The notes under the pieces: generated by a model
Database searches by the model: none
What the model saw: only the letters and a program-made list of their open reading frames with translations
What the model was told of the DNA's origin: nothing
Source: a virus
Lineage: Duplodnaviria > Caudoviricetes
IMG/VR virus record: IMGVR_UViG_3300021255_002065
Coordinates: 64,001 to 128,000 of that record
Reading direction: 5' to 3' (one strand)
Length of the DNA: 64,000 nucleotides
In this document: positions 1 through 64,000 of the stretch, piece after piece
Layout of the letters: every line of letters starts with the position of its first letter
How positions within the stretch are numbered: position 1 is the stretch's first letter
Made by a program: the position numbers and the translations under genes

Positions 1-2
1 GT

Positions 3-1286
3 GATACATCCGGCATTCAAGTGTTGTCAAAACCAACACAATATGACATTGCAAATGTAGCTGATGATGGTAATTACAATAAGTCTATCCCGAATTCACA
101 AATGAATTGGAAGTTTACTCCAGAAGGAATTCATGAAATTTATACAACTGCACCTACCAGACAAGGTGGACTGTTTATTCCGACAGATGCATCATTAATG
201 ACATACTCTTATGATGAATATGGTTTGAAACCAGAATTAAAGAATGCATCAACAGAATTAGCATCATCCAGAATTGATAACTGGTTTGCAAATACACCAT
301 ACCATCTGGATCAAACACAATTAGAATCTCATGAGGGCTATCTTAATAAACCAACATTTATTGGCATCAATCTTGTGAAATGGAAAAATGAGGTTGAAGA
401 TGGTGGTGACACTGCAATTACTTTAATCCCCATCTCTGGATTAAAAGTAATTGATGCATATGATGCTAATAAACATGGAGCATTAACATGGGCTGATTTA
501 GGACTGGATGAAACAGTTGATCATGAACGATTATTGAAAGATGCAAATGTCTTATCACCATTTGATTTACCTTTTACAGGTGGACTCATGGTGAATGTTG
601 GGAAAGGTTTGGAAATCATGCCAACAGCAGTACCAGAACATGGCGAGGATTTCAATACACAAGGGAAAGTGAATGTGCGTATCGGTAATGGTTTGACATT
701 TGATGATTATGGACGTATTGAAATTGCGGATGGTGCATTCGGTGCGGATACTTCATTTGATCGAATCGCCGAATTCCAATACGGAGATAAGTCTTATCAA
801 TATCTGAATGAGATTGTAAACAATCCAAATCGACATCAAATTATGCATGAAGATCAGTTGTTGGATGGTTCAGCAACAAAAACCATATTCCGTTTGGGCG
901 ATGGTTTACGATTAAAATATATCGAAGAGGATTTCCCACAACTTTTGTTATTCCAATTTACTATGTCACAATTGCGAAATAGTGGAATCTTTGATGAAAG
1001 TAATGTATTAGATGACATGACATTTGTTGATTTAAAAACAAGAATCGCAACATTGTATCATTCCACTGATGGGTTGGATTATGATAAATTGGTATCCGAT
1101 AGCAAATCCATTTTATATAAAAATGATTATGTGGAAAACTTTGTTAGCTATGGTATGTTATTACATCTGGGAGCTAGACTGGGTAAAACCGCAACAGAAT
1201 TGAGTATTGGATTAACAACGTCTGATCTTGAAACATTGTATGTTACAAAATATCCAGATTACGAGGGAAAAATAAAACCAGCATAA
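3..1286 (+). CDS. Putative tail fibre/baseplate-associated structural protein (5'-partial)
   Basis: Frame is open from the window edge (DTSGIQVLSKP...). Repeated [VF]x[VIL]G[KND]GL motifs (VNVGKGLEI, VRIGNGLTF, FRLGDGLRL) resemble beta-rich fibre shafts. Confidence 0.5.
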   Translation, partial: DTSGIQVLSKPTQYDIANVADDGNYNKSIPNSQMNWKFTPEGIHEIYTTAPTRQGGLFIPTDASLMTYSYDEYGLKPELKNASTELASSRIDNWFANTPYHLDQTQLESHEGYLNKPTFIGINLVKWKNEVEDGGDTAITLIPISGLKVIDAYDANKHGALTWADLGLDETVDHERLLKDANVLSPFDLPFTGGLMVNVGKGLEIMPTAVPEHGEDFNTQGKVNVRIGNGLTFDDYGRIEIADGAFGADTSFDRIAEFQYGDKSYQYLNEIVNNPNRHQIMHEDQLLDGSATKTIFRLGDGLRLKYIEEDFPQLLLFQFTMSQLRNSGIFDESNVLDDMTFVDLKTRIATLYHSTDGLDYDKLVSDSKSILYKNDYVENFVSYGMLLHLGARLGKTATELSIGLTTSDLETLYVTKYPDYEGKIKPA

Positions 1287-1299
1287 TGGAGGTGTTAAT

Positions 1300-2052
1300 A
1301 TGCCATTGATTGAATTGAATACGGGTGATGGTTTGTCCACTTCTAAATTACAAGTAAAATTGGATACTGTCACACCAAATAATGATTTATGTGTATACGC
1401 AGATGGATTATATGTGAACGGTAGCACCTCTGATGGTTCTGGTGGTATTAAATTGAAAAAGAAACTCCATTATTATTACATCAATACAGATATGAGTCCA
1501 TGGGATGCAAACTATAATGGAGATAATGACAAATTCGAGAATCACATCTGTTGTGATTGTCAAGCACATCGTTGTTGGGATGCTACATTTGATACAGATG
1601 ATGAAGCAACCAGAGTACCAACTTTAGTATCTGGAAAAAATGAAGAAGACAAATTTCGTCCGGAAATCGATTGGGTATTACCGGGAGATTTCTTCCGTGT
1701 CAAAGTAGATGAGAACAGATATGAATACTTCATCATCACGGAAGTATCACCAGGTCCAACAACAAGAACATGTTCTGGATGTGGTCAATTAATTTATCCC
1801 TATGATGGATATTGTAAACATGGCAATCCGAAATATTATTATAATCAAACTGATAATCCCGCATATGATCCTGAAGCAGAAGGAAATGAAGTAACAAGTG
1901 TGAATGAAAATAATTATGAAGCACCAAAGATTTGTCCGATCTGTGGACAACCCATACTAAAACAATCAACCGAAGGTGTGGATGAGTTAATCGGGTTGCC
2001 AGGTAATAAACCGGTATCTTGGGCTTCTTTAGGAATTGCAGGTGATTGGTAA
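1300..2052 (+). CDS. Putative fibre-associated protein with CxxC zinc ribbon
   Basis: GGAGG RBS; N-terminus MPLIELNTGDGL; CSGC...CPIC pairs; stop overlaps the next start (TAATG). Confidence 0.55.
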   Translation: MPLIELNTGDGLSTSKLQVKLDTVTPNNDLCVYADGLYVNGSTSDGSGGIKLKKKLHYYYINTDMSPWDANYNGDNDKFENHICCDCQAHRCWDATFDTDDEATRVPTLVSGKNEEDKFRPEIDWVLPGDFFRVKVDENRYEYFIITEVSPGPTTRTCSGCGQLIYPYDGYCKHGNPKYYYNQTDNPAYDPEAEGNEVTSVNENNYEAPKICPICGQPILKQSTEGVDELIGLPGNKPVSWASLGIAGDW

Positions 2053-2465
2053 TGCCAGTGATTGAAATTACAACAGATACATCATTGGTATCAAATGATG
2101 ATGGTTTGTCATTACAATTATCCAAACGATCGGCAAATCGATTGGAATTTAATGATAAAGGTGAATTGACATTAAAAGAGGTAAAGGCGACGGGTTATCT
2201 ACCATTGAATGGTGTCATCGGAGAATATGATGTCCCCATGGAACAAATTGGTGCTGATTCCTCATGTACACGTTTGGCAAACTGGAACGATACAAATGGT
2301 GACGTGAAAGAAACTGGAGCAACTGGAATAGAAGGTAGAGATGGTGTTAATTTGATCGGTCTGTTTACTGAACTCTTGACAAATGATGGATATGATTTAA
2401 GTGTTACCTTTTGGCCAAAGGAACCTTATGCCAAAAATGAAACATACAAAGGAGAGTGGAGTTAA
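2052..2465 (+). CDS. Small fibre-associated protein, N-terminus related to neighbours
   Basis: MPVIEITTDTSL resembles the N-termini of both neighbours; TAATG coupling at both ends. Confidence 0.55.
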   Translation: MPVIEITTDTSLVSNDDGLSLQLSKRSANRLEFNDKGELTLKEVKATGYLPLNGVIGEYDVPMEQIGADSSCTRLANWNDTNGDVKETGATGIEGRDGVNLIGLFTELLTNDGYDLSVTFWPKEPYAKNETYKGEWS

Positions 2466-3358
2466 TGCCATCGATTGATATTGAAGCTGGAAAGGGAATC
2501 AAAATCACCGATGATGGTGAACTCACTGTTGCATTGGATGCTTCTAAATCAACAGAATTAAAAGGTTCTGAAAATGGGATTTGGGCAAAGGGTCAGAAGA
2601 CACTCAGTGACCAATGTACGGATGAATGGAGTGTGATCACCAAACCAAATGAAACTGGTGATGAAAAAACCATTTATGGTAATGCCAGAGTTGTTGGAAA
2701 ATGTTATGTATTTTGCATGTTTCGAACAAGACGATTGTGGTCTTCTGATGATGCAGATGATCCAGACCGTGTTCGTATCCTTCGTACAAAAGACCCATCT
2801 GTCGCAACTGCAGATGATTTAAAATCCGCAGATGATTTGGTTCGAGAAATCAATTTACAACGCTTTTATGCAGCAAAAGAATCTGATGGTTCTTATGCTG
2901 GATCTCGAGTTATCCCGAGACCCGGTTCACTAATTGCATTTTCTGATGTGGTATATGGCACAACGGTTGGTTCAACAAGAATCTACGAAGATGGATCCAG
3001 ATTTCCTTGTTTGACTACTTATACAAAGAATGGAAATACCATTGAGAAGTTAACTGCTCCACAAAAGATTTATGCATTGTTCATGGTTACACGTGCACAA
3101 TATACAGAAGCTGGTGCAAATAAACAGAATTATTCCAAATCAACATTCCCGGGTGCAACACCATCTGCTTATCGATGCTTGATGAGGATTCGACTGAAAT
3201 GTTTGTGGAGTGATCAAACATCATTCCCAATCCTTGTGAATAGTTATGGATGGACAAAAGGTTCTTATTTACTAGGAACTCATGAATCAGCATCAAGAGA
3301 CTATGGTCAGTGGGATTTAACTAACATTTATGAAGACAGCCATTACAATATTTCATAA
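2465..3358 (+). CDS. Putative tail fibre/receptor-binding-type protein
   Basis: MPSIDIEAGKGIKITDDGELTV fibre-like N-terminal motif; coupled to the upstream stop. Confidence 0.5.
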   Translation: MPSIDIEAGKGIKITDDGELTVALDASKSTELKGSENGIWAKGQKTLSDQCTDEWSVITKPNETGDEKTIYGNARVVGKCYVFCMFRTRRLWSSDDADDPDRVRILRTKDPSVATADDLKSADDLVREINLQRFYAAKESDGSYAGSRVIPRPGSLIAFSDVVYGTTVGSTRIYEDGSRFPCLTTYTKNGNTIEKLTAPQKIYALFMVTRAQYTEAGANKQNYSKSTFPGATPSAYRCLMRIRLKCLWSDQTSFPILVNSYGWTKGSYLLGTHESASRDYGQWDLTNIYEDSHYNIS

Positions 3359-3386
3359 TAACATTTATTGTAGGAGGAATGCAAAT

Positions 3387-4742
3387 ATGCAAAAAGAATA
3401 CATTGCAAATGAACAAATGTCATTCAAGGATAAATCGTCATTAGCTGAAGAAAAACATGGTCTTCGTGGTGTCATTCAGATTTATCGTAAGAACAAAGAA
3501 ACTGGTGAAGTTTCATTCTGGGATGAAAGTGAGAACACGATCGTACTGGGTGGGTATCAATGGATATTGATGAAAATGTTCGGTTTGTTCTTGGACAGTT
3601 CTCATGGTAAAGTGACAGATGATTTGACAAGAGATACAACATTGGCAATTCCAGATTTGAATAACAGAATGCAAATTGGTGTCAATCCCGGTGAAGATAC
3701 ACCAGAAGGAAGTGCATCTGGTTCAATCGATGGATATACCAGAATGGAAGATAATATCGCCGTAAATCATATCTGCCAAGGATTCATGATTGGTAATGGT
3801 GGTGCTGGCGAAGATTCTGTCACCACAAAGAATACATCTTATTCCTTTATTAATCTCCGGAATCCAATTCCATTCCGTGAAACAACTTCTACTGATACAA
3901 CAACAGCTGGGAAATATCTTGGTTGTTACTTTGGTAATGAAGATGCGAATGCTGGTAAAATTGTAAAGGCAGCATACATTAAGAAGTTTGATTCCACTCC
4001 TCATATCTATCATTCTTGGTGGGTAGATGGTCAGAGATGGGATTATGTTGATCCAGTTACACAGAACTATCTTGGTCCTGATACAGATACAACTGTTTGG
4101 AAGACAAATCGTATTGAGACATATGTGGAATGCAAATTATCCATTTCCGATACGGATTGTCAAGATTACTTCAAGCATGCTGGCGTTACCAGTACTGCAC
4201 AAATCAATGAATTAGGTTTGGTTGCATTTGATACTGTTTTGGGTGAACGCTCTATCATCGAAACATGCTACAATCAAAAGATTTATGATTTCTTGAAGAT
4301 TGTATATACTGCAAAAGGTGATAAAACTCCCACATCCAATCAGAATAAGATGTTTAAGTTGTTAGCAACCGAAATCAAAACGATTCTGATGCCTCTTGCA
4401 TCTCAAATCAGTCAGAGCAATATCCAAGCATTCATTGAAGCAATTCCTGACTTTACTGCAGAAGATTTGGAATCTGATGAATATCCAGTTGAGAATTATC
4501 AGTTGCTGCAACAAGAATTTTCCGCTGATAGTAATATCGGTGCACAAGCATTCTATAATCAGGATGACACCATCCAGTATGTGGAAGATAATTTCTTGAC
4601 TAAATTGCAAGATGCTGATACAGTGAATTTGACATTGGACGAAGCACAGAGAATCAAACTGATCACATATTATACATTCAATAGTATTCCGATTTCTCAA
4701 AACTGGGAAATTCTGATTAACTATCGAATCTATGCAAATTAA
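3387..4742 (+). CDS. Putative baseplate/tail structural protein
   Basis: AGGAGG RBS; motifs ENTIVLGG, GFMIGNGG, INELGL and C-terminal INYRIY resemble myovirus baseplate/fibre-attachment proteins. Confidence 0.55.
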   Translation: MQKEYIANEQMSFKDKSSLAEEKHGLRGVIQIYRKNKETGEVSFWDESENTIVLGGYQWILMKMFGLFLDSSHGKVTDDLTRDTTLAIPDLNNRMQIGVNPGEDTPEGSASGSIDGYTRMEDNIAVNHICQGFMIGNGGAGEDSVTTKNTSYSFINLRNPIPFRETTSTDTTTAGKYLGCYFGNEDANAGKIVKAAYIKKFDSTPHIYHSWWVDGQRWDYVDPVTQNYLGPDTDTTVWKTNRIETYVECKLSISDTDCQDYFKHAGVTSTAQINELGLVAFDTVLGERSIIETCYNQKIYDFLKIVYTAKGDKTPTSNQNKMFKLLATEIKTILMPLASQISQSNIQAFIEAIPDFTAEDLESDEYPVENYQLLQQEFSADSNIGAQAFYNQDDTIQYVEDNFLTKLQDADTVNLTLDEAQRIKLITYYTFNSIPISQNWEILINYRIYAN

Positions 4743-4760
4743 ATAGGAGGAGGTGATTTC

Positions 4761-5360
4761 GTGTCTGATGTAAATCATGAAAATGAATTGAAGATGCGAG
4801 AGGAATATTCTAATTCCATACTGAATAATGTTGCAACTGTCATTGGATACTGGAGTCATATTGGTTGGTCTACGGTAAAGATTACAATTCCAATGGAACC
4901 AAAACCTTCCCAGAGACCTAGGTTGTCTGGATATCGGGTTTACGTCCCAGGAGCATACAAAAACACAGCTTTTTTCCATAAGAATGTATTACCCAAACTT
5001 GGTGATTTATGGATTAATACACCATGTAAAACTAAAATAGATATCTATGTTAAAACACCAACTTCTTTTTCCAAAGCACAAAAGTTATTGGCTGAGATGA
5101 AAATACTTCGCCCGTGGGTTAGAGCTGGTGATATAGACAACTTTGAAAAAAGTTGTCTGGATGCGATGGTTGGTAATAAAAAAAGAAAACATAAAGGAAT
5201 CATGTCAGATGATTGCATTGTCGTGGATATGGATTCGCACAAATACTATTCCATTACACCGAGATATGAAATTGAAATCACCTACATGAACAAAGTGCCA
5301 GAATGTATCAAACGAATTTTAAAAATCGAAGAACCTCAGCGAGAGGTTGACGGGGATTAA
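4761..5360 (+). CDS. rusA: RusA-like Holliday junction resolvase
   Basis: P.PSQRPR N-terminal motif, catalytic D(I)DN..K...D motif (GDIDNFEKSCLDA), later DD motif and KYY...PR.EI.I C-terminus. Confidence 0.85.
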   Translation: MSDVNHENELKMREEYSNSILNNVATVIGYWSHIGWSTVKITIPMEPKPSQRPRLSGYRVYVPGAYKNTAFFHKNVLPKLGDLWINTPCKTKIDIYVKTPTSFSKAQKLLAEMKILRPWVRAGDIDNFEKSCLDAMVGNKKRKHKGIMSDDCIVVDMDSHKYYSITPRYEIEITYMNKVPECIKRILKIEEPQREVDGD

Positions 5361-5369
5361 TCCCCGTCA
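5348..5369. terminator. Perfect 22-bp palindrome, probable bidirectional terminator
   Basis: TGACGGGGATTAATCCCCGTCA; the central TTAA holds the stop codons of both convergent genes. Confidence 0.65.
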
Positions 5370-6544
5370 TCTCTCATTTCATTTAACATTTTTCTTTTTA
5401 GATATTTCATATCATAAACAGTAACATGGTTCAATCCCAATCTATGAACTTCTTTGATTGCCTTAGATGGTGACATATCACATTTTTTGAGAATCTTCTT
5501 CAATATTTCTCTTTCATCCTCCTTTATTTTTCGATTAAGCTTCATATTTGGAAAATTAAATTCTTTCATTGATTCTTTTACAGTACTGATGTTGGCCACA
5601 GTAATATCAGTGTATCCCATTTCATGTAATTCTTTTAACACTGGATTTCTGTCACCATTATATTTGATTAACAATTCCCTTGTCAATTCTAATACATCAT
5701 CATATAACTTTTTATAGTGTAGGATAGTAACATTTTCTCCAGATTCAATAAAGAATTTCTTCGCATTCTGAACCATGCTAATTGAGATTTCATTGTATCC
5801 CATTTTGTGTAATTCGACAGTTGTTTCATGTGGATGCCAATCATTTCGGATAAGAACATCTTTTACTAATTTTAGTAAAAATGGATTCATAACAGATTTA
5901 CTCAGATTTGTCAATCTGGCATGTTGGTTGTTTTGTGCATATGTTACAACCTCGAGATTATCAATCCTATTGTTGTCAGTGAAGCCATCAATGTGATTGA
6001 CAATTAATTCGGGTGTCAATCCTAAAAATGCATTTGCAACGATTCTGTGAATGGGGTATGTCTTTCGAGTCCCGTCTTCGATTCTGAAGAATGATTGTTT
6101 ATATCCACAACAATATGTTCCATGTAAAGGTCCGATATTGTCATGTTTAATTCTACCCCATGACGATATGAAATATCTATTTTTGACGATGGGTGGTAAT
6201 TCCACTGGTTTCCAGATTTCGACATCTTCCACCCATTGAAGATTATCGACTGAGTTATCAGTTTTATCTCCATTGAGATGTAGAATTTCCAATTCTCCAG
6301 ATATTAATTCATCTGGGATTGGTATGAATGTTAATGCAACAAGTTTATCTGTGCGAACCAGGTGGTTTGAGTGAAAATCATCAAATACGACGAGATTGTA
6401 ACTATATCCATTCGTCGAAATATACGGTTCGACTAATGTTGGACTTCCGTTGATATTGTATCTAAAATTTCCTAATGTTGAAATTTCACAAAAGGATGCA
6501 ATTGATAAATCATTAACGGAGTTCCAAATTTCATTTTTTGTCAT
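5357..6544 (-). CDS. Free-standing HNH homing endonuclease (two NUMOD4-like/HNH units plus three C-terminal helical repeats)
   Basis: ISTLGNFR..LVALTF..HLNGDKTDNSVDNL and ISSWGRIK..HRIVANAF..NHIDGFTDNNRIDNL; inserted opposite to the surrounding operon. Confidence 0.9.
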   Translation of the reverse strand: MTKNEIWNSVNDLSIASFCEISTLGNFRYNINGSPTLVEPYISTNGYSYNLVVFDDFHSNHLVRTDKLVALTFIPIPDELISGELEILHLNGDKTDNSVDNLQWVEDVEIWKPVELPPIVKNRYFISSWGRIKHDNIGPLHGTYCCGYKQSFFRIEDGTRKTYPIHRIVANAFLGLTPELIVNHIDGFTDNNRIDNLEVVTYAQNNQHARLTNLSKSVMNPFLLKLVKDVLIRNDWHPHETTVELHKMGYNEISISMVQNAKKFFIESGENVTILHYKKLYDDVLELTRELLIKYNGDRNPVLKELHEMGYTDITVANISTVKESMKEFNFPNMKLNRKIKEDEREILKKILKKCDMSPSKAIKEVHRLGLNHVTVYDMKYLKRKMLNEMRDDGD

Positions 6545-6634
6545 ATGTGTAAACCTACTTTCTATGTTTATTTTTGAGACAATGGTGATTCATATCTCAG
6601 ATTAATATTATATATCTATCATTGTGATTTTATA

Positions 6635-6814
6635 TTGCAACCGAATAAGAAACGTGGTCACAGAGGAATCTTGGCTGATGATTCACTTGTATATGAAGTA
6701 TCTGCAAATAAGTATTATTCCATCACGCCACGATATGAAATCACCATCACATATATGACGAAGATTCCAGAATGTATTAAGAATATTATGAAATTAAGAA
6801 AGGTAGATGATTGA
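6635..6814 (+). pseudogene. Orphaned second copy of the rusA 3' end
   Basis: Translates LQPNKKRGHRGILADDSLVYEVSANKYYSITPRYEITITYMTKIPECIKNIMKLRKVDD*, clearly homologous to the RusA C-terminus. No evident RBS; its end overlaps the start of the next gene. Confidence 0.85.
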
Positions 6815-8408
6815 TATGCCACGTGATGAATACAAAGATTGGATAGCACGAAATGGTGGTCCGAGTGATGAAGATTATGAGACCACTATGGATACAATTG
6901 GTAATACAAAAGATTTATATAAATCTTCACTTGGTAGATTTCAAAAGGGAATGAAGAAAGCGAAAAGTACCAAATCTATTATTGGTATGGCTTCTCGTAA
7001 TACCTTTGATTTCCCTGTGTTTATTTCCAAGAGTGTACCTCTTGATTATGCAACTGCAACAACAATGTTATTGGAACAATTGTATGCGGCATATGTACAG
7101 ATGGCTGTATCTCAGAATCCATATGTTGATGCAAAGAGTGTTGAATGTGGTGGTCTATTAGCCAAGTTCAATACCAACATCACAAAGTATGTTGAATATG
7201 TTGCATTGACAGACACAGAATATCAACACGATGCTTGTCATAATGAAATCTATACGGAAGATGCAGAATTCATATTTGATATGATTGATGTATCTGATGA
7301 AGATGCAGAAGGTATTCTACAAGAAATGGATTATGAACCATTATCTGAATTCGATGACTTCTTCCAAGAAGGCGGCGGCGCCGGTGGTGGTGCTGGTGGT
7401 GGTGCCGGAGCCGGAGCAGGTGCTGGGGCTCCCGCTATTCCAGTTATGCAGGCAAGAAACATACAAGCTCGTCAGGATATTCAAAATGTCGATGCTCGCG
7501 GAAATCGTGTGGATTATGATGCACATGGGAATATTGTCGGACGTCATCGTGATACTCCTTTTGAGCAATATAACAGGGACGTATTCCGTCGTCGTCTTAA
7601 GAACAGAGCTGATTCCGAAAAAGCTGTTGCCGATGCTGAAATTGCTGCACGTGATTTGAAGAATTACAACAAACATGAACGTGAGAACACAGAAGGGCAT
7701 CGTATGAAGATGATGAATCGTTCTCCTGAAATATTAAAAGAGGAAGACATGAGAAAGATGAATTCCATGAAACCTTTATTGATGAAACTTCAGATGAGAG
7801 TGACTCGTCCAGGTCAGCCAGATGATCCACGTGAATTTGTAATCGGTGTACACTGTCATGCTCGTTTGATTGAACCATCCACATTGCCAGATGTTGTCAA
7901 GTTCCCATTGAAAGAGATGAATGCAATTGCTCGTCGTGCAAAATGGAAAGCTGGCGAATTGAAATTCATGAGAGATATCGTATTCCAGATTAAAGAAAGA
8001 AAACAAACCGCTGTCGATGCAAAGGATCCAAAACGCAAATGGTATCGTCGTTTATATGAATTAGCACATTCTAAAGGTGATGCAAATGTGTCTGGGGCTG
8101 TATCTGGAAATGGTACAACTGGTCTAATTCCGAATGCAACGATTATGATTACAAATGGAGATGTGGAAAGTATTAAATCTCAAACCAAACTTGATGTATT
8201 AAAACCATCATTGGCAAAGAGATTGTGTAATGAATTATTCCTCATTTCATTTGTGGTAATTGATCAAGATGCAGAATCAATCAAACTTTATATTCCTGAA
8301 TTATATAAAGATTGGGAAATCCATTCACTTGCAAGTGTTGAAAAACAGCTTGCTGAATTATCTACTGCAGGTTCTAAGACAAGAGACCTGTTCAAATTGA
8401 TTAAGTAA
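6807..8408 (+). CDS. Probable virion structural protein
   Basis: 533 aa; internal FFQE/G site followed by a Gly/Ala linker, matching the window-wide cleavage-type motif. Confidence 0.55.
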   Translation: MIDMPRDEYKDWIARNGGPSDEDYETTMDTIGNTKDLYKSSLGRFQKGMKKAKSTKSIIGMASRNTFDFPVFISKSVPLDYATATTMLLEQLYAAYVQMAVSQNPYVDAKSVECGGLLAKFNTNITKYVEYVALTDTEYQHDACHNEIYTEDAEFIFDMIDVSDEDAEGILQEMDYEPLSEFDDFFQEGGGAGGGAGGGAGAGAGAGAPAIPVMQARNIQARQDIQNVDARGNRVDYDAHGNIVGRHRDTPFEQYNRDVFRRRLKNRADSEKAVADAEIAARDLKNYNKHERENTEGHRMKMMNRSPEILKEEDMRKMNSMKPLLMKLQMRVTRPGQPDDPREFVIGVHCHARLIEPSTLPDVVKFPLKEMNAIARRAKWKAGELKFMRDIVFQIKERKQTAVDAKDPKRKWYRRLYELAHSKGDANVSGAVSGNGTTGLIPNATIMITNGDVESIKSQTKLDVLKPSLAKRLCNELFLISFVVIDQDAESIKLYIPELYKDWEIHSLASVEKQLAELSTAGSKTRDLFKLIK

Positions 8409-8423
8409 TAGGAGGGTTGATTT

Positions 8424-9599
8424 ATGAAAGAACCTGAAAGCAATTTAAAAGGAAATTTGTCGGATGATCAAATTCAAAAAGCCATTGTGAATGTGATGAA
8501 AGAATTAAATGACATTTATAAGAACAAAAGTTCCGATGAATACAAGATGGCAGGAGACATTACCAAGTCTCCTGTCTATGATGGAATTGAATCTGCTGTT
8601 GCAAATCTGAGTACATTAAAAGGTTTTCCAAAACAAGATGTCTCAGATTATCAGAATCTGTTTAATGCATTACACAAACCCATGTACAAGAAGATGGTTG
8701 CTGAATATCTGAAATCTCCGAATGAACAGAATACGGCATTTACAACAATCTTCACACTTGGTTATCGTACATTATTGGGAGATTTGTCACGTATCTATGC
8801 AGCAACAGAAGCCACAGAAAGTGGTATCGTATACCATCCTGACCAAGCTGCTAAACAACGTGCATTGACAAAATCCTTTATTAAAGCATTCAATAAGAAT
8901 ATTGATGATGAATACAACAAAGCTGTTCGTAGAAATGGAAATAAACCAAAGATGCATCAGGAAGGTGCTTTGTTCTCCGCAATTGGTTCTGGTGTTACCG
9001 CATTATCTACATTCTCTCGTGCACATGAACTTGGACCGATCACTGCATTCTTCCGTGACATTTTCAATTTCATCTTCGGTGCTCGAAAGGAATTGAATCC
9101 TATCTCCTTCATTAGTCATCGTTTGACCAAAAGTTATGATTCTTTGGTAGATCGATTCGAAGATACACAGAAGATGTATAATGCAACAAAAGAAGCTTAT
9201 GAAGAATATAAGAATTCTCCCGGAAGAAAAGATATGGCGATTGAAGGTAGATATCTGAGAAACCTTAAGAAATACAATATTGCCATGAAAACATTACAAG
9301 CAAAGCTTGCACACTATGACTCTCGTGCACAAGCAGAAGCTGAAGAAAAGATGTATAAAGCAAGAATGGAACAACGTCAGAAGATGAAAGAAGAAGCAGA
9401 AAGAAAGGCTTCTGAAAGAAAGGAGAATACAAGACCAACTCCCAAACCAGAACCGACACGTCCAACTCCTTCTATTCCAAAGCCAACAACATCTGTTCCA
9501 AAAGAAATGCCGAAGCCCGAACCTTCTCCATCTGAACAAAAACCAACGGAAGAGAAACCCAAACCACCAAAGGTTGACACGGGGGATCTTGATTTCTAA
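8424..9599 (+). CDS. Probable virion/head protein with coiled coil and Pro-rich tail
   Basis: GGAGG RBS; MHQE/G motif followed by an amphipathic segment; PKPEP repeats. Confidence 0.55.
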   Translation: MKEPESNLKGNLSDDQIQKAIVNVMKELNDIYKNKSSDEYKMAGDITKSPVYDGIESAVANLSTLKGFPKQDVSDYQNLFNALHKPMYKKMVAEYLKSPNEQNTAFTTIFTLGYRTLLGDLSRIYAATEATESGIVYHPDQAAKQRALTKSFIKAFNKNIDDEYNKAVRRNGNKPKMHQEGALFSAIGSGVTALSTFSRAHELGPITAFFRDIFNFIFGARKELNPISFISHRLTKSYDSLVDRFEDTQKMYNATKEAYEEYKNSPGRKDMAIEGRYLRNLKKYNIAMKTLQAKLAHYDSRAQAEAEEKMYKARMEQRQKMKEEAERKASERKENTRPTPKPEPTRPTPSIPKPTTSVPKEMPKPEPSPSEQKPTEEKPKPPKVDTGDLDF

Positions 9600-9612
9600 A
9601 ATGATATAATGT

Positions 9613-9632
9613 GAGGGCCCATATGGGCCCTC
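9613..9632. terminator. Perfect palindrome terminator
   Basis: GAGGGCCCATATGGGCCCTC followed by a T-rich tract. Confidence 0.7.
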
Positions 9633-9649
9633 TTCTATTTTTTTAATTT

Positions 9650-9783
9650 TGTATCTATATATAATTAATATGATATAGAAATATATCTATAATATTTCAT
9701 CCTTATGATCAACTCATAAGAACCTAAGTTGAATGCATATACACATAGGTCGATCATGTAGGATTCCAAAAGGAGGTAATCTT
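9650..9783 (+). promoter_or_regulatory. AT-rich putative early promoter plus structured 5' leader (copy A)
   Basis: TATAATTAATATGATATAGAAATATATC and the leader motifs TGATCA, TTGAATGCATATA, GTCGATCAT, GGATTCC-AAAAGGAGG recur at 50484-50615 (minus). Confidence 0.7.
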
Positions 9784-10311
9784 ATGAGAAGAATGTTTAG
9801 AGAATGCAGAGAGACCAGAGACGTTGAACGTCGCTGGAGCGAAAGACTGGAAGCAGCATCCAAATTTACTCAGTCTGAAGAGTTCAAATTATCAGAGGGA
9901 ATGTCCCCTGAGGAAAGAGCCAAATATGAAAGAATGGCGAGAGAACACCTGGGTATCCCGCAGGATGCTGAAGTAGACTGGTATGTGGCTGGCAAAATAG
10001 CAAAAGAAATTCTCGAAATCAAGCGAGATCAAAAACTTGGCAAAGGGAACATCCTCTTTGGAATCGGGAAGAAAAGCGATGAGGAAATCAAGGAAATCCT
10101 CGAAGCGAGGAAGCCTGAAATGCCTAAATTAAGAGAGGTTGAAAAGTCCCTCTCTAACGAAGGCGTACTTAAGGCTGAAACCCAACCGCAGCAGTCTCAG
10201 CAGTCTTATTCGGACAAATACCAGGCTGCAATGCAGGCAGCCCAGCAATTGGCATCTTCTGGTTACTATACACTGGAAGATGCCGTTCGCATTGTAATGG
10301 CAAATCTCTAA
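9784..10311 (+). CDS. Hypothetical accessory protein; C-terminal ~58 aa shared with the next ORF
   Basis: AGGAGG RBS; ends ...KYQAAMQAAQQLASSGYYTLEDAVRIVMANL. Confidence 0.75.
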   Translation: MRRMFRECRETRDVERRWSERLEAASKFTQSEEFKLSEGMSPEERAKYERMAREHLGIPQDAEVDWYVAGKIAKEILEIKRDQKLGKGNILFGIGKKSDEEIKEILEARKPEMPKLREVEKSLSNEGVLKAETQPQQSQQSYSDKYQAAMQAAQQLASSGYYTLEDAVRIVMANL

Positions 10312-10318
10312 AACAAGC

Positions 10319-10388
10319 GACCTGAGTAAGTCATTAAACTGCTCAATCATATACAAATAAGTCCAGCTCATGACTTGAGAAACCGAGC
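10319..10388 (+). ncRNA. Tandem H-type pseudoknot intergenic element (copy 1)
   Basis: GAC-CT-GAGT-AA-GTC..AAAC-T-GCTC then AAGTC-CA-GCTC-AT-GACTT..AAAC-C-GAGC; three near-identical copies in the window. Confidence 0.7.
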
Positions 10389-10410
10389 GTAATTAAAGGA
10401 GGAAATCATT

Positions 10411-10758
10411 ATGTTTGAATTCGGTAATTTTGAAGAAATCCGCGAAATAGACGAAATAGATGAACTCGATTCCAATACTTCTAATGGATACAAGTATACG
10501 AGTGCTGAAGTATGGAAGATGGGAAGAGCTGCTATTGAAAAGCTTTTTGAAGCCAACAAAGATATCTTATTCCCAGAGGTTGAAAAAGACCTCTCTAACG
10601 AAGGGGTATTGAGAGCTGAAACCAAGGCACAGGCTCAGGCACAGCAGCAATCTTACGATGAAAAGTATAGAGCTGCAATGCAGGCAGCTCAGGAGTTGGC
10701 AGCCTCTGGCTATTATACACTGGAACAGGCAATCCAGATTGTAATGGCGAATCTCTAA
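10411..10758 (+). CDS. Hypothetical accessory protein, C-terminal paralog of 9784-10311
   Basis: AGGAGG RBS; ends ...KYRAAMQAAQELAASGYYTLEQAIQIVMANL. Confidence 0.75.
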   Translation: MFEFGNFEEIREIDEIDELDSNTSNGYKYTSAEVWKMGRAAIEKLFEANKDILFPEVEKDLSNEGVLRAETKAQAQAQQQSYDEKYRAAMQAAQELAASGYYTLEQAIQIVMANL

Positions 10759-10765
10759 CAGTAAG

Positions 10766-10835
10766 CGACCTGAGTAAGTCGTTAAAACTGCTCAATCATA
10801 AACATAAGTCCAGCTCATGACTTGAGAAACCGAGC
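10766..10835 (+). ncRNA. Tandem H-type pseudoknot intergenic element (copy 2)
   Basis: Near-identical to 10319-10388; first stem extended to CGAC/GTCG. Confidence 0.7.
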
Positions 10836-10857
10836 ATACCCTAAGGAGGTAATTATT

Positions 10858-11190
10858 ATGAAAAATATTGTTCAATTTTTGCAGGCAGTCGAAATCGCTG
10901 ATATTATCAGCAAAGAGCTTCAGAATGACTCCAGATATCTTGCTGATTATATCCTGGAAGCTGCAAAAGAATCCGGGTATTATATCTGGTCTCAGTCAAT
11001 GGAGGTTGCTGAATCCGCAGTAAAATTATCAATTCCGGTACTGAAATACGTACCTGAACAAGAGTGTGATGCTTCAGTTATCTATAAAATCCAGGCTGCA
11101 TTTGTGATCAACAATATCAAACAGTTGGACGAGATGAAGACTGCAGAAAGAAAGGCTCATCAAGAGCCAACTTTCATGTATTTCATCTAA
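10858..11190 (+). CDS. Hypothetical accessory protein
   Basis: AAGGAGGT RBS before ATG 10858 (MKNIVQF...). Confidence 0.7.
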   Translation: MKNIVQFLQAVEIADIISKELQNDSRYLADYILEAAKESGYYIWSQSMEVAESAVKLSIPVLKYVPEQECDASVIYKIQAAFVINNIKQLDEMKTAERKAHQEPTFMYFI

Positions 11191-11197
11191 CAGAACA

Positions 11198-11268
11198 TCC
11201 CTGCTGAAAAGCAGGGAGGTGAGTATATGAATTATCGTATATTGACCTCTCTGCTTTTTTCTTTTCTT
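11198..11268 (+). terminator. Long-stem terminator/attenuator with an alternative upstream hairpin (copy A)
   Basis: AAAAGCAGGGAGGT...ACCTCTCTGCTTTT plus T tract; homologous copy at 49703-49772 (minus). Confidence 0.7.
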
Positions 11269-11303
11269 GTACACACATATTGTTTAATTGAGGGGGTGAT
11301 ACA

Positions 11304-11711
11304 ATGATATTGTATCAAGCAATACAAACAAGTGCAATGATGTTATATTACTACTACTTGAGTTATAAACGGCTTCCATTACACTTAGACCAAGATGTGT
11401 TAAATCAATTTACATCACACATCATACAATTGTTCAAATGGAAATTCCCAACAATGTCATTGACAACTGATGAATTCAATGATCCGAATTTCATATTATT
11501 TGATGAACCATTTGATGAAGTATATCAATCAGATACTCGAGAGAACATGTATTCTTCTATGTTGCATGATTTAATTGAATTTCCATTAAAGCATTCGCTT
11601 ATCATAACAGATGATTATACCATACTACAAATACTACCGATTCCATTTGATAGTTTGGATATCACTCATGGTATGATAATAAACTTCTTCACTCCAATAT
11701 TGGATAGATAA
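11304..11711 (+). CDS. Hypothetical protein
   Basis: GGGGGTGA RBS; 135 aa. Confidence 0.6.
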   Translation: MILYQAIQTSAMMLYYYYLSYKRLPLHLDQDVLNQFTSHIIQLFKWKFPTMSLTTDEFNDPNFILFDEPFDEVYQSDTRENMYSSMLHDLIEFPLKHSLIITDDYTILQILPIPFDSLDITHGMIINFFTPILDR

Positions 11712-11728
11712 TATGATAACGTAGGCAG

Positions 11729-11929
11729 GTGAATATTATGACATTTAACATTCAAATTCTAGATATGAATCACAATCACGTCGCAGATGCAATGAATGCA
11801 TCCATGGAAGATGTATTAAAGTTCCTGAGAAAAGGAATGGTTGTGATTAACATGGCAACTGGATTGGAAATGAGTGAATCCGAATTACTCAATACAGTCG
11901 GTGTTGCTGATTGTGTTATGCCAGGATAA
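11729..11929 (+). CDS. Small hypothetical protein
   Basis: 66-aa ORF filling the intergenic gap; AGGTG RBS suggests the start may be ATG 11738. Confidence 0.55.
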   Translation: MNIMTFNIQILDMNHNHVADAMNASMEDVLKFLRKGMVVINMATGLEMSESELLNTVGVADCVMPG

Positions 11930-12025
11930 ATAAAATAATTTTGGCATATATAGTATTACAGTGTATTAGAGATACAATGTATCCTAATCATAAATTAATT
12001 ATTTTATTACAGGAGGTAATCTATT

Positions 12026-12466
12026 ATGATTACAACAGCAAATCATTCGTTAGCCGCTATCGCTGAATGGGGAAACCAGGCATTCAACAATGTGAATGGA
12101 ACCACTCCCGAACTTCAGCAAGCTTTCCGCCAGACTTTGAAAGCTGGCATTAAGAAAGCAAATTATCCGAGCTGTGAAGCAGAACTCGGTATCATCGATG
12201 AAATCAATGACTTCGATGTGACACCGATTGCCGAACAGATTCCCAATGCAGTTGCCAAGTACATGGCTGAAACAGGTCGTGCACTAAATCTTCCCGCACC
12301 GGATGAGAATACAGCACCTGCAACACTCAAACTCATTCACAAGGATGAAACTGTCAATACAGGTATCATTCAGATGGGTGACAAGAAAGGTCAGCCATAT
12401 GAATCCAAGGTAGCTGCTCATGATGAATACAAAATCAAGAGCAACAACAAACAGTTCAAAGACTAA
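12026..12466 (+). CDS. Hypothetical protein, weak HU/IHF-like C-terminal half
   Basis: AGGAGGT RBS; own AT-rich promoter-like region at about 11940-11965; C-terminus resembles the HU helix/beta-arm pattern. Confidence 0.6.
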   Translation: MITTANHSLAAIAEWGNQAFNNVNGTTPELQQAFRQTLKAGIKKANYPSCEAELGIIDEINDFDVTPIAEQIPNAVAKYMAETGRALNLPAPDENTAPATLKLIHKDETVNTGIIQMGDKKGQPYESKVAAHDEYKIKSNNKQFKD

Positions 12467-12482
12467 TCAGTATTACAACAAT

Positions 12483-12504
12483 ATCCCCCACATATGTGGG
12501 GGAT
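12483..12504. terminator. Perfect palindrome hairpin
   Basis: ATCCCCCACATATGTGGGGGAT. Confidence 0.6.
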
Positions 12505-12525
12505 GACTTTATGGAGGTTTTTATC

Positions 12526-13119
12526 ATGGAAAATAATGTATTTAAGATGCTCAAAGAACAGATAATGCCAGATATCGAATTCGCATATGATGCATTGATA
12601 AAGGTGGTTGACAAATTATATGAGACTTATCCGGATTTAAAATTGACAGTGAAGGGTGTTCCAAGCATGATTAATATCTGTGCTACCTTTAATACTGACG
12701 GTAGAACATTTAAATGTGACATGCGTCTCATTCCGCAGATATATACAAATGGAACACCTGTCGCATATATCGGAATAAATGAAGAAGTACAATCAGCTCG
12801 AGAACAATTCCATCATATTCCCAATGGATACACGTCAAATTTGACAAATAGTCCAACCGTGAATGTGCAAACAAGTCCAACTCTAGCAGAATTGTCTTCG
12901 AGTATCAACAATATTTGTTCCATTGATTATGGCAAGAAATATAAAAATGTCATGAAATACGACAAGGCTGTCAAGCGGTACAACAATGAAGCAATGTTTG
13001 ATTGGATTTACAATTTCATCAAAGACCTTGATAAAGAGATGGATGATGGTGGAATTCCAATTGACCTGGAGCTGGAATCAAAAATAAGACGCAATGAGTA
13101 TGATGATGAAGAATATTAA
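12526..13119 (+). CDS. Hypothetical protein
   Basis: GGAGG RBS before ATG 12526. Confidence 0.65.
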   Translation: MENNVFKMLKEQIMPDIEFAYDALIKVVDKLYETYPDLKLTVKGVPSMINICATFNTDGRTFKCDMRLIPQIYTNGTPVAYIGINEEVQSAREQFHHIPNGYTSNLTNSPTVNVQTSPTLAELSSSINNICSIDYGKKYKNVMKYDKAVKRYNNEAMFDWIYNFIKDLDKEMDDGGIPIDLELESKIRRNEYDDEEY

Positions 13120-13129
13120 TCACACAATG

Positions 13130-13157
13130 AACAACCGGGGCATATGCCCCGGTTGTT
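13130..13157. terminator. Bidirectional terminator, 28-bp perfect palindrome
   Basis: AACAACCGGGGCATATGCCCCGGTTGTT between convergent genes. Confidence 0.8.
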
Positions 13158-13168
13158 TTTCTTGTGTA

Positions 13169-16100
13169 TTAAACGCCTTTTGCAAGACGTTGAATTTGTT
13201 TTGGAATATTGTTATCTGGGAAAGCATTCTGTGGTGTTTGTTTTGGAGTTGTGGTTTGTTGTTTGCTTGATAAGTTGTCCATTTTATCCAGAATCTGTTG
13301 TAACAGAATTTCCACTTGTTCCGCACGAACATTGTACGTATGATTCATCATACGATCTATCATTTCATCTTCTGCTTTAGAAGACTTTGTGACAATCACA
13401 TTCGTAGTAGATGCTCGTGGAAGTTCGTTTGCATCAATCATTAGATTGGATAGATCATTTGTACCGACAGTTTGCATGATCTTGCTTTGGTCAATCGGTG
13501 GAATCGGTATCTCGTCACCACTACCAGCAATTCGGTTGTTGATATCTTCCAAGATAGAAGAAGTCTTTCCAACAATATAGTCGCCAGGACAAGATTTATC
13601 GGTAAACATTCTATGATACGTCCACGAACCACTGGGATCTCCAGTATATTCGAATTTCTTAATACCATTACGCTTTGCAACGTCAACTGTTAATTGTTTT
13701 GCAGATTCCATTGCAGCATCGCTAATTTCCCAACTATTATCATGGTTTTTCTTGTATCTAGCATACGCTTCCGGTTTATTTGCGATTTCAATTGTAACAG
13801 CTTTTTCATCATTATCTGGACTGCTAGATGTGTTTGGTACATTACTTTCATCTACAAACAAGCCAATTTTACCACTACCATCAACACCATATGTTGCAGA
13901 AACACCGGATCTGCCATTTGGATTTGTTTTTGCAACATCTCCAGATGTTCCGGCAAATGTTTTCTTTAAGTCATCCAAGGTATCTCCATTACTATTTGCC
14001 CATGTATGCCATGTCATTTTTGTAATCGGACCAGGTCTTGGACCAGAGTGCATATCCTTTTCACCTTTACGTTCGGTAATCAGATATGAGGGATCAGCCA
14101 ATGAAGAATTGGTGAATCCAGATGTTCCACTGCTAGTTGTTAAAGAACCTGTGCTATTCACATTTGTTCCTGATGCTGATGTGGCACTTTGTGAATACTT
14201 ATTTGCATCCACATAGTTTGCAATACCACCGATAGATCCAAATGCATAACTGGAGAAGCCTTTTCCTTGACCACTGTTACGTGCAATACCTGTGTAGCCA
14301 TATGTTTTCGCTGCCCAGTTTACTGCAGTTGGATGTTTACCAACCTGATATCCCAAGATACCTCCCGCATTAGTCGATCCAGCATTAATAGTTCCAGCTA
14401 CCAATGAATTATTTGGACGAATGACATAGTTGTATTTTCCACCTAAGGTGTCAGCGTCATTCATAACTGTTGAAATGGATTCACCATTTAGAATACGATT
14501 TGCAACACTTTGTGTGATTTTAATTGCATCTGTGGATCCATAATTCCAACCTTTCAGTTTACCATCGATCATTCCATAACCTATTTCACCATGACCTGTT
14601 CCAGCGCCATAGTCTGGATGAACAAGGATGTCACCTGGTTGTACACCTTCTTTTCCAACATTTTCCCATGGTATTGCTTCGAAATCTTGTGTCTCTTGTC
14701 CATCTTTTGTGACAGGATATTGCATACCCTTTTCTGCACGATTTCTCAATCCAGAAGCACTGATGTTGTTTGTATCATAACCTAGATAATCAAATGCATA
14801 TTGATACATGCCAGTGCAATCGATACGACCATGCAATGTTTTACCATCTAATGTAATCGGAACGGTTTTGCTCATATTATAATCGTGATGACCTTCTACA
14901 TCTGTTTGATGGATTACTCTATTGAGTGTATTGATCCATGGACTGCTTGCCAAATCAGTTGTTACATTAGCACCAAACTGACCACCGTTTACGTCAACCA
15001 TACCACCATTTGTTCCCTTGAATCGTTCATATGCTTGTTGTGCACGTTCACGACGTTTAGATTGTGCTTGACCATTGCAACGTTCAAACTTATCCATCCA
15101 TGTATCTGAAGCTGCTTGTACAGAACCAACATTTTGCATTGCGGAGTGTGCTTTCTTCTCGCTATTCTCCAATTCACTTTTCATGAATTCCAATTGCATT
15201 GGTAAGTCAGCAATCGACTTTCCATCCGATGTGGCTTTAGATAACATATTTGTTCGACGACCACCAAGCCATTGTGCAATACCGTATGGATCATTTGTAC
15301 CAAGTGGCCAACTATGTGTAGAATCAAATTTGTCAACTAAATCTCTGTTGAAGCTATCGGGTTGTGAGTGGTCGGATCCACCTTGTACATAGACTGCCAT
15401 CGGATAATATCCGCTTTCTGCGGAAAGGTTACCCATGACACCAGCAGCTGCCATTTCAGAATATCCCAAGTTATTTCTCAGATAATTCCAAATAATACCC
15501 ATATTCGTATCTTGATTGGAATATGTGGAATATGCATCAGGACCACCAGTACCAGTTCCGATTTGTGCAGCATTCTCGGCATAATTGGTTTGTGCATTTG
15601 TTTCATAAGATGATGGTGCAACTGCATAACCATTTCTCAATAACCAGTTATAGACACCGACAGCAGTACCAACATTCTCTGCCAATCCTTTTGTGGTATA
15701 AACTTTCGGAGGTTGTAAGTCACCTTGATAGAAGTATGTGGAACCTTCAATCAAGTCAGTATTCAGTTTATCTGCATAACGATCACCAGGGCTAAGTGTA
15801 AACCCAGCTCTACCAGTTGTTTCTTTAAAGACAGATTCGCCACCCTTTTTCACAATATCATTACGATATGTTCCTGAAGTGGTTTTACCATCCATTGGAG
15901 TCATTCTCCAATATCTATCTTTAATATACTTCAATTGTTCTTCTACGCTATTTGCAGCAACACCTGATTCAACCCAGTTCATGATACCTTCCGCACGTTG
16001 ACCAGATCCATCATACGTTGTTGCAGTTAAGCTCTTTGTCCCAACCAGTTTTTTTGCACCATCTTCCCAGATACCTGTGGAAATGATTGTTGCAATTTCA

Positions 16101-19100
16101 GCTGGTGTCATACCAGCGGCCGCACCTTTTTGGATAAAGGCTGGCCATTCATCGGCATATTTCTTTGCATAAACGTCCCAAGTGTTACCACTTTCAAGCG
16201 AACCTTCAAATGGGATTTCACCTTGTACGGCTCCAGCAGATGCAGTAGGCTGATGGTACTTAAAGTATGTTAATGGATTAACCCATGAACCATCTTCATT
16301 ACCGTGTCCAGGTGGATTGATTTGATAGTGGACATGTTCTCCAGTAGACTTACCTGTTGAACCAATTACACCAAGCAACTGACCGGGAGTAATTGTATCA
16401 CCAATATTCACTGTTGGCTTATCACGCATATGTGCATAACGGTGGAAGTATCCGGCAGCATCTTCGAACTGTACGGAGTTGCCCCAACCACTATCGCTAG
16501 TTTGATCGTATGGAGAATTTGCATTTCCTTCATTCGCATATCGAACGTCAATTACTTTACCACCTGTAATTGCATGTAACTCAGATTTACCAGCTTGCAT
16601 AGTAGATGCAGGATATGTGAGGATGTCAACGCCTTGGTGTGATTCATCTGTGCTACCAGTACCAGTTTTGTCAGGAGTAGAACGTCTTGTATACCAACCA
16701 CCATTTTGGGAGAACGCATATTGTGTTGCACCAGTTGTATCACTTGCACCACTTGTTTGCCAGAAGAATTCATGAACTGGTGATTTGGATAATGTGGTAC
16801 CACCATCTTCAGTAATGTCTGTATCAAAGATGGTTGGCTGATATGCGTCCGTCCACATGACAGCACCGCCATCAGAAACAAACTTACCAGCGTATGGGTC
16901 ATTGTAAGAGGATTCTACGATACCACCGCCTTGACCGAGAGCAGCATTTAACATACCGCCACTCCATGTACCGGTCTCGGCATCGTATTCACCATAAATA
17001 GAAGACATACTACCTTCGGATGCATCTACCATACCATTGACTTTCATGGCATTCATGATGTTCGCATTGTTCTTAGCAACAGCATTCAGGTATTTACGTT
17101 TAATACTTTCATTTTCCCACATGGATTTTATCCGTGCTTCATAATGTTCATCTGTTTCTGTTGCAGCCTTTGGATTATTCTGACGAAGTAATTCATATGC
17201 TTGTGATGCATAACGTTCATATTCTTCATTACCAACTGCTTCACGAATTACCTTTTCAACACGTTTCTCTTCTGCTTCCTTCACTGATTCCTCTACTTCA
17301 GAATCTTCATTTGCAGAGAACATTTTCAGAATATTAGAGAAAATGCCAGTGAGTCCACTCATCGCATTCTTAATACGTTCGGAGAAACTATCACCTTCAA
17401 TTTTTGGTATGACACTCGGATTTGCATCAGCGGAGAGCTTTTGTTCTGTGCTGATATATCCTGTACTACCACCGGGTGGTGCTGTAATAGAAGTTGTTCC
17501 ACTAGTTGTTCCAAGTGAACCTGCCGTTCCAGCTGTATCTGCAATCTCTGAATTACCAGATGTACCAGATTCTAGATTCTGCAACAATGGATTTGCATCT
17601 TTAATCTTATTGAAAATCTTACTCCAGCTCCAGTTCTTACTATTGGAATACCATGAATCAAATGTCGGTGGTTGTGAAGAAGGATTCTTACTCATGTAAT
17701 CTTGTACATAATCTTTATACAAAGCTTCCAATGCTTCAGATGCAGAGTTTGCAAAGAATTCTTCAATGGATGGAGGATTCGACGATGGATTTTGCTGCAT
17801 ATACATTGCTAAATACTGTTGATACAATGGCTCAAGTACCCTGCGACGAGCAGCTGTTAATTGTGCTTTTGCAGTAGCTGCAGTAATTGTAACTTTATTG
17901 TGTGAATAAATAGATTGAATAGCAGCAGTCTTTGCAGTTTCTACTTCGCGTGGATCTTCCACTTGTCCATACTTATTTCTGTTTAATGTGTTTAATACAA
18001 ATTCCGCACGTTTATTTTTCAACCAAGCTTTGATTGCGGGAAGCACTTGATTTATATTAGATGCAGTAATCTTTGCATCATTCAATTGAGATGCAAGCCA
18101 ATTCCATTTATCACCCTTCCATGATACAGGATCACTCTGATTCCACATATTGTCAATTACTGTCTTTTCATCACTTGTTAATTCATCATAGAAATGTTTT
18201 GTGGTCGTTTTGGTAAATGTATAATAACCGGATGGTCCGGCACCATACAAATGATACCAAGCAGCATTTGCTCCACGAACATCTCCAGAACCATATAGAC
18301 CAACAACTGAAGAAGATGCCAATTCATTTGCAGAACGACGTTCTACTCGACCACTTAATGGATTGGATACATAAGCACCACCAGCATGGTCCGTACCAAC
18401 GACGTTGATGTAGTGTGTGTTTCCAGAACGTGTTCCGAATCCAGCACCACTACCAACAAGTGTAACAGGGTTATTTGGAGTTGCACGATTCAAAGATTGT
18501 GATGTCACACCACCGACCTGATATCCCATACCCATGGATGCAGCTGTATCAATAAATCCACCAACACTTGTACCACGAGAAGACGAATAACTACCAGAGG
18601 ATGCCATGCTACTTGCTAATGCACCAGCATTTACATTTCCACCACGTCTGTTTGCAGCATCCGCTAATGCAACAGGACCACATCCACGTTGACTCATATT
18701 CAGATAAGATCCATATCTACCTTGAGAATCACCAGAACCAAAGTAATCACGATAACCACTCGCTGATGTTGTCGTAACTGGTATTGTTGGGATTGTCACA
18801 GTTGTATTAGTATTCGTATTATTAGTAGGATCATTAGAAGTTTCATTGGCAACTGGTGTATTATCTTCTGCAATCTCAGAGGATGTTGTTGTGTCAGTAG
18901 CATCAGGATATAGTGATGAAATATAGAAAGGCTGTCCTGTTGTGAGATAAGATACCTGGTTTGCTTTCGATGTGACACCTTCAGCTTGATATGCCATGCC
19001 AGACGCCGATAAACCAATTGATGTTTGGAATAAGGCTGCACCAGCAGCAGTGGATCCGGCAGCGACTAATTGTAATGCATCAGCAGCAAGTTGTTGTCCA

Positions 19101-22100
19101 TAATAAGCTTGATTATTACCAATCGACAATTTTGTCAATGACTCAATCGATTCCAATGTCGGAACAACATCTGTTTTGAATGATGCATACATCGGAATGA
19201 ATACCTTAGATGCCATCATCATTTGTTTATTGATATGCTTGGTTACATTACCCAACATCATTTCTTGATATGCATTACTATTTTCCATCGACGGTTCTAC
19301 TGTTTCTTCTTGAACAGTTCTCGTCTTGTGTAATTCATTCCAAATCGCTTCTAAGAATGGACCAAATGTTTCGATTGGATTATATCGCTGATCCTCACTA
19401 TAGGTATCACCAGAACCACGGATAGAATCCATCGTACCACCAGTTGATGGAATAGGTGTTGCAATCGCATTCGATTGATCGGATTTCAATCCAGAAGCGG
19501 ATGCATCAGATTTGGTTTCTTTATTTTTACCAGTCAATGCACCAACCGACGAATCAATTTGTTCTTTTGCACCTTCTAGTGTTTCTTCTGAAGCATTAAA
19601 CATATCTGTTCCTGCTTGTTTAATCTTCTTACCGGCACTTCCCGTAAATGGCATTAAATCTATAACAGTACCAATACCTTCTAAGATTTTACCGAGAACC
19701 ATTTGTAGACCGCCAATTGCACCTTGTATGCCCCCTGCGATAATACCGAGAATATTTGCAACCTTTGTCAAGAGCCATGTCGCACCATCAATGAATTTTC
19801 CCAATGGTCCATCTGTCACATACCAATTGATCAACATTGTTGTCAGATTTAATAATGGATTGAGAATTGGCATTAATGCACCTATCAAAGAACCGACAGC
19901 TTGCAAAATAGGAGTTAATACTCCTTCTAATATATCACCGATGGATTCTACAATCGTTCCAATTGCTGTTAAAACAGGTCCGACAACATCCATGACAAGA
20001 TCCAATATCATGTTAATTGGTCCAACCAGCACATCGATTAATCCTGTTAGCACATTTAAAATGGGATCAAGTGCTCCTATGATTCCACCTAATAAATCAC
20101 CAACTAGATCAACCAATACATTTAGCACTGGCATTAACGAATCCACTAATTTAACAACTAAATTTGCAATATATTTAATGGAGTCACCGACGGCTTTTAA
20201 TAGCTTCTTAATGGTTCCTGTCAACTTCTTAAATGCTTTATTCAATGGCTTAACCGCAGTTGTCAATGTTTTTTGTACAAGATCCATGATGGCTTTCACA
20301 GCAGTTAATGATGCAATCGCAGTCAATATCATTTTACCGAAACCCTTTAAGATACTGCCGATTCCTTTTACAACCCTCAGTATACCTCCCAATGCTCCGA
20401 CGCCTCCGGACGCAGGTGCACCAATTGTTGGATCACTTGTTGTGGTTCCGTCTTCAGAATCACCTTTCTTCTTAAAGAATTTATTTTTGATATTTGAGAA
20501 GAAGCCGCCACCAGACCCTCCATTTGTGCCTGCTTTCACACCTTCTTTGGAACCCTTTTCGGAACCTTCACGTGTACCTTTCTCTGCAGCTTTTGCTAAT
20601 GCTTTTGCTTCTTTTTCAGCTCGTTTCTGTGCACGTCTCTCTTCTTTCTGTGCCTTCTTTGCTTCTGCACGTTTCTCACGTTCTTCTTTACGTTTTTCAC
20701 GTTCCTCTTGTGTTCCCCAGATTTGTGTCCATCCTTTTTTCACATCATTCATACCGGATTTCATTCCCTTTTTCACCAGATTCAATGCTGGTGTGAGAAC
20801 TTTCTGTCCGATAAATCTAAATGCCGCACCTAATTTCTTTTTAATCCATGCACCAATGACTCCAATTGCCGGAAGAATGTATTTGGAAATCGCACTACCG
20901 AGAGGGGATTTACTAAGAGCACCGTTCACTTTGTTCTTGATACTATTCTTCATGTTAGTACCCCACATGGTGAACATCTGGCTCAGTTTGTTACCCAATC
21001 CTTTATTCTTCATTTGAGAGGTGATACGTTTTAAGAATGGCAAATCACTTGCGAGATCACCATCTGAAGCTTGTGTTTGTGCCATCTTTGTTGCAGTATC
21101 AGAAATGATTTCATCTTCTTTGGAAGTTTCTTCTCCTGCTTTTTTGTCATCACCACGACCATAGATGTTATTTAAGATAGAAGGAATATTACCACTACCT
21201 GTTGTATTTTTCACATTAAGATGGTTAATAGCACTGATGATGCCTTCCAGTTTTCCAAACAAATTTGTTTCGAAATCCGCACTAATACCAGCAGTTTCTG
21301 TTTTGGAAACCTTGGTTGCATTAGACATCTTGGTTGCATCAATGTCTTCACGAATGATACCTGCTTTCGCCCTTTTGTCCTTTTCAACAATCTCGACATC
21401 TTTCTGCTGTTCTTCATTCTTCTTCAAGTTTTTGTCGGCTAGTTCTCCAGCCCAATCATTTGGATCTTTTACACTACCTCTCTTCAATTTACTTTTATTT
21501 GCTTCTTCATATTTTTTTTCTTGCTCTTTATATTCGTCCGTCTCTTTGATTCTAGCTATTTCAGCATCACGTCGTTCATTTATGTTAGTTTGTGCAGTTC
21601 TGACTTGAGCATTGTTTTTAAAAGAATTTATGATGTCTTCTTTCGTGAGGTTCTTACTTGCACGACCCATGGCTGCATCGTCATTTTTTCGTTTTATATC
21701 AGCTTCGGTTGCTGATTGTAATATTTTAAATACATCCGCCATGAATGTTCCCGGTGTTTCTGTAGACCCTGTAAAAATATTTGCTCCAGATTCTGGATTA
21801 TTAATGGCTAACCTTAATGAATTGAACCATGTATTGAAATCATCATCACCAGCCAATCCAAAATCCGGATTGGATGTGCATATAGATTTTATTGTTTCCC
21901 AATCAAAAATTTGTTGGAATTCAGTTGCATTTTTTACTTCAATCGGATCACCCATATATCTGATTAAAACTGCCGATGAGAATGCTTCCTGATAGTTCAG
22001 TGCCTTCGTCTTTATACGATGCTGCAGTTCAGATTCGATTTGCTGTCTCTTTTTCTCTCGCATTTGTTTTTTTGCTGTTACATCAAATGCTTTCCTTGTA

Positions 22101-23545
22101 TATGTTTGACCATTATTTGAAGCTTCTTGTTCCAATTTGGTTTGTTCCTCATTCCATGCGGCTTCGAGATCAGTATCATTTATTTTTCCAGCTTCTACAC
22201 CAGATCTCTTTTTCAAATCCTTATTGATATTGGCTTGATGATCTGTGCTATTAATCGCGGTAATATTAGAACTTAAGGCAGCATCTAATACACGTTCTTG
22301 TGAATTACGAGAACCATGTTGTGAAACATGACCATTCGCATGATCCCAAGCAACCCCTGTCATGGATTGTGCAATGACTTTCAAATATCCAGGAATGATT
22401 TCTGTGATGGATTGTCTGGTGATACCATCAAAGACAGCTTTGTCTCTGTTATATTCATTCTTGATTTCAGCTTGATATTCACCAACTGTACTAGATTTCA
22501 ATGTTAATCCTTTATTTAATGCTTCGGATAACATATCGCCGAAAAATGGAATCTTGCCCAATGCATCATTGAGTTTCTTATTTCCACCTAATAGCACATT
22601 GGAGATTGCATCACCAATCATATTATTGAAGCTGCTTCCAATTGTATTGAGTGAATTATTTGCAAACTTTTCAGAAAAATTGGTTTGTTTACCACCAATC
22701 AATTCTGTAAGAAAGTCGATACCACTACCAACAGCTGCTCCAACTTTACCAGTCTTCTTATCCTTTGTATCACTCAATAACATACTGATGATACCTGCTG
22801 GTGTTAATGCATCTTTTCCCATCGATAACATCTGTGCAACGATATTGTTTGTTGCAGCATCTTTCACATTGGATTTCATTTGGTTAAACCATGAACCCAA
22901 TGTCACACGTCCATGTGAATCAATTGCCGATTGATTCTGTGCTTTCATTTGTTCTTCTTCAATTTGTGTTTGGGTTTGTAATAACTTACCCAATGCATCA
23001 ATCTTTTCACCAATACCAATGATGGATTTGTTCATATTGTTTAATGATGTTACAATTTCACTTGCACGACCATCGATATGGGATACGATCTCAGCAGCAT
23101 TGATCATGGATGCTTCTGCTTGTTTTGCACCAATTTGGTACATTGCATTCACTTGTCCACGAGCAATGTCTTTCATGCTTTCTTCATCCGCAATTTTCGA
23201 ACTCGGAGATTCTTGTTCTCCGTCACCATCACCTTCACCAACTTGGAAACCGGCATCAAAATCAGAATCATTACCTCCGTTCAACAAACCATATTCATCA
23301 GATTCATCAGAACGTTGCATGAACCAATCTAATGCTTTCTTACCACCATTTTGTTTGATATCCGCAACAATATCAACTACTTTGGATTTTCCTTGGGTTA
23401 ATTGGTCACCGACTTCTTTTGCATCATTGATAAAGGTTGTGATGTTTTCAGTATAATCACTAAAATAATCCTTAGCAACTTCTTTACCAATATAAAGAAT
23501 CTGTCCGGGAATATTCGGAATGAAACTACTACCTTTTTTTGCCAT
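13169..23545 (-). CDS. Tape-measure/tail-associated lysin polyprotein (C39-like peptidase, M23 peptidase, tail lysozyme, NlpC/P60-like, Amidase_2)
   Basis: 3458 aa; amphipathic helical repeat region about 19500-20400; GCGP..HY..NP (C39-like); HQGVD..YAHM..HVH (M23); AGVMGNLSAES..GIAQW (tail lysozyme); DCTG..GDI..GH (NlpC/P60-like); WHT..TIE..HR..CPG (amidase). Confidence 0.85.
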   Translation of the reverse strand: MAKKGSSFIPNIPGQILYIGKEVAKDYFSDYTENITTFINDAKEVGDQLTQGKSKVVDIVADIKQNGGKKALDWFMQRSDESDEYGLLNGGNDSDFDAGFQVGEGDGDGEQESPSSKIADEESMKDIARGQVNAMYQIGAKQAEASMINAAEIVSHIDGRASEIVTSLNNMNKSIIGIGEKIDALGKLLQTQTQIEEEQMKAQNQSAIDSHGRVTLGSWFNQMKSNVKDAATNNIVAQMLSMGKDALTPAGIISMLLSDTKDKKTGKVGAAVGSGIDFLTELIGGKQTNFSEKFANNSLNTIGSSFNNMIGDAISNVLLGGNKKLNDALGKIPFFGDMLSEALNKGLTLKSSTVGEYQAEIKNEYNRDKAVFDGITRQSITEIIPGYLKVIAQSMTGVAWDHANGHVSQHGSRNSQERVLDAALSSNITAINSTDHQANINKDLKKRSGVEAGKINDTDLEAAWNEEQTKLEQEASNNGQTYTRKAFDVTAKKQMREKKRQQIESELQHRIKTKALNYQEAFSSAVLIRYMGDPIEVKNATEFQQIFDWETIKSICTSNPDFGLAGDDDFNTWFNSLRLAINNPESGANIFTGSTETPGTFMADVFKILQSATEADIKRKNDDAAMGRASKNLTKEDIINSFKNNAQVRTAQTNINERRDAEIARIKETDEYKEQEKKYEEANKSKLKRGSVKDPNDWAGELADKNLKKNEEQQKDVEIVEKDKRAKAGIIREDIDATKMSNATKVSKTETAGISADFETNLFGKLEGIISAINHLNVKNTTGSGNIPSILNNIYGRGDDKKAGEETSKEDEIISDTATKMAQTQASDGDLASDLPFLKRITSQMKNKGLGNKLSQMFTMWGTNMKNSIKNKVNGALSKSPLGSAISKYILPAIGVIGAWIKKKLGAAFRFIGQKVLTPALNLVKKGMKSGMNDVKKGWTQIWGTQEEREKRKEEREKRAEAKKAQKEERRAQKRAEKEAKALAKAAEKGTREGSEKGSKEGVKAGTNGGSGGGFFSNIKNKFFKKKGDSEDGTTTSDPTIGAPASGGVGALGGILRVVKGIGSILKGFGKMILTAIASLTAVKAIMDLVQKTLTTAVKPLNKAFKKLTGTIKKLLKAVGDSIKYIANLVVKLVDSLMPVLNVLVDLVGDLLGGIIGALDPILNVLTGLIDVLVGPINMILDLVMDVVGPVLTAIGTIVESIGDILEGVLTPILQAVGSLIGALMPILNPLLNLTTMLINWYVTDGPLGKFIDGATWLLTKVANILGIIAGGIQGAIGGLQMVLGKILEGIGTVIDLMPFTGSAGKKIKQAGTDMFNASEETLEGAKEQIDSSVGALTGKNKETKSDASASGLKSDQSNAIATPIPSTGGTMDSIRGSGDTYSEDQRYNPIETFGPFLEAIWNELHKTRTVQEETVEPSMENSNAYQEMMLGNVTKHINKQMMMASKVFIPMYASFKTDVVPTLESIESLTKLSIGNNQAYYGQQLAADALQLVAAGSTAAGAALFQTSIGLSASGMAYQAEGVTSKANQVSYLTTGQPFYISSLYPDATDTTTSSEIAEDNTPVANETSNDPTNNTNTNTTVTIPTIPVTTTSASGYRDYFGSGDSQGRYGSYLNMSQRGCGPVALADAANRRGGNVNAGALASSMASSGSYSSSRGTSVGGFIDTAASMGMGYQVGGVTSQSLNRATPNNPVTLVGSGAGFGTRSGNTHYINVVGTDHAGGAYVSNPLSGRVERRSANELASSSVVGLYGSGDVRGANAAWYHLYGAGPSGYYTFTKTTTKHFYDELTSDEKTVIDNMWNQSDPVSWKGDKWNWLASQLNDAKITASNINQVLPAIKAWLKNKRAEFVLNTLNRNKYGQVEDPREVETAKTAAIQSIYSHNKVTITAATAKAQLTAARRRVLEPLYQQYLAMYMQQNPSSNPPSIEEFFANSASEALEALYKDYVQDYMSKNPSSQPPTFDSWYSNSKNWSWSKIFNKIKDANPLLQNLESGTSGNSEIADTAGTAGSLGTTSGTTSITAPPGGSTGYISTEQKLSADANPSVIPKIEGDSFSERIKNAMSGLTGIFSNILKMFSANEDSEVEESVKEAEEKRVEKVIREAVGNEEYERYASQAYELLRQNNPKAATETDEHYEARIKSMWENESIKRKYLNAVAKNNANIMNAMKVNGMVDASEGSMSSIYGEYDAETGTWSGGMLNAALGQGGGIVESSYNDPYAGKFVSDGGAVMWTDAYQPTIFDTDITEDGGTTLSKSPVHEFFWQTSGASDTTGATQYAFSQNGGWYTRRSTPDKTGTGSTDESHQGVDILTYPASTMQAGKSELHAITGGKVIDVRYANEGNANSPYDQTSDSGWGNSVQFEDAAGYFHRYAHMRDKPTVNIGDTITPGQLLGVIGSTGKSTGEHVHYQINPPGHGNEDGSWVNPLTYFKYHQPTASAGAVQGEIPFEGSLESGNTWDVYAKKYADEWPAFIQKGAAAGMTPAEIATIISTGIWEDGAKKLVGTKSLTATTYDGSGQRAEGIMNWVESGVAANSVEEQLKYIKDRYWRMTPMDGKTTSGTYRNDIVKKGGESVFKETTGRAGFTLSPGDRYADKLNTDLIEGSTYFYQGDLQPPKVYTTKGLAENVGTAVGVYNWLLRNGYAVAPSSYETNAQTNYAENAAQIGTGTGGPDAYSTYSNQDTNMGIIWNYLRNNLGYSEMAAAGVMGNLSAESGYYPMAVYVQGGSDHSQPDSFNRDLVDKFDSTHSWPLGTNDPYGIAQWLGGRRTNMLSKATSDGKSIADLPMQLEFMKSELENSEKKAHSAMQNVGSVQAASDTWMDKFERCNGQAQSKRRERAQQAYERFKGTNGGMVDVNGGQFGANVTTDLASSPWINTLNRVIHQTDVEGHHDYNMSKTVPITLDGKTLHGRIDCTGMYQYAFDYLGYDTNNISASGLRNRAEKGMQYPVTKDGQETQDFEAIPWENVGKEGVQPGDILVHPDYGAGTGHGEIGYGMIDGKLKGWNYGSTDAIKITQSVANRILNGESISTVMNDADTLGGKYNYVIRPNNSLVAGTINAGSTNAGGILGYQVGKHPTAVNWAAKTYGYTGIARNSGQGKGFSSYAFGSIGGIANYVDANKYSQSATSASGTNVNSTGSLTTSSGTSGFTNSSLADPSYLITERKGEKDMHSGPRPGPITKMTWHTWANSNGDTLDDLKKTFAGTSGDVAKTNPNGRSGVSATYGVDGSGKIGLFVDESNVPNTSSSPDNDEKAVTIEIANKPEAYARYKKNHDNSWEISDAAMESAKQLTVDVAKRNGIKKFEYTGDPSGSWTYHRMFTDKSCPGDYIVGKTSSILEDINNRIAGSGDEIPIPPIDQSKIMQTVGTNDLSNLMIDANELPRASTTNVIVTKSSKAEDEMIDRMMNHTYNVRAEQVEILLQQILDKMDNLSSKQQTTTPKQTPQNAFPDNNIPKQIQRLAKGV

Positions 23546-23584
23546 ATATCATCGGCACCTCCTTTAAGATATTTTATAATATAG

Positions 23585-23609
23585 ATACAGCGGGCATTGC
23601 CCGCTGTAT
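23585..23609. terminator. Palindromic hairpin
   Basis: ATACAGCGGGCA-T-TGCCCGCTGTAT. Confidence 0.6.
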
Positions 23610-23620
23610 GACGATTATCA

Positions 23621-26176
23621 TTAATAAGTTGGAACATTAAATGGCATATTGAAGCCCTGTGTGTCATTTGAATGCCTCATTCGATCAATGCGCGCTTTAT
23701 TTTCTTGATCAAATCCTTGGTCGATTTTGGTTTTAATCTGAGAACCGATATTTCGTGCTGTTTGATTAATATCGGATGCAAGATCAGAGCCAGCATTAGA
23801 GCTAAGATATTGACCTGTGTCTCGGAATCTTTGCCCAATATTTTGTTGCACAAGACCATTTCCATTGTCAGCTTGTGCAATCTTCATTGTTGCCATATTT
23901 GCTCTGAAATTACTTTCATCTTGATTAGCTCTCTGATTTAATTCATCTCGTGCATTTTGAACACCTTGTGCTGTATTTGACATCATATCTTTAAATGCAT
24001 CCTTAGTACTCTTCTGACCAGCTCCAACTGTAACAAATGTCGTTTTGATTGGTGGTTCTTTACCCTTGTTATTAGGATCCGCTCTCCAATTATCCATCAT
24101 TTGTTTCTCTTCAGGTGTCATTTCAACTGGAACTTCTTCACCCATTTGATTCTGAACAAGTTTCATTTCTACTTTATCACCACGAGTTTCAGATACAAAT
24201 GCTTCCCAAGACTGAATAAAGCCATTTAAAACATTGGAGACAAAGGATGTACACCATATTGTTAGTGAATTTAGACCTATCATCGTTGGTATGAGAAGTT
24301 TAGATTTACCAATAAATCCAACTGCCAATCGTGTCCACATACTATGTCTTTGTTCTAACTTAACACCTGCTTTTTTGTCAGAATTAATTTTAAAACCAAT
24401 CTTCTCACCATTCTCATTTGTTGAAGTTTTCATTACACCACCAGAGAGATCCATTCCGCCTTGTGTGGTTCTCTCTACAGTTCCAAGATTCTGAGTTCCT
24501 GACAATAGATCAACCATGTTACTTGCAAATGTATCCGGTTTGGAAAATGCATCATCGATTTTATTGATTATCATTTGTAAATTTCCCAACAATCGATTTT
24601 CATTAACACCAGCGTACACTTTCGTTTGTAACACAGCCATTAGTGTGTTTGTCGGATTGGTATTTTCACCATTTTGATCCATTCCACGGAAAAAGTTGTC
24701 CAGATTGTTTAAAGCATTTTCTGCTTCTTCTATATCTTTAGAACCATTTACCTGTATTGCTTGATCAATTACGGCATTACAAGTTTCTGCTGCAGAACAA
24801 AATACATCAGCAATGTTCTTCAATGATTTCGCACAAACATTAACAACAGCTGTGGCTGCATTATCATTATTATCCGGCGCTTTCATTCTGCGATATGTTT
24901 TTGTAATAAGATCCAAAATAATCCAGAGCCATGGTAATGATGTAACTGCACTTGTTCCAGGAATATGTCCACCAAGCAAATCATTCATGCCTGCAAATAC
25001 CTTTTGGATCGGTTCAGGTATCGGGAGACCGAAAAGTGTTAATGGTGGTCCGATCACAAATATCTGATCCACAGGAATTGTAGATGTACCATCTTTTGTT
25101 TTTGATAATTCTTGGATAAATTGACCAAGATTGTCAATTTCAGCACCATGCATCTTTAGATTCTTCATAATGTCAAGCCATCTGATATTCGTTGTTTGAT
25201 AAGCGAAGCTGCCTTTTGCACCAACTTCATTATCCATGCTTCTCGTGCCATCCATCACATAATCACCAAGATTGCTGACATTTAACACACTCAGCGACTC
25301 CATCAATCCGATAAATCCCTTTCCTGTGTCCGGAAGGGGGATAACTCCCATGTGCTTTTCAGTAATCTTTCCGATAATAAATTTGGCAGCATCTAATACA
25401 CCTTCTTGGACAACTTCATCACCCGACTCTTGTACGACCATCTCATTTGGTTCTGTATATTTTATAAATGCCGCTTGCTGAACTGTTGGTGCACTATTGG
25501 AATTTGCACTTTCATTTGCAAATGCTTCCAATCCCTCAATCAAATCTGGATGTTCATCGCCAGCCTTTTCAATCGCAGCTTCATTCTTTTGCTCAATTGC
25601 AACAGATGTTTTATCCATAATCCTTCCCATTAATTTGGAAATTCCTTGTGCAATATCATGAATCAATTTTTTTACAAAATCAACGAATTTCTGCCAATTC
25701 GTTTTTGGAACCTCACCATTCTGTTCTTGTTGCTGTTGTTGATTTTCGGCTTCGGATTGATTCTCACTCGAGGCAGGTTGCTGATTTTGTGGTTGTTGAT
25801 TTTCTCCAGCATCAGGCTGTTTTACATCTTGTTTTGGTACATTATTGGCATTGGGTTGTTGTACCACAGCAGGTGGTTGTTTTTGTTCAGCAGATGCATC
25901 AGGTGCACTATTTGCAGAAGGAGCTTCTGGTTGTGGTTGAGGTTTAGGTTGTGGCTGAGGTTGAGGTTGTGGTGTTGGATTCGGCTGAGTTTCACCATCT
26001 TCCTTAAAAATAAATGCATCATGATATGGATCTACTTCATATCCATTTTCAAATAGATACGATTCCATTGTGATTTGTTTATCATAAAACATGATCAATT
26101 TTTCAAGAACATCCATCTCCGTGTAAAAAGTCTGAAGTTCTATATCTTCTTTATATATCACATTTTCCACCTTCAA
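23621..26176 (-). CDS. Putative internal head (ejection) protein, propeptide family
   Basis: Leader TEMDVLEKLIMFYDKQITMESY; Q/P linker; amphipathic NWQKFVDFVKKLI; VVQE/S and VVQE/G sites. Confidence 0.6.
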   Translation of the reverse strand: MKVENVIYKEDIELQTFYTEMDVLEKLIMFYDKQITMESYLFENGYEVDPYHDAFIFKEDGETQPNPTPQPQPQPQPKPQPQPEAPSANSAPDASAEQKQPPAVVQQPNANNVPKQDVKQPDAGENQQPQNQQPASSENQSEAENQQQQQEQNGEVPKTNWQKFVDFVKKLIHDIAQGISKLMGRIMDKTSVAIEQKNEAAIEKAGDEHPDLIEGLEAFANESANSNSAPTVQQAAFIKYTEPNEMVVQESGDEVVQEGVLDAAKFIIGKITEKHMGVIPLPDTGKGFIGLMESLSVLNVSNLGDYVMDGTRSMDNEVGAKGSFAYQTTNIRWLDIMKNLKMHGAEIDNLGQFIQELSKTKDGTSTIPVDQIFVIGPPLTLFGLPIPEPIQKVFAGMNDLLGGHIPGTSAVTSLPWLWIILDLITKTYRRMKAPDNNDNAATAVVNVCAKSLKNIADVFCSAAETCNAVIDQAIQVNGSKDIEEAENALNNLDNFFRGMDQNGENTNPTNTLMAVLQTKVYAGVNENRLLGNLQMIINKIDDAFSKPDTFASNMVDLLSGTQNLGTVERTTQGGMDLSGGVMKTSTNENGEKIGFKINSDKKAGVKLEQRHSMWTRLAVGFIGKSKLLIPTMIGLNSLTIWCTSFVSNVLNGFIQSWEAFVSETRGDKVEMKLVQNQMGEEVPVEMTPEEKQMMDNWRADPNNKGKEPPIKTTFVTVGAGQKSTKDAFKDMMSNTAQGVQNARDELNQRANQDESNFRANMATMKIAQADNGNGLVQQNIGQRFRDTGQYLSSNAGSDLASDINQTARNIGSQIKTKIDQGFDQENKARIDRMRHSNDTQGFNMPFNVPTY

Positions 26177-26181
26177 TCATA

Positions 26182-27948
26182 TTATGTTGCATTAGCAGAA
26201 TTGACACCATTCACAACAGTTTGTATTACATCTCCACCAATACGAATAATGTTTATGATATTATTTACAACCGACATGATTCCTTGACCAACCTTGGTTA
26301 ATACACCTAGAATCTTTTGCAACAAACCTTTGCTTTCTTGGTCTTCTTGTATTCCCATTTCTGCACGAGCTTTTTGTGCAATTCCTTGTGCAACTCGAGC
26401 AGATGTCTGCATTCCAAAAATGGGATTGCTTGGATCATTAAACCAATTAACAAGTTGCTCAGACTTCTGTTTTAATTGGGTCAGTAATGGGTTCATGGTT
26501 TGATCATTCATATCTTTTACGAAACGTTCACATTCTGACATTGCTTGATCTTCTTCCGGTGTAATGTTTGAGACTTGCGTTTGTTGTGGAGTTGCAAATA
26601 ATGCGGATGGCTTCACAAATTTCTCATACCACAAATTCATCACACGAATCGTTTGTTCTGATTCTTTATCTTCAACCAATGTGAAGTTTTGTAAGATATT
26701 CTGCAATGATTGTTTGATATCCGGTTTTGGAGCATTTGGATCTGATTTGGGAATACCTTGTTGAAGCAATTGTATTTTTTTGGAAAGTTCTTGGTCACTC
26801 GATTGACAAGCTTTTTCGATCAATTCATATCTTGGAAGCTGTGTGATTTTATTTTTATCACGAGCATCTTTAATTTTGTTACTAACAAAATCCCATAACT
26901 TTCCAGCACCAATACCTGCAAGCAAACCAACACCTGTTAACACAAGACCGCTTCCACCAAGAGCAGTAGCTCCGGCAACCATACCAGCTTTTGCCGCAGT
27001 AGTCGCAACCTTTTTTGCACCATTTTCTACCATACCAAGGGCAGACCTTTTTGCAAGTTCTGCATCTGACAAATTGTCTTGACCAGTTGCAGAAGCCATG
27101 ACATTTTGTCGTGCAATTTCATTACTTGCTGCAGTTCTTGCACCTTTCGCTCCCATGACAGCACCAAATGCAGTTCCCAATTCTTGATAAATTTCATCAA
27201 ATGAACGGAAATCATGTATGGAATAATCCACCTTTGTTTCTTCTCCAGTTGGCACAGTTGAAGATGGTTGATCAGCTACAGGTGTTTCTGTATCCGTTGT
27301 CGGTGGTTGACCACCACCCTGTGTTCCCTTCTTGGCTTCAATCTTTTGTAGCAATGTATCAATCTCTTGATCTGACATATTGTCGACTATATTCGAAAAT
27401 TCCTGTTTGCTTTCAGCAAGTTTTTTGTCAACAATTTTCTCAATACATTTCGTAATCAAATTTGGAATCCACATAAAAATCTTTTTAACAGTATCAATGA
27501 TTTTTTGTAAGAATCCTGGTTCTTGATTATTAGTATTATTTTCAGCATTTTCGTTGGGTTTATCATCATTTGACACAACGGGCTCTTCTCCAGTTTCAGG
27601 TTGCTGATTTTGTGGCTGCTGATTTTCTCCAGCATCAGGTTGTTTTACATCTTGTTTCAGTGCATTATCACCAGATTGTTGTTGTTGTACCACAGCAGGT
27701 GGTTGTTTTTGTTCATCCTGAGATGGAGCACTATTTCCTACCTCAACCTCAGCATCTGTCTGTCCGTTATCAGTTGTAGATGTATTGTCGGGTGGTGGTG
27801 TTTCATCTTCCATGTAGTAACCCATGTTCTCCATGTAAATTCTCATTGACAATTCTTTCTGATAGTATTCACATAACTGAAGAAGTGATTCTGTATCATA
27901 AAATACCTGCACATCATCAATTTCACAAATTACATTACTTAGATTCAT
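26182..27948 (-). CDS. Putative internal head protein, propeptide family
   Basis: AGGAGG RBS before MNLSNV; leader TESLLQLCEYYQKELSM; amphipathic FLQKIIDTVKKIF; glycine-zipper hydrophobic segment. Confidence 0.6.
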   Translation of the reverse strand: MNLSNVICEIDDVQVFYDTESLLQLCEYYQKELSMRIYMENMGYYMEDETPPPDNTSTTDNGQTDAEVEVGNSAPSQDEQKQPPAVVQQQQSGDNALKQDVKQPDAGENQQPQNQQPETGEEPVVSNDDKPNENAENNTNNQEPGFLQKIIDTVKKIFMWIPNLITKCIEKIVDKKLAESKQEFSNIVDNMSDQEIDTLLQKIEAKKGTQGGGQPPTTDTETPVADQPSSTVPTGEETKVDYSIHDFRSFDEIYQELGTAFGAVMGAKGARTAASNEIARQNVMASATGQDNLSDAELAKRSALGMVENGAKKVATTAAKAGMVAGATALGGSGLVLTGVGLLAGIGAGKLWDFVSNKIKDARDKNKITQLPRYELIEKACQSSDQELSKKIQLLQQGIPKSDPNAPKPDIKQSLQNILQNFTLVEDKESEQTIRVMNLWYEKFVKPSALFATPQQTQVSNITPEEDQAMSECERFVKDMNDQTMNPLLTQLKQKSEQLVNWFNDPSNPIFGMQTSARVAQGIAQKARAEMGIQEDQESKGLLQKILGVLTKVGQGIMSVVNNIINIIRIGGDVIQTVVNGVNSANAT

Positions 27949-27949
27949 G

Positions 27950-28078
27950 TCAATCCTCCTTTTCTTTGATTCCATAATCCAATAAACAATATTCTTTGTA
28001 CAAATAGTCCATTTGACTCATCGCAACATCAATCAATCCTTGTTCTTGTTCATATATGATATTATCAAAATAATTCAA
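27950..28078 (-). CDS. 42-aa mini-ORF consisting only of the propeptide-like module
   Basis: GAAAGGG RBS, TTG start; MNYFDNIIYEQEQGLIDVAMSQMDYLYKEYCLLDYGIKEKED*; fills the intergenic gap. Confidence 0.6.
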   Translation of the reverse strand: MNYFDNIIYEQEQGLIDVAMSQMDYLYKEYCLLDYGIKEKED

Positions 28079-28098
28079 TTTCTTTCGCCCTTTCTGTA

Positions 28099-28857
28099 TT
28101 AGAAGAATTGAACCAATTCCAAATCGTCATAATGGAAAGATTGTGTCCATTTATCAACAAGCTCTTTACGTGCTGCTTCTGCACCACTCCAGTCATCAAT
28201 CTTAACATTGATTTCTTTAAATGCAGAACCAACTTGATTCATATTCTTTAATTGATTATACAGAACTCGTTGTACATCTAATACAGCAAGTTCCATGAAA
28301 GATTCACGACAAGATTCTGGAATCGTTTCACCAGTTAAGTCGTGTTCACATTTTACCACAAATTTCACAAAAATGTTTTCGGGGAAATTGAATAATTGTA
28401 TCTTATTATAACCCAGCCATTTAGATGTTGGAGTGGTTTGGGTAATGCCTGCATACTTATTAATGGCAGCACCAGTTTGTGTTGCGTTTAGAATATCCTG
28501 TGGATAATAAGAACCGAATCCGACAAATGGTGAACCAACCGTAAAAGCATTTGTTAAAATCTCTCCATCTTGATTTGTAGCAGACGCCACGTAGGCGTCT
28601 GCATAAATCACTGGTGTTGTTGTTAATGCTTCGGGTACATAATAGATGCAATTCTTCTTTGCAATATCATCCGGAGAACGAAGTCTCTTCTTTTCTTCAA
28701 ATCCTTCTTTGATCAAAGGTTTAAATTGAGAAAATGTCCGGATCGATACTTTTAAAATTTCTCCGATCACATTCTCTGTGGAATCTTTATATGGTAATGC
28801 AATTGTGTTCAAACCCAATGTGAGTTTGATATCATTTGTTACATCGGAGATATTCAT
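28099..28857 (-). CDS. Probable neck/head-tail connector protein
   Basis: 252 aa; N-terminal DIKLTLG and C-terminal AEAARKELVDKW pattern similar to myovirus neck proteins; genomic context. Confidence 0.5.
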   Translation of the reverse strand: MNISDVTNDIKLTLGLNTIALPYKDSTENVIGEILKVSIRTFSQFKPLIKEGFEEKKRLRSPDDIAKKNCIYYVPEALTTTPVIYADAYVASATNQDGEILTNAFTVGSPFVGFGSYYPQDILNATQTGAAINKYAGITQTTPTSKWLGYNKIQLFNFPENIFVKFVVKCEHDLTGETIPESCRESFMELAVLDVQRVLYNQLKNMNQVGSAFKEINVKIDDWSGAEAARKELVDKWTQSFHYDDLELVQFF

Positions 28858-28881
28858 ATTACATCACACCTTTGTTAAAAA

Positions 28882-30369
28882 TTAACCACGTTTTGCTTTT
28901 CTTCTCGCAGATAATGCATCGGCTTTCGCCTGTGCTTTATCCGCAGCTTCTTGCGCTTTTCTTGCTTTTTCTTCCAAGTCTGCTGCTTGTTTTTCCTTAT
29001 GATCAGCTTTACGACGTTTACCATTTCTGATGTCATAATAAGCAGTCGCTTCATCATGTGCTTGATCAAATTTATCACGATACTCTTTACCAAATTCTTT
29101 ACCTGCCATCTTAACAAGTCGCTGAATTTCTTTCTCACTGTAATCACCAGATGCACGAAGTTTTTCTTCATAACTCTGTTGTCCAGCTTTGATCGTATCG
29201 TTTTTACCCTTAGACATCACATGGTCACTTGTACCAAACAACCTCTGTCCTTCAGCACCTTTATGTTTTGCATAATTTGCATCAGCAGCAGTTAATTGAA
29301 TTGCTTGCACTTCTTGATTCATGATTTTTGCCGCATTCATAACAGCTTTCATCGGACCTGTCATTTGACCAAACGCTTGATCAACTGCTGGACCTTTTTC
29401 TGGATCGGAATACAATTGATTCATTGTCTTCTGCAAGTCGGTGAAGGCATTATTCATTTTTCGACACATGTCTCCAGCCATAAAGAAATAAGTTTTCCAA
29501 ATAGAAGGAGGGGATTGCACATTCTGATTCAATGCTTTCATCAAAACTTCTGAGCTCTGATTCAATTGTTGAATCATATTATTTCCCTCTGCGATAATCT
29601 GCTGTGCTGAAAATCCCTTTAACTTCTTTGCAATCTGACTAATTAAACCAGTCAAAGCTTGCATTGCATTTACACTGTCTTTTGACATGTGTGTGGGAAT
29701 GTTTCCTTCTCTGAACCAGATTCGATAGAACTCCTCCAATTTACCAGTATCCACATTTGCTGGTTTTGAAGGTTGTGCGCCGCTTGTTGAATCATCCATT
29801 GGTCCTTTGAACATACCACTGGATTTATTCTGCCAATTTGTCATAATTTGAGAAATGAATTCATCTTCAGATATGCCACTGGATCTGGCTTTTTCAACAA
29901 CTTGTGTCGCCTTATCAACAATTCCCTCTGTTTGTTTACCGGAAAAGAATTCGCCAATCTTTTTGAAGAATCCCATAATTGCATCAAAAATTCTTTGGAA
30001 AATGTTCCTTTTCTGTGCTGGATTACCCCCTGAGGGTTTCATTATTTTTGTTTGAGCAGATGTCGCACTGGCATTTGTAGCACCAGCCTGTGGACTTGGA
30101 ATGGTGCTTCCAGGAGTTGGTTTAATATTTCCTGGAGCATTTGGATTCGGAGCCGGGGCTGCAGTTGGTGCTTGTGTGGGGGCAGGTGCCCCACCACCAG
30201 CCGGTGGTTGTGAACCAGCCGGGGCTGGAGGTGCTGGGTTTTGTGTTGCTTCAGAATAATAAGATTCTAGAAGATTGCATTTTTGAGCATATTCGAGAAT
30301 TGCAATACATGTATCAAATTCACTGGAATATTTTTCCAATTCCAGTTCTCTCATCATAAAATCGGTCAT
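28882..30369 (-). CDS. Putative internal head protein, propeptide family
   Basis: SEFDTCIAILEYAQKCNLLESYYSE/A; Pro/Ala linker; NIFQRIFDAIMGFFKKIGEFF. Confidence 0.6.
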   Translation of the reverse strand: MTDFMMRELELEKYSSEFDTCIAILEYAQKCNLLESYYSEATQNPAPPAPAGSQPPAGGGAPAPTQAPTAAPAPNPNAPGNIKPTPGSTIPSPQAGATNASATSAQTKIMKPSGGNPAQKRNIFQRIFDAIMGFFKKIGEFFSGKQTEGIVDKATQVVEKARSSGISEDEFISQIMTNWQNKSSGMFKGPMDDSTSGAQPSKPANVDTGKLEEFYRIWFREGNIPTHMSKDSVNAMQALTGLISQIAKKLKGFSAQQIIAEGNNMIQQLNQSSEVLMKALNQNVQSPPSIWKTYFFMAGDMCRKMNNAFTDLQKTMNQLYSDPEKGPAVDQAFGQMTGPMKAVMNAAKIMNQEVQAIQLTAADANYAKHKGAEGQRLFGTSDHVMSKGKNDTIKAGQQSYEEKLRASGDYSEKEIQRLVKMAGKEFGKEYRDKFDQAHDEATAYYDIRNGKRRKADHKEKQAADLEEKARKAQEAADKAQAKADALSARRKAKRG

Positions 30370-30387
30370 ATCAATACCTCCTTAAGA

Positions 30388-31983
30388 TCAGTCTTCTGGC
30401 ATCTTCTCACTGTCTCTGAGTTGACCACGTTCATTTCTTACAGCAGTGGAGAATCCAACCGTTCTCTGGTTCTCGATATTACCGCCAGCCTGTTTAATCA
30501 TTTCAATAATAAGCTCGCAACAATGAACAGTGTAATCCAGACCTTCAGATGTCATAGCAACTGCTTCTTTCATTTTTGTCATTGCTTCAGCTAATGCTTT
30601 CACACCACTCATGTATGCACCTTGTGCACGAGGATCAATTTCAGCATCTTTCTTCTGTAATGCCTTTACAATTTTTGCAAGCTGAGAAGTTCCAGAACCA
30701 CTTACTTCATGCTGAAGATTTGTGAGTGTATCATTCATATGGTTCAATGTATCAGAAATTGCATCATACGCCTCAGTCAATTGCTGACCTGTAAAGCTTG
30801 TATGATCATCACTCTTAATGGTTTCTGTCATTTTATTATAGCACTCACGAAGTTTATTAGCTTTCGTCTCTAGAGAACGTGCCCATCCCTGTGCTTGATT
30901 GAATCCAATTGTGTATTTATCACCATGATCATTGACGTGACCACCACTTGAAGTAACTTTATTGTCAGCTCTATCAAGTTTGCCACACCAATCATTCAAA
31001 TCGTCAAGTGCTTTGCTTGCATTATTTAATGCAGAAACAAATTTCTTATTAAGAATCGGAAGTCCTTTAAATTTACCAGTAACAGCTGCATCAACAGCAG
31101 TCTTTGTGAATTTTTCATCAACGACTTCTTTTACTGTCTTTTCTTTCTTGAGTCCATCTGTAGACTTGGCCTGGTTTGCCCAGCTTTCAAAATTACCGTC
31201 TGAAATATTTGCCGGAAGCGAACCGTTACCTCTATTTGAATTGCGGCCTCCACCAGGAAGCTGATGATCGGTTGCTACACGACCTCTACTACCAGAATCA
31301 ACAGATGAACTGCGACCCGTTCCCCCATCGTTTTCTTGTCTTGCACCACCCGGAAGCTGATGACCTACGGACACAGGTCTTCCATTTTTATTACCAGCAA
31401 CAAATGTACTTCCAGCCTTTGGTGATGCCTGTCCAGGTCCAGGAAGCTGACGACTAGTACTGAGTGCAGATCTTGTCGCAGATGACAATGTACTTCCAGA
31501 ACGAATGCTTGAGGTAAATGTCGGAGTACTCCAGGAAGAATTAATTCTGCTTCTAGTTCCAGAACTTGCTCCAGATACAGCTCTTGCGGCAGTGTGTACA
31601 GTATTTCTACGACGAGTCAATCTACGAATCAACCATCTGAAGAAATTGATAATTGCCATAATCAGACGAGGCAGGAATAGCAGAAATCTTGTCAACATTC
31701 TTTCACCAGGCTGTCTTGCAAGTCTTTCATTCGCTTGATCAATTGCACGGTCTGTTTTTACACGATGTTCATACATACGAGCTCTTACTCTTGTCCCAAA
31801 TCCAGGACCATTATTTGTTGTAGCAGCTTCCATTAAGAACTCCTCAGGAATGATAGATTCATCGAAATCGTATTGCTCCAAAATTGTAGAATTCTTAATA
31901 CAATCATTCATTAAATCATAAGCTGTATCCAATTCAGCAGATACGGCATATTCGTTAATAATATCAAACATTGTTTGTGTCAT
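30388..31983 (-). CDS. Putative internal head protein, propeptide family
   Basis: AELDTAYDLMNDCIKNSTILEQY..FLME/A; amphipathic basic helix; three QLPG repeats. Confidence 0.6.
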   Translation of the reverse strand: MTQTMFDIINEYAVSAELDTAYDLMNDCIKNSTILEQYDFDESIIPEEFLMEAATTNNGPGFGTRVRARMYEHRVKTDRAIDQANERLARQPGERMLTRFLLFLPRLIMAIINFFRWLIRRLTRRRNTVHTAARAVSGASSGTRSRINSSWSTPTFTSSIRSGSTLSSATRSALSTSRQLPGPGQASPKAGSTFVAGNKNGRPVSVGHQLPGGARQENDGGTGRSSSVDSGSRGRVATDHQLPGGGRNSNRGNGSLPANISDGNFESWANQAKSTDGLKKEKTVKEVVDEKFTKTAVDAAVTGKFKGLPILNKKFVSALNNASKALDDLNDWCGKLDRADNKVTSSGGHVNDHGDKYTIGFNQAQGWARSLETKANKLRECYNKMTETIKSDDHTSFTGQQLTEAYDAISDTLNHMNDTLTNLQHEVSGSGTSQLAKIVKALQKKDAEIDPRAQGAYMSGVKALAEAMTKMKEAVAMTSEGLDYTVHCCELIIEMIKQAGGNIENQRTVGFSTAVRNERGQLRDSEKMPED

Positions 31984-31997
31984 AATAATCAATCTCC

Positions 31998-32555
31998 TTA
32001 TCTATTATATTTTGAATTTGCTTTATGCATCACTGGTGTGGTTGGGTCATTATAATATACGCGAAGTTCCGATGAAATGGATTGATTTGTGGTCAACCAC
32101 ATGTAGATTAGCATATCATCATGATTCACCTTTGCCAATTTCTTATACTGTTTTTCCGTCACTCTTGCGACATTTAATGTTTCATTATCCACACTCTTTT
32201 TCATCGCACGAATAAAAGCATTTAGTTCTTTAGAACGTTCGATGAATTTATAATTCAAATCGGGAAATTCAGATATTGTGATTTTCTTACGATACTTATC
32301 ACTCTCAAACATCTTGTTGTAAAATGTATAGGTGGATTCCAATACTTTGTGTTTATATGTCTTTTCACCAGAGCTTTTGTATTCACGATATCCTTTGAGA
32401 TATTTAATCATCTCATCCAGAATTTTTGTATAATTCAATATGGTGTGTTCACCAATTCTCGAATTACCCTGATTACGATGGGAGGAATCCTGTACCGCAG
32501 TAAACAAATCACGGTTCTTCAATACATAATCTTGTACAGCTAATGTATCTTCCAT
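31998..32555 (-). CDS. Hypothetical basic protein
   Basis: GGAGGG RBS before MEDTL; lies within the operon. Confidence 0.6.
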   Translation of the reverse strand: MEDTLAVQDYVLKNRDLFTAVQDSSHRNQGNSRIGEHTILNYTKILDEMIKYLKGYREYKSSGEKTYKHKVLESTYTFYNKMFESDKYRKKITISEFPDLNYKFIERSKELNAFIRAMKKSVDNETLNVARVTEKQYKKLAKVNHDDMLIYMWLTTNQSISSELRVYYNDPTTPVMHKANSKYNR

Positions 32556-32557
32556 AC

Positions 32558-34234
32558 TTAACCCCTCCATCCTTCAGGATAATTGACACCAACTTGCCAC
32601 ATACGATCTGTACGATTCACCGGTCTCATACGAAGAATTTCTTGGAGACATCGATTGAGATCATTCTGCATTTGTACCAGATATTGACGATTGTGTGGCA
32701 CAATGTATCGATAGTCATGTGTGTCCAAGCAGTTTAAATAGAAATCAACCAATTCCAGTTTAGAACAACAATATCCAGCAATCATAGATTGGTCATTTGC
32801 ATCACGAATTGCATTTTTCTGTGTAACAATATAGGCAACTACTTCACGAGGAATTGGTTTCAATTTCTTTGGTTTCACCAACATTGCACCAAACTCTTGA
32901 TAATATTCTTCTTCATCATATTCACGATACCGTTGTACATATTCCTTTTTCACTTGTGGAATATCCTTCACTGGAGAAGGTGGATCTGGATAAGATGATT
33001 TACTGGAAGATGCACTTGCTTTTGAAGGCATTGCATCATTCGATGAGGATATGATCTTATTATTCGTTTCAAATGAAGATTTCTGTGAGGGCATCATCGG
33101 TGGTGTTGTACCACCAGCACCAGAAGTTGTACCAGCACCTCTACCATGAACAACAGCTGGTTCATACGAACTATCACTTTCTTTTGCAAAACCAACATCT
33201 TGATCATCTACATCCTCGATGTCAATATCGATGTCTTTCTTACGACCTTTCAAGAACTTCTCGATTGATTTCTCTTTGTCAGAATCTTTGTCATGATCGT
33301 TATCGTCATCTTCTTCATTAGACTGCTTTTTATCATCGTAATATTGCTTTACTTTCTTAGCACCTTTCTTAACGACTTTCTTAGCAGCTTTCTTGGCAGC
33401 ATACTTTGCACCTTTCTTAACGACTTTCTTAGCAACTTTTGATCCGATGTATGTACCCATGATACCATTTTCATCACCGGCATCTTCTTCAGAATCCTCT
33501 TCGTCTTCCTCAGCATCATCGTCATCATCATCTTCGGATTCCCCATCCATCGGTTCCTCATCTGGTTCTTCTTCATCTGTTTCGTGGTCTAAACCAATTT
33601 CTTCATAATCATTTTCATCAACAGTATCTTCTGCTTTCACTTCTTTGATTTCCCTGATTTCTTCAGGAACTTTTGCCAAAGAATGACGAAGTTCTTTAGG
33701 TGCACCTTTTCCTTCTTTGTCTTTGATGTCAAGATAGTCTGCAGTTAAATCCATCACAGAGGTATCTTTTTCATCACCATGCTTTGTCAAGTCCATGGTA
33801 TAATTAGAACCGTTTTTCATATCTGTGTCGGAAGAACCAAAGTGCCCATCTGGATTCATGGCGCCAACCACCATACCAATTGCATGATGCATTGCATGTG
33901 GTTCATCAATATGTTTATGCATCATTCCCAAGTGTGGTAAATGTGTCATACTGATGTATTTCACTTTGTTATCAATGTCTTCCTTATCATCAAATAGAGA
34001 ACCAGATTCAATTGCATCAACGACAGCATTCTCCACATATACATCCATATCTTTGGGAATTAACATTTCAATCGAGTTACGTTCACCGAACAAACGGGGT
34101 ACGTCACCATCATATTCCATAATCAAACAATTGGAACATTTCTTTTCCGGGAACTGAATCGTTAAGACTTGATGCAGCATGTCACCGTCACGATTGTCAA
34201 TTGCTTTCTTGATTAGATCTCTCGTTAGATTCAC
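32558..34234 (-). CDS. Probable virion/head protein with acidic tract and Lys/Ala repeats
   Basis: D/E run followed by KVAKKVVKKGAKYAAKKAAKKVVKKGAKK; YYQE site before the C-terminal domain. Confidence 0.55.
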   Translation of the reverse strand: MNLTRDLIKKAIDNRDGDMLHQVLTIQFPEKKCSNCLIMEYDGDVPRLFGERNSIEMLIPKDMDVYVENAVVDAIESGSLFDDKEDIDNKVKYISMTHLPHLGMMHKHIDEPHAMHHAIGMVVGAMNPDGHFGSSDTDMKNGSNYTMDLTKHGDEKDTSVMDLTADYLDIKDKEGKGAPKELRHSLAKVPEEIREIKEVKAEDTVDENDYEEIGLDHETDEEEPDEEPMDGESEDDDDDDAEEDEEDSEEDAGDENGIMGTYIGSKVAKKVVKKGAKYAAKKAAKKVVKKGAKKVKQYYDDKKQSNEEDDDNDHDKDSDKEKSIEKFLKGRKKDIDIDIEDVDDQDVGFAKESDSSYEPAVVHGRGAGTTSGAGGTTPPMMPSQKSSFETNNKIISSSNDAMPSKASASSSKSSYPDPPSPVKDIPQVKKEYVQRYREYDEEEYYQEFGAMLVKPKKLKPIPREVVAYIVTQKNAIRDANDQSMIAGYCCSKLELVDFYLNCLDTHDYRYIVPHNRQYLVQMQNDLNRCLQEILRMRPVNRTDRMWQVGVNYPEGWRG

Positions 34235-34272
34235 ATCTTATCAGTCCTTTCTATTAAATTATTTTAAAGGAG

Positions 34273-34758
34273 ATGCTTATTATGCATATCACATTTGATT
34301 TGAATTCCATTTTCATCATAATTGGAATTCTTTGTTGTTTCGTATTTCATCTTGTCACATGGTTGCATATTGATAAAATGCAACGACAAATGAATCAGTT
34401 TGCCACGTTACTATATCGCATTCATCAAAAGTATGATGATTGTCGTGATACATTATACGAAGTAGATGAATATACCAAGCAGTTACACGAAGGTTTTTCC
34501 ATACTTCAGGCAGCATACAAAAAGGTTTATGGAGAAAAGCATATGCCAACCCCACAAGAAGCCGAACAGATTGAATCATCCATACGGGATCTATTAGCAA
34601 TTGAGATTGTCTTATCACAAGATATGAATGTACCTAGAAGAGATTCTGTAAACAATGTTATCTTATCCACAATTCGAACGTATCCAAATATTAATGAAGA
34701 ATATATTATTAAGAAAGCAACAAGTATTATCACACAATTTGTCAAGGACAATCAATAA
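34273..34758 (+). CDS. Membrane-anchored coiled-coil protein
   Basis: N-terminal hydrophobic helix SIFIIIGILCCFVFHLVTWL followed by a coiled coil. Confidence 0.6.
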   Translation: MLIMHITFDLNSIFIIIGILCCFVFHLVTWLHIDKMQRQMNQFATLLYRIHQKYDDCRDTLYEVDEYTKQLHEGFSILQAAYKKVYGEKHMPTPQEAEQIESSIRDLLAIEIVLSQDMNVPRRDSVNNVILSTIRTYPNINEEYIIKKATSIITQFVKDNQ

Positions 34759-34771
34759 TTGGAATAAGATG

Positions 34772-34791
34772 TGCGGGGCATATGCCCCGCA
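34772..34791. terminator. Bidirectional terminator (palindrome) downstream of the capsid gene
   Basis: TGCGGGGCATATGCCCCGCA, extended by TAAGATG/CATCTTA. Confidence 0.75.
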
Positions 34792-34840
34792 ATCATCTTA
34801 TCCTATATAAAATTCTTGGAGGAATTGATTATGTTAGATA

Positions 34841-37027
34841 TTAGCCGCCTGTACCGGAACCACCAGAAGCTGTTGTTGTTTGAACCAGACCAGCCTTGAT
34901 ATCAGGAACAAGCTTAGTATTCTTACAGATTACCAGACCCTGAATACCTTGGATTGCAATTGTTCTGTACTGAGAAGATGTAGTAACCAGTACAGCCTGA
35001 CCACCAGGATTGTTAATGTCTGCATAACCAGCATTTTCAGGAGAGTTGGTGAGGTGACGTGCAAATCTCAGATGCTTGTAACCAATATGGAATTTATCCA
35101 TCGGATATGCAACAATTCGGAAGAAGTATTCACGAGACTTGTCTGTTGCAGTAGAACCATCCTGATATGCATCAATTGTCATGTATGCATCAATTCTGTT
35201 GGATGCAACAACACGAATCGGAATTTCGGAATCAGTCATAACACCAAATGCATGGTTCATCATAATACCACCGATATTGGTAGACTTAGTTACTGTCCAA
35301 GATACAAACTTCTTGAGAAGTCTGGTAGCCTTCGGGTTTGCATAGATAACAAAGCCAAGGTTTTCCAATTTACCTCTGTCACAGAGTTCATAGATCAGAG
35401 AATTGATTGCATTATGAATTGCATTGGTTCTGTATTCCCAAGGATCTCCAGCAAAGCTGTTGGAAATGGAACAAGGATCCAGATCAACATATTCAGTATG
35501 TGTATAAGAATCCAGTGCATATACATCAGATTCATATCCATCATATTTTGCAAATTCATCTTCCAGGAAGTCCAGAATATACTGGTCTTCGAACATTTCC
35601 TGAGCTGTTACGAGTTCCTGAACCAGTCTGTTGTAGAGGTTGAAGTTGAGAGAAGCATTAGCTTCAGCAAAGTCTTCTACTGTAAACGGAAGCTGGAATC
35701 TCATACCATCGGAAATGAGGAATTTACGAATTTCAGGATATTCACGGAAACCAACAGTTCTCAGGTTGGTTTCATTGGACATTCTACCCTGAATATAGAA
35801 ACCGGTGATCACACCACATGTAGATGCAGTGACATAACCCTTTACAAAGTCAACAATACCTGCGAGGTAGTCGGAGATACCAGTTACAGTCTGTCCAGTC
35901 GGCAGGTTGTTTGCATCAACAATCGGAAGAACCATTTCTTCGGTGATTCTACCGTTCTCGAATACACCACCGTTCTGTACGTCGATTGCAATACCAGCAC
36001 CCGGAAGCTTTACTTTAGAACCACCAGTAACAGTACCGGTTTTCTTGTAATATTTGCCAGCTTCCCATGTAGGAGCAGATGCGCCAGTTACAGCAGTATA
36101 TGTTGTACCAGTAGATGTGTAGTAATCAGTGTACTTTGTAGCCCAATCACTCGGCTGAGAAGTGGTGAGTGCATAAGTATCAATATCAGTGCCTGCAGTA
36201 CCAATCTGCACATACTGGATGTTGAAGTCGTAAGACAGTCTGGCTCTTAGATTGGACTTTCTGTCGATAGAGAAATCATTGCCATCATCATCCAGAAGCC
36301 ATGTGTACATATCAAACTTCTTATTCGGAGAAGCCTGGATCTGGGAAATTAGCAGAGGCGCATTATCCTTGATTCTGTAACCCTTACCTGCATTCCAGAG
36401 TTTCTTCCACAGCGGCTTACCATCTTCATCCTTTACAAACCAGATCTTCGGTGTTTCATATTCTTCACCAGTCTGATTGTTTACCAGATACTTTACGAAG
36501 ATACGCTGTTCGATATTTGTAGAGTTTGCAGTCTGAACAGGAATCAGTTCCTTACCGAGGAATCTTACATACTGCTTTACGAGAGCCGGGAAGTCCAGAG
36601 TTGCAAGCGGTAGATAGTTAGATACGTTATAAGATTCCTGTACCAGGAAGGACTGTGCAGAAGAATCCCACGCTTTATCAATCTGATCGATGACAGATTC
36701 CAGATGTACCTTTTCAGCTTCTACTTCTGTTTCATCTTTCAGAGCTGTCAATTCCTGAATAACCGGTTCAAGCAGCATCTGCTTGTATTCTTCCATGATG
36801 GCAGGATTCTCCATCATTCTCTTTGCGTCCTTCATTACATTGACGCCGTTATATGCTCTTTTCAGTGTTCCAACAGTATTTTCGAAATGTCTATCAAATC
36901 CATCAGACAAGTTGTCAAGTTCTGTCTGAGATGCGGAATTGATCATTGCTTGCTGTTCCTGGAACCATGTGCCATGTGAGGCAGCGGAACGTCCGTATGC
37001 CATAGAAAACATCTCCTTTGGTATCAT
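34841..37027 (-). CDS. Major capsid protein (probable)
   Basis: 728 aa; codon usage typical of high expression (CTG, TTC, AAC); N-terminal propeptide ending FLVQE/S; downstream of the protease and scaffold-like genes; followed by a strong hairpin. Confidence 0.75.
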   Translation of the reverse strand: MIPKEMFSMAYGRSAASHGTWFQEQQAMINSASQTELDNLSDGFDRHFENTVGTLKRAYNGVNVMKDAKRMMENPAIMEEYKQMLLEPVIQELTALKDETEVEAEKVHLESVIDQIDKAWDSSAQSFLVQESYNVSNYLPLATLDFPALVKQYVRFLGKELIPVQTANSTNIEQRIFVKYLVNNQTGEEYETPKIWFVKDEDGKPLWKKLWNAGKGYRIKDNAPLLISQIQASPNKKFDMYTWLLDDDGNDFSIDRKSNLRARLSYDFNIQYVQIGTAGTDIDTYALTTSQPSDWATKYTDYYTSTGTTYTAVTGASAPTWEAGKYYKKTGTVTGGSKVKLPGAGIAIDVQNGGVFENGRITEEMVLPIVDANNLPTGQTVTGISDYLAGIVDFVKGYVTASTCGVITGFYIQGRMSNETNLRTVGFREYPEIRKFLISDGMRFQLPFTVEDFAEANASLNFNLYNRLVQELVTAQEMFEDQYILDFLEDEFAKYDGYESDVYALDSYTHTEYVDLDPCSISNSFAGDPWEYRTNAIHNAINSLIYELCDRGKLENLGFVIYANPKATRLLKKFVSWTVTKSTNIGGIMMNHAFGVMTDSEIPIRVVASNRIDAYMTIDAYQDGSTATDKSREYFFRIVAYPMDKFHIGYKHLRFARHLTNSPENAGYADINNPGGQAVLVTTSSQYRTIAIQGIQGLVICKNTKLVPDIKAGLVQTTTASGGSGTGG

Positions 37028-37028
37028 A

Positions 37029-37637
37029 TTAATTCAATTGATTATTCTCGTTTGAATCTTTTAGCTTTTTCAAGTTGTCATTTAATTGCTGGATTAGCAT
37101 TGTATATAAAGCATCGAGTTTTTGAAAGAATATTAAATTCTCACCATATTTTGCACCAACAAAGTTTCCGATCAAGTAGGATTTACCCTTATCAAGTGCA
37201 GCTTTTAATCGAGTCATATTATCATCGTTTTCTCTAATTGCTTCATATGGAAGTAATGGAATTAATCGGTTGATACTTTCAATTGTATCTTCAATCTCTT
37301 GGTTACGATCCATCATCTGTGTGTACAATCTCTGATTCAAAATTGAATTTGCTTTATCAGATAATTTAGCACCGGGATTCTGGGTACCTTCTTCTTGTTG
37401 TCCATCTTCTCCAGCGGCTGGGTCTCCACCCATATCCATTCCATCACCTGCGTCGAATGCCATGTCACCCATGTCCATTCCACCGCCATCTGGTAATGCG
37501 GGCGGATCACCCATAGAGGCATCGGGCGGAGCACCTGCTGAAGCATCCATGCCCATGTCTGCTCCACCAGCATCAAATGGTTCTGCAATACTGCCACCGG
37601 CTTCCATCACCATGACAAAGAAATTGTCTTCTTCCAT
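37029..37637 (-). CDS. Acidic scaffold/prohead core-like protein
   Basis: MVME/A site, D/G/M-rich disordered N-terminal half, coiled C-terminal half; immediately upstream of the capsid gene. Confidence 0.5.
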   Translation of the reverse strand: MEEDNFFVMVMEAGGSIAEPFDAGGADMGMDASAGAPPDASMGDPPALPDGGGMDMGDMAFDAGDGMDMGGDPAAGEDGQQEEGTQNPGAKLSDKANSILNQRLYTQMMDRNQEIEDTIESINRLIPLLPYEAIRENDDNMTRLKAALDKGKSYLIGNFVGAKYGENLIFFQKLDALYTMLIQQLNDNLKKLKDSNENNQLN

Positions 37638-37667
37638 TTGATTGCGTCACCTCCGTACATTTCATAA

Positions 37668-40463
37668 TTAAATCCATCCACCATAATCATATCCATGACG
37701 ATTCATGGGATGTAATGGTGCGGCTTTTTGCAACGAATTCGTTGTCACATTTGTTGCTTTCTCTACCATCTTACGACGGATTCTCATGAGTTGATATTTC
37801 TCCTCATGTTTCCCTTCTGCATTGGCTCGACGAATCTTATCATCGATAATCTCCAATTCTGTTACAAAATCCTTTTGGACTTCTTTCTTCATACGATCAC
37901 GGTTTGCAAATTGAATTGCTCCCCGACCAAGTGCAAGACATCCAATCAATGGACCAAGTGCAAATGCAACAGTGTACATGCCAAGATCCGTTGCAATACG
38001 GAAAACTTTACGAACGAGTGTTCGATAATTTTTATCTTCCACCATTCGTGCTTTCTGTTCGTTTTCATCTCGAGCCAGAATTGTGTCAACTTGTTTGGTG
38101 ACCCAATCACGTGTTCGTTCAAAGGGTTGACCAATTGCTTTCACAGTATTCTGAGCTTGGATAAATCCTTTCTTGGCTTTCTCTTGTTTATCCAGTAACT
38201 TGCGATCGAAATCTTGTGCTTTTACCATAAGACTTTCATGAGGTTTTGGATTATAATCGGGAATCAATCCCATATCAGCACCAAATCCACCGACAAGAGA
38301 ACCGGCGACTTTGGAGGCACCTTCTTCAACTAATAGGGGCTCTTTGGAATTTAACATATCAAATACTTCTTGAATGCTTTTGCCGGTGGAAAATGTGGCA
38401 TCATTCATTTGGTTCTGATCACTTGTATCCATAAGATTAGAGGAAGATGTGTCATTATTATAATTGTTTGATCCCCTGTTTTGGTAGGGGTTGAATCCAC
38501 GTCGATAACGATTGTTTGAAGTTCCACCCGTCGTCTTATTAATGGATCGATCAACTGTATTGGTGGAGGTACCACCCGTTGTTTTATTTTGAGAACGATC
38601 AGTTGTGATGTTATGAGAATCGGTTGTATTGGTAGTATTGTTGGAGTTGTTGTAGTTGTATGTGATGTTATACACGATATGTGAGTTTTGGTCTTTTGGT
38701 GTCACCTCAGCAGTTGCGCCGAATCCATCTTCTAAATTCATATCACCATTTTCATCCGGTTGTACTTCGTCCACACGATCTTCAATAGAATTGATTAATG
38801 TGTTGATATCATTTGTGGGAACACCTTCTGGAAGAGGTGCTTCTTCTACATCGATATCTGGTTTCTCTGTATTTTTAATACGGTCTTGCATGTACGCTGG
38901 CACTTTACCATCAATCTCATATCCAAGTGATTCACCAATGAATTCCAATAAATCATTTTCGGACAATCCGGCATTGTATGCTTTATCTGGTAATGTGGAA
39001 ATATCCATGTGACAAGCTTCTCTGATGACTTTACCAATATATGGATAATCACCCATATCAAAATCCCCAAGTGATGTAATCATGGTAAGTGCTTGTTCTG
39101 ACACTTTAGATGATGTGAGTTTCACCGGTTTCATTTTGTCATCGTCTTTTGCTTTCGTATAAGGTGTTGCTTTATTGGAATTATCATTAATACGAGCACG
39201 GACAGATTTCACAAATCCATCTTCGGTTTCAAACTCATCTTTCTTTTCAGATTGGGGTAATACATTATATAGGATATCCAGATAGATACGAGAATCAAAG
39301 ATATTAAACAGAACAAGCAATGTGTGATTGGAGATATATGCTTGTGGATCAGATACCAATCTCAGAGATAAGAAGTCTTCCAAGAATTTAATGGTTCCTT
39401 CTTTATCTGCTTTGAATGTGGTGAATAAATCATAATCCTTAAACCGTTTTACATTCTTATCTTGATCAATAATGGAATCGTAAGAATCCGTATATTTCTT
39501 CAGATTCTTTTCATTGAATAAACGATCTCTGAATAATGCGGGATCCATAAATACACGTGCAAGAATTGATGGTAATACCATAGATGTATAATCATCCGGA
39601 TTTACATGATTCTTACGATCATTCAACCAATTCTTTACATCCTCTGGTGTATTGCATTCACGTAATCCTGCAATCAGTTTCTTAATCACAGAAACAAACT
39701 GTTGGGATGGTTGAAAACGATTCTGATGATAACGAATATGATTGGGATTAATCATGGAAAAGAAATTGATTTCTGCTTGTTCGTTAAAGGATTCTTCTTT
39801 TGTAATCTCAACGGAAATATCCCGATGTTCTTTAAAACGTTTTAGTTCAGATTCCAATTTCATTGTTTTTGGTAATTGAATCTGATCCGTACGGAAGATT
39901 CCCTTGACATAGGTTTCTCCATCAAAAATACGAAATATATTTCTATCACCAATAATATCACGAATATCACTCAATGACAATTCGGAATCGAATATCGATA
40001 ATGGTCTTTGATAATGCGATGGTGTTGTGAATAATGTCATATCACATATGCCATCTAACAATTGATTGAATTCCGTTTTGTGAGAATCAATAGTTTGTGT
40101 CATTTGATATGCGATATAAGAATGAATCTTTCCCATATCCGTGTCATCATTCTCATCAGACAAGGTGTCCATTACATCTTCATAGTTACCAAGCTTTTGT
40201 GGGATATCTCGAATTTCATCCAATGCTTCTTCAATACGAGATCCATCGTGAAACCACGATGGATCAATGCGATTAAACCATTTTATCATATTAAACAGAG
40301 ATGGTTCCAACTCTTCATCATTATCTTCATCTAGATCGGGGAAATCTTTTGTCTTAAATCCAGATTGTACAAATTTACGAATGGCATCTGCTGCAGCTTT
40401 CATTTCTTCCATATAATCCGAGTCAACATGCATTTCCAATGTGTTTTCAGTTGTTGCTGCCAT
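37668..40463 (-). CDS. Large head-associated protein
   Basis: 931 aa; N/T-rich DRSxNKTTGGTS duplication; C-terminal hydrophobic hairpin and coiled coil. Confidence 0.55.
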   Translation of the reverse strand: MAATTENTLEMHVDSDYMEEMKAAADAIRKFVQSGFKTKDFPDLDEDNDEELEPSLFNMIKWFNRIDPSWFHDGSRIEEALDEIRDIPQKLGNYEDVMDTLSDENDDTDMGKIHSYIAYQMTQTIDSHKTEFNQLLDGICDMTLFTTPSHYQRPLSIFDSELSLSDIRDIIGDRNIFRIFDGETYVKGIFRTDQIQLPKTMKLESELKRFKEHRDISVEITKEESFNEQAEINFFSMINPNHIRYHQNRFQPSQQFVSVIKKLIAGLRECNTPEDVKNWLNDRKNHVNPDDYTSMVLPSILARVFMDPALFRDRLFNEKNLKKYTDSYDSIIDQDKNVKRFKDYDLFTTFKADKEGTIKFLEDFLSLRLVSDPQAYISNHTLLVLFNIFDSRIYLDILYNVLPQSEKKDEFETEDGFVKSVRARINDNSNKATPYTKAKDDDKMKPVKLTSSKVSEQALTMITSLGDFDMGDYPYIGKVIREACHMDISTLPDKAYNAGLSENDLLEFIGESLGYEIDGKVPAYMQDRIKNTEKPDIDVEEAPLPEGVPTNDINTLINSIEDRVDEVQPDENGDMNLEDGFGATAEVTPKDQNSHIVYNITYNYNNSNNTTNTTDSHNITTDRSQNKTTGGTSTNTVDRSINKTTGGTSNNRYRRGFNPYQNRGSNNYNNDTSSSNLMDTSDQNQMNDATFSTGKSIQEVFDMLNSKEPLLVEEGASKVAGSLVGGFGADMGLIPDYNPKPHESLMVKAQDFDRKLLDKQEKAKKGFIQAQNTVKAIGQPFERTRDWVTKQVDTILARDENEQKARMVEDKNYRTLVRKVFRIATDLGMYTVAFALGPLIGCLALGRGAIQFANRDRMKKEVQKDFVTELEIIDDKIRRANAEGKHEEKYQLMRIRRKMVEKATNVTTNSLQKAAPLHPMNRHGYDYGGWI

Positions 40464-40466
40464 TCA

Positions 40467-41309
40467 TTACACTCCCCTTAAAATAGATAATGCTTCACGA
40501 CGAATATCCGTTGGTAATGGAATCCACATTTTTGTCATGTCTTGTTGTTCCACAACAATGTTACCGTCTTTAATTCCCATGATTTCATCATTGGAAATTT
40601 GGAATGATTCACAAACAACCTTTAGTGTTTCAGATTGATCATGACAATAATCCGCAAGATCTTTGAGGAATAGTGTTTCTGTTGCGGCTTCCATATACTT
40701 TGCTTCAATATCCGCATCCGCACCCACATGAGATGGGAAGTCAACCATATCCCATGTGATTACCTTTGTGACTCTCATGTTCGGTTGATTACGTGGTGCA
40801 TTCGGAATCATATTTCCCAACAAACGTACGGAGAATGAGGGTACGATTCCCAAATCAATGACTTCAGAAGATGCACAGATTCCGGCCTTTGTGCCGGGAT
40901 GTGTTGTAATTCTTCCTTTGTACTTGGAACCCTCCAAACGGGGATGTGAAATAAAGTGCGAGGAATTCAATGGTTCAGGAATCGTCATACGAATATCCGA
41001 ATATTGTTGTCCTTTGATATCTGGATTGGGGTGATTGAGTTCACCTCTCCATTTATTCTGCTTCAATAATGTTTGGATTCTTTCATCATTATCAATGACA
41101 GAACAAACATTGTGTGCATCATATCTTCTACCCATTCGATTATAACAATCAAATGTTTGTAGTGTTGCTTCAAAGATACAGAAAGGCTGTCCAGTTGTTG
41201 CTTTTTTCACAATATAACCACCTTTCTCCATTTCAGAAGATTGTGGTGATTCTTGAATAAAACATGCTGTATTATATTTAGAAGAAGCACTTTGTGTAGA
41301 TTTTCTCAT
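40467..41309 (-). CDS. Prohead core protease (T4 gp21-like)
   Basis: N..GRRY, GELNHP (His), FSVR (Ser) and WDMVDFPSH motifs. Confidence 0.85.
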   Translation of the reverse strand: MRKSTQSASSKYNTACFIQESPQSSEMEKGGYIVKKATTGQPFCIFEATLQTFDCYNRMGRRYDAHNVCSVIDNDERIQTLLKQNKWRGELNHPNPDIKGQQYSDIRMTIPEPLNSSHFISHPRLEGSKYKGRITTHPGTKAGICASSEVIDLGIVPSFSVRLLGNMIPNAPRNQPNMRVTKVITWDMVDFPSHVGADADIEAKYMEAATETLFLKDLADYCHDQSETLKVVCESFQISNDEIMGIKDGNIVVEQQDMTKMWIPLPTDIRREALSILRGV

Positions 41310-41328
41310 AATGGGTTCTCTCCTTTCT

Positions 41329-42522
41329 TTAATTTCTAACTTGATTAATTTTTAGAATGATAAATGTTGCCAGTAAACAAATATATGCTTTCGCCAATAA
41401 ATCAGAACATTTATATTTCTTACAGAACGGATCGATTACCGGTTTACCAGGAATGGCACGATCAATTGCCGTTGGCATTTTCGTGATACGAGAGATGTAT
41501 GCGGTTGAATTAATATCATCAATGGAATGGTGTTCTTTGACAATAAATACATAAAAAATCAAATCAATGATATTGGCAATGTCTTTGGTTTCTACACGTT
41601 GTGCCAATTCGTATAATTCATCTGCACGAACATTCTTTTGTTCTGCGGTGGCTTTATACAATTTGCTCTTTGTCCGATAATCTCGATCATTCGTTGTAAT
41701 CAAACGAACCAAATTGTTTCGGAGTGTTGTGGTATTCGAAGTGGTTACATAATCTTCGTCACCTTTTAAGTCATCACCAATCGCATGATCTGGGTCTTGA
41801 ATATCTTTATAATATCGACTTGCCAAGGTTCTCATATTTTGTTGGAATGAGGTTCGTACACGGTTTAAAAATCCAACCATGATATTGATACTCATCTCCA
41901 ATGTCATCTTAGATCTCCAATATGCAAAACAGGTTTCGGTTGTTGTCCCAATCCAGTTCATGATATTCTCGCTCTTCACCAATCCCCATGAGTTATCCAA
42001 ATGCATATACGTATATGTCATAACCGGAATCGATGGTTCTGCGTCTGGGAAAGAATGGTTGAATACCAAACCATATGTTGTCAAACCCAATTGTTGTTTT
42101 GCGGAATCACGTAATTCACGATGCAATACTTGGTCTGCATACACTAATGCGACGGCATGAATGATATTTGTTGGAGTCGCTGTTAATGTTTTGAAGTCTG
42201 TCTTATCTGAGACCTCTTTCAATACATCTTTAAATGTTTCTTTCAAAGAAGCATTGGTGAATCCAAATAATGACACACATCTATCAACATATAATCTTGG
42301 ATAAGAAACTCGCTTTGTTGGGAATTCTTTCGCTAACATATTTGCATTTGCATCCAAGAATTCCGTACCCAATGCAATATATTCTTTTCTACCTTTTGGG
42401 GTTTCTAACACTTTCACAATTGGATTCATGATTTCGGTACAAAAGGCAGACGATGTGTCTGCCGTTTCTTGTAACCATATTGTCATTTCATGTTCGGTGC
42501 ATTCTTGTTCCATGAAATACAT
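41329..42522 (-). CDS. Hypothetical protein
   Basis: 397-aa ORF in the morphogenesis operon; N-terminal YFME and WLQE sites. Confidence 0.6.
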   Translation of the reverse strand: MYFMEQECTEHEMTIWLQETADTSSAFCTEIMNPIVKVLETPKGRKEYIALGTEFLDANANMLAKEFPTKRVSYPRLYVDRCVSLFGFTNASLKETFKDVLKEVSDKTDFKTLTATPTNIIHAVALVYADQVLHRELRDSAKQQLGLTTYGLVFNHSFPDAEPSIPVMTYTYMHLDNSWGLVKSENIMNWIGTTTETCFAYWRSKMTLEMSINIMVGFLNRVRTSFQQNMRTLASRYYKDIQDPDHAIGDDLKGDEDYVTTSNTTTLRNNLVRLITTNDRDYRTKSKLYKATAEQKNVRADELYELAQRVETKDIANIIDLIFYVFIVKEHHSIDDINSTAYISRITKMPTAIDRAIPGKPVIDPFCKKYKCSDLLAKAYICLLATFIILKINQVRN

Positions 42523-42534
42523 TAGAATCCCACC

Positions 42535-43023
42535 TTATCTATTTCTTTTCTTTTTCTTCTTATAGTATGTCTGAGGTTCTGCTTCGGTAGTTTCTTCAAT
42601 TGTGATTTCTGGAGTTTCATACGGCTCCTGTTCCACTTCTATCACATTACCAATTTTCTCAGATGTAGATGTGACTTCAACAACGACATCTGGTGTTTCG
42701 ATTTCCAAATCTGGTGATGTTTCAACTGTTACTTCAGGAACTGTTTTTTCAATGACTGGTTCTGGTGCTTTCACCACTTTCTTGGGTTCCACCTTTTTGG
42801 GAACTTCAATCGGGGTTGTCAATTTCGTTACTTCCTCTGGTTTTTTGAAGAAATCATTCACGTTTTTCTTTGTAATCAATAAACCGGTGACAGCATCACC
42901 GATTCTAAGTCTTTCAAAATTCACGAGTCTTCTGATTTCTGCTTCAGAAAGTTCTACATCATATTTTGGTGCAAGTGTGCCAATTCCGGGGATGACACCT
43001 TTTCCTAAGATATTTACTTTCAT
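42535..43023 (-). CDS. Hypothetical protein (E/V/T-rich, basic C-terminus)
   Basis: AAGGAGGT RBS; ends KKKKKRNR. Confidence 0.65.
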   Translation of the reverse strand: MKVNILGKGVIPGIGTLAPKYDVELSEAEIRRLVNFERLRIGDAVTGLLITKKNVNDFFKKPEEVTKLTTPIEVPKKVEPKKVVKAPEPVIEKTVPEVTVETSPDLEIETPDVVVEVTSTSEKIGNVIEVEQEPYETPEITIEETTEAEPQTYYKKKKKRNR

Positions 43024-43040
43024 GAGATTACCTCCTTCTG

Positions 43041-43778
43041 TTAATCACGTCCCATGATGGAACGTACCTTATCAATTGAATAATATGCTTCTGATACAAG
43101 GTCTGTTTTAATACCCATACACATGAAATATACATCTGCTTTTAGAATGGATGGTTTATCATAAACGCCTGTCTTACAATCTTCCAATTTGCAATTACCT
43201 GTTTCGGCAATTTGTTGTAACATGTTATCATATTCTTCCACATTATCCGCACGAGCACCCAAGAATTCGGACATGACAAGATCTGCACCCATTCCCGCAA
43301 GAACTTCATTTTCGATTGGTGTCATCACACCACCCTTAGAGTCACCTTTCAAACGACCTGTGGATTCATCACGATCTTTATCGTCATATGTCAAACCAGT
43401 TTTCTTAGCAACCATTTGCTGTACACGTTTGATATTCAGGTATCCAACCAATACAGGTTGTTTCGAACGATATGGTCTGTTCGGATCTTTGGATACATGT
43501 GGTAGGTAGATATATTCAAATATGGGTACTTTCAAAAACTCTGCAGCTTTGGTAACGTTCTCGAATTTTAAAATTCGAGAACCATCACCAAATTCTTCAA
43601 TATCCAGCCGGAAATTAGACTTCTCATCTTTCAAGAAATCCGTAATCCATTTGTTGAATTGTGGGTCTGACATACCATTGAACATATCTGCATATTTCTT
43701 TGCGTTAATGTTAGTGGGATCTAATAGCTGCATGGTTTTGATAACGAGATCTTGTATCTTTTTACGTTTGTCTGTCAT
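43041..43778 (-). CDS. Stand-alone RNA polymerase beta C-terminal subunit (split multisubunit phage RNAP)
   Basis: PVLVGYLNIKRVQQMVAKK...TGRLKGDSKGG...ENEVLAGMGA...EFLGARADN parallels the RpoB C-terminal VG.MY..KL.H....K...TQQP.GG...E..AL.AYGA...E.LT.KSDD pattern. Confidence 0.7.
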   Translation of the reverse strand: MTDKRKKIQDLVIKTMQLLDPTNINAKKYADMFNGMSDPQFNKWITDFLKDEKSNFRLDIEEFGDGSRILKFENVTKAAEFLKVPIFEYIYLPHVSKDPNRPYRSKQPVLVGYLNIKRVQQMVAKKTGLTYDDKDRDESTGRLKGDSKGGVMTPIENEVLAGMGADLVMSEFLGARADNVEEYDNMLQQIAETGNCKLEDCKTGVYDKPSILKADVYFMCMGIKTDLVSEAYYSIDKVRSIMGRD

Positions 43779-43800
43779 ACAGTATCACTTTCTTTCGTGA

Positions 43801-44871
43801 TCAACGAATGTCGCTTGGTGTAATTGAAGAGTGTGCATGTTGGTTAATAAATGTTTTAACCGCACTTTGAATCTTATTACAGCTAATATACCAACGCACG
43901 ATGTTACCATGATCATTCCAATATAATTCAATACGGCATTTTGAATTGTCGTCCTTATCTTCATCTCTGATGATTGCATCAATACCACTTCTTGATGCAG
44001 GTTTCTGTGTGAACACATTATCCAACTCTTCGAAAAACCGATTTAATGTCAAATTGTCAATAATCGGACGACGTTGATCATCACGACTGAAAAGTGGTGA
44101 TGCTTGTTGACGTGCACCGTTGATCAACACATTCGCAATTGTTTGTATAATTCTCATTTCTTCCACGAAACAATTTCCAAGAATTGTCATAACGTGTGCA
44201 TATTGTTGTGTCATATTTCGAGAATCTTGGAGTTGTTTCTCATCCAATTCCGTATCACGAATGACACGGATGGCTTCTCTTGACTTTACCAAATTATCAT
44301 ACACATCATTGATGGCATAGTCAATGATATTATCAATGATTTGATCAAGAATTTTGAGATTTTGTGCAACTGGTATCATCCGAACATTGTTTGCCGTCAT
44401 TCTCTGATATGCACGATGTAATCGATCCATATATCGATTTGCTGCTGTTACATGACCTGCCACATTTCGATCATATAATGTTTTCACATGACCATCTGTA
44501 ATCATCTTGACAAGTTGACTGTTGTTGAAATCATGAAGTACACTGATTACATTTTTATTCAACCATGCCATATCCCAAAAGATGGTACTCATATGCTCGT
44601 CTCCATCCGGTGTATGTGTATTTGCATAACGAGAATCTTTCTTCATCTTTTCCAAGCGTTTCTTTGCACGAGTCAATTGTCCTTTACGAATCCATCCAAT
44701 AAATCTCGTGATAACTCTGGAAAAGAAATCAGCAGCTCGACGAATAATATTGACAGGTTGTGCAGCTTCCATGGTATATTCAGCCAATGCCATTTCTTTA
44801 ATCAAGTTATTACCCATTTCCAAAAGGACATTCGTTGCATAATATTCTTCCATTGTCTCGATACTTACCAT
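43801..44871 (-). CDS. Putative internal head protein, propeptide family
   Basis: NVLLEMGNNLIKEMALAEYTME/A then NIIRRAADFFSRVITRFIGWI. Confidence 0.6.
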   Translation of the reverse strand: MVSIETMEEYYATNVLLEMGNNLIKEMALAEYTMEAAQPVNIIRRAADFFSRVITRFIGWIRKGQLTRAKKRLEKMKKDSRYANTHTPDGDEHMSTIFWDMAWLNKNVISVLHDFNNSQLVKMITDGHVKTLYDRNVAGHVTAANRYMDRLHRAYQRMTANNVRMIPVAQNLKILDQIIDNIIDYAINDVYDNLVKSREAIRVIRDTELDEKQLQDSRNMTQQYAHVMTILGNCFVEEMRIIQTIANVLINGARQQASPLFSRDDQRRPIIDNLTLNRFFEELDNVFTQKPASRSGIDAIIRDEDKDDNSKCRIELYWNDHGNIVRWYISCNKIQSAVKTFINQHAHSSITPSDIR

Positions 44872-44874
44872 TTA

Positions 44875-46011
44875 TCACACCTCCTTTAATGAAGCCGGAT
44901 TATGGTCAGGACCCAGTGTCCATCTCATCCATTGTAAAATGATGACTTGAATTTGTGTTACATACATGAATGCACGACCAAGATCTGTCATGGCATGCAC
45001 ATATGCTTCTTGACGACGCTGGATATCTTGTGAACGATTCAGATTCTGGCTCGCCAAATTATGAGCTTGCTGTCTCATTTCTGGAATGCCTTTACGAATT
45101 AATTCCAAAGATTCTTTGATCGCTTGATTTGTCACAATGATGGAATCCAAGAAGACATCCACGTTACGTGCATCACCACGTTTTGCATGTTCGGCTTTCA
45201 TCTTAAGAATTTCACCAGTATTATTATGATCTACATAGTTTCCATTGTCACCTCTTGCTTTTGCAAGTTCGATATCCACATCACTGTCTTTACCAATATC
45301 ATGACGATGTTTCAATGGACCGTGACCGTTTATGCTACTTAGATGGCGGATTTCATCATAAGAATCTTGTAACTTCTCACGAAGCTTTCCGATATTTCTT
45401 GCAACTTTTACGAAATCGGAGCGCTGATCGAAAACTGTTACATTTGCATCAACTCCGTTTGCACGTGCAACAGCGTTGTTCGGAACAAACATGATCATAT
45501 AATACATTAATGTGTCACGTGTCGGACCACCCATGTGTGATGTATGCACGTTACCTCCAGCAGACAGACGAGGTTGTCCAAAATTAATTCCACTACCATT
45601 GGAATGGTGTTTTCCGATATCATTTAATCCAATCACATCTGATACGTTTTCTTTGTACCATTTGTAATCAACCATGATTCCTTCGAATACATCATTCTTT
45701 TTATAATTATCCAGATTGCGAATGCGTCTGGCAAGTTTGTCCGCATGTGCACTGAGAAAATGGGAACGGATTCTGTTGATGATACGAGCAAACCAATCAA
45801 TGATACGATTAATAGTTGGAACATGTCCGTCATCTTGTATTGTTTCATTATGACGTTTTTTGTTACTACTACCGCCTTCTTGGAAGATATCCGCTTCTTC
45901 CATATAATATTCTTTTACTAATTGAATACCGAGCTTATCCAGTGTCATCAATTCAGATTCCAACTGGAGATCACCAAGGTCTTCAAGTGTTGTTAAGATT
46001 TCTTCCGTCAT
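44875..46011 (-). CDS. Putative internal head protein, propeptide family
   Basis: ESELMTLDKLGIQLVKEYYM..IFQE/G then TINRIIDWFARIINRI. Confidence 0.6.
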   Translation of the reverse strand: MTEEILTTLEDLGDLQLESELMTLDKLGIQLVKEYYMEEADIFQEGGSSNKKRHNETIQDDGHVPTINRIIDWFARIINRIRSHFLSAHADKLARRIRNLDNYKKNDVFEGIMVDYKWYKENVSDVIGLNDIGKHHSNGSGINFGQPRLSAGGNVHTSHMGGPTRDTLMYYMIMFVPNNAVARANGVDANVTVFDQRSDFVKVARNIGKLREKLQDSYDEIRHLSSINGHGPLKHRHDIGKDSDVDIELAKARGDNGNYVDHNNTGEILKMKAEHAKRGDARNVDVFLDSIIVTNQAIKESLELIRKGIPEMRQQAHNLASQNLNRSQDIQRRQEAYVHAMTDLGRAFMYVTQIQVIILQWMRWTLGPDHNPASLKEV

Positions 46012-46025
46012 GTTAAATCACCTCT

Positions 46026-46508
46026 TTAATTAGATACTTGATATTTTCGGAGATATAATCGATTTAGTTTGTCATATGTGATACCAATAATCACTTCTGG
46101 TATTTCTGTATTTGCAGTAATGTAATCAGAACCTTTAATGACAACGCGTAACTCATTGCAAGATTGATATGTTTTATTGATATAGACTTCGATTTCAATC
46201 CCAGTTAATTCTAATCGATTACATTGATCATAGATTGCATTTTTTATCTTTGTCGGAATCGTATTATCATCAGAATATTCAAATAAATATTGTTCGATAT
46301 CAATTCCCAATTCAGGTATACTTGGATATTGACCCGGTTTCATCATCAGTAATGTGACAATGACATTACAACACATTTCAAATGTGGAAATGATTTTTGG
46401 TTTATGAAATTCATCAATATCCATGAGTGCATCATATCCAAGTAACTGAACTGTGGAAGGATATCTAGCATTGACTTCCGCCAAAGTGATTCCTTTTGTA
46501 TCAAGCAT
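46026..46508 (-). CDS. gp25-like baseplate wedge protein
   Basis: LLMMKPGQYPSIPELGIDIEQYLFE matches the gp25-type L.T..GE....P.FG......LFE pattern. Confidence 0.65.
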   Translation of the reverse strand: MLDTKGITLAEVNARYPSTVQLLGYDALMDIDEFHKPKIISTFEMCCNVIVTLLMMKPGQYPSIPELGIDIEQYLFEYSDDNTIPTKIKNAIYDQCNRLELTGIEIEVYINKTYQSCNELRVVIKGSDYITANTEIPEVIIGITYDKLNRLYLRKYQVSN

Positions 46509-48855
46509 CTACATCATCTTCCTCAAGATCTTTCTTACCAAATAACTTGTGGCGTTTCTTCTTCGGTTTGAATTCTGGTTCATCATGATTTGATGTCATC
46601 TCACCATCATCTCTGCCTTTTCCATTTGTGAGAGCAGATTCTGTTTGTTCCAAACAACCAAGATATGTTTCCATGGTATTCATGACATATTTACCAAGAT
46701 CATCGATGGAATCAATCATTTCGACAAATGCATTACATGTATGCTGTACAGATGTATTCAGTTCTGCCAAACCCTTTTCTGTATCAGAAGCAATACTAAT
46801 ATTTCCTTCCTTCACAGCATTTTCCAATCCAGTAATCTTTTCCAAACCCTTTTCCAGTTTCTTTGTTTTCTCTGTCAATTTGGATGCGAGTTCTTCATAG
46901 AAATCAGCAATCTTAACAGCACCGGATTTCGCATTAAAGATAATACCAAGATTCAATTTACCATCCGGCATGTATGTTTCTTCCATCTGTTTGATCTTGG
47001 ATAGATATCCGGATACACAGGATTCATCTCCACTGCGCACACCAAGTGCAACACCTTCTGCAATATCAGCCCAATCATCGATATCGTCCATCATCTTGGA
47101 AATACCATTCATGTTTACGAGACCTTCCATGGTGATTTTATTTTGATTCATGGTAAGTACAGGCTTTGCATTTTTACCCATCTCTGGAGTTACCTTAGCA
47201 ACCTTATCTTTCCCTTGCTGGATGGCTGCACGAATTTTTTCGGGAGATTCTTCAATGGCTTCAGCCAATCTGGAAGTTAATGCACGAAGCATCGTATCTC
47301 GACCAAGTTCTTCTACTAATTTAGCACCTTCAGAAGCAATAAAGTCTGTTGGCTTCAAAGGTAACGGTTCGCCTTTCGCAATACTTGCAAGTGCGGCAGT
47401 TGCATAACCCGCACCACCAGCTAATGCCATCTTTGGCATATTTCTTGCTCTCTTTCTGATCTTTGCAATTTCACGATTGATCTTGACTTCAATACCGATT
47501 AACAAGCCTTTGTATGCAATAAAGGATTTGGTTTTGTGATAAAGCGTTTGTACAAGATTCTTGATGACCAGGAATGGCCAAGCAACAAGCTTGTATAATA
47601 CACCGCCCTTTTTCAAATCCTTGCTGGTACGATGTACAACGTTGCGAATGATTCCTTTACGAGGAACACCGTTCTTGAAATCGAGAATACGTTTTGCACC
47701 TTTTGCAACAGGCTTTACCAAACCAGAAGCGGTTTTGCCTGTACCACCGAAGAATCTTTCCTGTACGACTTCTTCACCATCTGCAATGGTTTCTTCATCA
47801 GATTCTACGACAACATCTTCACCATAGAAATCAGATAACATATATTCCTTATACAGATCATCAATCATGGATGTCATGATCTGACGTTCTGTTTTCAATT
47901 GATCTTCGGAAATCTGGTTAAAATAAGATTCCAATGCATATTCTTTTACAGTGTCATCATGTTCTATCATTCCAGGCTTGGGGGAATAGGAGGAAGACAC
48001 TTCTTCTTGTGTTAATGCAAGTCTTGCTTCTCTGATTTTTGCAGCTTTGTCTGCACCAGACATATTAGCTGAAGACTGCAACTTGCGAGCAGCATCTTCA
48101 CGTTGCTGTTTCATCTTTGCAAGTTCCGGATCATCGATATCCGCTTTCTTCTTTTTCTTAAAGACATCAAAGAAACCTTCTTCATCGAAATCTACATCTT
48201 CATCGGAGTCATCATCGGAAACACCTTTTTTCTTGGATGATTTCTTTTTGGATTTCTTGTCACACTCGTCATCATCACACTCATCGTCATCGCATTCTTT
48301 ATCATCACATTCATCATTATCCGAATCGAAATCATCATCTGTATCATCGTCTAAGTCAACATCTGTATCTGTTTTCTTAGATTTCTTTTTCTTGGATTTC
48401 TTTTTGGGTTTTTCATCGATGTCTTTGTCGAATTCATCGACATCATCGTCATCATCACATTCACCGTCTTCACATTCTTCTTCATCATCATCGAATTCAA
48501 GATCGGTATCTTGCTTCTTAGATTTTTTCGGTGTTGCTGCTTCGGTTGTTGTGTCGATATCGGATGAACTGGAATCATCATTTCCACCATCATCCATATC
48601 TCCAGCTGTATCATTTGCTGTAGTATCCGCAGATTCTCTTCCAAATCCAACTTTAGTGCCACAACCATCTCCACATTCTTCTACATCATCGACAACATCT
48701 CTTCTTTTGGATTTCTTTGCAGATTCTGTTCCGAATGTAATGCTCTTTCCATCTTTTGAACCACAACCATTACCACATTCCTTGAATTCATCAATCTCTT
48801 CATTGTTGGATTCTTGGAAGATGCTCTCATCATAATCTCTTCTTAAACGACTCAT
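46501..48855 (-). CDS. Internal head/core protein with long acidic, Lys-rich N-terminal region
   Basis: D/E tracts with ECDD repeats alternate with KKSKKK blocks; internal propeptide-like TERQIMTSMIDDLYKEYMLSDF; IFQE/S, YALE/S and VVVE/S sites. Confidence 0.55.
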   Translation of the reverse strand: MSRLRRDYDESIFQESNNEEIDEFKECGNGCGSKDGKSITFGTESAKKSKRRDVVDDVEECGDGCGTKVGFGRESADTTANDTAGDMDDGGNDDSSSSDIDTTTEAATPKKSKKQDTDLEFDDDEEECEDGECDDDDDVDEFDKDIDEKPKKKSKKKKSKKTDTDVDLDDDTDDDFDSDNDECDDKECDDDECDDDECDKKSKKKSSKKKGVSDDDSDEDVDFDEEGFFDVFKKKKKADIDDPELAKMKQQREDAARKLQSSANMSGADKAAKIREARLALTQEEVSSSYSPKPGMIEHDDTVKEYALESYFNQISEDQLKTERQIMTSMIDDLYKEYMLSDFYGEDVVVESDEETIADGEEVVQERFFGGTGKTASGLVKPVAKGAKRILDFKNGVPRKGIIRNVVHRTSKDLKKGGVLYKLVAWPFLVIKNLVQTLYHKTKSFIAYKGLLIGIEVKINREIAKIRKRARNMPKMALAGGAGYATAALASIAKGEPLPLKPTDFIASEGAKLVEELGRDTMLRALTSRLAEAIEESPEKIRAAIQQGKDKVAKVTPEMGKNAKPVLTMNQNKITMEGLVNMNGISKMMDDIDDWADIAEGVALGVRSGDESCVSGYLSKIKQMEETYMPDGKLNLGIIFNAKSGAVKIADFYEELASKLTEKTKKLEKGLEKITGLENAVKEGNISIASDTEKGLAELNTSVQHTCNAFVEMIDSIDDLGKYVMNTMETYLGCLEQTESALTNGKGRDDGEMTSNHDEPEFKPKKKRHKLFGKKDLEEDDVDA

Positions 48856-48871
48856 GATTATAATCTCTCCT

Positions 48872-49615
48872 TTACTCAGGTTTATTTGTATCGGACTTTA
48901 CATAGGTCTCTAAGAATTCATCATAATTCTTATCGACAATCTTAATGTAATTGATACTCGTCTTTTTCATCTCCACTTTCATTCTGGCATCTTTCAAATA
49001 TTCAATCTCACGAGCATGTTCCATTCGTGGATGGGTGTTATCTGATTCCTTGATTTCTACTTCTAATGATAAAGAAGGAATAAAAAAATCAGGAATGTAA
49101 AGATGGGTTGACCCATCTTTCCACTTGTACCAGTAATTATTAGGAGAAGGTGCGATAATGTCATCGGGAGACCAGTCCAAACTTTTCAATTGATTTAAAA
49201 AGTCTGACTCATAAGTTCCGATAACATGAAATTGATGTGTGTCATCCCAAATATAATCTTTTGACATAGGATGATTATGAATCATCTTACGTTGCATCTC
49301 TGCATCATTGAGCAAATGTTCTTTTCCATATACATTCACCATACGTTGTTTCATTTGATGAACATACGCTTCTTTACATGCGGGATTATCACACAACCTC
49401 TCATACTTCAATGTCTCTTTATTAAAGTGAACCTGGTTCTTTCGACACATCAAACATAATCTTCCCACTGGCTTGTGAACCAGTAATGAATATGCAAATT
49501 CCAATGGTTCATTTTCATCTGGAATTTGGTCATTATGTTGATATGCGATATGATGGCAATATGCATGTTTGTCATCAAAGATTCGATTACAAAAAAGACA
49601 TCTCGTGTTACGCAT
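48872..49615 (-). CDS. Zinc-finger PD-(D/E)xK nuclease (TnsA/head-completion-like)
   Basis: CLFC..H...H and CLMC..C....C; YE..F; YIPDF...VEIK catalytic motif. GGAAAGGCGGTG RBS precedes ATG 49615; the frame is also open from ATG 49741. Confidence 0.7.
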   Translation of the reverse strand: MRNTRCLFCNRIFDDKHAYCHHIAYQHNDQIPDENEPLEFAYSLLVHKPVGRLCLMCRKNQVHFNKETLKYERLCDNPACKEAYVHQMKQRMVNVYGKEHLLNDAEMQRKMIHNHPMSKDYIWDDTHQFHVIGTYESDFLNQLKSLDWSPDDIIAPSPNNYWYKWKDGSTHLYIPDFFIPSLSLEVEIKESDNTHPRMEHAREIEYLKDARMKVEMKKTSINYIKIVDKNYDEFLETYVKSDTNKPE

Positions 49616-49702
49616 AATGCGATCACCGCCTTTCCATTCGTAATGAAAGGTTTTAGCTTTTCGTTGTTGAGAAATATAAAGAACCTTTTTGATATAAAAA
49701 AT

Positions 49703-49772
49703 AAAAGAAAAAAGCAGGAGAGTCAATATACGATAATTCATATACTCACTCTCCTGCTTTTCTGCAGGATGA
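49703..49772 (-). terminator. Long-stem terminator/attenuator (copy B)
   Basis: TCCTGCAGAAAAGCAGGAGAGTGAGTATATGAATTATCGTATATTGACTCTCCTGCTTTTTTCTTTT on minus; homologous to 11198-11268. Confidence 0.7.
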
Positions 49773-50483
49773 TTATTTCTTGATGATTTTGCCATCGGAG
49801 ATTCCAAATACTTCTCCGAGTTCCTTTGACATCAGATACCACCTTTCTTCATACTCACCCTTATAGTGGTGAGCCACATGATATGATGAAAGTGGATATA
49901 CATCCTTGTCCTCCAATGGACCACAGGTCCACTCTGGGCAGCCATAGCGGCCGCGTAAATATGCTCTTCCGGCCACGAGGCCTTTTGATTCAGCGAACAT
50001 GCCGAAACATGCGCCTTCATCAAGATGCCCGTCGTGACTCAGACATTCCTGATTTCTCAGGTTTGCCTTTTTGAAGCTGACCCATTCTCCCCAGAGGCCA
50101 TCTGCCTCTGACTGCTTTTCAGCAGCTTCAGCAGCAGCCTGAGTTTCCTTGACCCACTCACTGTTTGGGTGTACAGTGATGAGGTCTGCTGAACCAGCAC
50201 CTGCGTGATGCAATTCGAAAGTGTCAAATACACCCTTTGATACATTCACGCATAATCCTGCCACCGTCCAGAAACTATCCATTCCTGCAATGGATTTTCT
50301 TGAAACCTTGCATTTCAGCCCTCTAGACGCAAGGAATCCCTTGAACATTTCTAATGTAGAAATGTACTTGTGTCCAAGATCCCAATCGAACTTTGCGTAT
50401 TGGGATTCTTCCGGGTTCTTGCAATCTTCAATCTCATAAAATTTTTCCCAAGCCTTGTAAAGTGCAGAATTGAATTGTGTCAT
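49773..50483 (-). CDS. Hypothetical accessory protein (single-gene cassette)
   Basis: AAAAGGAGG RBS before MTQFNS; visibly higher GC than its flanks. Confidence 0.7.
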   Translation of the reverse strand: MTQFNSALYKAWEKFYEIEDCKNPEESQYAKFDWDLGHKYISTLEMFKGFLASRGLKCKVSRKSIAGMDSFWTVAGLCVNVSKGVFDTFELHHAGAGSADLITVHPNSEWVKETQAAAEAAEKQSEADGLWGEWVSFKKANLRNQECLSHDGHLDEGACFGMFAESKGLVAGRAYLRGRYGCPEWTCGPLEDKDVYPLSSYHVAHHYKGEYEERWYLMSKELGEVFGISDGKIIKK

Positions 50484-50615
50484 AGTAATTCCTCCTTTTC
50501 GGAATCCCCAATGATCGACTCGGGTATATATGCATTCAACCTGAGTATACCATGACATGATCATGGAGATATAATATTATTATTGATATATTTCTATATC
50601 ATATTAATTATATTT
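50484..50615 (-). promoter_or_regulatory. Putative early promoter plus structured leader (copy B)
   Basis: Homologous to 9650-9783 with compensatory stem changes. Confidence 0.7.
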
Positions 50616-50647
50616 ATATGAAAAAATAAAATAATAGAGACAGATGA

Positions 50648-50667
50648 GGTGGGCCAATTGGCCCACC
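50648..50667. terminator. Perfect palindrome hairpin
   Basis: GGTGGGCCAATTGGCCCACC between divergent units. Confidence 0.5.
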
Positions 50668-50740
50668 AAACGAGATGTTAACTTTGTCCATATACCTTTT
50701 ATATATGGAGAAAAATTATGTAGTAAAGGAGATTTATCAT

Positions 50741-53700
50741 ATGCAATTAAATGAGATAAAGTATGATGCGAAAAATAATGAGCCAAAACGTGAATTTGCA
50801 TTCAGTCAAGAATTCCCGAATGAGATTGAATTGGCATTAAAAGCATTTGATCGCGTCTTTAAAGAATTGACATCCATCTCCAATGGGAAGATCGAATTCT
50901 CCGAAGAATATGGTGTTGTCAATAACTTGTACAAGTTCCGTTATATTACACCATCTGATGTTGCAACTTACACTTCTAATCTAATTAAGGTATTGAAGAA
51001 TCACATGATCTGTCCGCATGTGACAGATTTACAGAAGTTTTCTGTTGTATGTGCAAAGCAATACGTGGAAGACCATGGCTGTGTTCCAATTGAACATTCT
51101 TCCATCTATGGTTTGTACAATTACACCACTGACAATATGACGCTACGAGATTTGTTGGTTCTTTGTGAAAATGACTTCTATCATACCACGGTTGTTTCTA
51201 GATTTGAAATGCAAGAACGTGTGAAAGTGATGAAGGAAGATTATAAAAAGATTGCCGACATGCATTTCAATACCAATATCATGAAGATTGTGGATGGTTT
51301 ACCGAAACTCATCACACAAACTGATTTCTTGGAATTAACTTATGTGGAACAGAAAGCAGTTCAAACATTCATTGAAGAATTCATTCTGTTTACGATTATG
51401 CTGAATACAATCATCATGAGTAACATGATCTTCTTCTGTGTTCCAAAATCCACATATGATACAAAATTCATTGAAAAGAAAGAGCACGTGGATTCCAACA
51501 CATTATTGGATGATGCCGATATGGACGATGGTGGATTGTATACGGAAGCAGTTGACACATCGAAATATAAACCTGTATACATTGTTCTGATGAGTGGAAA
51601 CGGTGCCATATCAAAAGCGGTACAGAAAACCACACTCAGTTCCATATCACATGCTGGAATTTCATTTGATTCTTCCATGAATCGAATTTATTCATTCGGC
51701 ATGTTCAATAAGAATCGTACCGAAGACGCTCCACGTAAAAATGGATTCCGTATTGATTCTTTCTTTACGGAAAATCACAAAGATGTCACCATGAGTGTAT
51801 ATGCCGGATACATGTCAAATGAAAATTATAACAAAATGAAATCTTTTGTGGAAGATAATTATGTCGGTGATAAAAAGACGGATTATTCATTGGGAACAAT
51901 CTGGAAGCAGTTGTGGCATTCTGACAAAGAATCTCGAAAACCGAAAGACATGGCATTTGTATGTTCCACATTTGTCGATCGTGTATTAAAAGAAGCTGGC
52001 GTAAATGTTACTGGAAAGCACCTACCATCCCCACAAGACTTCGACAGAAGTATGGCAAATGACATGGTGCATTTCGAACGTGTGTTCAATGGAAAACCCG
52101 AACACTTCGATGAACAAGATATGCTGGATCGTGTGAAGAACTTTGCAAAATATAAGAAAACCAGCAACGCAGATGCTGTGGTAACAGAAGCTGTCGATAC
52201 ATCGAAAACAAAACCGATTTATGTGGTATTGACAGAGGGTGTGGAATTTGTATCCGACCAAGTAAAACGTCACACGCGTTCTCGTTATTCCCATTCCGGT
52301 TTGTCATTTGATGATTCCTTGCATCATGTTTATTCATTTGGCTTAATGAATCCCGTGAATAAAGACACAATTGTTCGAAATGGTTTCCGTATGGATGATA
52401 TGTTCTCCGACCATCACAAGGGTATTCGATTCACTGTCTTTGTTGCATTTGTTTCCAATGATAAATGGAATACGATGAAGAAATATGCAGACCATGTGAA
52501 AAATAGTCCTAAGTCTAAATACTCACTTGGTATTATTTGGAGACAATTGTGGAATGATGAAAAACCACATAAGAGTGATACCGCACCTGATCATGAACTA
52601 AAAGAAGTTTGTTCCACCTTTGTCAATAGTATTCTGAAATCTGCGGATATTGATTTGACGAAAAAGGTACTTCCAGCACCTGCTGATTTTGAAGCAAACA
52701 TGCTTGTGAGAATGAATCAATTCAGTCAAGTGTTCTCTGGCACATCTGATCAATTCAAGATGGATGAATTCCGTTCTCGTGTAAAAGACTTTGCAAAACG
52801 TGAAGAAACCAAGAAACTTGCAAAAGGTGATGTCATTACAGAATGCTGCTTATTAAAGACCAATCGTTCTCGTCACTTCAACAAGATTCCTTTTGATATC
52901 AATATGAGAAATATTGTATTGCAAGATATGCATCCAAAGTTCAAAGATACGGTTGCAGCAATTGAATATATTACAAAAGACACACGTTCCCCATTTGCAC
53001 AACTCATTTATCGTTATGGCAGTCCTTCCAAGGTATTAGATGGAATGGATGGTATGATGATTTGTCGTATGTTTATCAACGATCCATGTGCAAGATGCGG
53101 ATGTTATGATGAATATGAAAATCAATTACATCAAGCCGACTTCCATACGGATGTATGTTGGTTAGATCGTATTGCGTTTGGTAACAATTTCCAAGATGGT
53201 AATTACAGAACCGATGCATTAGGATTGGAACATCGTCATCCGATTAAACAAACATTGGAAACGTTGTATCACATGTTCAGTGAAACAAGACTGAAAACGA
53301 AAGAAGAATTGTGTAATCACATTCTCAAGATTGCACATGTGATGAAAGGCATCATTGACTGTTATGGAAGTAACGGATTATACAATTGGGAACTGGTACG
53401 TGATATCTTGACTGTATTGGGTGAAATCATGACAAGAAGCATGATCAAACTATATGACAGACATATGGCTTTGGTTGTATCTGATAACATGGATGATGTG
53501 GATGCTCCTGGATATATGTATACAGAAGCATTTGTATTGGAAGCAGATGAACATGAACCAAAGGTTGTGGAAACTGGTAATGACGGAAAACCAACTGGCG
53601 GTGGTGGAAATGGTCAAGTGACATCTGCACAAGCTGAACAAAAGAAAAGCTGGTGCAAACGGATGCTTGATGAATTCACCAAATGGGTACAAGGTACCTT

Positions 53701-54700
53701 GACGAAAGTTGCTGAAAAATTCAAAGGTAATTATAAAGCACAAGTGGGTTATGTTGCTGCAAATAAGACAATGAATGAACAGATCAAAACAGATTTGGGA
53801 AATGGTTCATTCAAACCAAAAGTTGAAGATTGGCCGAAGTATAATATTCCCATCAAAGAGATTGGACAGAAGAAATTATCCGAGGTCATCAAACCTTGGT
53901 TGGATGGTACGGCAAAAGAACCGCTTACAGCACTTAGTGTGAAGAAAGCATTCTATCCAGAAGCAGTTGCAGCTGTTATTACAGAATCTTATGTATTGGA
54001 ATCTGGTCAAACAACACAAATTCAAGCACCACAAGGACAACCCGCAAATGTTGGAAAGGCAGCACTTGCGGCAAAAAATGTGAAAGCAAATTTAAATGCA
54101 GCATTACAATCCAAAATAGATGCTCCAAAGAAGTTTGAACCAGACAGCGAAAATGGTAAGAAATTACAAAATTTCTTCTTGTTTGGTAAACCGGATGCAT
54201 CCAATGCTAACTATTCCAATGAATTAACTCCGGAATTATGGCAAGATACCATTAATAATATTCTGAATTGCGACAAAGCAGTTTCCGTTGGTATCAAAGA
54301 AATTACTGCTGATATCAAATCCACAAGTGATGAATTGAAATCGAAATTGGCTGCCTTAAAAGAAGCAAATGCAAACGCCGGTGAAGCACAAGGTGATGCT
54401 GCAAATGCAAATAACACGGGTAATGCAGATATTACTCGCTTGGAAGATCTGATTAAAATTGTTACCGAAATTTCAAATGAATATAGTATTGGATTTGCTC
54501 ACAGTATGCAAGATGCATTCTTTGTGACTTCTTACAAATTATATTCCGATATTATCAAAAAATACAAAGATGCTTCTGGTAGCTTCGAGCAGCAACAACC
54601 AAATGCCAATGCACAACCGGCACAAAAACCAGCATCTGCAAACGCAGCACCAGCAGCTCCTGCTCAGCCGGCCGCAAATGCACAAGCTCAACCCGCATAA
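50741..54700 (+). CDS. Virion polyprotein with two permuted papain-like (NlpC/P60, YiiX/YaeF-type) domains
   Basis: Two repeats starting TEAVDTSK.KP.Y.VL with SH[AS]G[IL]SFD...YSLG...CSTFV...P.P.DF (His before Cys); C-terminal amphipathic helix region. Confidence 0.75.
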   Translation: MQLNEIKYDAKNNEPKREFAFSQEFPNEIELALKAFDRVFKELTSISNGKIEFSEEYGVVNNLYKFRYITPSDVATYTSNLIKVLKNHMICPHVTDLQKFSVVCAKQYVEDHGCVPIEHSSIYGLYNYTTDNMTLRDLLVLCENDFYHTTVVSRFEMQERVKVMKEDYKKIADMHFNTNIMKIVDGLPKLITQTDFLELTYVEQKAVQTFIEEFILFTIMLNTIIMSNMIFFCVPKSTYDTKFIEKKEHVDSNTLLDDADMDDGGLYTEAVDTSKYKPVYIVLMSGNGAISKAVQKTTLSSISHAGISFDSSMNRIYSFGMFNKNRTEDAPRKNGFRIDSFFTENHKDVTMSVYAGYMSNENYNKMKSFVEDNYVGDKKTDYSLGTIWKQLWHSDKESRKPKDMAFVCSTFVDRVLKEAGVNVTGKHLPSPQDFDRSMANDMVHFERVFNGKPEHFDEQDMLDRVKNFAKYKKTSNADAVVTEAVDTSKTKPIYVVLTEGVEFVSDQVKRHTRSRYSHSGLSFDDSLHHVYSFGLMNPVNKDTIVRNGFRMDDMFSDHHKGIRFTVFVAFVSNDKWNTMKKYADHVKNSPKSKYSLGIIWRQLWNDEKPHKSDTAPDHELKEVCSTFVNSILKSADIDLTKKVLPAPADFEANMLVRMNQFSQVFSGTSDQFKMDEFRSRVKDFAKREETKKLAKGDVITECCLLKTNRSRHFNKIPFDINMRNIVLQDMHPKFKDTVAAIEYITKDTRSPFAQLIYRYGSPSKVLDGMDGMMICRMFINDPCARCGCYDEYENQLHQADFHTDVCWLDRIAFGNNFQDGNYRTDALGLEHRHPIKQTLETLYHMFSETRLKTKEELCNHILKIAHVMKGIIDCYGSNGLYNWELVRDILTVLGEIMTRSMIKLYDRHMALVVSDNMDDVDAPGYMYTEAFVLEADEHEPKVVETGNDGKPTGGGGNGQVTSAQAEQKKSWCKRMLDEFTKWVQGTLTKVAEKFKGNYKAQVGYVAANKTMNEQIKTDLGNGSFKPKVEDWPKYNIPIKEIGQKKLSEVIKPWLDGTAKEPLTALSVKKAFYPEAVAAVITESYVLESGQTTQIQAPQGQPANVGKAALAAKNVKANLNAALQSKIDAPKKFEPDSENGKKLQNFFLFGKPDASNANYSNELTPELWQDTINNILNCDKAVSVGIKEITADIKSTSDELKSKLAALKEANANAGEAQGDAANANNTGNADITRLEDLIKIVTEISNEYSIGFAHSMQDAFFVTSYKLYSDIIKKYKDASGSFEQQQPNANAQPAQKPASANAAPAAPAQPAANAQAQPA

Positions 54701-54721
54701 TGAATGAAAGGAGAATTCTCC

Positions 54722-56914
54722 ATGTTGAAATATCAAAAGGAGATTGTCAACATTCCCGAATTTAATCAACATGCAAAACAGAAAGTAGAAGAAATCATAT
54801 CCGGTTCGCCGGATATGATTACTGCTTTGGAATGCGTTGGTGCCATGTATGGTATTCCACCCACACATTTCACTGTTGAGCCAGAGATTAAAACATTACG
54901 AATTGTTGATGATCATGTTATGACACCACCAGATGTTCGTCCGAATACAAAAGCAATCGTATGTAGTATTGGTGGTGTATTAGATCATATCTCACAGAGA
55001 GTCAATGATAAATTAGACGAATGCCATGATGCAGAAACGAATGAAGGAAGATTACATCCTCATGTTTCTCAAAATGCAAATCCCAATAAAGGAGAAGTCA
55101 TCGAACGTCATGTAGATGCAAATGGTGACGAAATTCTCGTATATGATTCTGGATTGATGGATCTTCCCAATACAAAAGAAGGACATCTAAAAGCAGATGA
55201 ATTACGTGAAAAGAATAAAATACCAGAATTCAAACAAGATGAATTTAATAAGAAAAAGGATGATTACTTCAAAAAAGAAGATGCGATTGAATTAGAATTC
55301 ATGGCAAATATTGATTTGGATTTGGCATGTGATAATGAACCACGTCCAACTGATATGGCAAAACTCATTCAAGAAAATGCATTTCATTTGGATTTGATTT
55401 CCCATTATCATGATACGGATTATCTTGGTTATGAACTGTTACAAGAACAGGGATTTGATTATGTAAAACCAACAGAATCCTTTGCTTTGGAAGCGGGTGT
55501 GGAAAATGAGAAACCCAAGGTCAATCCAGAAGATATCAAACATATGAAGTTTGACAATACCCATATTACAAATGCAATCAAGTGTTTCAATATGGCACGT
55601 GACGAACAAGCCGACAAAGAAAAAGGTATGTTTGATTTGGATCGATTCACATCTTCTCAACATTACAAGCGTGGCATCAATGAATTGGAGAAACAGTTTG
55701 ATTGTAAACTCAGTGTGCATTTCAAAGATAATGTAAAAGAAGCAGATAAAACCAATCTGTTCACATTAGTATTCGATCACCAGCATTCTGATAAGATTTA
55801 TGTATCCAAATCCAAAGGTTTCCAATTAAATGGATTACCCATCACAATTGTTTGTGTAAATAATGCAATCGACGAAGAGATGACAAAGAATGCAGATAAG
55901 GATCTATTTGGTCAATTCATGTGTGCTTCCTTGTGTCATGAGATATTCCATAATGTTGTAAATGCCATCAGATGTAAAACGAACATGTTTATTTATACAT
56001 CTACAAGTGCAATGGCAATGGCTTTAAATACAACAGATGCTGGTACACGTCGAGAGATCTTTTCTAAGTTTGCAGATACCGTTGTAATCCAAGGCAAGAA
56101 TCTGAATGATATGGAAAAGAAGAAACTAATCAAAAAGCTTTGTTACATTTCTGCATTGTCTGATAACCAACAGGAATTGACGAAGATCCAGAATGCATTG
56201 GATCATTCTAATTCCATCAGTGATGCAGATCAACAAGTGGATGCATTGATTGCTCGATATGAAAAAGCAATTGCACAATATCAGAAGAAGATTCCACATG
56301 CTACCAAGAAAGGGAATAAATACATCAATAATCCAAGTGGTTATAAAATCTTAAATAAGATTGCAACTGGATTAAGTTGTTCCATCATCGGTGCTCCGAT
56401 TGGATTACCGATGTTAAAGCTATTACCAAACAGAAGTGATGCGGCATTGGCACAAGCATATGCGGATTATCTGAATCATACCAACAAAGAAGAATACTAT
56501 TGTGACATGTTTGCTGGCATGTATAATCTTCCATTATCATTCACCTATGGCTATACCAAACGTGACTTTGCAGCAAATGATATTTCCGATGATCGTTTGA
56601 AGTATTTACAAGATTTGGAAAAGCAACTCCGTCAGTTTACCTTATCACCATATCCGACAAATAGTGAGCGGAACTATGCAGCTTACCAAATTGCAAAAAC
56701 CATTCTGAGTGGAAAAGAAAAGATTTCACCCGAGGTAAAACGGTATTGTGAATGGATTGTCAATAACTATTCCAAGATTAGCAGTGCAAATGTGGAAAAT
56801 AATTATAACAAGACAACATTTGATCCAAAAGAAGCGCATGACTTAGATGAACATGTACAGAATTTAATTCTGAATAATAGCATTCCTGTGACGGAATCAT
56901 ATCGAATGAATTGA
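54722..56914 (+). CDS. Probable virion zinc metalloprotease
   Basis: LCHEIFHN (HExxH), EEYYCDMFA third-ligand motif, YP...ER; FALE/A and LIQE/N sites. Confidence 0.7.
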   Translation: MLKYQKEIVNIPEFNQHAKQKVEEIISGSPDMITALECVGAMYGIPPTHFTVEPEIKTLRIVDDHVMTPPDVRPNTKAIVCSIGGVLDHISQRVNDKLDECHDAETNEGRLHPHVSQNANPNKGEVIERHVDANGDEILVYDSGLMDLPNTKEGHLKADELREKNKIPEFKQDEFNKKKDDYFKKEDAIELEFMANIDLDLACDNEPRPTDMAKLIQENAFHLDLISHYHDTDYLGYELLQEQGFDYVKPTESFALEAGVENEKPKVNPEDIKHMKFDNTHITNAIKCFNMARDEQADKEKGMFDLDRFTSSQHYKRGINELEKQFDCKLSVHFKDNVKEADKTNLFTLVFDHQHSDKIYVSKSKGFQLNGLPITIVCVNNAIDEEMTKNADKDLFGQFMCASLCHEIFHNVVNAIRCKTNMFIYTSTSAMAMALNTTDAGTRREIFSKFADTVVIQGKNLNDMEKKKLIKKLCYISALSDNQQELTKIQNALDHSNSISDADQQVDALIARYEKAIAQYQKKIPHATKKGNKYINNPSGYKILNKIATGLSCSIIGAPIGLPMLKLLPNRSDAALAQAYADYLNHTNKEEYYCDMFAGMYNLPLSFTYGYTKRDFAANDISDDRLKYLQDLEKQLRQFTLSPYPTNSERNYAAYQIAKTILSGKEKISPEVKRYCEWIVNNYSKISSANVENNYNKTTFDPKEAHDLDEHVQNLILNNSIPVTESYRMN

Positions 56915-56924
56915 GGTGACAAAT

Positions 56925-58622
56925 ATGACATTGAATGATTATATTCTCGATCAAGTAATGGAAGCAAAAGAAAATGAGTTGGAAACAACACAAAAGGTGT
57001 TAGAATATCTTGTGACAGAAAGTATGAAAGAATGGGAATATCTTGATCACTGTATTACCTATCACAAAGATCCAACACTCGTTCAAGAGTCATTTTTAAA
57101 GAAAATACACACAGGTGTGAAAGATACTGCGGGAGGCATCCGCAGTATCATCACAAGACTTCGTGCATTGACTCGTCGAAATCTTGTGGTATTGAAAACA
57201 TTGTTTTCACATGTAAAAGATGTTACAGAAGGATTCAGGGGTAAATTCCGCAAGAGTGGTGCTAAGAAAAGCGCGTCTCAAATTGCACATGAAAATCTTC
57301 GTAAGAAATTGGATCCTGAGAAGAAGATGGCAGAATCACAAGCACGTGTAAAAGTACCATATGAAGGAGACATCAAACAAGATGAGATTGAATTAATTAA
57401 TTCCGCAATCTTAATTAAAGAATTTGATGATGATAACAATTTCGAAGTGGATTTGATGGGTGTAAACTATGTGAAGAATGATCGTGGTAAAGTAAGAGCT
57501 GTTTCTGATAAAGGAGAAGGAGTTCCTTCATTGGCATCTCTATTCGTTTATACAAACTCCATGATTTACTTCATCAAACATCCAAATGAAATGGAAACAT
57601 TATGTGAATTGATTACTCTGGGATTCAAGATCACAAATGGTGAACAAGAAATTGCACCAGCAGAATATGCCAAGAAAGTTAATAAATTGACCAGTGCTGC
57701 ATTCAATAAAGCAAATGGTATTGCTGCTGGTGGTACAAGATTAACCATGAAAGAACTAACGACATTCCAATCCAAATTGAACAATTTGGAAGAACAATTG
57801 GACTTTGCGCAAAATGGTAATAACAAATTGAATGATGTGGATACAAGTGTCATTCAAGCTTTGAATAATTTGGTTCACATTACAGAACATTTTCAGTTTG
57901 GATTGTCTTCCTTATCAAATGCAATGCAAAAAGTACATCTGATTGATTTGAAATACATGAACTCTATCACTGACAGAAATGTGTTGTCAAAGTTTGTATA
58001 TGATTGCATTCAGAATGGTATTCCACCCAAGTATATCGCATACAATACATGGTTAATCGCAAATGAAAGCATTCGTGGAAGTGCATCCAGATACAAACCC
58101 GTCGGTGGTCAAACACGTTGTGTATTCTTCCCGAATGACAATAAAAAGGAAATTCTTAAAATTGCCACATCTGGTATTGGTATCACATCTAATAAGAATG
58201 AAATTCGTTTCTCAGAATTCTTAAAACGTTCCAAGGAACAAGAGATGATTGATATTTCCGCACTTGTTACAAATACTTATGCCGAAGATGCCATATTGGC
58301 AATGGAACGTGTTGTCGATAGAGTTGGAAAACATCCTGACTTACAGATTCTGAATGACATGAAATCAAAATATAAAGCATTTACTGATCGACATCCTGAA
58401 TTGAGATTGGTTGTTTCCGACTTTAATGATGGCAATGTCATGTGGTCGAGTGATAAAGATCGATGGATCTGTATCGACTATGGTCTTGGTAAACGTAATA
58501 CGCAGAAACAAGAAGTTGTTGACAAGAAGGCAAATAAAGCCATCAAGCAATATCATAAACAGAACGAAACAAATGATGATGGAGGAGAACCAAAGTCATT
58601 GAAAAATGTTGCAGAAGAATAA
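56925..58622 (+). CDS. Propeptide-bearing protein with C-terminal protein-kinase-like domain
   Basis: GGQTRCVF, LKIA, NKNE, MERV, DFNDGN, IDYG; N-terminal leader ending LVQE/S. Confidence 0.75.
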   Translation: MTLNDYILDQVMEAKENELETTQKVLEYLVTESMKEWEYLDHCITYHKDPTLVQESFLKKIHTGVKDTAGGIRSIITRLRALTRRNLVVLKTLFSHVKDVTEGFRGKFRKSGAKKSASQIAHENLRKKLDPEKKMAESQARVKVPYEGDIKQDEIELINSAILIKEFDDDNNFEVDLMGVNYVKNDRGKVRAVSDKGEGVPSLASLFVYTNSMIYFIKHPNEMETLCELITLGFKITNGEQEIAPAEYAKKVNKLTSAAFNKANGIAAGGTRLTMKELTTFQSKLNNLEEQLDFAQNGNNKLNDVDTSVIQALNNLVHITEHFQFGLSSLSNAMQKVHLIDLKYMNSITDRNVLSKFVYDCIQNGIPPKYIAYNTWLIANESIRGSASRYKPVGGQTRCVFFPNDNKKEILKIATSGIGITSNKNEIRFSEFLKRSKEQEMIDISALVTNTYAEDAILAMERVVDRVGKHPDLQILNDMKSKYKAFTDRHPELRLVVSDFNDGNVMWSSDKDRWICIDYGLGKRNTQKQEVVDKKANKAIKQYHKQNETNDDGGEPKSLKNVAEE

Positions 58623-58633
58623 GAGGTGATACT

Positions 58634-60247
58634 ATGGAAGAATTAGAATATTTCTGGGAGTGTATGGTGGAATCCAAACAGAATGTGTTTGATGCAATCG
58701 TTGCAGAAAATGAAAAGGAACATATGTTGGTGGAACAATATCTGATGAAACAAGCAGAAGGTAGAATCACATTGGAAAGTTCTGATATGGGAATTCGTCT
58801 ATGGCAATTACTTAAGAAAACGAGTAAAGCCACAAGTGGTATTGCCGATCATGCAGTCAACTTGTTAAAGGGTATTTTCCATGTAAAAAATGGAAGTAAA
58901 AAACCAACAAAAACTCCAAATGCAATTGCACAACAAGTTGTACCAAGTTCCAAACTTCCAAAAGCACAACAGGAAGTGGAGAAGAATTTGAAAACTCCAT
59001 TCAAAGGAAAAGAGAATGTGGTATTAAGTGCAACTCCTATTTTTATTAAGGAAATTACACAAGATGAAGGGTTATACATCGGATTATTCGGTGTTAACTA
59101 TATCAAGAACGAAAAGGGACAGTTGGAACATGTTTCCAACTCCCATGGTATCAAGGGATTGGAAGACAATACCATCATCTACAAGAACATGGTGTATTAT
59201 ATCAAACATCCAGAAGCATTTGAAAATCTTGCAAGGATTGTGGAACAAGCCGGTGATTTGGTAGATGGTGGAAATGTTGACCAAGCAAAGCTTCGTGAAG
59301 CCATCAAAAAGACGGTTGCGAAGAGCCATGCTCCCGGTCGTGAATTCAATGCTGGTGGTACGAAATTAACCATGAAGGAATTGACAACATTCGCTGCTAA
59401 AGTGAATCAGTTAACAAATGCAATGGACAAATTCCAGAATGGTAATAATCACTTGAATGGATTTGATTCTGAAACAATTACGGCAATGAACCAATTGGTT
59501 CGTGAATTGGAAACTTGTCAACATGGTATCAATGGTTTGGCAAATGAGGTTGGTAAGCTGTACATGATCAAAGCACAATATGTGAACTCTATCACGGATA
59601 AAAATGACTTGGCAAAGTTTGTGGAAATGTGTATTGATGCTGGTGTACCACCAAAGTTTGTTGCATACAATACATGGCTGATTGCAAATGAAGAAATCCG
59701 TGGTGATAAAGTAGACTTTAATAAAGTGCCAATGGGACAAACCAGAATGGTGCTCTTCCCGAAGGATAAAAAGATCATCACCAAGATTGCGTTTAGTGGT
59801 CGTGGATTAACTTCTAACAAGAACGAAGTAAGAATGAGTGAATTTATCCAGCGGAGTAAAGAAGAGGATATGATCAAGATTGCTGCTCCGATTGTTGGAA
59901 AATATGGTAAAGACTGTGCAGTTATTGATATGGAACGTGTTGTCGATAAAGTTGGGAAACACCCCAATCCAAAAATGTTAAATCAGGTAAAGGGGCAGTT
60001 CATAGACTTTGTACAACGTCATCCTGAATTGAGATTGGTGGTTACCGACTTTAATGATGGAAATATCATGTGGTCGAGCGATCGTGATTGTTGGGTATGT
60101 ATTGACTATGGCTGTGGTCAACGTGATAACATTTCTGAAGAGAAACTGCAACAACGTGCTGAGAAGAAACAAGCGGCATACAAAACTCGCACTGGTAAAG
60201 ATAAAATATTAGATGTTACGGTAGGTGATGATAATGACAACGATTGA
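58634..60247 (+). CDS. Paralogous propeptide-bearing protein-kinase-like protein
   Basis: MGQTRMVL, TKIA, NKNE, MERV, DFNDGN, IDYG; leader ending ITLE/S. Confidence 0.75.
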   Translation: MEELEYFWECMVESKQNVFDAIVAENEKEHMLVEQYLMKQAEGRITLESSDMGIRLWQLLKKTSKATSGIADHAVNLLKGIFHVKNGSKKPTKTPNAIAQQVVPSSKLPKAQQEVEKNLKTPFKGKENVVLSATPIFIKEITQDEGLYIGLFGVNYIKNEKGQLEHVSNSHGIKGLEDNTIIYKNMVYYIKHPEAFENLARIVEQAGDLVDGGNVDQAKLREAIKKTVAKSHAPGREFNAGGTKLTMKELTTFAAKVNQLTNAMDKFQNGNNHLNGFDSETITAMNQLVRELETCQHGINGLANEVGKLYMIKAQYVNSITDKNDLAKFVEMCIDAGVPPKFVAYNTWLIANEEIRGDKVDFNKVPMGQTRMVLFPKDKKIITKIAFSGRGLTSNKNEVRMSEFIQRSKEEDMIKIAAPIVGKYGKDCAVIDMERVVDKVGKHPNPKMLNQVKGQFIDFVQRHPELRLVVTDFNDGNIMWSSDRDCWVCIDYGCGQRDNISEEKLQQRAEKKQAAYKTRTGKDKILDVTVGDDNDND

Positions 60248-61472
60248 TGAAATTGTACAAGAACAAGAGATGTCCACAGTTATTGCATTATTGGAATATT
60301 ATCAAAAACAACTGGACTTATCCGATTATGAAACGGACGTGTATGTGGAGCACGTCCGTAATATTGGTATGACAACTCCTTCCGAAAAAGCCAGAGAAGA
60401 ACAGGAGAAAGAAGAAGTAACAAATACTTCAAACAAGAAAGAATCTGTTGATGATAAACAAAGTCTTGGTACTAAAATCAAATCGGGAATTTCCAAATTG
60501 ATCAATATGATTATCAATGGATTTAAAAAGATTATTTCAAAGATAATGTCGATTGGAAAATCGGAAACAAAAGTCACAGATATGATTGTGAACAATCCAG
60601 ACGCTTGTAAAGAAGCTGGCGATAAATTACAACAGATAGCAAAGTCAAAGGTGACGCAGGAAGCCGCAACATTAACAGACGTTATCGCTCATAATAGATT
60701 TAAAGATCTCAATAAATTAAGCCCTGCTGAAAAAGCCGATCTCGTCCGTTATTATGATAAACAGCAAGCTGCCAAGAAAGCAGCAGAAGATGCAGCAAAA
60801 GATGCAGCTGAGCGAAAAGAAGCGATATCTGATGCAGTGAATTCAATAAAGAAATTTGTTCCATTTGGTTTATTAAGAAATATTGGTATTGGTGCAGTGA
60901 TTGCATTATGTGCAACTTTATTCATTCTGCTTTATAAAAGGAAAACCAATTATCAATTACCAAGTGTAACAGATATTGGTCGTTCTTGTGTAGAGCTGAA
61001 TTCACAATTACAAAAGTCCATGAATGGAAATGGACTCAAAAATGTCACAATCAATCCAAAAACAAAGGACTACATGACACGTGTTGCAAACTGGAATAAG
61101 AGATATACTAAGAATGAACCAGAATTTGAATCAAAGCATTCCGAATTCGAATTGACCAGAGAACAAGAAAAAATATTTGTTGATGCAGTTTATCTTGCAG
61201 CATCTGCAAAGAATGATCGATTCATCGGTGTGCTACAAGATTCTATTGGGTTATTAAAACAATTCAATGCTGTCATTAAAAAGAGTAATGGGATTGTGGT
61301 AAACCATTTGGTTGATGTTTCCAAACAATATGCAAATTTCATCATTGGAATTAATAAAGCAATCACAGTAGGTTCTGATCTAATCAAAAATATGGGATTA
61401 TCCTTACAACAAATTCGAGGATACCAAAATCAGAAAGAACGTGATTACAAACCTTCGAAAGCAATTATTTAA
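60234..61472 (+). CDS. Putative internal head protein, propeptide family, with a transmembrane-like helix
   Basis: QEMSTVIALLEYYQKQLDLSDY; amphipathic helix; IGIGAVIALCATLFILLY. Confidence 0.6.
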   Translation: MTTIDEIVQEQEMSTVIALLEYYQKQLDLSDYETDVYVEHVRNIGMTTPSEKAREEQEKEEVTNTSNKKESVDDKQSLGTKIKSGISKLINMIINGFKKIISKIMSIGKSETKVTDMIVNNPDACKEAGDKLQQIAKSKVTQEAATLTDVIAHNRFKDLNKLSPAEKADLVRYYDKQQAAKKAAEDAAKDAAERKEAISDAVNSIKKFVPFGLLRNIGIGAVIALCATLFILLYKRKTNYQLPSVTDIGRSCVELNSQLQKSMNGNGLKNVTINPKTKDYMTRVANWNKRYTKNEPEFESKHSEFELTREQEKIFVDAVYLAASAKNDRFIGVLQDSIGLLKQFNAVIKKSNGIVVNHLVDVSKQYANFIIGINKAITVGSDLIKNMGLSLQQIRGYQNQKERDYKPSKAII

Positions 61473-61486
61473 GGAAGTGATAATCA

Positions 61487-62473
61487 ATGATTGATATTGA
61501 GCAAGTAGTAATGGAATCAGAAATTGATGTATTATTGGAACAAACTTGTTTATTACAAAAAGAATCCATGTTATCAGATTATTATGTTGAAGCTGATGAA
61601 GTTACTGCCAATGATGAATCACCAAAGAATGACAATATCTTGAAAAAGATATGGGGTGGAATTGTTAGGATTATCCAGGCAATTGGCAATTGGTTTAAAA
61701 AGTTCTTTGATCGTTTCAAGAAGAAACGAAGCGATGGAAACTTTACACCGAAATATATCAAACTAGATGAGAATGGGAATTTCAAATATTGCATGTTTCC
61801 AAAATACAATGTAACTGATTCTACATTACCAGAACATCAACAAATCGAGAGTCAATTCCATTTACTATTGTCCTTTCTGTTTGAAGATGTCATGACATTC
61901 AATTATACAAAACATAAATTGTTTGATAATTTCTTAACTGCATTAGAGATGTATAAGAAGAATCATGAAAAACACGTGAAAGAAATCGCTGGTAAAAAAT
62001 TGAATATGACCAATCCAATTGGTAAAGAACGTGATTTGATTAAGAGATACACCAAACATATCTCAAAAGATTTCAAAATGGCAGGAAACTATCAAGCTGG
62101 TAATGAGAAACTGAACAAATGGGGAAATTATGCAATCAACCAAGGTGCGGAACATGCCATGATTGAAATCAAGAGTTTGGATGAAATCAAATTGGCTGAT
62201 CAACATATCATGGGTGCAATTAATGAAGCAAATGCTTGTTATAATGATTTAAGAAGTGCTCTGGGAATGGGTGAAAATCAAGCACGACCTCAACATTACC
62301 TGTTATCCAAAGATATTGCAAATGATGTATTACAAGTATTAAATAAGATGCTTGAATATATCAAAGACTTGACAAAGATGTATGAAATGACACTTGGTCA
62401 AGTTCGTATTGATTTAATCAACATGATCGAATATCAGAAACATCATAAACAAAACAAGAAAACTCAAAAATGA
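61487..62473 (+). CDS. Putative internal head protein, propeptide family
   Basis: ESEIDVLLEQTCLLQKESMLSDYYVE/A; NILKKIWGGIVRIIQAIGNWFKKFF. Confidence 0.6.
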   Translation: MIDIEQVVMESEIDVLLEQTCLLQKESMLSDYYVEADEVTANDESPKNDNILKKIWGGIVRIIQAIGNWFKKFFDRFKKKRSDGNFTPKYIKLDENGNFKYCMFPKYNVTDSTLPEHQQIESQFHLLLSFLFEDVMTFNYTKHKLFDNFLTALEMYKKNHEKHVKEIAGKKLNMTNPIGKERDLIKRYTKHISKDFKMAGNYQAGNEKLNKWGNYAINQGAEHAMIEIKSLDEIKLADQHIMGAINEANACYNDLRSALGMGENQARPQHYLLSKDIANDVLQVLNKMLEYIKDLTKMYEMTLGQVRIDLINMIEYQKHHKQNKKTQK

Positions 62474-62496
62474 TAACATCAACATTATTTATGTAT

Positions 62497-62520
62497 ATCC
62501 CCCGGCATATGCCGGGGGAT
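62497..62520. terminator. Bidirectional terminator (perfect palindrome)
   Basis: ATCCCCCGGCATATGCCGGGGGAT between convergent genes. Confidence 0.75.
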
Positions 62521-62531
62521 TGTGATGATGA

Positions 62532-63194
62532 TTAAATTCCAAGCTGCTTTTCTTTCGACACTGGAGATGGCGGTGTCGCAACCTTGTAACCTTTCTTTGT
62601 CACAAGGTCCTCGTATACAGTGAGTTCGCCGTCAAGATATTCGAGGGCCTCTTCGAGATTGATTGCGGGCTTAACGCCATTCTCAAACAGAAGCTCACGA
62701 GTCTTGATGTTGACCTCTTTGAGACTGAACATCTCATCGAGGTCTTCTTCACGAGGGAGACCGGTCCACTGTTCGCGGGGCAGACGGATGGCAATTGGCG
62801 CAAATTCGATATCGCCGATATTGCCGGTATACACCCAGCCTGCAATCAGTGTGAATGTTTCGGCTCTAACATCGTAATCATCCACTGCAATTACGATTTC
62901 GCGCTTACAGCCCATGTGGGTATCAAGAAGGGGGAAATGAATTCCTACCTTGTTGATGAAGTACTCATAATGGGTATCTGTAATTCCAGACTCCGGAAGT
63001 TCCTCACACAGAATTGAATTGGCTGTAAGAAGATTGACGATTTCAGCCATGATATTCTCAAGGTTGATTTCTCTGATTTCAGCCTCGGCCTGCAAATACT
63101 GCTGCCATGCAGTCTTCAAGCGGAAGTCTGTCTCTGCCTTTGTAATCTTCATTGCTTCTGTCAATGTTTTGTCAAATGTTTTCGATGCTTTCAT
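62532..63194 (-). CDS. Hypothetical accessory protein
   Basis: AAGGAGG RBS before MKASKTF; higher GC; preceded by the tandem pseudoknot element. Confidence 0.7.
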   Translation of the reverse strand: MKASKTFDKTLTEAMKITKAETDFRLKTAWQQYLQAEAEIREINLENIMAEIVNLLTANSILCEELPESGITDTHYEYFINKVGIHFPLLDTHMGCKREIVIAVDDYDVRAETFTLIAGWVYTGNIGDIEFAPIAIRLPREQWTGLPREEDLDEMFSLKEVNIKTRELLFENGVKPAINLEEALEYLDGELTVYEDLVTKKGYKVATPPSPVSKEKQLGI

Positions 63195-63218
63195 AATCAA
63201 TTCCTCCTTGGAATGTAT

Positions 63219-63286
63219 GCTCGGTTTCTCAAGACATGAGCTGGTCTTATGTTTATGATTGAGCAGTTTAACGACTTACTCAGGTC
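63219..63286 (-). ncRNA. Tandem H-type pseudoknot element (copy 3)
   Basis: GACCTGAGTAAGTCGTTAAACTGCTC...AAGACCAGCTCATGTCTTGAGAAACCGAGC; the second stem shows a compensatory change relative to copies 1 and 2. Confidence 0.7.
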
Positions 63287-63314
63287 AGATCCAACAGTAA
63301 GAATAAGTATCTTT

Positions 63315-63467
63315 TTACTGCCGGATAAGATACTGTGTAATATACATGCCGTTCAATAATTTGACAGCTTGTATATTAGATGCAACAGCATCTTTGTTTT
63401 GGGACTGGACTTTGTTTTGTATTTGTTGTTTGAGCAAGTCCAGTTCTTTGTCTGAAATTTTATGCAT
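63315..63467 (-). CDS. 50-aa hypothetical protein (not in the ORF track)
   Basis: AGGAGGTGA RBS; MHKISDKELDLLKQQIQNKVQSQNKDAVASNIQAVKLLNGMYITQYLIRQ*. Confidence 0.65.
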   Translation of the reverse strand: MHKISDKELDLLKQQIQNKVQSQNKDAVASNIQAVKLLNGMYITQYLIRQ

Positions 63468-63493
63468 GTGGATCACCTCCTAAATGCAGACAT

Positions 63494-63517
63494 GAGTGGG
63501 CCCATATGGGCCCACTC
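63494..63517. terminator. Perfect palindrome hairpin
   Basis: GAGTGGGCCCATATGGGCCCACTC. Confidence 0.55.
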
Positions 63518-63727
63518 TTATTCGGATAAAAATAATAAACCTTTTAACGACATGCTCGGGTCGGATGAAAAAGCGTCCGGCAGACGCTTGGTAAATTAAG
63601 AACATAAATTTGAATACGATCTTAATTCATATAAATGATATATATACCAAAAAATGAAAAAATGCAAATTTTGTATGCTACACCGGAAAACCGGGGATTA
63701 ACTTATATTTCGAAAGGAGTCTATAGC

Positions 63728-64000
63728 ATGGATCATATGATAAAAACAACCCAACAATGGAATGCAACATCCATGATTGGATATATCATTCCAAGTGGTA
63801 CATTATGCATTGAGATTGTGAATGATCAAGATTTTCGAGCAAAGGTTGGTGATGGTAAACGATCTTATCGGAATCTTCCATATTTGACACATAGCTACTA
63901 TCAAGAAGAAACTATTTTTTCTAACACGGAATCTTCATTAAAACATCTGGAATCATTAATTGGTGATAAAGTTGACAATAACACATTCGATGATGCAATC
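63728..64000 (+). CDS. Tail fibre/spike protein N-terminus (Mtd_N/hyaluronidase-N-like), 3'-partial
   Basis: GAAAGGAG RBS; MDHMIKTTQQW...GTLCIE...KVGDGKRSYRNLPY. Confidence 0.65.
   Translation, partial: MDHMIKTTQQWNATSMIGYIIPSGTLCIEIVNDQDFRAKVGDGKRSYRNLPYLTHSYYQEETIFSNTESSLKHLESLIGDKVDNNTFDDAI

Follow-up and report, generated by a model that had tools for sequence, protein, structure and literature searches.

Free-standing HNH and GIY-YIG homing endonucleases of phages, such as T4 SegF and MobE, move by intronless homing, and the classical genes of this kind sit between other genes or split the target (as in Aeh1 nrdA). Homing endonucleases are generally considered to require an intron, an intein, or an intergenic site to spare the target gene. 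At the T4 mobA, gene 39 and gene 60 region, which Bonocora and colleagues are said to have described in 2011, the gene is reportedly split and a 50-nt translational bypass is present. Published cases of another layout, in which the element replaces the end of the gene that it invades, were found only for fungi and yeast, and a literature search for a phage precedent found none. The WHO elements of yeast use such an end-replacing mechanism at the aldolase gene FBA1, where cleavage was shown experimentally (Coughlan et al. 2020, eLife; PMC7282813). Comparable gene hybrids with mORFs occur in fungal mitochondria, at atp6 of Allomyces macrogynus and at atp6, atp9, cox2, and nad3 of Glomus (Beaudet et al. 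2013, PMC3630166, citing Paquin et al. 1994).

The DNA studied here is a window of 64,000 nucleotides from an uncultured jumbo (giant gut) phage, and all coordinates refer to positions in this window. The intact rusA, antisense HNH gene and second rusA copy overlapping the next gene that had been claimed in the first-pass annotation were all recovered in place. The locus contains the following features:

4761–5360, plus strand: full-length hybrid rusA, 199 aa, with a GTG start and a TAA stop at 5358–5360
4870–5138, plus strand: left co-conversion tract, rusA codons 37–126, from sliding and per-segment identity to the HNH-less relative L002
5139–5240, plus strand: strongly recoded rusA block, codons 127–160, spanning the insertion point, with 44–53% nucleotide identity to the naive allele
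5169–5360, plus strand: replacement rusA 3' end, codons 137–199, the incoming copy of the duplicated part, with 60% nucleotide identity to both the orphan and the native end of L002
5348–5369, no strand: hairpin, probable bidirectional terminator, from a terminator scan and folding
5357–6544, minus strand: free-standing HNH gene, 395 aa, I-HmuI-like by Pfam, PHROG and PDB matches
6545–6637, no strand: spacer from the HNH start to the orphan, with the HNH Shine-Dalgarno sequence on the minus strand
6638–6814, plus strand: orphan native-type rusA 3' end, 59 codons (codons 137–194 of the naive gene), found by tblastn and listed as an open reading frame at 6635–6814
6807–8408, plus strand: next gene, for a virion structural protein, which adjoins rusA directly in genomes without the HNH gene

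The end of the orphan (stop at 6812–6814) overlaps the start of the next gene, whose ATG is at 6807. The breakpoint, which had been placed directly after a DxDNxxKxxxD motif, was confirmed at codon 136/137, immediately 3' of D124-x-D126-N127-x-x-K130-x-x-x-D134, and the motif residues correspond to invariant alignment columns. We consider it highly probable that this locus is a gene-end-replacing homing-endonuclease cassette at codon 136/137 of a jumbo phage rusA. The original claim of an HNH insertion carrying a replacement rusA 3' end was supported by comparison with L002, against which the upstream end is foreign and the orphan is of native type.

The layout was compared with each of the known systems. 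As in WHO, a full-length chimeric target is found on one side of the endonuclease gene and a fragment of the target's 3' end on the other, integration swaps the 3' end for a diverged copy (resistant in WHO, and presumably so here), and the target's 5' part differs in history from its 3' part. The downstream fragment is a homology arm in WHO, a role that the rusA orphan may share. However, WHO proteins are intein/LAGLIDADG-derived whereas the window enzyme is an I-HmuI-like HNH protein; WHO acts in diploid yeast meiosis, whereas the rusA cassette would act in phage co-infection; and WHO loci accumulate clusters of several fragments, whereas the rusA loci have one orphan each. A further difference from WHO is the antisense orientation of the window endonuclease gene, whose stop/terminator hairpin also serves its target. 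In the mORF hybrids, as in the window, a foreign C-terminus and an endonuclease open reading frame are inserted and the native C-terminus follows. For Glomus atp6, identity to a close relative was 63.5% for the inserted end and 91% for the native end (PMC3630166); the corresponding values for the window rusA are 60 and 81%. The mORF enzymes are LAGLIDADG or GIY-YIG proteins of an organelle genome, often encoded in phase and co-transcribed with the host gene, and their hybrids lack the terminator hairpin and antisense arrangement of the window. The rusA cassette appears to work like the WHO and mORF elements but, its enzyme being HNH_3, is not related to either by descent.

With I-HmuI and the free-standing phage endonucleases the window shares the HNH_3 domain, a position beside a conserved gene of DNA metabolism, presence or absence among relatives, and co-conversion of flanking markers. 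Among the classical phage endonucleases, however, we found no described case with a substitute gene end and a duplicated orphan, both of which the window has. The T4 mobA cassette is reportedly similar in that the endonuclease travels with extra sequence that keeps an essential gene functional and protected from self-cleavage, a protection that would also apply here. In T4 the extra piece is the 50-nt bypass; in the window the piece is an entire replacement 3' end, and rusA remains unsplit.

The hybrid rusA product matched the whole Pfam RusA profile (PF05866, positions 1–124 of 124, E 2.9e-18) and phrog_140 (E 4e-26). Its AF2 model (pLDDT 85.9) matched E. coli RusA (1q8r) in Foldseek with an E of 1e-5 and a TM of 0.73. 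Since PDB sequence searches with RusA, as a single sequence and as a 28-sequence profile, gave no match, membership in RusA is based on Pfam and the fold search. Residues D124, D126, N127, K130 and D151 were invariant across 28 RusA homologues and presumably correspond, by motif, to catalytic D70, D72 and D91 and to K76 of E. coli RusA. Of these, D151 falls within the replaced part of the gene, and the final 11 codons of the replacement end form an extension running into the hairpin.

The HNH protein matched Pfam HNH_3 (PF13392) in two stretches (E 7.8e-18) and phrog_59 (E 3e-42), and showed a weak match to NUMOD4 that was below the cut-off. Its sole PDB sequence match was I-HmuI (1u3e, E 9e-5), and its C-terminal half contains three helix-rich repeats. 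By these matches it belongs to the I-HmuI homing class, and it would be expected to cleave a naive rusA. Its homologues, which came from a protein database search, always adjoin rusA, and the open reading frame is intact and full-length in every lineage. A scan of IMG/VR with the HNH protein gave no confirmed relative, and tblastx around L013, a second HNH paralogue in the same genome, found no duplicated gene end. An intron- or intein-borne endonuclease was considered and rejected: the HNH gene runs antisense to rusA, which needs no splicing to be complete, and an Rfam search of 4600–7000 found no intron family, the single match being a miRNA at chance level.

The hairpin between the two genes has a perfect 9-bp stem and a TTAA loop that supplies the stops of both convergent genes (−25.5 kcal/mol on folding, z −6.1). 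L014 and L015 have a hairpin of the same design, with both stops in the loop and stem sequences that differ per lineage, and this conservation across three lineages supports the earlier claim of a terminator inside the mobile unit. The cassette was also proposed to carry its own promoter. Such a promoter may exist, and the Shine-Dalgarno sequence before HNH is the only visible signal. A sigma-70 promoter scan of 4600–7000 gave fewer matches than shuffled sequence and none in the spacer between HNH and the orphan. When the spacers were set side by side, unaligned, the motifs GTGATTCAT and ATATATCTAT were common to the window, L014 and L016, and their counts in the window showed no clear enrichment as promoter elements.

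The closest relative without HNH, L002, is 94% identical at the nucleotide level, lacks 1469 bp of the window, and has a 194-codon rusA that adjoins the next gene. The prediction that the rusA end of such a relative would match the orphan and abut the gene at 6807 held in both respects, as the L002 C-terminus was 81% (nucleotide) and ~90% (amino acid) identical to the orphan vs. 60% (nucleotide) to the upstream copy. The product of the next gene (phrog_23804), which resembles a virion protein of AR9/PBS1, shared 96% amino acid identity with its L002 orthologue. The flanks of the locus were ~96% identical, and successive segments of rusA were 98, 82, 83, 44, 53 and 73% identical, which corresponds to 98% for codons 1–36, ~82% for codons 37–126 and 44–53% for codons 127–160. 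By these values codons 1–36 are resident-type and the remainder is imported. The foreign tract does not start at the breakpoint, as had been supposed; it starts at ~4870 (codon 37), with a second drop in identity at codon 127. On the other side of HNH, the orphan was 87% identical to L002, then ~65% (6668–6727), then at least 93% from 6728 onward.

The tract imported relative to L002 extends over ~4870–6727, with rusA codons 37–136 and the first 90 nt of the orphan co-converted, and the identity gradient around HNH has the shape of a co-conversion tract. From this mosaic we concluded that the window received a pre-formed cassette by recombination, and that sequence to its left and right was co-converted. 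Because the window orphan is only 81% identical to the L002 end, it is not simply the recipient's former end. The reverse assignment, with the orphan imported and the upstream end resident, was rejected, as naive relatives have an end of the orphan type, which overlaps the next gene in the same way as the orphan does. No donor of the window cassette was identified, as the closest HNH elsewhere is only 57% identical, and a blastn search of 4400–7400 against GenBank phages gave no match; the relatives used here were taken from IMG/VR and metagenome proteins.

Seven other HNH homologues (37–57% amino acid identity; loci L014–L024) could be read with their context. In all seven, HNH is antisense, and the rusA 3' orphan downstream of it begins at codon 135–137 and abuts the next gene. 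Together with the window, the HNH and orphan layout was found in eight of eight contexts, and a full rusA was visible in seven, since the contig of L016 ends before rusA. A sister clade contains a naive (L027), an invaded (L021) and a chimeric (L025) allele. L021, with HNH, and L027, without it, share flanks at 94–98% nucleotide identity; the L021 orphan is nearly identical to the native end of L027, and the recoded block has the same boundary as in the window. L025 has no HNH and fuses invaded-type codons 128–160 to a native end, and the more distant L029 has a replacement-type end and hairpin with neither HNH nor orphan. The expectation that relatives lacking HNH carry the orphan-type end was correct for L002 and L027, whereas the L025 chimera and L029 are HNH-less alleles that contain upstream-type sequence. 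L002 and L029 both come from the sample JGI 3300028591. We read the latter two as products of loss or abortive homing or as a source lineage, which leaves the model unrefuted; L029 specifically may have lost HNH or may represent a source lineage with natural resistance. In lineages with HNH, the replacement block was more conserved than the rusA core (94 vs. 88, 83 vs. 67 and 94 vs. 73%), and the recoded block at codons 127–160 may be the region of recognition and immunity.

A tree was built on the 153-nt duplicated segment and was weak overall, with one of 19 branches starred. Within it, the window replacement end grouped with those of L014 and L015 (84/87), and the window orphan grouped with the naive ends of L002 and L003 and the L016 orphan (95/88). 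In the distant clades L019, L021 and L023, the replacement end and orphan grouped by lineage, with poor resolution, and the tree did not show a single origin of all replacement ends. These groupings bear on a reading in which an in-place tandem duplication of the rusA 3' end was followed by divergence of the copies and the later arrival of HNH between them, with neither copy foreign. The copies do flank HNH as direct repeats, and in L019 and L021 parts of both are very similar. However, the upstream copy of the window is 60% identical to the orphan where its surroundings are 94–96% identical to the single-copy L002, the divergence extends over the unduplicated codons 37–136, and in the tree the upstream copy falls with replacement ends from other lineages. 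We regard this reading as exceedingly improbable.

HNH divergence roughly tracks that of the flanking genes (57% in the nearest lineages, 37% in the farthest), so much of the family history could be vertical, with movement only among close relatives. This pattern would also be expected if a single old insertion had been inherited vertically and lost repeatedly, with the HNH now resident (domesticated or idle) and no longer homing. The breakpoint, which is at the same codon everywhere, fits this too, and no phage that otherwise differed was seen to carry a near-identical HNH. Against this, fully naive alleles occur in genomes 94–98% identical to invaded ones (L002 and the window, L027 and L021), and a simple deletion between the repeats cannot yield them because L002 and L027 have native-type codons 127–136, which lie outside the repeat. 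The mosaic changes sharply at ~4870 and ~6728, which indicates recent import, and the HNH open reading frame is intact in all lineages. We consider a single ancient insertion quite improbable.

For the gene-end-replacing cassette, the following sequence of events is proposed. The mobile unit would consist of a recoded foreign rusA 3' end, the stop/terminator hairpin and the antisense I-HmuI-like HNH gene, which brings a ribosome-binding site of its own. In a co-infected cell, a naive rusA would be cut or nicked by the HNH enzyme around codons 127–140. The left break end would pair with the donor rusA 5' part and the right break end, with the naive 3' end and next gene, would pair with the donor orphan, which may thereby act as the right-hand homology arm; repair would then copy the intervening replacement end and HNH gene. 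Homing would leave a chimeric but intact rusA, in which the recoded block has ceased to match the target, and an orphan without the site's left half that still carries the region where translation of the virion gene downstream begins. In this way the target site would be removed and the hybrid allele would be immune. HNH could later be lost by recombination between the two rusA 3' copies, or be left out by early-resolving repair, giving a recoded and presumably resistant allele.

The relationship of the orphan to rusA is far beyond chance: it was 61% identical to rusA residues 139–197 (tblastn E 4e-19, blastp 8e-22) and matched positions 95–124 of Pfam RusA (E 5.6e-4). It also retains the next gene's ribosome-binding region along with the native stop/start overlap. 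The orphan might accordingly be kept for a function beyond that of a relic or homology arm, either as ribosome-binding site, translational coupling or promoter for the virion gene, or as a 57-aa RusA-tail peptide. Its frame is open in eight of eight lineages, gene callers annotate a 57-aa gene in several of them, and the last codons hold a purine-rich stretch before the ATG of the next gene together with the native overlap. However, the window copy has only a TTG start with no Shine-Dalgarno sequence, the Met codons in other lineages are native residues 135/136, and the slight divergence from naive alleles is in keeping with a young age. The L015 and L016 copies are altered at invariant RusA positions, the former having lost the N-x-x-R motif and forming a long branch and the latter having a P-to-L change at an invariant Pro; these orphans appear to be decaying. 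A two-strand tail would also be predicted from structure not to form the RusA fold alone. We therefore view retention for function as unlikely. This reading is compatible with gene-end replacement.

The rusA locus would represent a third route in phage, in which the element brings a recoded spare gene end, and natural variation documents it unusually well: near-identical genomes carry the locus in uninvaded, invaded and scarred form, and eight lineages share the architecture. The cassette yields chimeric rusA genes and short 'hypothetical' open reading frames that mislead annotation and phylogeny, and it marks recombination boundaries in jumbo-phage genomes. It also points to a family of HNH enzymes with long targets, for which the natural target and resistant variants can be read from sequence. 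More tentatively, with the odds somewhat against it, rusA codons 127–160 may be a battleground in a gut/rumen jumbo-phage clade, with several cassette families cycling, the orphan required as a homology arm, and coevolution of endonuclease and target driving hypervariability. The replacement blocks would then fall into the types window/L014/L015, L021/L023, L017, and L019, and alleles would pass from naive to invaded to recoded without HNH, and then to re-invasion by a cassette of new specificity. The L017 orphan is itself replacement-like, which fits such re-invasion. If this is true, gene-end replacement would be a general, unpublished route for phage elements into conserved coding sequence without introns or inteins.

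The source record is a 148-kb IMG/VR virus, of which the window covers bases 64001–128000. It represents an uncultured jumbo phage whose virion protein has distant relatives in the Bacillus phages AR9 and PBS1; related phages stem from JGI and Logan metagenomes, pig gut among them. The ORF listing and the sequence gave the following features at the rusA locus:

4761–5360, plus strand: rusA, 199 aa
5357–6544, minus strand: HNH gene, convergent with rusA, 395 aa
6545–6637: spacer between the HNH gene and the orphan, 93 nt
6635–6814: orphan, a partial second rusA frame whose stop overlaps the ATG at 6807
6807–8408, plus strand: next gene, virion structural, 533 aa

The first rusA matched the Pfam RusA profile over its whole length (E 2.9e-18), and the AlphaFold prediction for the complete protein (pLDDT 85.9) matched E. 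coli RusA 1q8r. The orphan covered profile positions 95–124 only and was 61% identical to residues 139–197 of the full RusA (E 4e-19). The HNH protein contained an HNH_3 domain (E 7.8e-18), and its only sequence match of solved structure was I-HmuI, the homing endonuclease of phage SPO1. The ORFs, Pfam matches, alignment and structural matches thus confirm, as written, the first-pass observation of a full rusA, an antisense HNH gene and a diverged second rusA end overlapping the next gene. In the RusA model the junction lies at the end of the helix after the DxDN motif; together with a homologue alignment, the model places the invariant D151 loop and the last two strands in the replaced part.

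A perfect hairpin (5348–5369; 9-bp stem, TTAA loop; −25.5 kcal/mol, z −6.1) contains the 4-nt overlap of the convergent rusA and HNH genes, both of which take their TAA stops from the loop. Two related phage loci, L014 and L015, have hairpins built in this way too, with stems that differ entirely in sequence (z −5.0 and −3.1, respectively). As a consequence of this design, the paired proteins of each locus share their last few residues (DGD, NGND and GEA). Every HNH gene is preceded by its own Shine-Dalgarno sequence, and a promoter in the spacer between the HNH gene and the orphan is plausible.

The closest HNH-less relative, the 295-kb IMG/VR phage L002, shares 94% DNA identity with the window across the rusA–HNH region. 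Its rusA is 194 codons long, with a stop that overlaps the beginning of the 6807-gene orthologue. In blastn, window 3–5321 aligned with L002 1243–6559 and window 6638–9696 with L002 6409–9476; the two alignments overlap, so L002 6409–6559 matches both window copies of the rusA end. This end is of the orphan type: it was 81% identical in nucleotides to the window orphan (6 of 57 codons non-synonymous) versus 60% to the upstream copy. The predicted HNH-less state, an orphan-type end overlapping the next gene, was therefore found in L002. Compared with L002, the window has a net insert of 1469 bp (5169–6637) made up of replacement end, HNH gene and spacer.

Nucleotide identity between the window and L002 was 98% over rusA codons 1–36, 82–83% over codons 37–126, 44% over codons 127–135, 53% over codons 136–160 and 73% over codons 161–188. 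Within the orphan it was 87% at 6638–6667 and about 65% at 6668–6727, and from 6728 onward it was 93–100%. By these segment identities, the window's lineage received a tract longer than the net insert, about 4870–6727, from a related donor already carrying the cassette (replacement end, hairpin and HNH gene), orphan included. The crossovers of this import lay in the 5' part of rusA and within the orphan, a shape that double-strand-break repair with two-sided co-conversion would leave. The orphan had been described as the stranded original end; it is indeed of the native type, but the identity profile shows that it is not purely the recipient's old end, being partly the donor's orphan.

Other differences from L002 were observed downstream. 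The virion structural gene has one strongly variable patch (46–70% identity, >93% around it), a Gly/Ala-rich repeat of varying length at 7388–7447 (GGGAGGGAGGGAGAGAGAGA stretch). About 1.3 kb is absent from L002 (window 9697–11198 vs. L002 9477–9671); the extra segment contains paralogous ORFs at 9733–10311 (192 aa) and 10411–10758 (115 aa) with a common C-terminal ~55 aa, and a third ORF at 10822–11190. The motif AATATATCTAT at 9680–9690 is similar to a motif in the HNH–orphan spacer (6609–6619).

A four-way alignment was used to compare the alleles of three groups of contigs with the same gene order and 92–98% DNA identity: L021 (with the cassette), L027 (naive) and L025 (without the HNH gene). 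Up to nucleotide 382 (codon 128, directly following GDVDNF), the L021 rusA hardly differs from the naive gene, and from there it is heavily recoded through codon 160; the KYYS...PRYE stretch is again identical to naive, and the end then diverges once more. Between the L021 orphan and the naive end there are only about four differences. Codons 128–136 are not part of the repeat and have the native sequence in L027. By this alignment, repeat deletion in an invaded allele therefore could not yield the naive allele, and either a gain in L021 or a substitution by a naive allele must have occurred recently. L025 joins recoded codons 128–160 to a native end, as would be expected of recombination between the 3' copies or of repair resolved in the shared central block. 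The earlier interpretation of the locus was judged correct and is well supported by natural allelic states.

Close homologues of the window HNH protein formed 17 protein-database clusters (E 2e-45 or lower). Contigs were examined for seven clusters other than the window's own: P0002 (57% aa identity to the window HNH; L014), P0003 (54%; L016), P0004 (52%; L015), P0005 (43%; L017 and L018), P0006 (39%; L019), P0013 (37%; L021) and P0017 (37%; L023). A full rusA was visible for each except P0003, where the contig ends. In every locus the HNH gene was antisense and upstream of a rusA 3' fragment; these fragments are about 55 codons long, start at codon 135–137 and abut the next gene. For several lineages, the database holds full-length rusA proteins with a C-terminus equal to the same lineage's orphan, for example P0033 (L014), P0115 (L023) and P0059 (L021). 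Naive alleles and orphans have '...LIIESHTNKYYS' or close variants in common, and replacement ends have '...V(V/I)D(M/L)(D/E)(S/A)(H/K)KYYS'.

Two further HNH-less loci were noted. L029 (3145–3868), from the same JGI sample as L002, encodes a 205-aa RusA with a replacement-type end, followed by a terminator-like hairpin, a 106-nt spacer and a next gene with its own strong Shine-Dalgarno sequence; it has no HNH gene and no orphan. It may be a deletion derivative of the cassette that lost the HNH gene and orphan, or may represent a naturally resistant lineage of the kind that supplied the replacement end. In the more distant L004 (6566–8713), two paralogous genes (358 and 298 aa) are inserted between rusA and the 6807-gene orthologue, and the overlap of the rusA stop with the ORF after it is kept.

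The window's phage also encodes a second HNH_3 paralogue of 359 aa (G000:C1:145701–146402; locus L013, gene 1144–2223, minus strand), which has 35% identity to the first. The gene immediately downstream of it has a GHKL-ATPase-like N-terminus (type II topoisomerase/gyrase B). In T4, mobA adjoins gene 39, and the placement of this paralogue beside a topoisomerase/gyrase-B-like gene resembles that arrangement. No duplicated gene end was found around it by tblastx.

A tree of the 153 duplicated nucleotides grouped the window orphan with the L016 orphan, L002 and L003, another phage locus (95/88), and the window replacement end with those of L014 and L015 (84/87). It was otherwise poorly resolved, with the L019, L021 and L023 copies grouping by lineage. 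Pairwise amino acid identities gave a clearer signal. Identities of the replacement block (codons 127–164), rusA core and orphans were 94%, 88% and 73%, respectively, between the window and L014, 83%, 67% and 45% between the window and L015, and 94%, 73% and 76% between L021 and L023. This pattern is consistent with a block that is passed on together with the endonuclease or is under constraint from it.

The locus involves neither a group I intron nor an intein. The architecture and proposed steps match those of yeast WHO elements, where both gene conversion and cleavage specific to one allele have been demonstrated (PMC7282813), and of fungal mitochondrial mORF 'gene hybrids' (PMC3630166). 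The rusA-locus enzyme, an HNH protein, belongs to a different family, which makes it a functional analogue and not a relative. Literature searches turned up neither a phage element that carries a replacement end nor any example at rusA.

Homing of the WHO/mORF type is the best-supported reading. The HNH enzyme would cut naive rusA around the insertion point, the break ends would pair with homologous sequence in the 5' part of the donor's rusA and in its orphan, and the replacement end and HNH gene would then be copied into the recipient. Codons 127–160, the most heavily recoded stretch, straddle the insertion point. The L021 orphan retains the native sequence of codons 137–160, so a recognition site would have to extend left of codon 137, into sequence absent in the orphan and rewritten in the hybrid. 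Two orphans have changes at invariant RusA positions, one of them on a long branch, and behave as relics rather than genes; they do retain the region in which translation of the downstream gene starts.

There are at least three or four types of replacement block, which suggests several specificities. The L017 orphan (4649–4876, reverse-complement orientation) contains a 'DLESHKYYS' stretch that resembles other lineages' replacement ends and the full-length protein P0045, a possible sign of serial invasion by cassettes of different specificity. HNH identity falls as the flanking genes diverge. The cassette probably moves mainly among related phages, a restriction that homology-dependent homing imposes.

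Follow-up and report, generated by a model that had tools for sequence, protein, structure and literature searches.

Morons of tailed phages, a concept of Hendrix and Juhala, classically belong to temperate phages, are expressed from the prophage, and carry their own promoter and terminator. A second way of adding genes to phage genomes has been described in T4-type phages as the PeSL (promoter-early stem-loop) mobile regulatory cassette (Arbiol et al. 2010, PMC2839356; Comeau et al. 2014, PMC4122927). The promoters of these cassettes follow the host sigma70 consensus, and excised cassettes occur as mini-circles. Phages with a multisubunit RNA polymerase (RNAP) carry a conserved AT-rich early-promoter motif of about 10 nt (review PMC7598289). 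Transcripts from the virion-RNAP early promoters of jumbo phages start about 10 nt past the center of the motif, early and independently of the host RNAP.

Here we describe three islands of small ORFs in an uncultured jumbo phage. We judge, with a probability of about 0.7, that they are self-contained early-expression cassettes at hyperplastic sites, exchanged by recombination in their non-coding parts. That idea is already published; it is the PeSL model.

Genomes compared

The DNA studied is the half-genome record G000, a 148-kb fragment of a phage of about 295 kb, and the window, the whole stretch of 64,000 nt that was analyzed, lies within it. G001 is a complete relative, about 95% identical. 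All of the genomes compared were metagenome-assembled; related contigs covering the three loci number in the dozens in rumen-type metagenomes. When 50,697 phage records were searched, neither island 1 (blastn) nor the major head protein (tblastn) had any match; PHROG matches were sparse, with none of them T4-like. G001 contains pieces of a multisubunit RNAP, namely two ORFs resembling beta (PF00562, E 1e-9 and 3e-6) and one resembling beta' (PF00623, 41.7 bits summed); no beta or beta' ORF was found in the half-genome record G000. A 3458-aa ORF was considered as an N4-type virion RNAP and ruled out, its domains being an M23 peptidase, a tail lysozyme, and an amidase.

Organization of the islands

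The three islands of small ORFs reported in an earlier note on this DNA were present at the positions given there. Their features are as follows.

Island 1
9613..9632, plus strand: GC-rich palindromic hairpin with a terminator-like match; terminates the upstream 391-aa gene and opens the island-1 promoter module
9633..9694, plus strand: T-rich box and AT-rich, putatively early, promoter; 15-nt core at 9659-9673
9695..9783, plus strand: type-1 5' leader with a strong Shine-Dalgarno (SD) sequence at its end, common to island 2
9784..10311, plus strand: cargo gene A, 175 aa, ORFan; invariant N-terminal heptapeptide, variable middle, conserved C-terminal domain
10312..10410, plus strand: spacer copy 1 and ribosome binding site (RBS); two-unit element at 10319-10391
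10411..10758, plus strand: cargo gene B, 115 aa; N-terminus like the 44-57-aa stubs of relatives, C-terminus an A-type domain
10759..10857, plus strand: spacer copy 2 and RBS; element at 10766-10839
10858..11190, plus strand: cargo gene C, 110 aa, ORFan; L054 allele 84% identical, dS 0.96, dN/dS 0.12
11198..11268, plus strand: long intrinsic terminator, a hairpin of about 25 bp and a U-run; -35.2 kcal/mol, z -7.8

Island 2
50648..50667, minus strand: GC-rich palindromic hairpin preceding the island-2 promoter
50578..50647, minus strand: T-rich box and promoter; core at 50599-50613
50484..50577, minus strand: type-1 leader and RBS; 98% identical in G002
49773..50483, minus strand: cargo gene D, an ORFan of 236 aa with 3 clusters in a set of 5.8 billion proteins
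49700..49768, minus strand: long terminator, second version; -35.2 kcal/mol, z -8.8

Island 3
63627..63690, minus strand: T-rich box and promoter; core at 63627-63641, a C/T variant of the motif
63468..63626, minus strand: island-3 leader with hairpin, repeat, palindrome, and RBS; fold z -3.4
63572-63588, minus strand: terminator-like hairpin with U-run, in the leader
63543-63562, minus strand: partial unit-1 spacer repeat, in the leader
63494-63517, minus strand: GC palindromic hairpin, in the leader
63315..63467, minus strand: cargo gene E, 50 aa; missing from island 3 of L048 and G001
63195..63314, minus strand: spacer copy 3 and RBS; element at 63215-63289; bounds the F allele replacement on its 5' side
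62532..63194, minus strand: cargo gene F, 220 aa, ORFan; 7 clusters, alleles 73-79% identical
62497..62520, minus strand: GC palindromic terminator hairpin, from which identity to G002 is back at 100%

The cassettes are inserted between conserved genes in the virion-gene region. According to the annotation of relatives, a RusA-type resolvase lies nearby.

Islands 1 and 2 had been said to have a promoter/leader and a long terminator in common around different genes, and blastn bore this out. The promoter segments (9634-9694 and 50578-50638) matched over 61 nt at 89% (E 4e-13), the leader segments (9728-9780 and 50488-50540) over 53 nt at 75%, and the long terminators (11200-11268 and 49700-49768) over 69 nt at 87–91% (E 1e-14). 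The spacer of about 75 nt attributed to islands 1 and 3 was likewise found before different ORFan genes: the copies at 10319-10391 and 10766-10839 matched 63215-63286 at 88–96% (E 1e-19 to 1e-27). The 16-nt GC palindrome within the hairpin at 9613..9632 was seen again at 63498-63513 and beyond the window. The cargo ORFs had also been called unrelated. The islands do differ in their genes, but the A and B proteins are 62% identical over a common C-terminal domain of about 70 aa, and both island-1 spacers lie within a 447-nt tandem duplication unit that also copies the C-terminal domain of A.

Searching the genome and its relatives with each part revealed further sites with varying neighbors, rather than a few sites with fixed ones. 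Partial copies of the type-1 leader occur at 10040-10056 of the genome and at 249.0 and 265.05 kb of G001, and the leaders of L052-L054 are 92–94% identical. In G001 the parts are reused around other genes at 103.3 kb and at 247.6–250.3 kb. The latter is an array of four genes, not found in the G000 record, with two hairpin-promoter modules, an internal type-1 leader, a spacer, and a third version of the long terminator. Copies of the leader, spacer, and long terminator number just 2–5 per genome and are confined to the closest lineage. The exact spacer pattern had zero matches in IMG/VR. Rfam gave nothing at gathering thresholds across the window, and only chance-level matches at E up to 1 across island 1.

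Promoter class

The 15-nt promoter core has eight exact copies in the G000 record. Counted as modules, the promoter occurs 8 times in G000 and, with one mismatch allowed, 21 times in G001; the reversed-pattern controls of the relatives gave no exact core match. The usual order within a module is GC hairpin, T-rich box, and AT-rich core, although only 19 of these 29 modules are preceded by a hairpin (-8 kcal/mol or better) and 20 contain a T-rich box. The promoter that the earlier note counted among the island parts is common to the islands but not specific to them, since it belongs to a genome-wide class. In five of the eight G000 promoter units the cargo differs from that in G001. The core is abundant in the phage studied here, falls to 3 copies in relatives of 55–84% identity, and has 0–1 copies in distant relatives.

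The conserved promoter block showed no consistent sigma70 -35/-10 elements. The only sigma70-like match is in island 1, and a sigma70 reading was rejected because the other copies do not conserve the -10 of that match. Judging class and timing from the review statement and from gene content, the AT-rich class is most likely an early promoter. It is probably read by the phage's own multisubunit RNAP, which is likely to be delivered by the virion. The motif can serve as a candidate early-promoter motif.

Cargo genes

All six cargo genes are ORFans: none belongs to a family in Pfam, PHROG, or NCBIfam, and they have only 3–11 homolog clusters. PDB profile searches gave no match below E 0.6. An ESM Atlas search with F gave no usable match, and the Atlas model of F itself had a pLDDT of 0.42. 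The AlphaFold2 models of A (pLDDT 66, pTM 0.33) and D (pLDDT 57, pTM 0.41) were too poor for fold comparison. The higher GC content claimed for the island genes was found in A, D, and F (45.5–45.9%), which lie above the 99th percentile of 600-nt windows and about 8 points above the genome. Gene B (42.0%) falls slightly below the 95th percentile, and the claim fails for C (38.1%) and E (34.6%).

Cargo alleles differ from one another at dS 0.80–1.16, compared with 0.07–0.23 for flanking genes; dN/dS is about 0.1–0.2 (about 0.15) in both. The cargo is under purifying selection. Positive selection was ruled out as the source of the divergence, because dS is elevated while dN/dS equals that of the flanking genes. 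The A family, D, and F are fast-exchanging ORFans and may be candidates for host-takeover or counter-defense functions.

Cargo variation and breakpoints

Presence or absence of cargo varies between genomes that are 90–96% identical. At island 1, six relatives have six different cargo sets between flanks of 97–99% identity, and alleles of gene A at the same site are 45–82% identical. In G001 the island has shrunk to the promoter, spacer unit 2, a 44-codon gene, and the terminator. G003 and G004 are without islands 1 and 2, and there the hairpin directly adjoins the downstream leader; the 9613..9632 hairpin is kept in relatives without island 1. Island 2 is precisely missing from G001, which retains the island-2 hairpin, and in G002 gene D is present as an 80% identical allele (dS 0.97; flanking genes 0.08–0.23). 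Gene E is present or absent, and a homolog with 50% identity lies at another G001 locus adjoining spacer unit 2. Gene F has dS 0.8–1.2 versus 0.12–0.16 in the neighbor gene, with dN/dS of 0.13–0.18. The hypervariable content that had been anticipated is there, and cargo this unlike between near-identical genomes supports the plug-in expression units of the earlier note.

In all three islands, identity falls at the leader/RBS or start codon and recovers at the terminator. Allelic replacements (dS about 1) are flanked on both sides, again in all three, by 60–200 nt of non-coding sequence that is 97–100% identical. In the comparison of G000 with L054, the island-1 spacer is as diverged as the cargo (83–90%) and forms no boundary. 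The proposal that the parts serve as homology arms fits the replacements, with boundaries at leader/RBS, spacer, and terminator; it is not supported for the insertions and deletions, whose junctions have just 9–23 nt of T-rich or imperfect homology. These are T-rich tracts in islands 1 and 2 and, for gene E, a 9-nt exact core in an imperfect repeat of about 23 nt; the junction of the gene E loss in G001 lies within the unit-1-like repeat. Exchange had also been described as recombinase-free. In agreement with this, Pfam detected no RecA-family recombinase and no tyrosine integrase; PF00589 was absent from both G000 and the complete G001.

We infer that recombination caused these polymorphisms. 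The proposed unit consists of a terminator hairpin, T-rich box, and AT-rich promoter; a leader or inter-cistronic spacer with a strong RBS; one to three ORFan genes; and an intrinsic terminator. During co-infection, general recombination would cross over within the non-coding parts, because these are repeated in the genome and nearly identical among co-circulating relatives. Cargo genes or alleles could then be replaced, inserted, or deleted whole, each arriving with working expression signals.

The earlier interpretation is thus supported in part. The parts are not the exclusive sites of change. Of about 28 indel or replacement differences between G000 and G001, only nine involve kit parts, and enrichment with the G000 parts alone was modest (4 observed versus 1.2 expected, P about 0.03). 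The 19 differences with no kit part nearby, the short junction homology, and the origin of both island-1 spacers in one tandem duplication would all be expected if the parts were ordinary expression signals and the islands arose by local duplication and illegitimate or microhomology-driven insertion of foreign DNA. Selection would then keep the expressible inserts, those landing behind a terminator with a promoter and terminator of their own, and the association of breakpoints with parts would be a survivorship effect. We regard this explanation as rather unlikely, because replacements at dS about 1 within nearly identical arms have the pattern expected of homologous crossover, and because leader, spacer, and terminator recur at non-homologous loci around unrelated genes.

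RNA structure and remaining alternatives

Thirteen copies of the spacer units were compared. The 31-nt core of unit 2 is almost invariant, and helix S1 of that unit has one compensatory pair (A-U in seven copies, U-A in six). Both S2 helices of the candidate pseudoknots are invariant and hence give no covariation evidence either way; what look like changes in unit-1 S2 are due to two rows without unit 1. Nested folds of the spacer and leader were no better than those of shuffles (z +0.7 to -1.1). The tandem pseudoknot is a possible fold of the spacer rather than an observed one. Among seven copies of the long terminator, the basal stem has five compensatory pairs and the apical 26 nt are invariant, and a 6-bp alternative hairpin upstream covaries with the basal stem across the three versions. 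A small ORF with SD and ATG in the terminator stem was not taken as a gene, because no two copies agree in its length and in the sequence past the hairpin.

The leader, spacer, and long terminator may have a regulatory role. A bolder form of our reading, which we hold to be decidedly doubtful, is that they make up a standardized RNA chassis, with pseudoknots before each RBS and a terminator whose apical hairpin is invariant and whose alternative stem covaries. Read by a phage factor, this chassis would control the swappable early genes jointly; selection would act on the sequences in two capacities, as regulators and as recombination arms, while the A/B C-terminal domain would be an arm at the coding level. 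If recombination were instead incidental, the same elements could be a dedicated RNA regulatory system, with pseudoknots before the RBS, a switchable terminator, and a bound phage factor, whose conservation reflects function. The near-invariant unit-2 core with its compensatory pair, and the terminator, with its invariant apex, its covarying basal stem, and an alternative hairpin that follows the changes of that stem, are in line with such a system. We nevertheless find it highly improbable: the S2 helices never vary, nested folds resemble shuffles, Rfam has no match, and the elements are absent beyond the closest lineage, so that the likeness of the copies may simply reflect young age.

Finally, chimeric contigs of co-occurring strains joined at repeats can hardly account for the mosaic, even though repeated parts are typical strain-switch sites for assemblers and every compared genome came from such an assembly, because the arrangements recur in independent assemblies and samples (in both L048 and L049; on three contigs in the case of P0005; on two in that of the window's own proteins), and deeply diverged alleles between near-identical flanks would exist in the population even if contigs were chimeric.

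Comparison with known systems

Like integron gene-cassette arrays, the islands hold small exchangeable genes, and the cassettes have a structured repeat at their ends. Unlike integrons, whose cassettes are promoterless, they have no attI/attC system, no IntI-type tyrosine recombinase was found, and the cassettes have their own promoters; exchange seems to depend on ordinary sequence homology. They resemble morons in that additional genes, often of atypical composition (the GC of A, D, and F), lie between conserved genes together with a promoter and terminator of their own, but they differ in being built from repeated, shared non-coding parts. As with the early promoters of jumbo-phage virion RNAPs, a conserved, phage-specific AT-rich motif precedes operons of small genes in a lineage encoding beta/beta'-like subunits; the block here is longer, about 17 nt plus the T-box, and usually has an upstream terminator hairpin.

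The closest likeness is to PeSL. In both, a composite of terminator stem-loop, AT-rich tract, and early promoter (here putative) stands ahead of ORFans; the copies lie dispersed, chiefly in variable regions but with a few within virion modules; and junctions of insertions, deletions, and replacements between phages about 95% identical lie in the motifs, with no site-specific recombinase. Three differences stand against these likenesses. The lineage is an uncultured phage with multisubunit RNAP genes and without T4-like matches; its promoter departs from the sigma70 consensus; and its kit is larger, also comprising a common 5' leader, a spacer of two units between cistrons, and the long terminator, so that swapping extends to the inside of operons. 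The PeSL principle would thereby reach past T4-type phages and host-type promoters, into a lineage with RNA polymerase genes of its own, and early genes of unknown function in a very large uncultured phage would turn over as ready-to-express units whose exchange points are marked by the shared parts.

The phage and its genome

The window spans bases 64001–128000 of a 148,094-bp viral record (G000). The record is collinear with about half of G001, a 294,548-bp IMG/VR contig rated 100% complete, with 82–98% nucleotide identity per segment (mostly 88–96%); therefore the phage is a ~295-kb jumbo phage and the record a fragment of it. CheckV completeness was 55%, i.e. about half of the phage. Judged from G001, the RNA polymerase (RNAP) genes and most of the promoter modules lie in the missing half. 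G001 encodes two beta-like RNAP ORFs and one beta'-like, which groups this lineage with the jumbo phages that supply multisubunit RNAPs of their own. No isolate resembling this phage was found among 50,697 phage records. The window contains mostly virion genes:

6807–8408, structural protein
13169–23545, 3458-aa protein with M23 peptidase, tail lysozyme and amidase domains and a weak C39-like match
34841–37027, major-head-like protein

The 3458-aa ORF has several segments that are diverged or carry indels relative to G001 (13531–14204, 17494–18243, 21840–22261).

Three islands with shared parts

The three islands of small genes described in the earlier note were all present:

Island 1, plus strand: hairpin 9613–9632, promoter module to 9694, leader to 9783
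Island 1 genes, plus strand: A 9784–10311, spacer, B 10411–10758, spacer, C 10858–11190
Island 1 long terminator, plus strand: 11198–11268
Island 2, minus strand: hairpin 50648–50667, promoter, leader, gene D 50483–49773, long terminator 49768–49700
Island 3, minus strand: promoter core 63641–63627, two-hairpin leader, gene E 63467–63315, spacer
Island 3, minus strand, continued: gene F 63194–62532, terminator hairpin 62520–62497

Parts shared between islands matched over 53–69 nt at 75–96% identity, far above chance (blastn E 1e-13 to 1e-27 for promoter, terminator and spacer). The description of the ORFs as higher in GC and unrelated required correction. Only genes A, D and F are clearly GC-rich: at about 45.7% they exceed the 99th percentile, the genome averaging 37.4%. 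B (42.0%) falls slightly below the 95th percentile, and C and E have ordinary GC. A and B share paralogous C-terminal domains of ~70 aa. Both island-1 spacers belong to a 447-nt tandem duplication. Nor is the promoter restricted to the islands: it has copies elsewhere in G000 and G001. None of the routes tried assigned a function to any of the six cargo genes.

The promoter module

Eight exact copies of the 15-nt core ATATMATTWATATGA occur in the 148-kb record, five of them outside the window, and 17 in G001 (21 with one mismatch allowed, 20 on one strand). Most copies have the order GC-rich palindromic hairpin, TTCTATTATTT box, core; the hairpin was found in 19 and the box in 20 of the 29 modules in G000 and G001. 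A consistent sigma70 −35/−10 was looked for in the promoter block and none was found. Copies become fewer with distance: three each in relatives at 55–84% protein identity, and none or one in more distant ~250-kb relatives. According to a review of jumbo-phage RNAPs, each of these phages has a conserved AT-rich motif of its own in front of its early operons, and this motif is attributed to the virion RNAP (PMC7598289). Because of these three points, we read the module as a terminator plus an early promoter, and infer its timing and polymerase.

In island 3, a terminator-like hairpin with a U-run (window 63567–63588, minus strand) follows the promoter core after only ~40–55 nt and precedes the first gene; it may act as an attenuator or mark where a short RNA ends. 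At genome position 30621, a promoter of this subtype is likewise followed by a long untranslated stretch with a hairpin.

The spacer, leader and long terminator

With a covariance model, three spacers were detected in the 148-kb record, four in G001 (two of them limited to unit 2) and one in the relative G002, with no match in seven more distant relatives. Among 13 copies, including those from further contigs, the sole real covariation was at a single base pair of the unit-2 5-bp hairpin (A-U in seven, U-A in six); both helices that would form the pseudoknots were invariant. Nested folds of spacer and leader were no better than those of shuffled sequences, and an Rfam search gave no match. There is a partial leader copy at genome 10040–10056, and G001 has the leader between genes, as an internal element, and also behind a different promoter.

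The long terminator is a ~25-bp hairpin plus U-run (−35.2 kcal/mol; z −7.8 and −8.8). In seven copies of three versions, five pairs of the basal stem had compensatory double changes, and the apical 26 nt never varied. This apical part contains an SD-like GGAG and ATG (window 11217–11262 and 49706–49750; 10225–10275 in contig L044) and a TATATGAATTA string similar to the island-3 promoter core. A 6-bp upstream hairpin competes for the 5' arm of the terminator, the two changing in step across the three versions. The opposite strand would likewise read as a terminator.

Reuse of parts and turnover of cargo

The earlier note had proposed looking for the parts at other sites and for variable genes between them, and both were found. 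At 247.6–250.3 kb, G001 has a four-gene array with two hairpin-promoter modules, a type-1 leader, a spacer and a long terminator, its genes having no counterpart in the 148-kb record. Elsewhere in G001 there is a 50% identical homolog of gene E, and there, too, spacer unit 2 comes next and then an unrelated gene. Island 2 is precisely missing from G001, where the hairpin runs straight into the sequence found after the island terminator in G000. G001 island 1 consists only of the promoter, spacer unit 2, a 44-codon gene like the N terminus of B, and the same terminator; G001 island 3 lacks gene E, and the junction falls in a GTCGTTAAA core that the spacer after E has in common with the partial unit-1 repeat before E. 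Relatives G003 and G004 have neither island 1 nor island 2; their upstream hairpin and T-run directly adjoin the leader of the downstream gene, so the islands are insertions immediately behind a pre-existing terminator.

Between flanks 97–99% identical, the cargo of island 1 came in six versions: A-B-C; a stub of 44 aa; A' on its own; A'' plus 47 aa; A''' plus 57 aa; and A'''' plus C'. The A alleles are 45–82% identical and mosaic: the first seven residues are invariant, the middle is of about three types unrelated to each other, and the C-terminal domain is conserved.

Other polymorphisms were observed near these sites and elsewhere. G001 has an extra cassette (126423–126845; hairpin, promoter and 109-aa gene) immediately upstream of the module matching G000 genome position 7640, a whole-cassette polymorphism outside the window. 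A 2.2-kb block adjoining island 3 (window 60270–62452) is replaced by 21 bp in G001; its genes are:

60225–61472, 415-aa gene
61487–62473, 328-aa gene, kept in G002 and contigs L047–L049

A 1.3-kb insertion relative to G001 (5321–6638) coincides with an antisense 395-aa ORF (5357–6544), and the 3' end of the neighbouring gene is repeated beside it (5241–5324 and 6710–6793). Adjoining island 2 is an endonuclease-like gene (48872–49615; PHROG 15137, DUF7487), found beside a 1341-aa gene at the same position in 26 viral contigs; its protein is 99.6% identical to the G002 copy, unusually conserved for its surroundings.

Divergence and breakpoints

Between G000 and its relatives, dS was 0.80–1.16 for D, F, C and the A C-terminal domain, and 0.07–0.23 for flanking genes. 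Because dN/dS was equally low in cargo and flanking genes (~0.1–0.2), the cargo genes are real genes under purifying selection; the same values rule out that they are simply fast-evolving. Cargo alleles thus coalesce ~4–12 times deeper than the surrounding genome, a depth that indicates allelic replacement by recombination.

Identity profiles placed the cargo boundaries in non-coding parts. In island 3, identity was 97–100% through promoter, E and spacer, fell to ~70–80% between the RBS and the F stop codon, and was 100% once the terminator hairpin was reached. In island 2 it was 97–100% to the start codon, ~75% through D, and ~100% from the long terminator. In island 1 it was 97–100% through hairpin, promoter and leader, collapsed from about codon 3 of A, and returned to 100% at the long terminator; the internal spacer had diverged to the same degree as the cargo.

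Kit parts of one or the other genome were involved in nine of ~28 structural differences between G000 and G001; among the others are the insertion of an HNH endonuclease and stretches of the giant protein. Because homology at insertion/deletion junctions is short, homologous recombination is demonstrated only indirectly, through the allelic replacements. All genomes compared are metagenome assemblies; the arrangements were reproduced in independent assemblies, which argues against chimeric assembly. Neither G000 nor G001 had a detectable tyrosine integrase or RecA-family gene; the annotation of relatives places a RusA-type resolvase a few genes upstream.

Comparison with PeSLs

The promoter-early stem-loops (PeSLs) of T4-type phages join a terminator to a promoter in one composite motif and lie on either side of ORFans in hyperplastic regions; in the proposed model, motif-motif recombination, probably within the AT-rich stretch, leads to insertion, deletion or replacement of the flanked genes and at the same time supplies expression signals (PMC2839356, PMC4122927). 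The island pattern matches this model: most likely, recombination between shared parts exchanges cargo together with its expression signals. The earlier proposal of plug-in cassettes shuffled through homology of their non-coding parts was largely right in mechanism, although the idea itself had already been published for PeSLs. The cassette finding is real and well-structured. What differs from PeSLs is the phage lineage, which is not T4-type, a promoter that is not sigma70-like, and the additional shared parts (leader, inter-cistronic spacer and long terminator), which make exchange possible inside an operon.

What the first reader, a model, noticed from the sequence alone, without database searches (positions are those of the whole stretch)
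10319..10835. Repeated tandem H-type pseudoknot element with compensatory changes
Seen: a ~70-nt element occurs at 10319-10388, 10766-10835 and 63219-63286 (minus), always just upstream of an RBS. Each copy is two units of one architecture, S1-C-N-S2-AW-S1'-N(2-5)-AAAC-N-S2'. Unit 1 pairs GAC/GTC and GAGT/GCTC; unit 2 pairs AAGTC/GACTT and GCTC/GAGC, so both stems differ between units yet stay paired. In copy 3 the unit-2 stem changes to AAGAC/GTCTT, a compensatory swap. A single unit (CGAC-CC-GAGC-AT-GTCG-TT-AAAA-G-GTTT) lies at 63537-63563 (minus). Inference: a compact functional RNA fold. Candidate roles are a 5'-to-3' exonuclease (RNase J) roadblock protecting the downstream cistron, a processing signal, or a decoy analogous to the pseudoknot antitoxin RNAs of type III toxin-antitoxin systems.
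Basis: partly seen in the sequence, partly recalled or inferred. Interest (0 to 1): 0.85.

Follow-up and report, generated by a model that had tools for sequence, protein, structure and literature searches.

The report
Tandem coremin-like RNA pseudoknots in phage
The repeated 70-base spacer is real: it is two tiny knotted RNA folds of a family carried by hundreds of unrelated phages and some RNA viruses, absent from Rfam, which looks like the plant-virus 'coremin' element that blocks RNA-degrading enzymes, so it probably shields and insulates neighbouring genes on one message, though this is untested.

Summary
Observation confirmed. Three about 70-nt copies and one single unit lie where stated. 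None is expected by chance.

Each copy holds two H-type pseudoknot units. Both units belong to a very widespread, uncatalogued phage RNA family. Rfam gave no hit, even at E<=10.
- Unit 1 is the common class A form: S1, CU, GAGY, AW, S1', AAAC-U, GCUC.
- Unit 2 is class B, with S2 flipped to GCUC/GAGC.

Both stems covary strongly in tests that did not select for them.

Class A sits mostly 3-14 nt after a stop codon. It often precedes head-scaffold or protease genes, or a tRNA. Class B sits 3-10 nt before a Shine-Dalgarno. The tandem element does both jobs in one intergenic gap.

The closest known relative is the coremin motif (xrRNA-C, and its Watson-Crick variant) of RNA viruses. Class B also occurs in the 3' UTR of a picorna-like virus contig. 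Strict coremin membership fails, because there is no hp2 and the loop rule differs.

The most likely role is a mechanical roadblock or insulator at cistron borders. This is inferred, not shown. A ToxI-type decoy is not supported.

Earlier agents of this scan found the same family on other DNA. I re-tested its core claims here.

The parts
10318..10344 (+). Copy 1, unit 1 (class A pseudoknot). S1 is 10319-21 with 10330-32. S2 is 10324-27 with 10341-44. It starts 6 nt after the TAA stop at 10309-11.
10345..10357 (+). Copy 1, A/U-rich linker between the two units. It is semi-conserved in all tandem copies and is a possible single-stranded processing site (inferred).
10358..10388 (+). Copy 1, unit 2 (class B pseudoknot). 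S1 is 10359-63 with 10372-76. S2 is 10366-69 with 10385-88. It ends 7 nt before the SD at 10396-10402. The ATG is at 10411.
10765..10793 (+). Copy 2, unit 1 (class A). It starts 6 nt after the TAA stop at 10756-58.
10805..10835 (+). Copy 2, unit 2 (class B). It ends 7 nt before the SD at 10843-49. The ATG is at 10858.
63261..63287 (-). Copy 3, unit 1 (class A). It lies 27 nt after the stop of the 50-aa ORF.
63219..63249 (-). Copy 3, unit 2 (class B), carrying the compensatory A-U/U-A swap in S1. It ends 9 nt before the SD at 63209-03. The ATG is at 63194.
63537..63563 (-). Single unit of the AAAA-G subtype of class A, with a weak S2 (two G-U pairs). It lies in the leader of the 50-aa ORF, just after a hairpin plus U-run.
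   Evidence: the orthologue in L177 is identical, and L299 has a variant followed by unit 2

Best explanation
Each about 70-nt element is a tandem pair of small triple-helix-type H-type pseudoknots from one widespread phage RNA family. The element is transcribed as part of the polycistronic mRNA.

Unit 1 (class A) is the gene-end form. It sits as close behind the stop codon as a terminating ribosome allows. Unit 2 (class B) is the leader form. It sits just outside the ribosome footprint, 5' of the Shine-Dalgarno.

I propose that both act as protein-independent mechanical roadblocks, like coremin xrRNAs. They would stop enzymes that track along RNA: 5'-3' exonuclease RNase J, 5'-end-dependent scanning by RNase E or Y, and possibly 3' exonucleases on the gene-end unit. 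Each accessory cistron would then be a separately stabilised and insulated unit. The A/U-rich linker between the knots is a candidate cleavage point.

Shown: the fold, family membership, positional rules and gene context. Inferred: nuclease blocking, its direction and the processing site.
For: Fold:
- S1 pairs 2-3 were left free in a pattern scan, yet are paired in 112-113 of 113 class A units with 4-5 pair types. The slid control gives 26-38.
- With S2 left free, 281 of 297 units have 4/4 S2 pairs.
- Of bystander copies not picked by any retrieval pattern, 55 of 85 have 4/4 S2 pairs. The reversed control gives 0 of 34.
- The formal covariation score is 0.561 against 0.193 shuffled (0 of 500 shuffles reach it) and 0.05-0.12 slid. 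All four S2 pairs show double changes.
- The loops are near-invariant when not forced: CU, A-W, and AAACU or AAAAG.

RNA-level element: 150 units have both flanks coding on the motif strand, against 10 on the opposite strand.

Position:
- The stop-to-motif gap peaks at 3-14 nt (92 of 209), and units almost never lie inside ORFs.
- Class B lies 12 nt or less from an SD in 16 of 19 cases. Class A does so in 12 of 85.
- In close relatives, unit 2 alone follows a promoter-like block.

Context:
- Downstream ORFs include 16 scaffold and 7 head-protease hits out of 146. Upstream ORFs include none out of 150.
- The same portal or minor-head, motif, scaffold, capsid order occurs in Staphylococcus, Lactobacillus and Bacillus phages.

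Analogy:
- Coremin shares the 3-5 bp hairpin with a C-G closing pair, the loop starting with C and ending A-D, and the UUAAACU spacer. A CGAGUAA loop is Xrn1-resistant.
- Coremin also stalls ribosomes and was selected in a frameshift screen in E. coli.
- Tandem coremin copies occur naturally.
- A flavivirus xrRNA blocks bacterial RNase J1.
- Class B occurs in the 3' UTR of a picorna-like RdRp contig.
Against: No experiment supports the proposed function. The hp2 hairpin that coremin needs to resist Xrn1 is not enriched after the phage motif (22 of 254 units, against 34-49 at control positions). The family occurs in hosts that, to my knowledge, lack RNase J.

The direction of blocking is ambiguous:
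- A tRNA starts 4-16 nt downstream of 27 units, and within 100 nt of 30. Only one unit follows a tRNA.
- U-runs are enriched right after the motif (59 of 254, against 5-13 at control positions).
Both points suit a 3'-end cap of the upstream gene better than a shield for the downstream one.

The stems are short, and the nested fold energy is unremarkable. In the tandem copies, GCUC of unit 1 could instead pair with GAGC of unit 2 (copy 2).
Confidence: 0.45

Rival explanations
1. The element is an operator for an RNA-binding protein. A phage or host protein, for example ribosomal protein S1 or a translational repressor, would recognise the conserved loops and set translation of the adjacent gene.
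For: About 17 of 27 positions are nearly fixed in sequence, not only in pairing. This is more than a plain obstacle needs. Class B lies 3-10 nt from the SD, where the T4 gene 32 operator pseudoknot also lies (my own knowledge).
Against: The motif is shared by phages of many phyla and by eukaryotic RNA viruses. No single phage protein can be the partner, and a host partner would have to be universal. The flanking genes are unrelated. The conserved positions match those needed for protein-free Xrn1 resistance in coremin.
Confidence: 0.13
2. The element acts at the transcription or 3'-end level. The knot, often with a following U-run, would work as an unusual intrinsic terminator or pause, or would simply be the stable 3' end of the upstream message.
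For: A U-run lies within 10 nt after 23% of units, against 2-5% at control positions. The motif is anchored to the stop codon. It lies before tRNAs but not after them. It lies upstream of promoters in marine phage loci.
Against: None of the window's units is followed by a U-run. Class B sits in leaders directly before the SD. Termination ahead of scaffold and capsid genes would cut the expression of the most needed proteins.
Confidence: 0.15
3. The element is a ribosome-directed signal. A knot placed 6-9 nt after the stop codon would sit at the mRNA entry channel of the terminating ribosome. There it would modulate termination, read-through, frameshifting or re-initiation, or block post-termination scanning.
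For: The modal 6-9 nt spacing (6 nt in copies 1 and 2) equals the spacer of recoding pseudoknots. Coremin stimulates -1 frameshifting and stalls scanning ribosomes.
Against: In the window, read-through of the stop adds only 5 codons, and no slippery heptamer precedes the stop (read directly). Copy 3 is 27 nt from its stop. Many units follow double stops or precede tRNAs. Class B is positioned relative to the SD, not to the stop.
Confidence: 0.1
4. The element is a decoy of a type III toxin-antitoxin RNA (pseudo-ToxI), a small riboswitch or a self-cleaving ribozyme.
For: The fold is a compact pseudoknot with an A-rich strand, as in ToxI and preQ1-I. Several family units in other loci lie beside hammerhead-like sequences.
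Against: The two units are not identical tandem repeats. No ToxN-family hit was found in the contig, although the tool's control genomes also gave none. There was no Rfam match to preQ1, other riboswitches or ribozymes, even at E<=10. The SD is not sequestered. The motif is usually a single copy at gene borders in front of unrelated genes.
Confidence: 0.05

Closest known systems
Coremin motif, xrRNA-C (BNYVV RNA3, cucumoviruses and many RNA viruses; Dilweg 2019 PMC6546385, Dilweg 2023 PMC10520033)
   Same: Both have a 3-5 bp hairpin with a C-G loop-closing pair. In both, the loop starts with a pyrimidine (C) and ends A-(A/U). In both, a short spacer holds the essential UUAAACU string right after the hairpin. 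Long loops (7-8 nt, for example CGAGUAA) are tolerated in coremin. Both occur in tandem, and in intergenic regions and 3' UTRs. The class B sequence itself is found in the 3' UTR of a picorna-like contig.
   Different: The second loop base is U or A, not the required G. The loop pairs by 4 Watson-Crick or G-U pairs with the bases after AAAC-N. The hp2 hairpin that coremin needs is not a feature of the phage family. Unit 2 has C where coremin needs U19. The phage elements sit in DNA phages, and their hosts have no Xrn1.
Watson-Crick coremin variant, xrRNA-WCC (Sanxia picorna-like virus 5 and selected hits; Dilweg 2023 PMC10321173)
   Same: An antiparallel S2 forms between the hairpin loop and the spacer, with GAG/CUC as in unit 1. 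A-rich L2 adenosines are predicted to dock in the S1 minor groove. It works as a frameshift stimulator without hp2.
   Different: In WCC, S2 is 3 bp, lies directly after AAA (nt 18-20) and uses a 4-nt loop with an essential G as L1. The phage motif has an 8-nt loop, C-N as L1, an extra A-W after S2, and S2' placed after AAAC-N.
Luteovirus-type -1 frameshift pseudoknots (BWYV) and the preQ1-I riboswitch fold
   Same: Same size class, and the same S1, short L1 starting with C, S2, A-rich L3 layout that forms a minor-groove triplex.
   Different: There is no slippery site or overlapping frame here. There is no Rfam preQ1 match and no SD sequestration. BWYV and other frameshift knots do not resist Xrn1.
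5' stabilisers and processing stalks of bacterial and phage mRNAs (ompA and aprE leaders, cryIIIA STAB-SD, T7 RNase III sites; from my own knowledge)
   Same: They are structures at cistron borders or next to the SD that set the stability of segments of polycistronic messages.
   Different: Those are plain hairpins or SD-like sites, each specific to one host and lineage. This is one sequence-conserved pseudoknot shared across phyla.

Membership tests
Coremin motif (xrRNA-C) | hp1 stem of 3-5 bp with a C-G loop-closing pair | tested here: met
   All 7 window units have it. The C-G closing pair is present in 112 of 113 units where it was not forced and in 55 of 63 in a relaxed scan.
Coremin motif (xrRNA-C) | Loop consensus YGAD / YGNNAD, with G required at loop position 2 | tested here: not met
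   The loops are C-U-GAGY-A-W (class A) and C-A-GCUC-A-U (class B). The first position (C) and the last two (A-W) fit, but position 2 is U or A.
Coremin motif (xrRNA-C) | Conserved spacer GUUAAACUAC, with A16-A20 essential | tested here: inconclusive
   AAAC is present in six of the seven window units; the single unit has AAAA-G. Unit 1 has UUAAACU followed by G. Unit 2 has AAACC, and in coremin the U19C change abolishes resistance.
Coremin motif (xrRNA-C) | Second hairpin hp2 directly 3' of the spacer, required for Xrn1 resistance | tested here: not met
   A hairpin starting 0-3 nt after S2' occurs in 22 of 254 family units, against 34-49 at control positions. In the window, the next hairpin is 13-14 nt away.
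Coremin motif (xrRNA-C) | Stalls Xrn1 in vitro without protein | not testable with these tools
   This needs an enzyme assay.
xrRNA-WCC | Antiparallel Watson-Crick S2 between the hp1 loop and the spacer, kept through compensatory change | tested here: met
   S2 is 98.8% paired, and all 4 pairs show double changes, in a set not selected for S2. The register differs from nt 6-8 / 18-20.
xrRNA-WCC | Single essential G as L1 in a 4-nt loop | tested here: not met
   L1 is C-U or C-A, and the loop is 8 nt.
Type III TA antitoxin RNA (ToxI / CptI / TenpI) or phage pseudo-ToxI | Array of near-identical 34-45 nt direct repeats next to a ToxN-family toxin gene | tested here: not met
   The two units differ in both stems. 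PF13958 gave no match in the 148-kb contig, though the control genomes also gave none and the contig is about 55% complete.
Any Rfam 15 family (including preQ1-I, SAM-II/V, fluoride, pistol, hammerhead) | Covariance-model match | tested here: not met
   There were no hits at gathering score over the window. No hit touched the element at E<=10 over 10250-10900.
-1 PRF / read-through stimulator pseudoknot | Slippery heptamer or leaky stop 5-9 nt upstream, with a productive extended frame | tested here: not met
   The spacing fits (6 nt), but no slippery heptamer precedes the stop, and read-through stops after 5 codons (sequence).

The most novel reading that the evidence does not exclude
One tiny RNA fold may be a universal, protein-free brake on RNA-tracking enzymes. 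It would be shared by DNA phages of most bacterial phyla and by eukaryotic RNA viruses (a coremin superfamily). In phages it would have specialised into a gene-end form and a leader form, which this giant phage combines into a portable insulator for accessory-gene cassettes. That would make it the first xrRNA-type element of prokaryotic viruses, acting on enzymes unrelated to Xrn1.
Probability: 0.35. Interest if true: 0.85.

Novelty: new variant of a known kind. Interest (0 to 1): 0.75.

Why it matters
If the knots block bacterial nucleases or translocases, they would explain how phages tune the stability of single cistrons inside long messages, for example raising scaffold and capsid output. 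They would extend the xrRNA principle from eukaryotic RNA viruses to DNA phages. They would also give synthetic biology a 27-nt, host-independent mRNA stabiliser or insulator.

The family is abundant. Yet it is absent from Rfam, and in the cultured-phage records inspected it is unannotated or labelled a predicted promoter. No paper in the searched library links coremin to bacteriophages.

Tried and rejected
- Rfam at gathering score and at E<=10 gave nothing on the element.
- blastn of the 1.8-kb region against the phage collection gave no match.
- Nested MFE folding gave no significant z-scores and cannot model the knot.
- Theta/HDV-like ribozyme: considered because several units precede tRNAs, and rejected because the helix order does not fit a double-nested HDV fold (reasoning only, no tool run).
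- boxA (NusB/E site): considered because of the UGCUC tail. The bases after it are not conserved.
- Promoter reading, as in the BPROM label in phage B166: rejected because of stem covariation, sense-strand bias and presence in RNA-virus contigs.
- Sequence-string literature search gave only unrelated primer hits.
- Pfam and PHROG on the six flanking ORFs of the window gave no family.
- The class 3 plant xrRNA paper (PMC12397905) does not concern coremin or bacteria.
- The host of this phage was not determined.

Full report
**What is in the window.**
The two halves of the element match 2 and 3 places in the window. None is expected in 100 dinucleotide shuffles.

A descriptor of the proposed architecture, run over the whole 148-kb phage contig (the window is bases 64001-128000), returns the seven named units and two weak extra hits.

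Copies 1 and 2 lie in a 447-nt tandem duplication of two genes that share a C-terminal module. They are therefore not independent. Copy 3 is 96% identical over 55 nt and lies between unrelated genes on the other strand.

All three copies share one layout.
- Unit 1 starts 6, 6 and 27 nt after a stop codon.
- A 13-14 nt A/U-rich linker follows.
- Unit 2 then ends 7, 7 and 9 nt before a strong Shine-Dalgarno.

The flanking ORFs match no Pfam or PHROG family.

**It is not a private repeat.**
A scan of viral contigs fixed only the loop and S2 letters of unit 1 and left the S1 flanks free. The same design for unit 2 gave 58 loci. Its records were named as Saccharibacteria, Firmicutes, Pseudomonas, Pseudoalteromonas, Brucella, Calothrix, Bacteroidota and others.

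Among cultured phages, 137 records hold a match to unit 1. They include 92 Staphylococcus phages, Lactobacillus, Bacillus megaterium and Anoxybacillus phages, cyanophages and crAss-like phages. Almost all of the matches listed lie in unannotated intergenic DNA.

There are two sequence classes.
- Class A: S1, CU, GAGY, A-W, S1', 0-4 nt, AAAC-U (or AAAA-G), GCUC.
- Class B: S1, CA, GCUC, AU, S1', AAAC-C, GAGC.

Unit 1 is class A. Unit 2 is class B. The single unit is the AAAA-G subtype.

**The pseudoknot is supported by covariation that was not selected for.**
- S1: at the free flank positions, pairs 2 and 3 are paired in 113 and 112 of 113 class A units, with 4-5 pair types. One-column slid controls give 26-38. 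The closing C-G pair is present in 112 of 113.
- S2, definition left free: under a definition that leaves S2 free, 281 of 297 unique units have all four S2 pairs.
- S2, bystander copies: of copies in the same loci that no retrieval pattern selected, 55 of 85 have 4/4 pairs. The reversed-sequence control gives 0 of 34. The pair sets seen include AGGY/GCCU, GGGY/GCCC, AAGC/GCUU, GGAC/GUCC, GAAC/GUUC, GUUC/GAAC and ACUC/GAGU.
- Formal count: on 145 units, including the seven from the window, 90.4% of cells are paired. The covariation score is 0.561, against 0.193 for shuffles (0 of 500 reach it) and 0.05-0.12 for slid partners. S2 is 98.8% paired, and all four of its pairs show double changes.
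- Loops: when only S1 pairing and GAGC...GCUC are required, the loops are still CU (54 of 63), A-A/U/C (55), and AAACU or AAAAG (55).

Energy-based nested folding shows nothing. It also offers a competing GCUC/GAGC pairing between the two units. The family data argue against that pairing, because both classes occur singly in most phages.

**Where the family sits.**
- The motif lies on the sense strand: 150 units have both flanks coding on the motif strand, against 10 on the opposite strand.
- The distance from the preceding stop codon has a sharp onset. In 92 of 209 cases it is 3-14 nt, with a mode of 6-9 nt. Only 4 units lie inside an ORF. The distance to the next start is broad.
- Class B behaves differently. 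In 16 of 19 SD-led cases it ends 3-12 nt before the SD, against 12 of 85 for class A.
- In close relatives, unit 2 alone follows a promoter-like block.
- Downstream ORFs are enriched for head scaffold (16) and head protease (7) out of 146. Upstream ORFs include none of the former, but do include portal and minor-head proteins.
- Annotated Staphylococcus, Lactobacillus and Bacillus phages show the same order: portal or minor head, motif, scaffold, capsid.
- A tRNA gene starts within 100 nt after 30 units, and 4-16 nt after 27 of them. Only one unit follows a tRNA within 100 nt. 22 of the 30 come from one tRNA-Asp lineage.
- U-runs are enriched within 10 nt after the motif (59 of 254, against 5-13 at control positions). 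A following hairpin is not enriched.

**What it resembles.**
Earlier agents of this scan pointed to the plant-virus coremin motif. I read the three source papers.

Coremin is a 3-5 bp hairpin with a C-G closing pair. Its loop is YGAD or YGNNAD. A spacer GUUAAACUAC follows, whose AAACUA core cannot be changed. A second hairpin is needed for Xrn1 resistance. Loops of 7-8 nt work, including CGAGUAA.

A Watson-Crick variant pairs GAG in the loop with CUC in the spacer.

Coremin also stalls scanning ribosomes and promotes -1 frameshifting. It was selected in an E. coli frameshift screen, so such folds form in bacteria.

Unit 1 shares the hairpin, the C...A-W loop frame and UUAAACU. It fails on the G at loop position 2 and on hp2. 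Unit 2 further has C in place of U19. I therefore file the phage element as a variant that probably works like coremin, not as a member of that family.

A direct link exists. The class B sequence lies near the 3' end of an 8.5-kb contig, just after a picorna-like RdRp ORF (E = 3.5e-44). It also lies near the end of a 9.2-kb contig whose upstream ORF gives a weak, below-cut-off match to a dicistrovirus-type capsid family.

No paper in the library joins coremin with bacteriophage. Rfam has no model that hits the element.

**Mechanism.**
The best reading is a protein-free mechanical obstacle at cistron borders.

For the leader form (unit 2), several points fit a shield against 5'-end-dependent decay. 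It abuts the SD. It sometimes follows a promoter directly. A flavivirus xrRNA is known to stop bacterial RNase J1.

For the gene-end form (unit 1), three findings fit a cap on the upstream cistron at least as well: the stop-codon anchoring, the tRNA asymmetry and the U-run enrichment. The direction therefore stays open.

The tandem element may do both, with the A/U-rich linker as a cut site. All of this is inference. RNase J cannot be the only target, because carriers include phages of hosts that, to my knowledge, lack it.

The rivals are a protein operator, a terminator or pause element, a signal acting on the terminating ribosome, and a decoy, riboswitch or ribozyme. I weigh each in its own section.

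**Verdict.**
The fold is real, and it belongs to a large uncatalogued family. The function is probable but untested.

The same family was met before by this scan on other DNA. What this window adds is the class A plus class B tandem, and the split between stop-anchored and SD-anchored forms.

Noticed in passing
window 9634-9694 (+) and 50578-50638 (-); 9728-9780 (+) and 50488-50540 (-): A shared AT-rich promoter-like block is followed by a shared leader in front of two different genes. The leader's long hairpin differs between the copies by changes on both strands that keep it paired.
   Followed up: partly
window 11200-11268 (+) and 49700-49768 (-): A 69-nt element, 87% alike, closes two different accessory islands. 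It is a GC hairpin, then a second long inverted repeat, then a U-run, so it is probably a compound terminator.
   Followed up: no
window 10134-10311 and 10575-10758 (+): This is a tandem 441-447 nt duplication. Two adjacent ORFs have unrelated N-termini and a 77-79% identical C-terminal module ending in the same last residues. Neither matches a Pfam or PHROG family.
   Followed up: partly
window 9617-9632 (+), 63495-63518 (-): Perfect GGGCCC-ATAT-GGGCCC-type palindromic hairpins recur at island borders. One lies in a 5' leader with no U-run after it.
   Followed up: no
L006, L096, L120 (viral contigs), just 3' of class A units: Hammerhead-like strings (CUGAUGA ... GAAAC around a short hairpin) lie within about 40 nt downstream of the pseudoknot. 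This suggests a link with self-cleaving RNAs in some phages.
   Followed up: no
L308:1505-1533 (Bacillus phage poppyseed, Page-like): This variant has the spacer UUAAAUCUAC, almost the coremin spacer, followed by UC. It may be an intermediate between the coremin form and the phage form.
   Followed up: no
L130:8359-8460 and L129, L160, L175, L178: Short contigs that look like RNA viruses carry two or three class B-like units in tandem near their 3' end. This includes forms with S2 GUUC/GAAC and with U as the first loop base.
   Followed up: partly
L009-L114, marine phage loci: Up to 8 units occur per roughly 10 kb, at many of the gene ends seen. They are often followed by DnaA-box-like TTATCCACA strings or by sigma-70-like promoters. 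PHROG 1221 (unknown function) is the commonest upstream gene (24 of 150).
   Followed up: no

Follow-up and report, generated by a model that had tools for sequence, protein, structure and literature searches.

The window analysed here, 64,000 nt in length, corresponds to bases 64001-128000 of a 148-kb IMG/VR virus record estimated to be 55% complete, and it holds two copies of a block of ~70 nt, beyond which the sequences of the two sites are unrelated. Copy A spans 11195-11265 on the + strand, and begins 4 nt past the TAA of an ORF at 10822-11190 with the arm ACATCCCTGCT (11195-11205), which extends the motif CCCTGC (11199-11204) and forms the 5′ side of an antiterminator-like competitor hairpin. 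There follow a GAAA(A) loop or A tract together with a shared purine-rich arm (11206-11220; the arm itself, GCAGGGAGGT, occupies 11211-11220) that can find its partner either upstream or downstream, an invariant apex (11221-11244) made of a 9-bp inner hairpin with an AUUA loop and a flanking G/G mismatch, a 3′ arm ACCTCTCTGC (11245-11254) and a T tract TTTTTTCTTTT (11255-11265). Copy B spans 49772-49703 on the − strand and has the same layout: its competitor arm TCATCCTGC (49764-49772, with TCCTGC at 49769-49764) lies directly 3′ of the TAA (49775-49773) of the ORF 50564-49773, and is followed by a loop AGAAAA with the shared arm (49748-49763; the arm GCAGGAGAGT at 49757-49748), an apex that is the same as in copy A (49747-49724), a 3′ arm ACTCTCCTGC (49723-49714) and a T tract (49713-49703). 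The 28-nt centre of the block occurs exactly twice in the window and exactly twice in the whole 148-kb record, where no occurrence is expected.

Both copies form the 3′ end of small promoter-gene-terminator cassettes that are present or absent between close relatives. Cassette A (9613-11265, +) has a 5′ boundary (9613-9678) composed of a simple terminator hairpin (9613-9632), a T-rich tail and a promoter-like motif (9655-9678), and its cargo (9733-11190) consists of three ORFs of 192, 115 and 122 aa. Cassette B (50667-49703, −) has the same three parts at its opening, a simple hairpin (50667-50648), a T-rich tail (50640-50621) and an AT-rich promoter-like motif (50617-50594), which together make up its 5′ boundary (50594-50667), and carries a 263-aa ORF (49773-50564). 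Neither the three cargo ORFs of cassette A nor the 263-aa ORF of cassette B matched a family in PHROG or Pfam. Among the cassette and neighbouring proteins, only the endonuclease encoded downstream of copy B (48872-49615, −; phrog_15137, DUF7487, with Cys/His motifs) was matched in these collections, and almost no proteins of the window are. Behind copy A lie three ORFs (11304-13119, +) closed by a simple terminator (13129-13158); these genes have no promoter-like site of their own, and the 38 nt that separate the T tract from the ATG at 11304 (11266-11303) contain none.

The AT-rich motif, ATATATATNATTNATATGATAT, stands upstream of genes in ~10 copies per 148 kb and is without a clear −35 box; besides the two cassette openings, copies were located at ~63645 (−) in the window and at 7644, 10153, 19060, 37318 and other positions in G000. 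Since it is common to at least 13 jumbo-phage contigs, it may represent a phage-specific class of promoter. A further non-coding part, a leader of ~95 nt without a match in Rfam, occurs twice within cassette A (10319-10413 and 10767-10867, +), where it separates the cargo ORFs. Other copies are found at 63290-63192 (−) of the window and in related contigs (L004:6885-6982; L006:2486-2580; L005:991-1086, −), 80-90% identical between copies and between phages, and placed directly before AAGGAGG and the start codon of unrelated cargo genes.

The closest complete relative, G002 (294.5 kb), illustrates how these cassettes vary. At site A (L005:881-1075) a single ORF of ~55 codons replaces the three cargo ORFs, and the flanking non-coding parts and the neighbouring genes are 96-98% identical despite this replacement; past the cargo, G000 and G002 become homologous again at precisely 11199, where the upstream arm CCCTGC begins. 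Cassette B (~50625-49709) is entirely missing from G002, leaving a clean indel of ~917 nt (compared with L066:540-800) whose joint falls in the T-rich direct repeats TTTTATTTTTT that tail the two hairpins, the tail of copy B being one of the two repeats. The predicted promoter and terminator motifs are conserved around unrelated cargo, with indels and a replacement whose joints lie in the motifs, as is expected of exchangeable cassettes. Five different cargo genes end against the block, with stop codons placed from 5 nt upstream of the competitor helix to 6 nt inside it.

For both copies, the minimum-energy fold (−35.2 kcal/mol; z-scores −6.6 and −7.9) is a single hairpin of ~25 bp that runs into a U tract. 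From base to tip, this long hairpin consists of 10-11 bp of outer stem, one G/G mismatch, 9 bp of inner stem with two G.U pairs, and the AUUA loop; in free RNA, the outer stem is extended by pairs between the A tract and the U tract. The reverse strand folds far more weakly (−20 and −25 kcal/mol) because the two G.U pairs turn into C.A, a preference which points to function as RNA of the strand carrying the upstream gene. Runs of T6-T8, then C/G and further T, follow the stem directly in all eight copies known to us (see below). A stable hairpin in the forward-strand RNA with a U tract directly after the stem, as in an intrinsic terminator, is therefore present in the sequence, and its location, where an accessory cassette ends, is that expected of a terminator. 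Other sites with a hairpin and a T tract in these phages resemble ordinary intrinsic terminators, indicating that the transcription machinery in play uses such signals. An earlier note on this DNA, made from the sequence alone, had described both sites, and its arms, T tracts, ATG positions and ATGA overlap all proved correct on re-checking. The stretch of 24 nt first taken for a “loop” within the long stem is, however, a hairpin in its own right (9 bp, two G.U pairs, AUUA loop), which makes the terminator one hairpin of ~25 bp. The upstream pairing that the note proposed is likewise real, but is longer than first read, covering 8-10 nt of the 5′ arm.

Used as an exact query, the centre retrieved six further copies from contigs of related phages and metagenomes, namely three IMG/VR contigs and three additional metagenome contigs; the total is eight distinct copies, which occupy three genomic sites and show four variants of the outer stem. 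Site A is represented by the window, L005, L035 and L038, site B by the window and L003, and site C, which lies between convergent genes, by L004 and L006; wherever a genome holds two sites, it has two copies. Aligned by means of a model, the copies show pairing in 152 of 152 cells of the terminator helix, five of whose pairs have changed on both sides. For the competitor helix, with L006 shifted into register, the figure is 47 of 48 cells, the sole exception being a C.A mismatch in L038. In three columns of the shared arm (30, 32 and 34), a substitution is accompanied by matching ones in the upstream as well as the downstream partner, in different lineages. The competitor hairpin was found in every copy (8-10 bp, usually with a GAAA loop, −10 to −15 kcal/mol), and in seven of the eight it is more stable than 991-1000 of 1000 composition-preserving shuffles (964 of 1000 for L038). 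Given this covariation across the four stem variants, albeit within a small sample of closely related phages only, both pairings can be regarded as real and mutually exclusive, as the earlier note had proposed, and the upstream competitor hairpin is under selection.

The apex behaves differently from the stem around it: 26 nt are the same throughout, whereas up to half of the outer-stem positions vary, and the same holds between the two paralogs of one genome. This invariance should be interpreted with caution, as it is in part a matter of ascertainment, the copies having been retrieved with the apex itself. Covariance model R1, applied to the whole of G000-G003, returned the six known copies and weak matches to ordinary terminators, with no diverged copies, and a covariance-model search of ten further jumbo-phage contigs that share the promoter motif gave no copies. 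The apex was not found in a collection of bacterial and archaeal genomes, and blastn against deposited phages gave no match. Within the window, Rfam gave no match at the gathering threshold, and at a permissive threshold its best sub-threshold matches were unrelated and far below their cut-offs; a scan for tRNA and tmRNA found none. The element is limited to a narrow clade of uncultured jumbo phages. In our own scan for terminators with an upstream competitor, the two copies ranked first and third among 18 candidates, a ranking for which the control was too small.

Hairpins of other designs were also seen in these phages. Two intergenic hairpins (L069:6270-6335 and L067:12700-12760) share the geometry of the element, with 10 bp, a G/G mismatch, a near-identical 9-bp inner stem and a tetraloop; they have neither a T tract nor an ATG, their 5′ arm is pyrimidine-rich, and they are preceded by a covarying hairpin that does not overlap them. 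This likeness may be due to chance, since the inner stem was forced by the search pattern. Separately, L021 (G002:265491-265557) holds two tandem hairpins with a common loop TGCCGCCGG, the second of which is a terminator, representing another repeated hairpin design.

The explanation that we favour, with slightly better than even confidence, is that the element is an intrinsic terminator closing exchangeable promoter-gene-terminator cassettes, and that a second, selected hairpin upstream holds its 5′ arm during RNA synthesis. As in an attenuator, the alternative hairpin excludes the terminator by taking up its base, and covariation has kept this arrangement. The upstream hairpin would form first and act only during transcription, after which the 3′ arm could displace it by strand displacement from a free 4-nt toehold (AGGU/ACCU); alternatively, a ribosome finishing the last gene of the cassette might melt it. 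The net effect would be to set how completely the cassette is insulated from the sequence downstream.

What the competitor contributes to such a terminator could be seen in two ways, which we judge about equally likely and put forward only tentatively. It is possible that the competitor lowers termination unless a terminating ribosome melts it, and it is just as possible that it serves as a short-lived placeholder, which stops the SD-like arm from mispairing or from binding the 30S subunit until the 3′ arm appears. The spacing of the stop codons suggests that a terminating ribosome, with a footprint of established size, would cover the competitor, and a ribosome at the cargo stop codon is the sole candidate sensor: the frame of the internal ATG is not conserved and the element has no match in Rfam. 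For refolding of the competitor into the terminator, the calculations give a barrier of 0-7 kcal/mol, which is low because the competitor leaves four bases of the shared arm unpaired to act as a toehold; this would be consistent with a designed hand-over from one hairpin to the other.

Calculated energies favour the completed terminator over the competitor fold by 5-12 kcal/mol. The predicted probability that the base of the terminator is formed is 0.96-0.98 in copy B, L003, L004 and L038, 0.75-0.95 in L005 and L035, 0.2-0.3 in copy A and 0.045 in L006, so that this balance is not conserved (0.05-0.98) and differs even among orthologous sites; a model in which the competitor grants a fixed leak through the terminator was weakened on this account. 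At the decision point, with the U tract still in the polymerase, the competitor is predicted to hold only in copy A and L006, and its persistence until the polymerase passes the U tract was not borne out by these calculations. With so low a barrier, the competitor could hardly hold unaided against the terminator in most copies. At site C the element has no co-directional gene beside it, and its position between convergent genes leaves nothing co-directional to gate; at site A there are the three promoterless genes, and at site B the same downstream genes are run by G002 without the cassette. Whether the element is a true switch is therefore uncertain.

The strongest form of such a switch would be a conditional terminator in which the whole cargo gene plays the part of the “leader”: the ribosome finishing it would melt the competitor and turn termination on, transcripts that are untranslated, uncoupled or made by a faster phage polymerase would read through, and the apex would be the docking site of a phage timing factor. 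We consider this unlikely, although, if true, it would amount to a portable, context-independent translation sensor within mobile phage cassettes.

The invariant apex might instead be the recognition site of a phage or host protein, either an (anti)termination factor or a double-strand RNase such as RNase III, with the upstream hairpin refolding after cleavage as a protective 3′ end of the mRNA. RNase III cuts duplexes of ~25 bp, with precedents in T7 and lambda sib, and the duplex here is of that size, with a single G/G mismatch. Such recognition would also account for an apex that is identical throughout beside an outer stem so free to vary, and the GNRA-type mini-hairpin is stable alone. 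No candidate protein was identified, however, and the identity of the apex is subject to the bias of having served as search query. Moreover, terminated RNAs already end in a protective hairpin, so that a back-up would be needed for read-through RNA only, and this explanation seems to us improbable, if somewhat less so than those that follow.

A simpler proposal is that the element is a plain terminator, and its upstream complement a functionless leftover, either a direct repeat of the 3′ arm or a stretch homogenised by templated repair. The upstream and downstream arms are identical 6-mers in copy B (TCCTGC) and L004 (CTCCGC), and a mismatch is tolerated in L038; the low barrier and the dominance of the terminator in most copies also lead one to predict little functional consequence. 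Yet the three positions of the shared arm have changed together with both partners in different lineages. Nor was a simple ancestor, a mini-hairpin followed directly by a T tract, present in any of five related genomes, and the orthologous convergent sites in five relatives bear unrelated simple terminators, for which reasons descent from the mini-hairpin as an ancestral simple terminator was rejected. We therefore hold a functionless upstream arm to be a poor, though not negligible, alternative to the selected hairpin.

Considerably less plausible is that the apex hides a phage-type promoter, from which transcripts would start inside the hairpin and, being without the 5′ arm, would be unable to terminate and so express the genes behind; T4 late promoters inside hairpins that mask the RBS use a comparable trick. 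The apex and the repeated promoter-like motif have TATATGA in common, 17 of 20 nt match between the apex and the island-3 variant of the motif (TATATGAATTAAGATCGTAT, ~63645-63620, −), a pattern TTGAC(C/T)-N17-18-T-rich hexamer is matched in copy B, L004 and L006, and the gene at 11304 is preceded by no other promoter. However, the element lacks the upstream half of the promoter motif, and the likeness to the island-3 variant may be due to chance, as the 11-mer common to both is found five times in the genome. A promoter in this position would yield only antisense RNA at the convergent site, and the two apex mismatches are both G.U in the forward strand, a sign of RNA pairing rather than of a DNA site.

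The remaining proposal came from the earlier note. It took the SD and ATG inside the long stem to start a genuine small ORF, whose product would be a leader peptide with translation coupled to the following gene, or else a hydrophobic peptide resembling a type I toxin; the hairpin would then be a translational gate. An SD-like run (GGAGG, AGGAG, GGAGGAG or GAGGUGA) does lie 7-10 nt before an invariant ATG in all four stem variants, although this is expected of a purine-rich arm that varies by transitions only. In copy A the ATG at 11227 opens a frame of 26 codons (11227-11307) whose stop overlaps the ATG at 11304 (ATGA), and in copy B the frame of the ATG at 49741 continues into the nuclease ORF, which would give a fusion of 289 aa. 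Following the frame through further copies, as the earlier note had advised, showed the ATG to be invariant and the upstream hairpin to be present in each of them, but the frame past the T tract is not conserved: its product is 26 aa in the site A copies, a fusion to the nuclease in copy B of the window, a 29-aa dead end out of the nuclease frame in L003, where the T tract is one base longer (T7 instead of T6), and 18 aa in L004 and 29 aa in L006, where it runs into the convergent gene. What is conserved of the peptide is MNYRIL alone, inside an apex that is invariant at every nucleotide, synonymous sites included, and its conservation is hence imposed by the hairpin; the hydrophobic look of the remainder is simply what U-rich sequence encodes.

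The nuclease gene points in the same direction. The PHROG endonuclease profile begins at the Met of 49615, whose ATG has an SD of its own, and G002 carries the same gene, in a stretch of DNA that is 96% identical, without the element or the MNYRIL ATG upstream. The reading of copy B as running in frame into the nuclease holds for the window and fails in L003; the true start of the nuclease is the ATG at 49615, and longer ORF calls from 49807 or 49741 are artefacts. Because, in addition, neither of the alternative folds exposes the SD-like arm or the ATG, which are base-paired in each, and terminated transcripts would be without a stop codon, a real small ORF is the least credible of the explanations considered. 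The ATG and SD within the hairpin are by-products, and the frame at 11227-11307 is most likely no gene, its “leader peptide” being an accident of sequence.

Returning to the terminator with a selected upstream hairpin, we suggest that its interest is twofold. A very dark lineage of jumbo phages builds its islands of accessory genes from a reusable non-coding kit, which includes a predicted terminator with a co-evolving rival hairpin. Should this rival tune or condition termination, it would be a compact, portable control element and a natural case of strand displacement that looks engineered; should it be a folding aid only, the striking three-way covariation would still be explained. In either case, a false small-ORF or toxin annotation is removed and the start of a nuclease gene is corrected.

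Mobile cassettes of comparable architecture have been described in T4-type phages as promoter-early stem-loops (PeSLs), in which composite terminator/promoter motifs flank variable, mostly ORFan genes and the breakpoints between close relatives fall in the motifs (Arbiol et al., 2010, PMC2839356; Comeau et al., 2014, PMC4122927). The cassettes reported here likewise have conserved flanking motifs, variable cargo, and indels or replacements with joints in the motifs. They differ in belonging to an unclassified group of jumbo phages and in their 3′ boundary, which is a two-state hairpin of ~70 nt with an invariant apex instead of the simple stem-loop of a PeSL; the recombination joints, in turn, lie in T-rich tails.

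A second parallel is provided by the morons (Hendrix, Juhala) of HK97 and HK022, autonomous promoter-gene-terminator units that sit between essential genes of temperate siphoviruses and are expressed from the prophage. As in morons, a promoter, one or more accessory genes and an intrinsic terminator form a unit that lies in or beside structural operons and is variably present. Unlike in morons, the non-coding parts form a kit that is used repeatedly.

At the level of RNA, the element resembles the attenuators of trp and pyrBI, T-box elements and riboswitches, in which an upstream hairpin, made first, takes the base of the terminator stem, and in the case of trp a ribosome at a stop codon covers the competing strand. 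Here, too, two mutually exclusive hairpins share one strand beside a terminator with a U tract. In contrast to these classical systems, no sensor has come to light, the part of the “leader” would fall to an entire cargo gene, and the competitor is short, with a low barrier, a balance that is not conserved and one site without a downstream gene. The closest precedent for a leader start within the stem would be the ampC attenuator of E. coli, for which Jaurin, Grundstrom and Normark reportedly described in 1981 an SD and an ATG inside an intrinsic terminator that also ends the upstream operon; in our case, neither fold leaves the SD and ATG unpaired, and homologs do not keep the ORF that the ATG opens.

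The competitor may be compared, finally, with the transient non-native helices that guide co-transcriptional folding of RNA, in which an early local helix gives way by branch migration via a toehold. It would similarly form locally and be displaced via a free toehold, across a calculated barrier of only 0-7 kcal/mol, but we know of no transient helix described as a selected accessory of a phage terminator. The kinds of component are thus known, namely an intrinsic terminator, an attenuator-like pairing and a cassette of the PeSL or moron type, whereas their combination is new: an invariant apex, a variable stem and an upstream arm in three-way covariation, at the edge of a mobile cassette.
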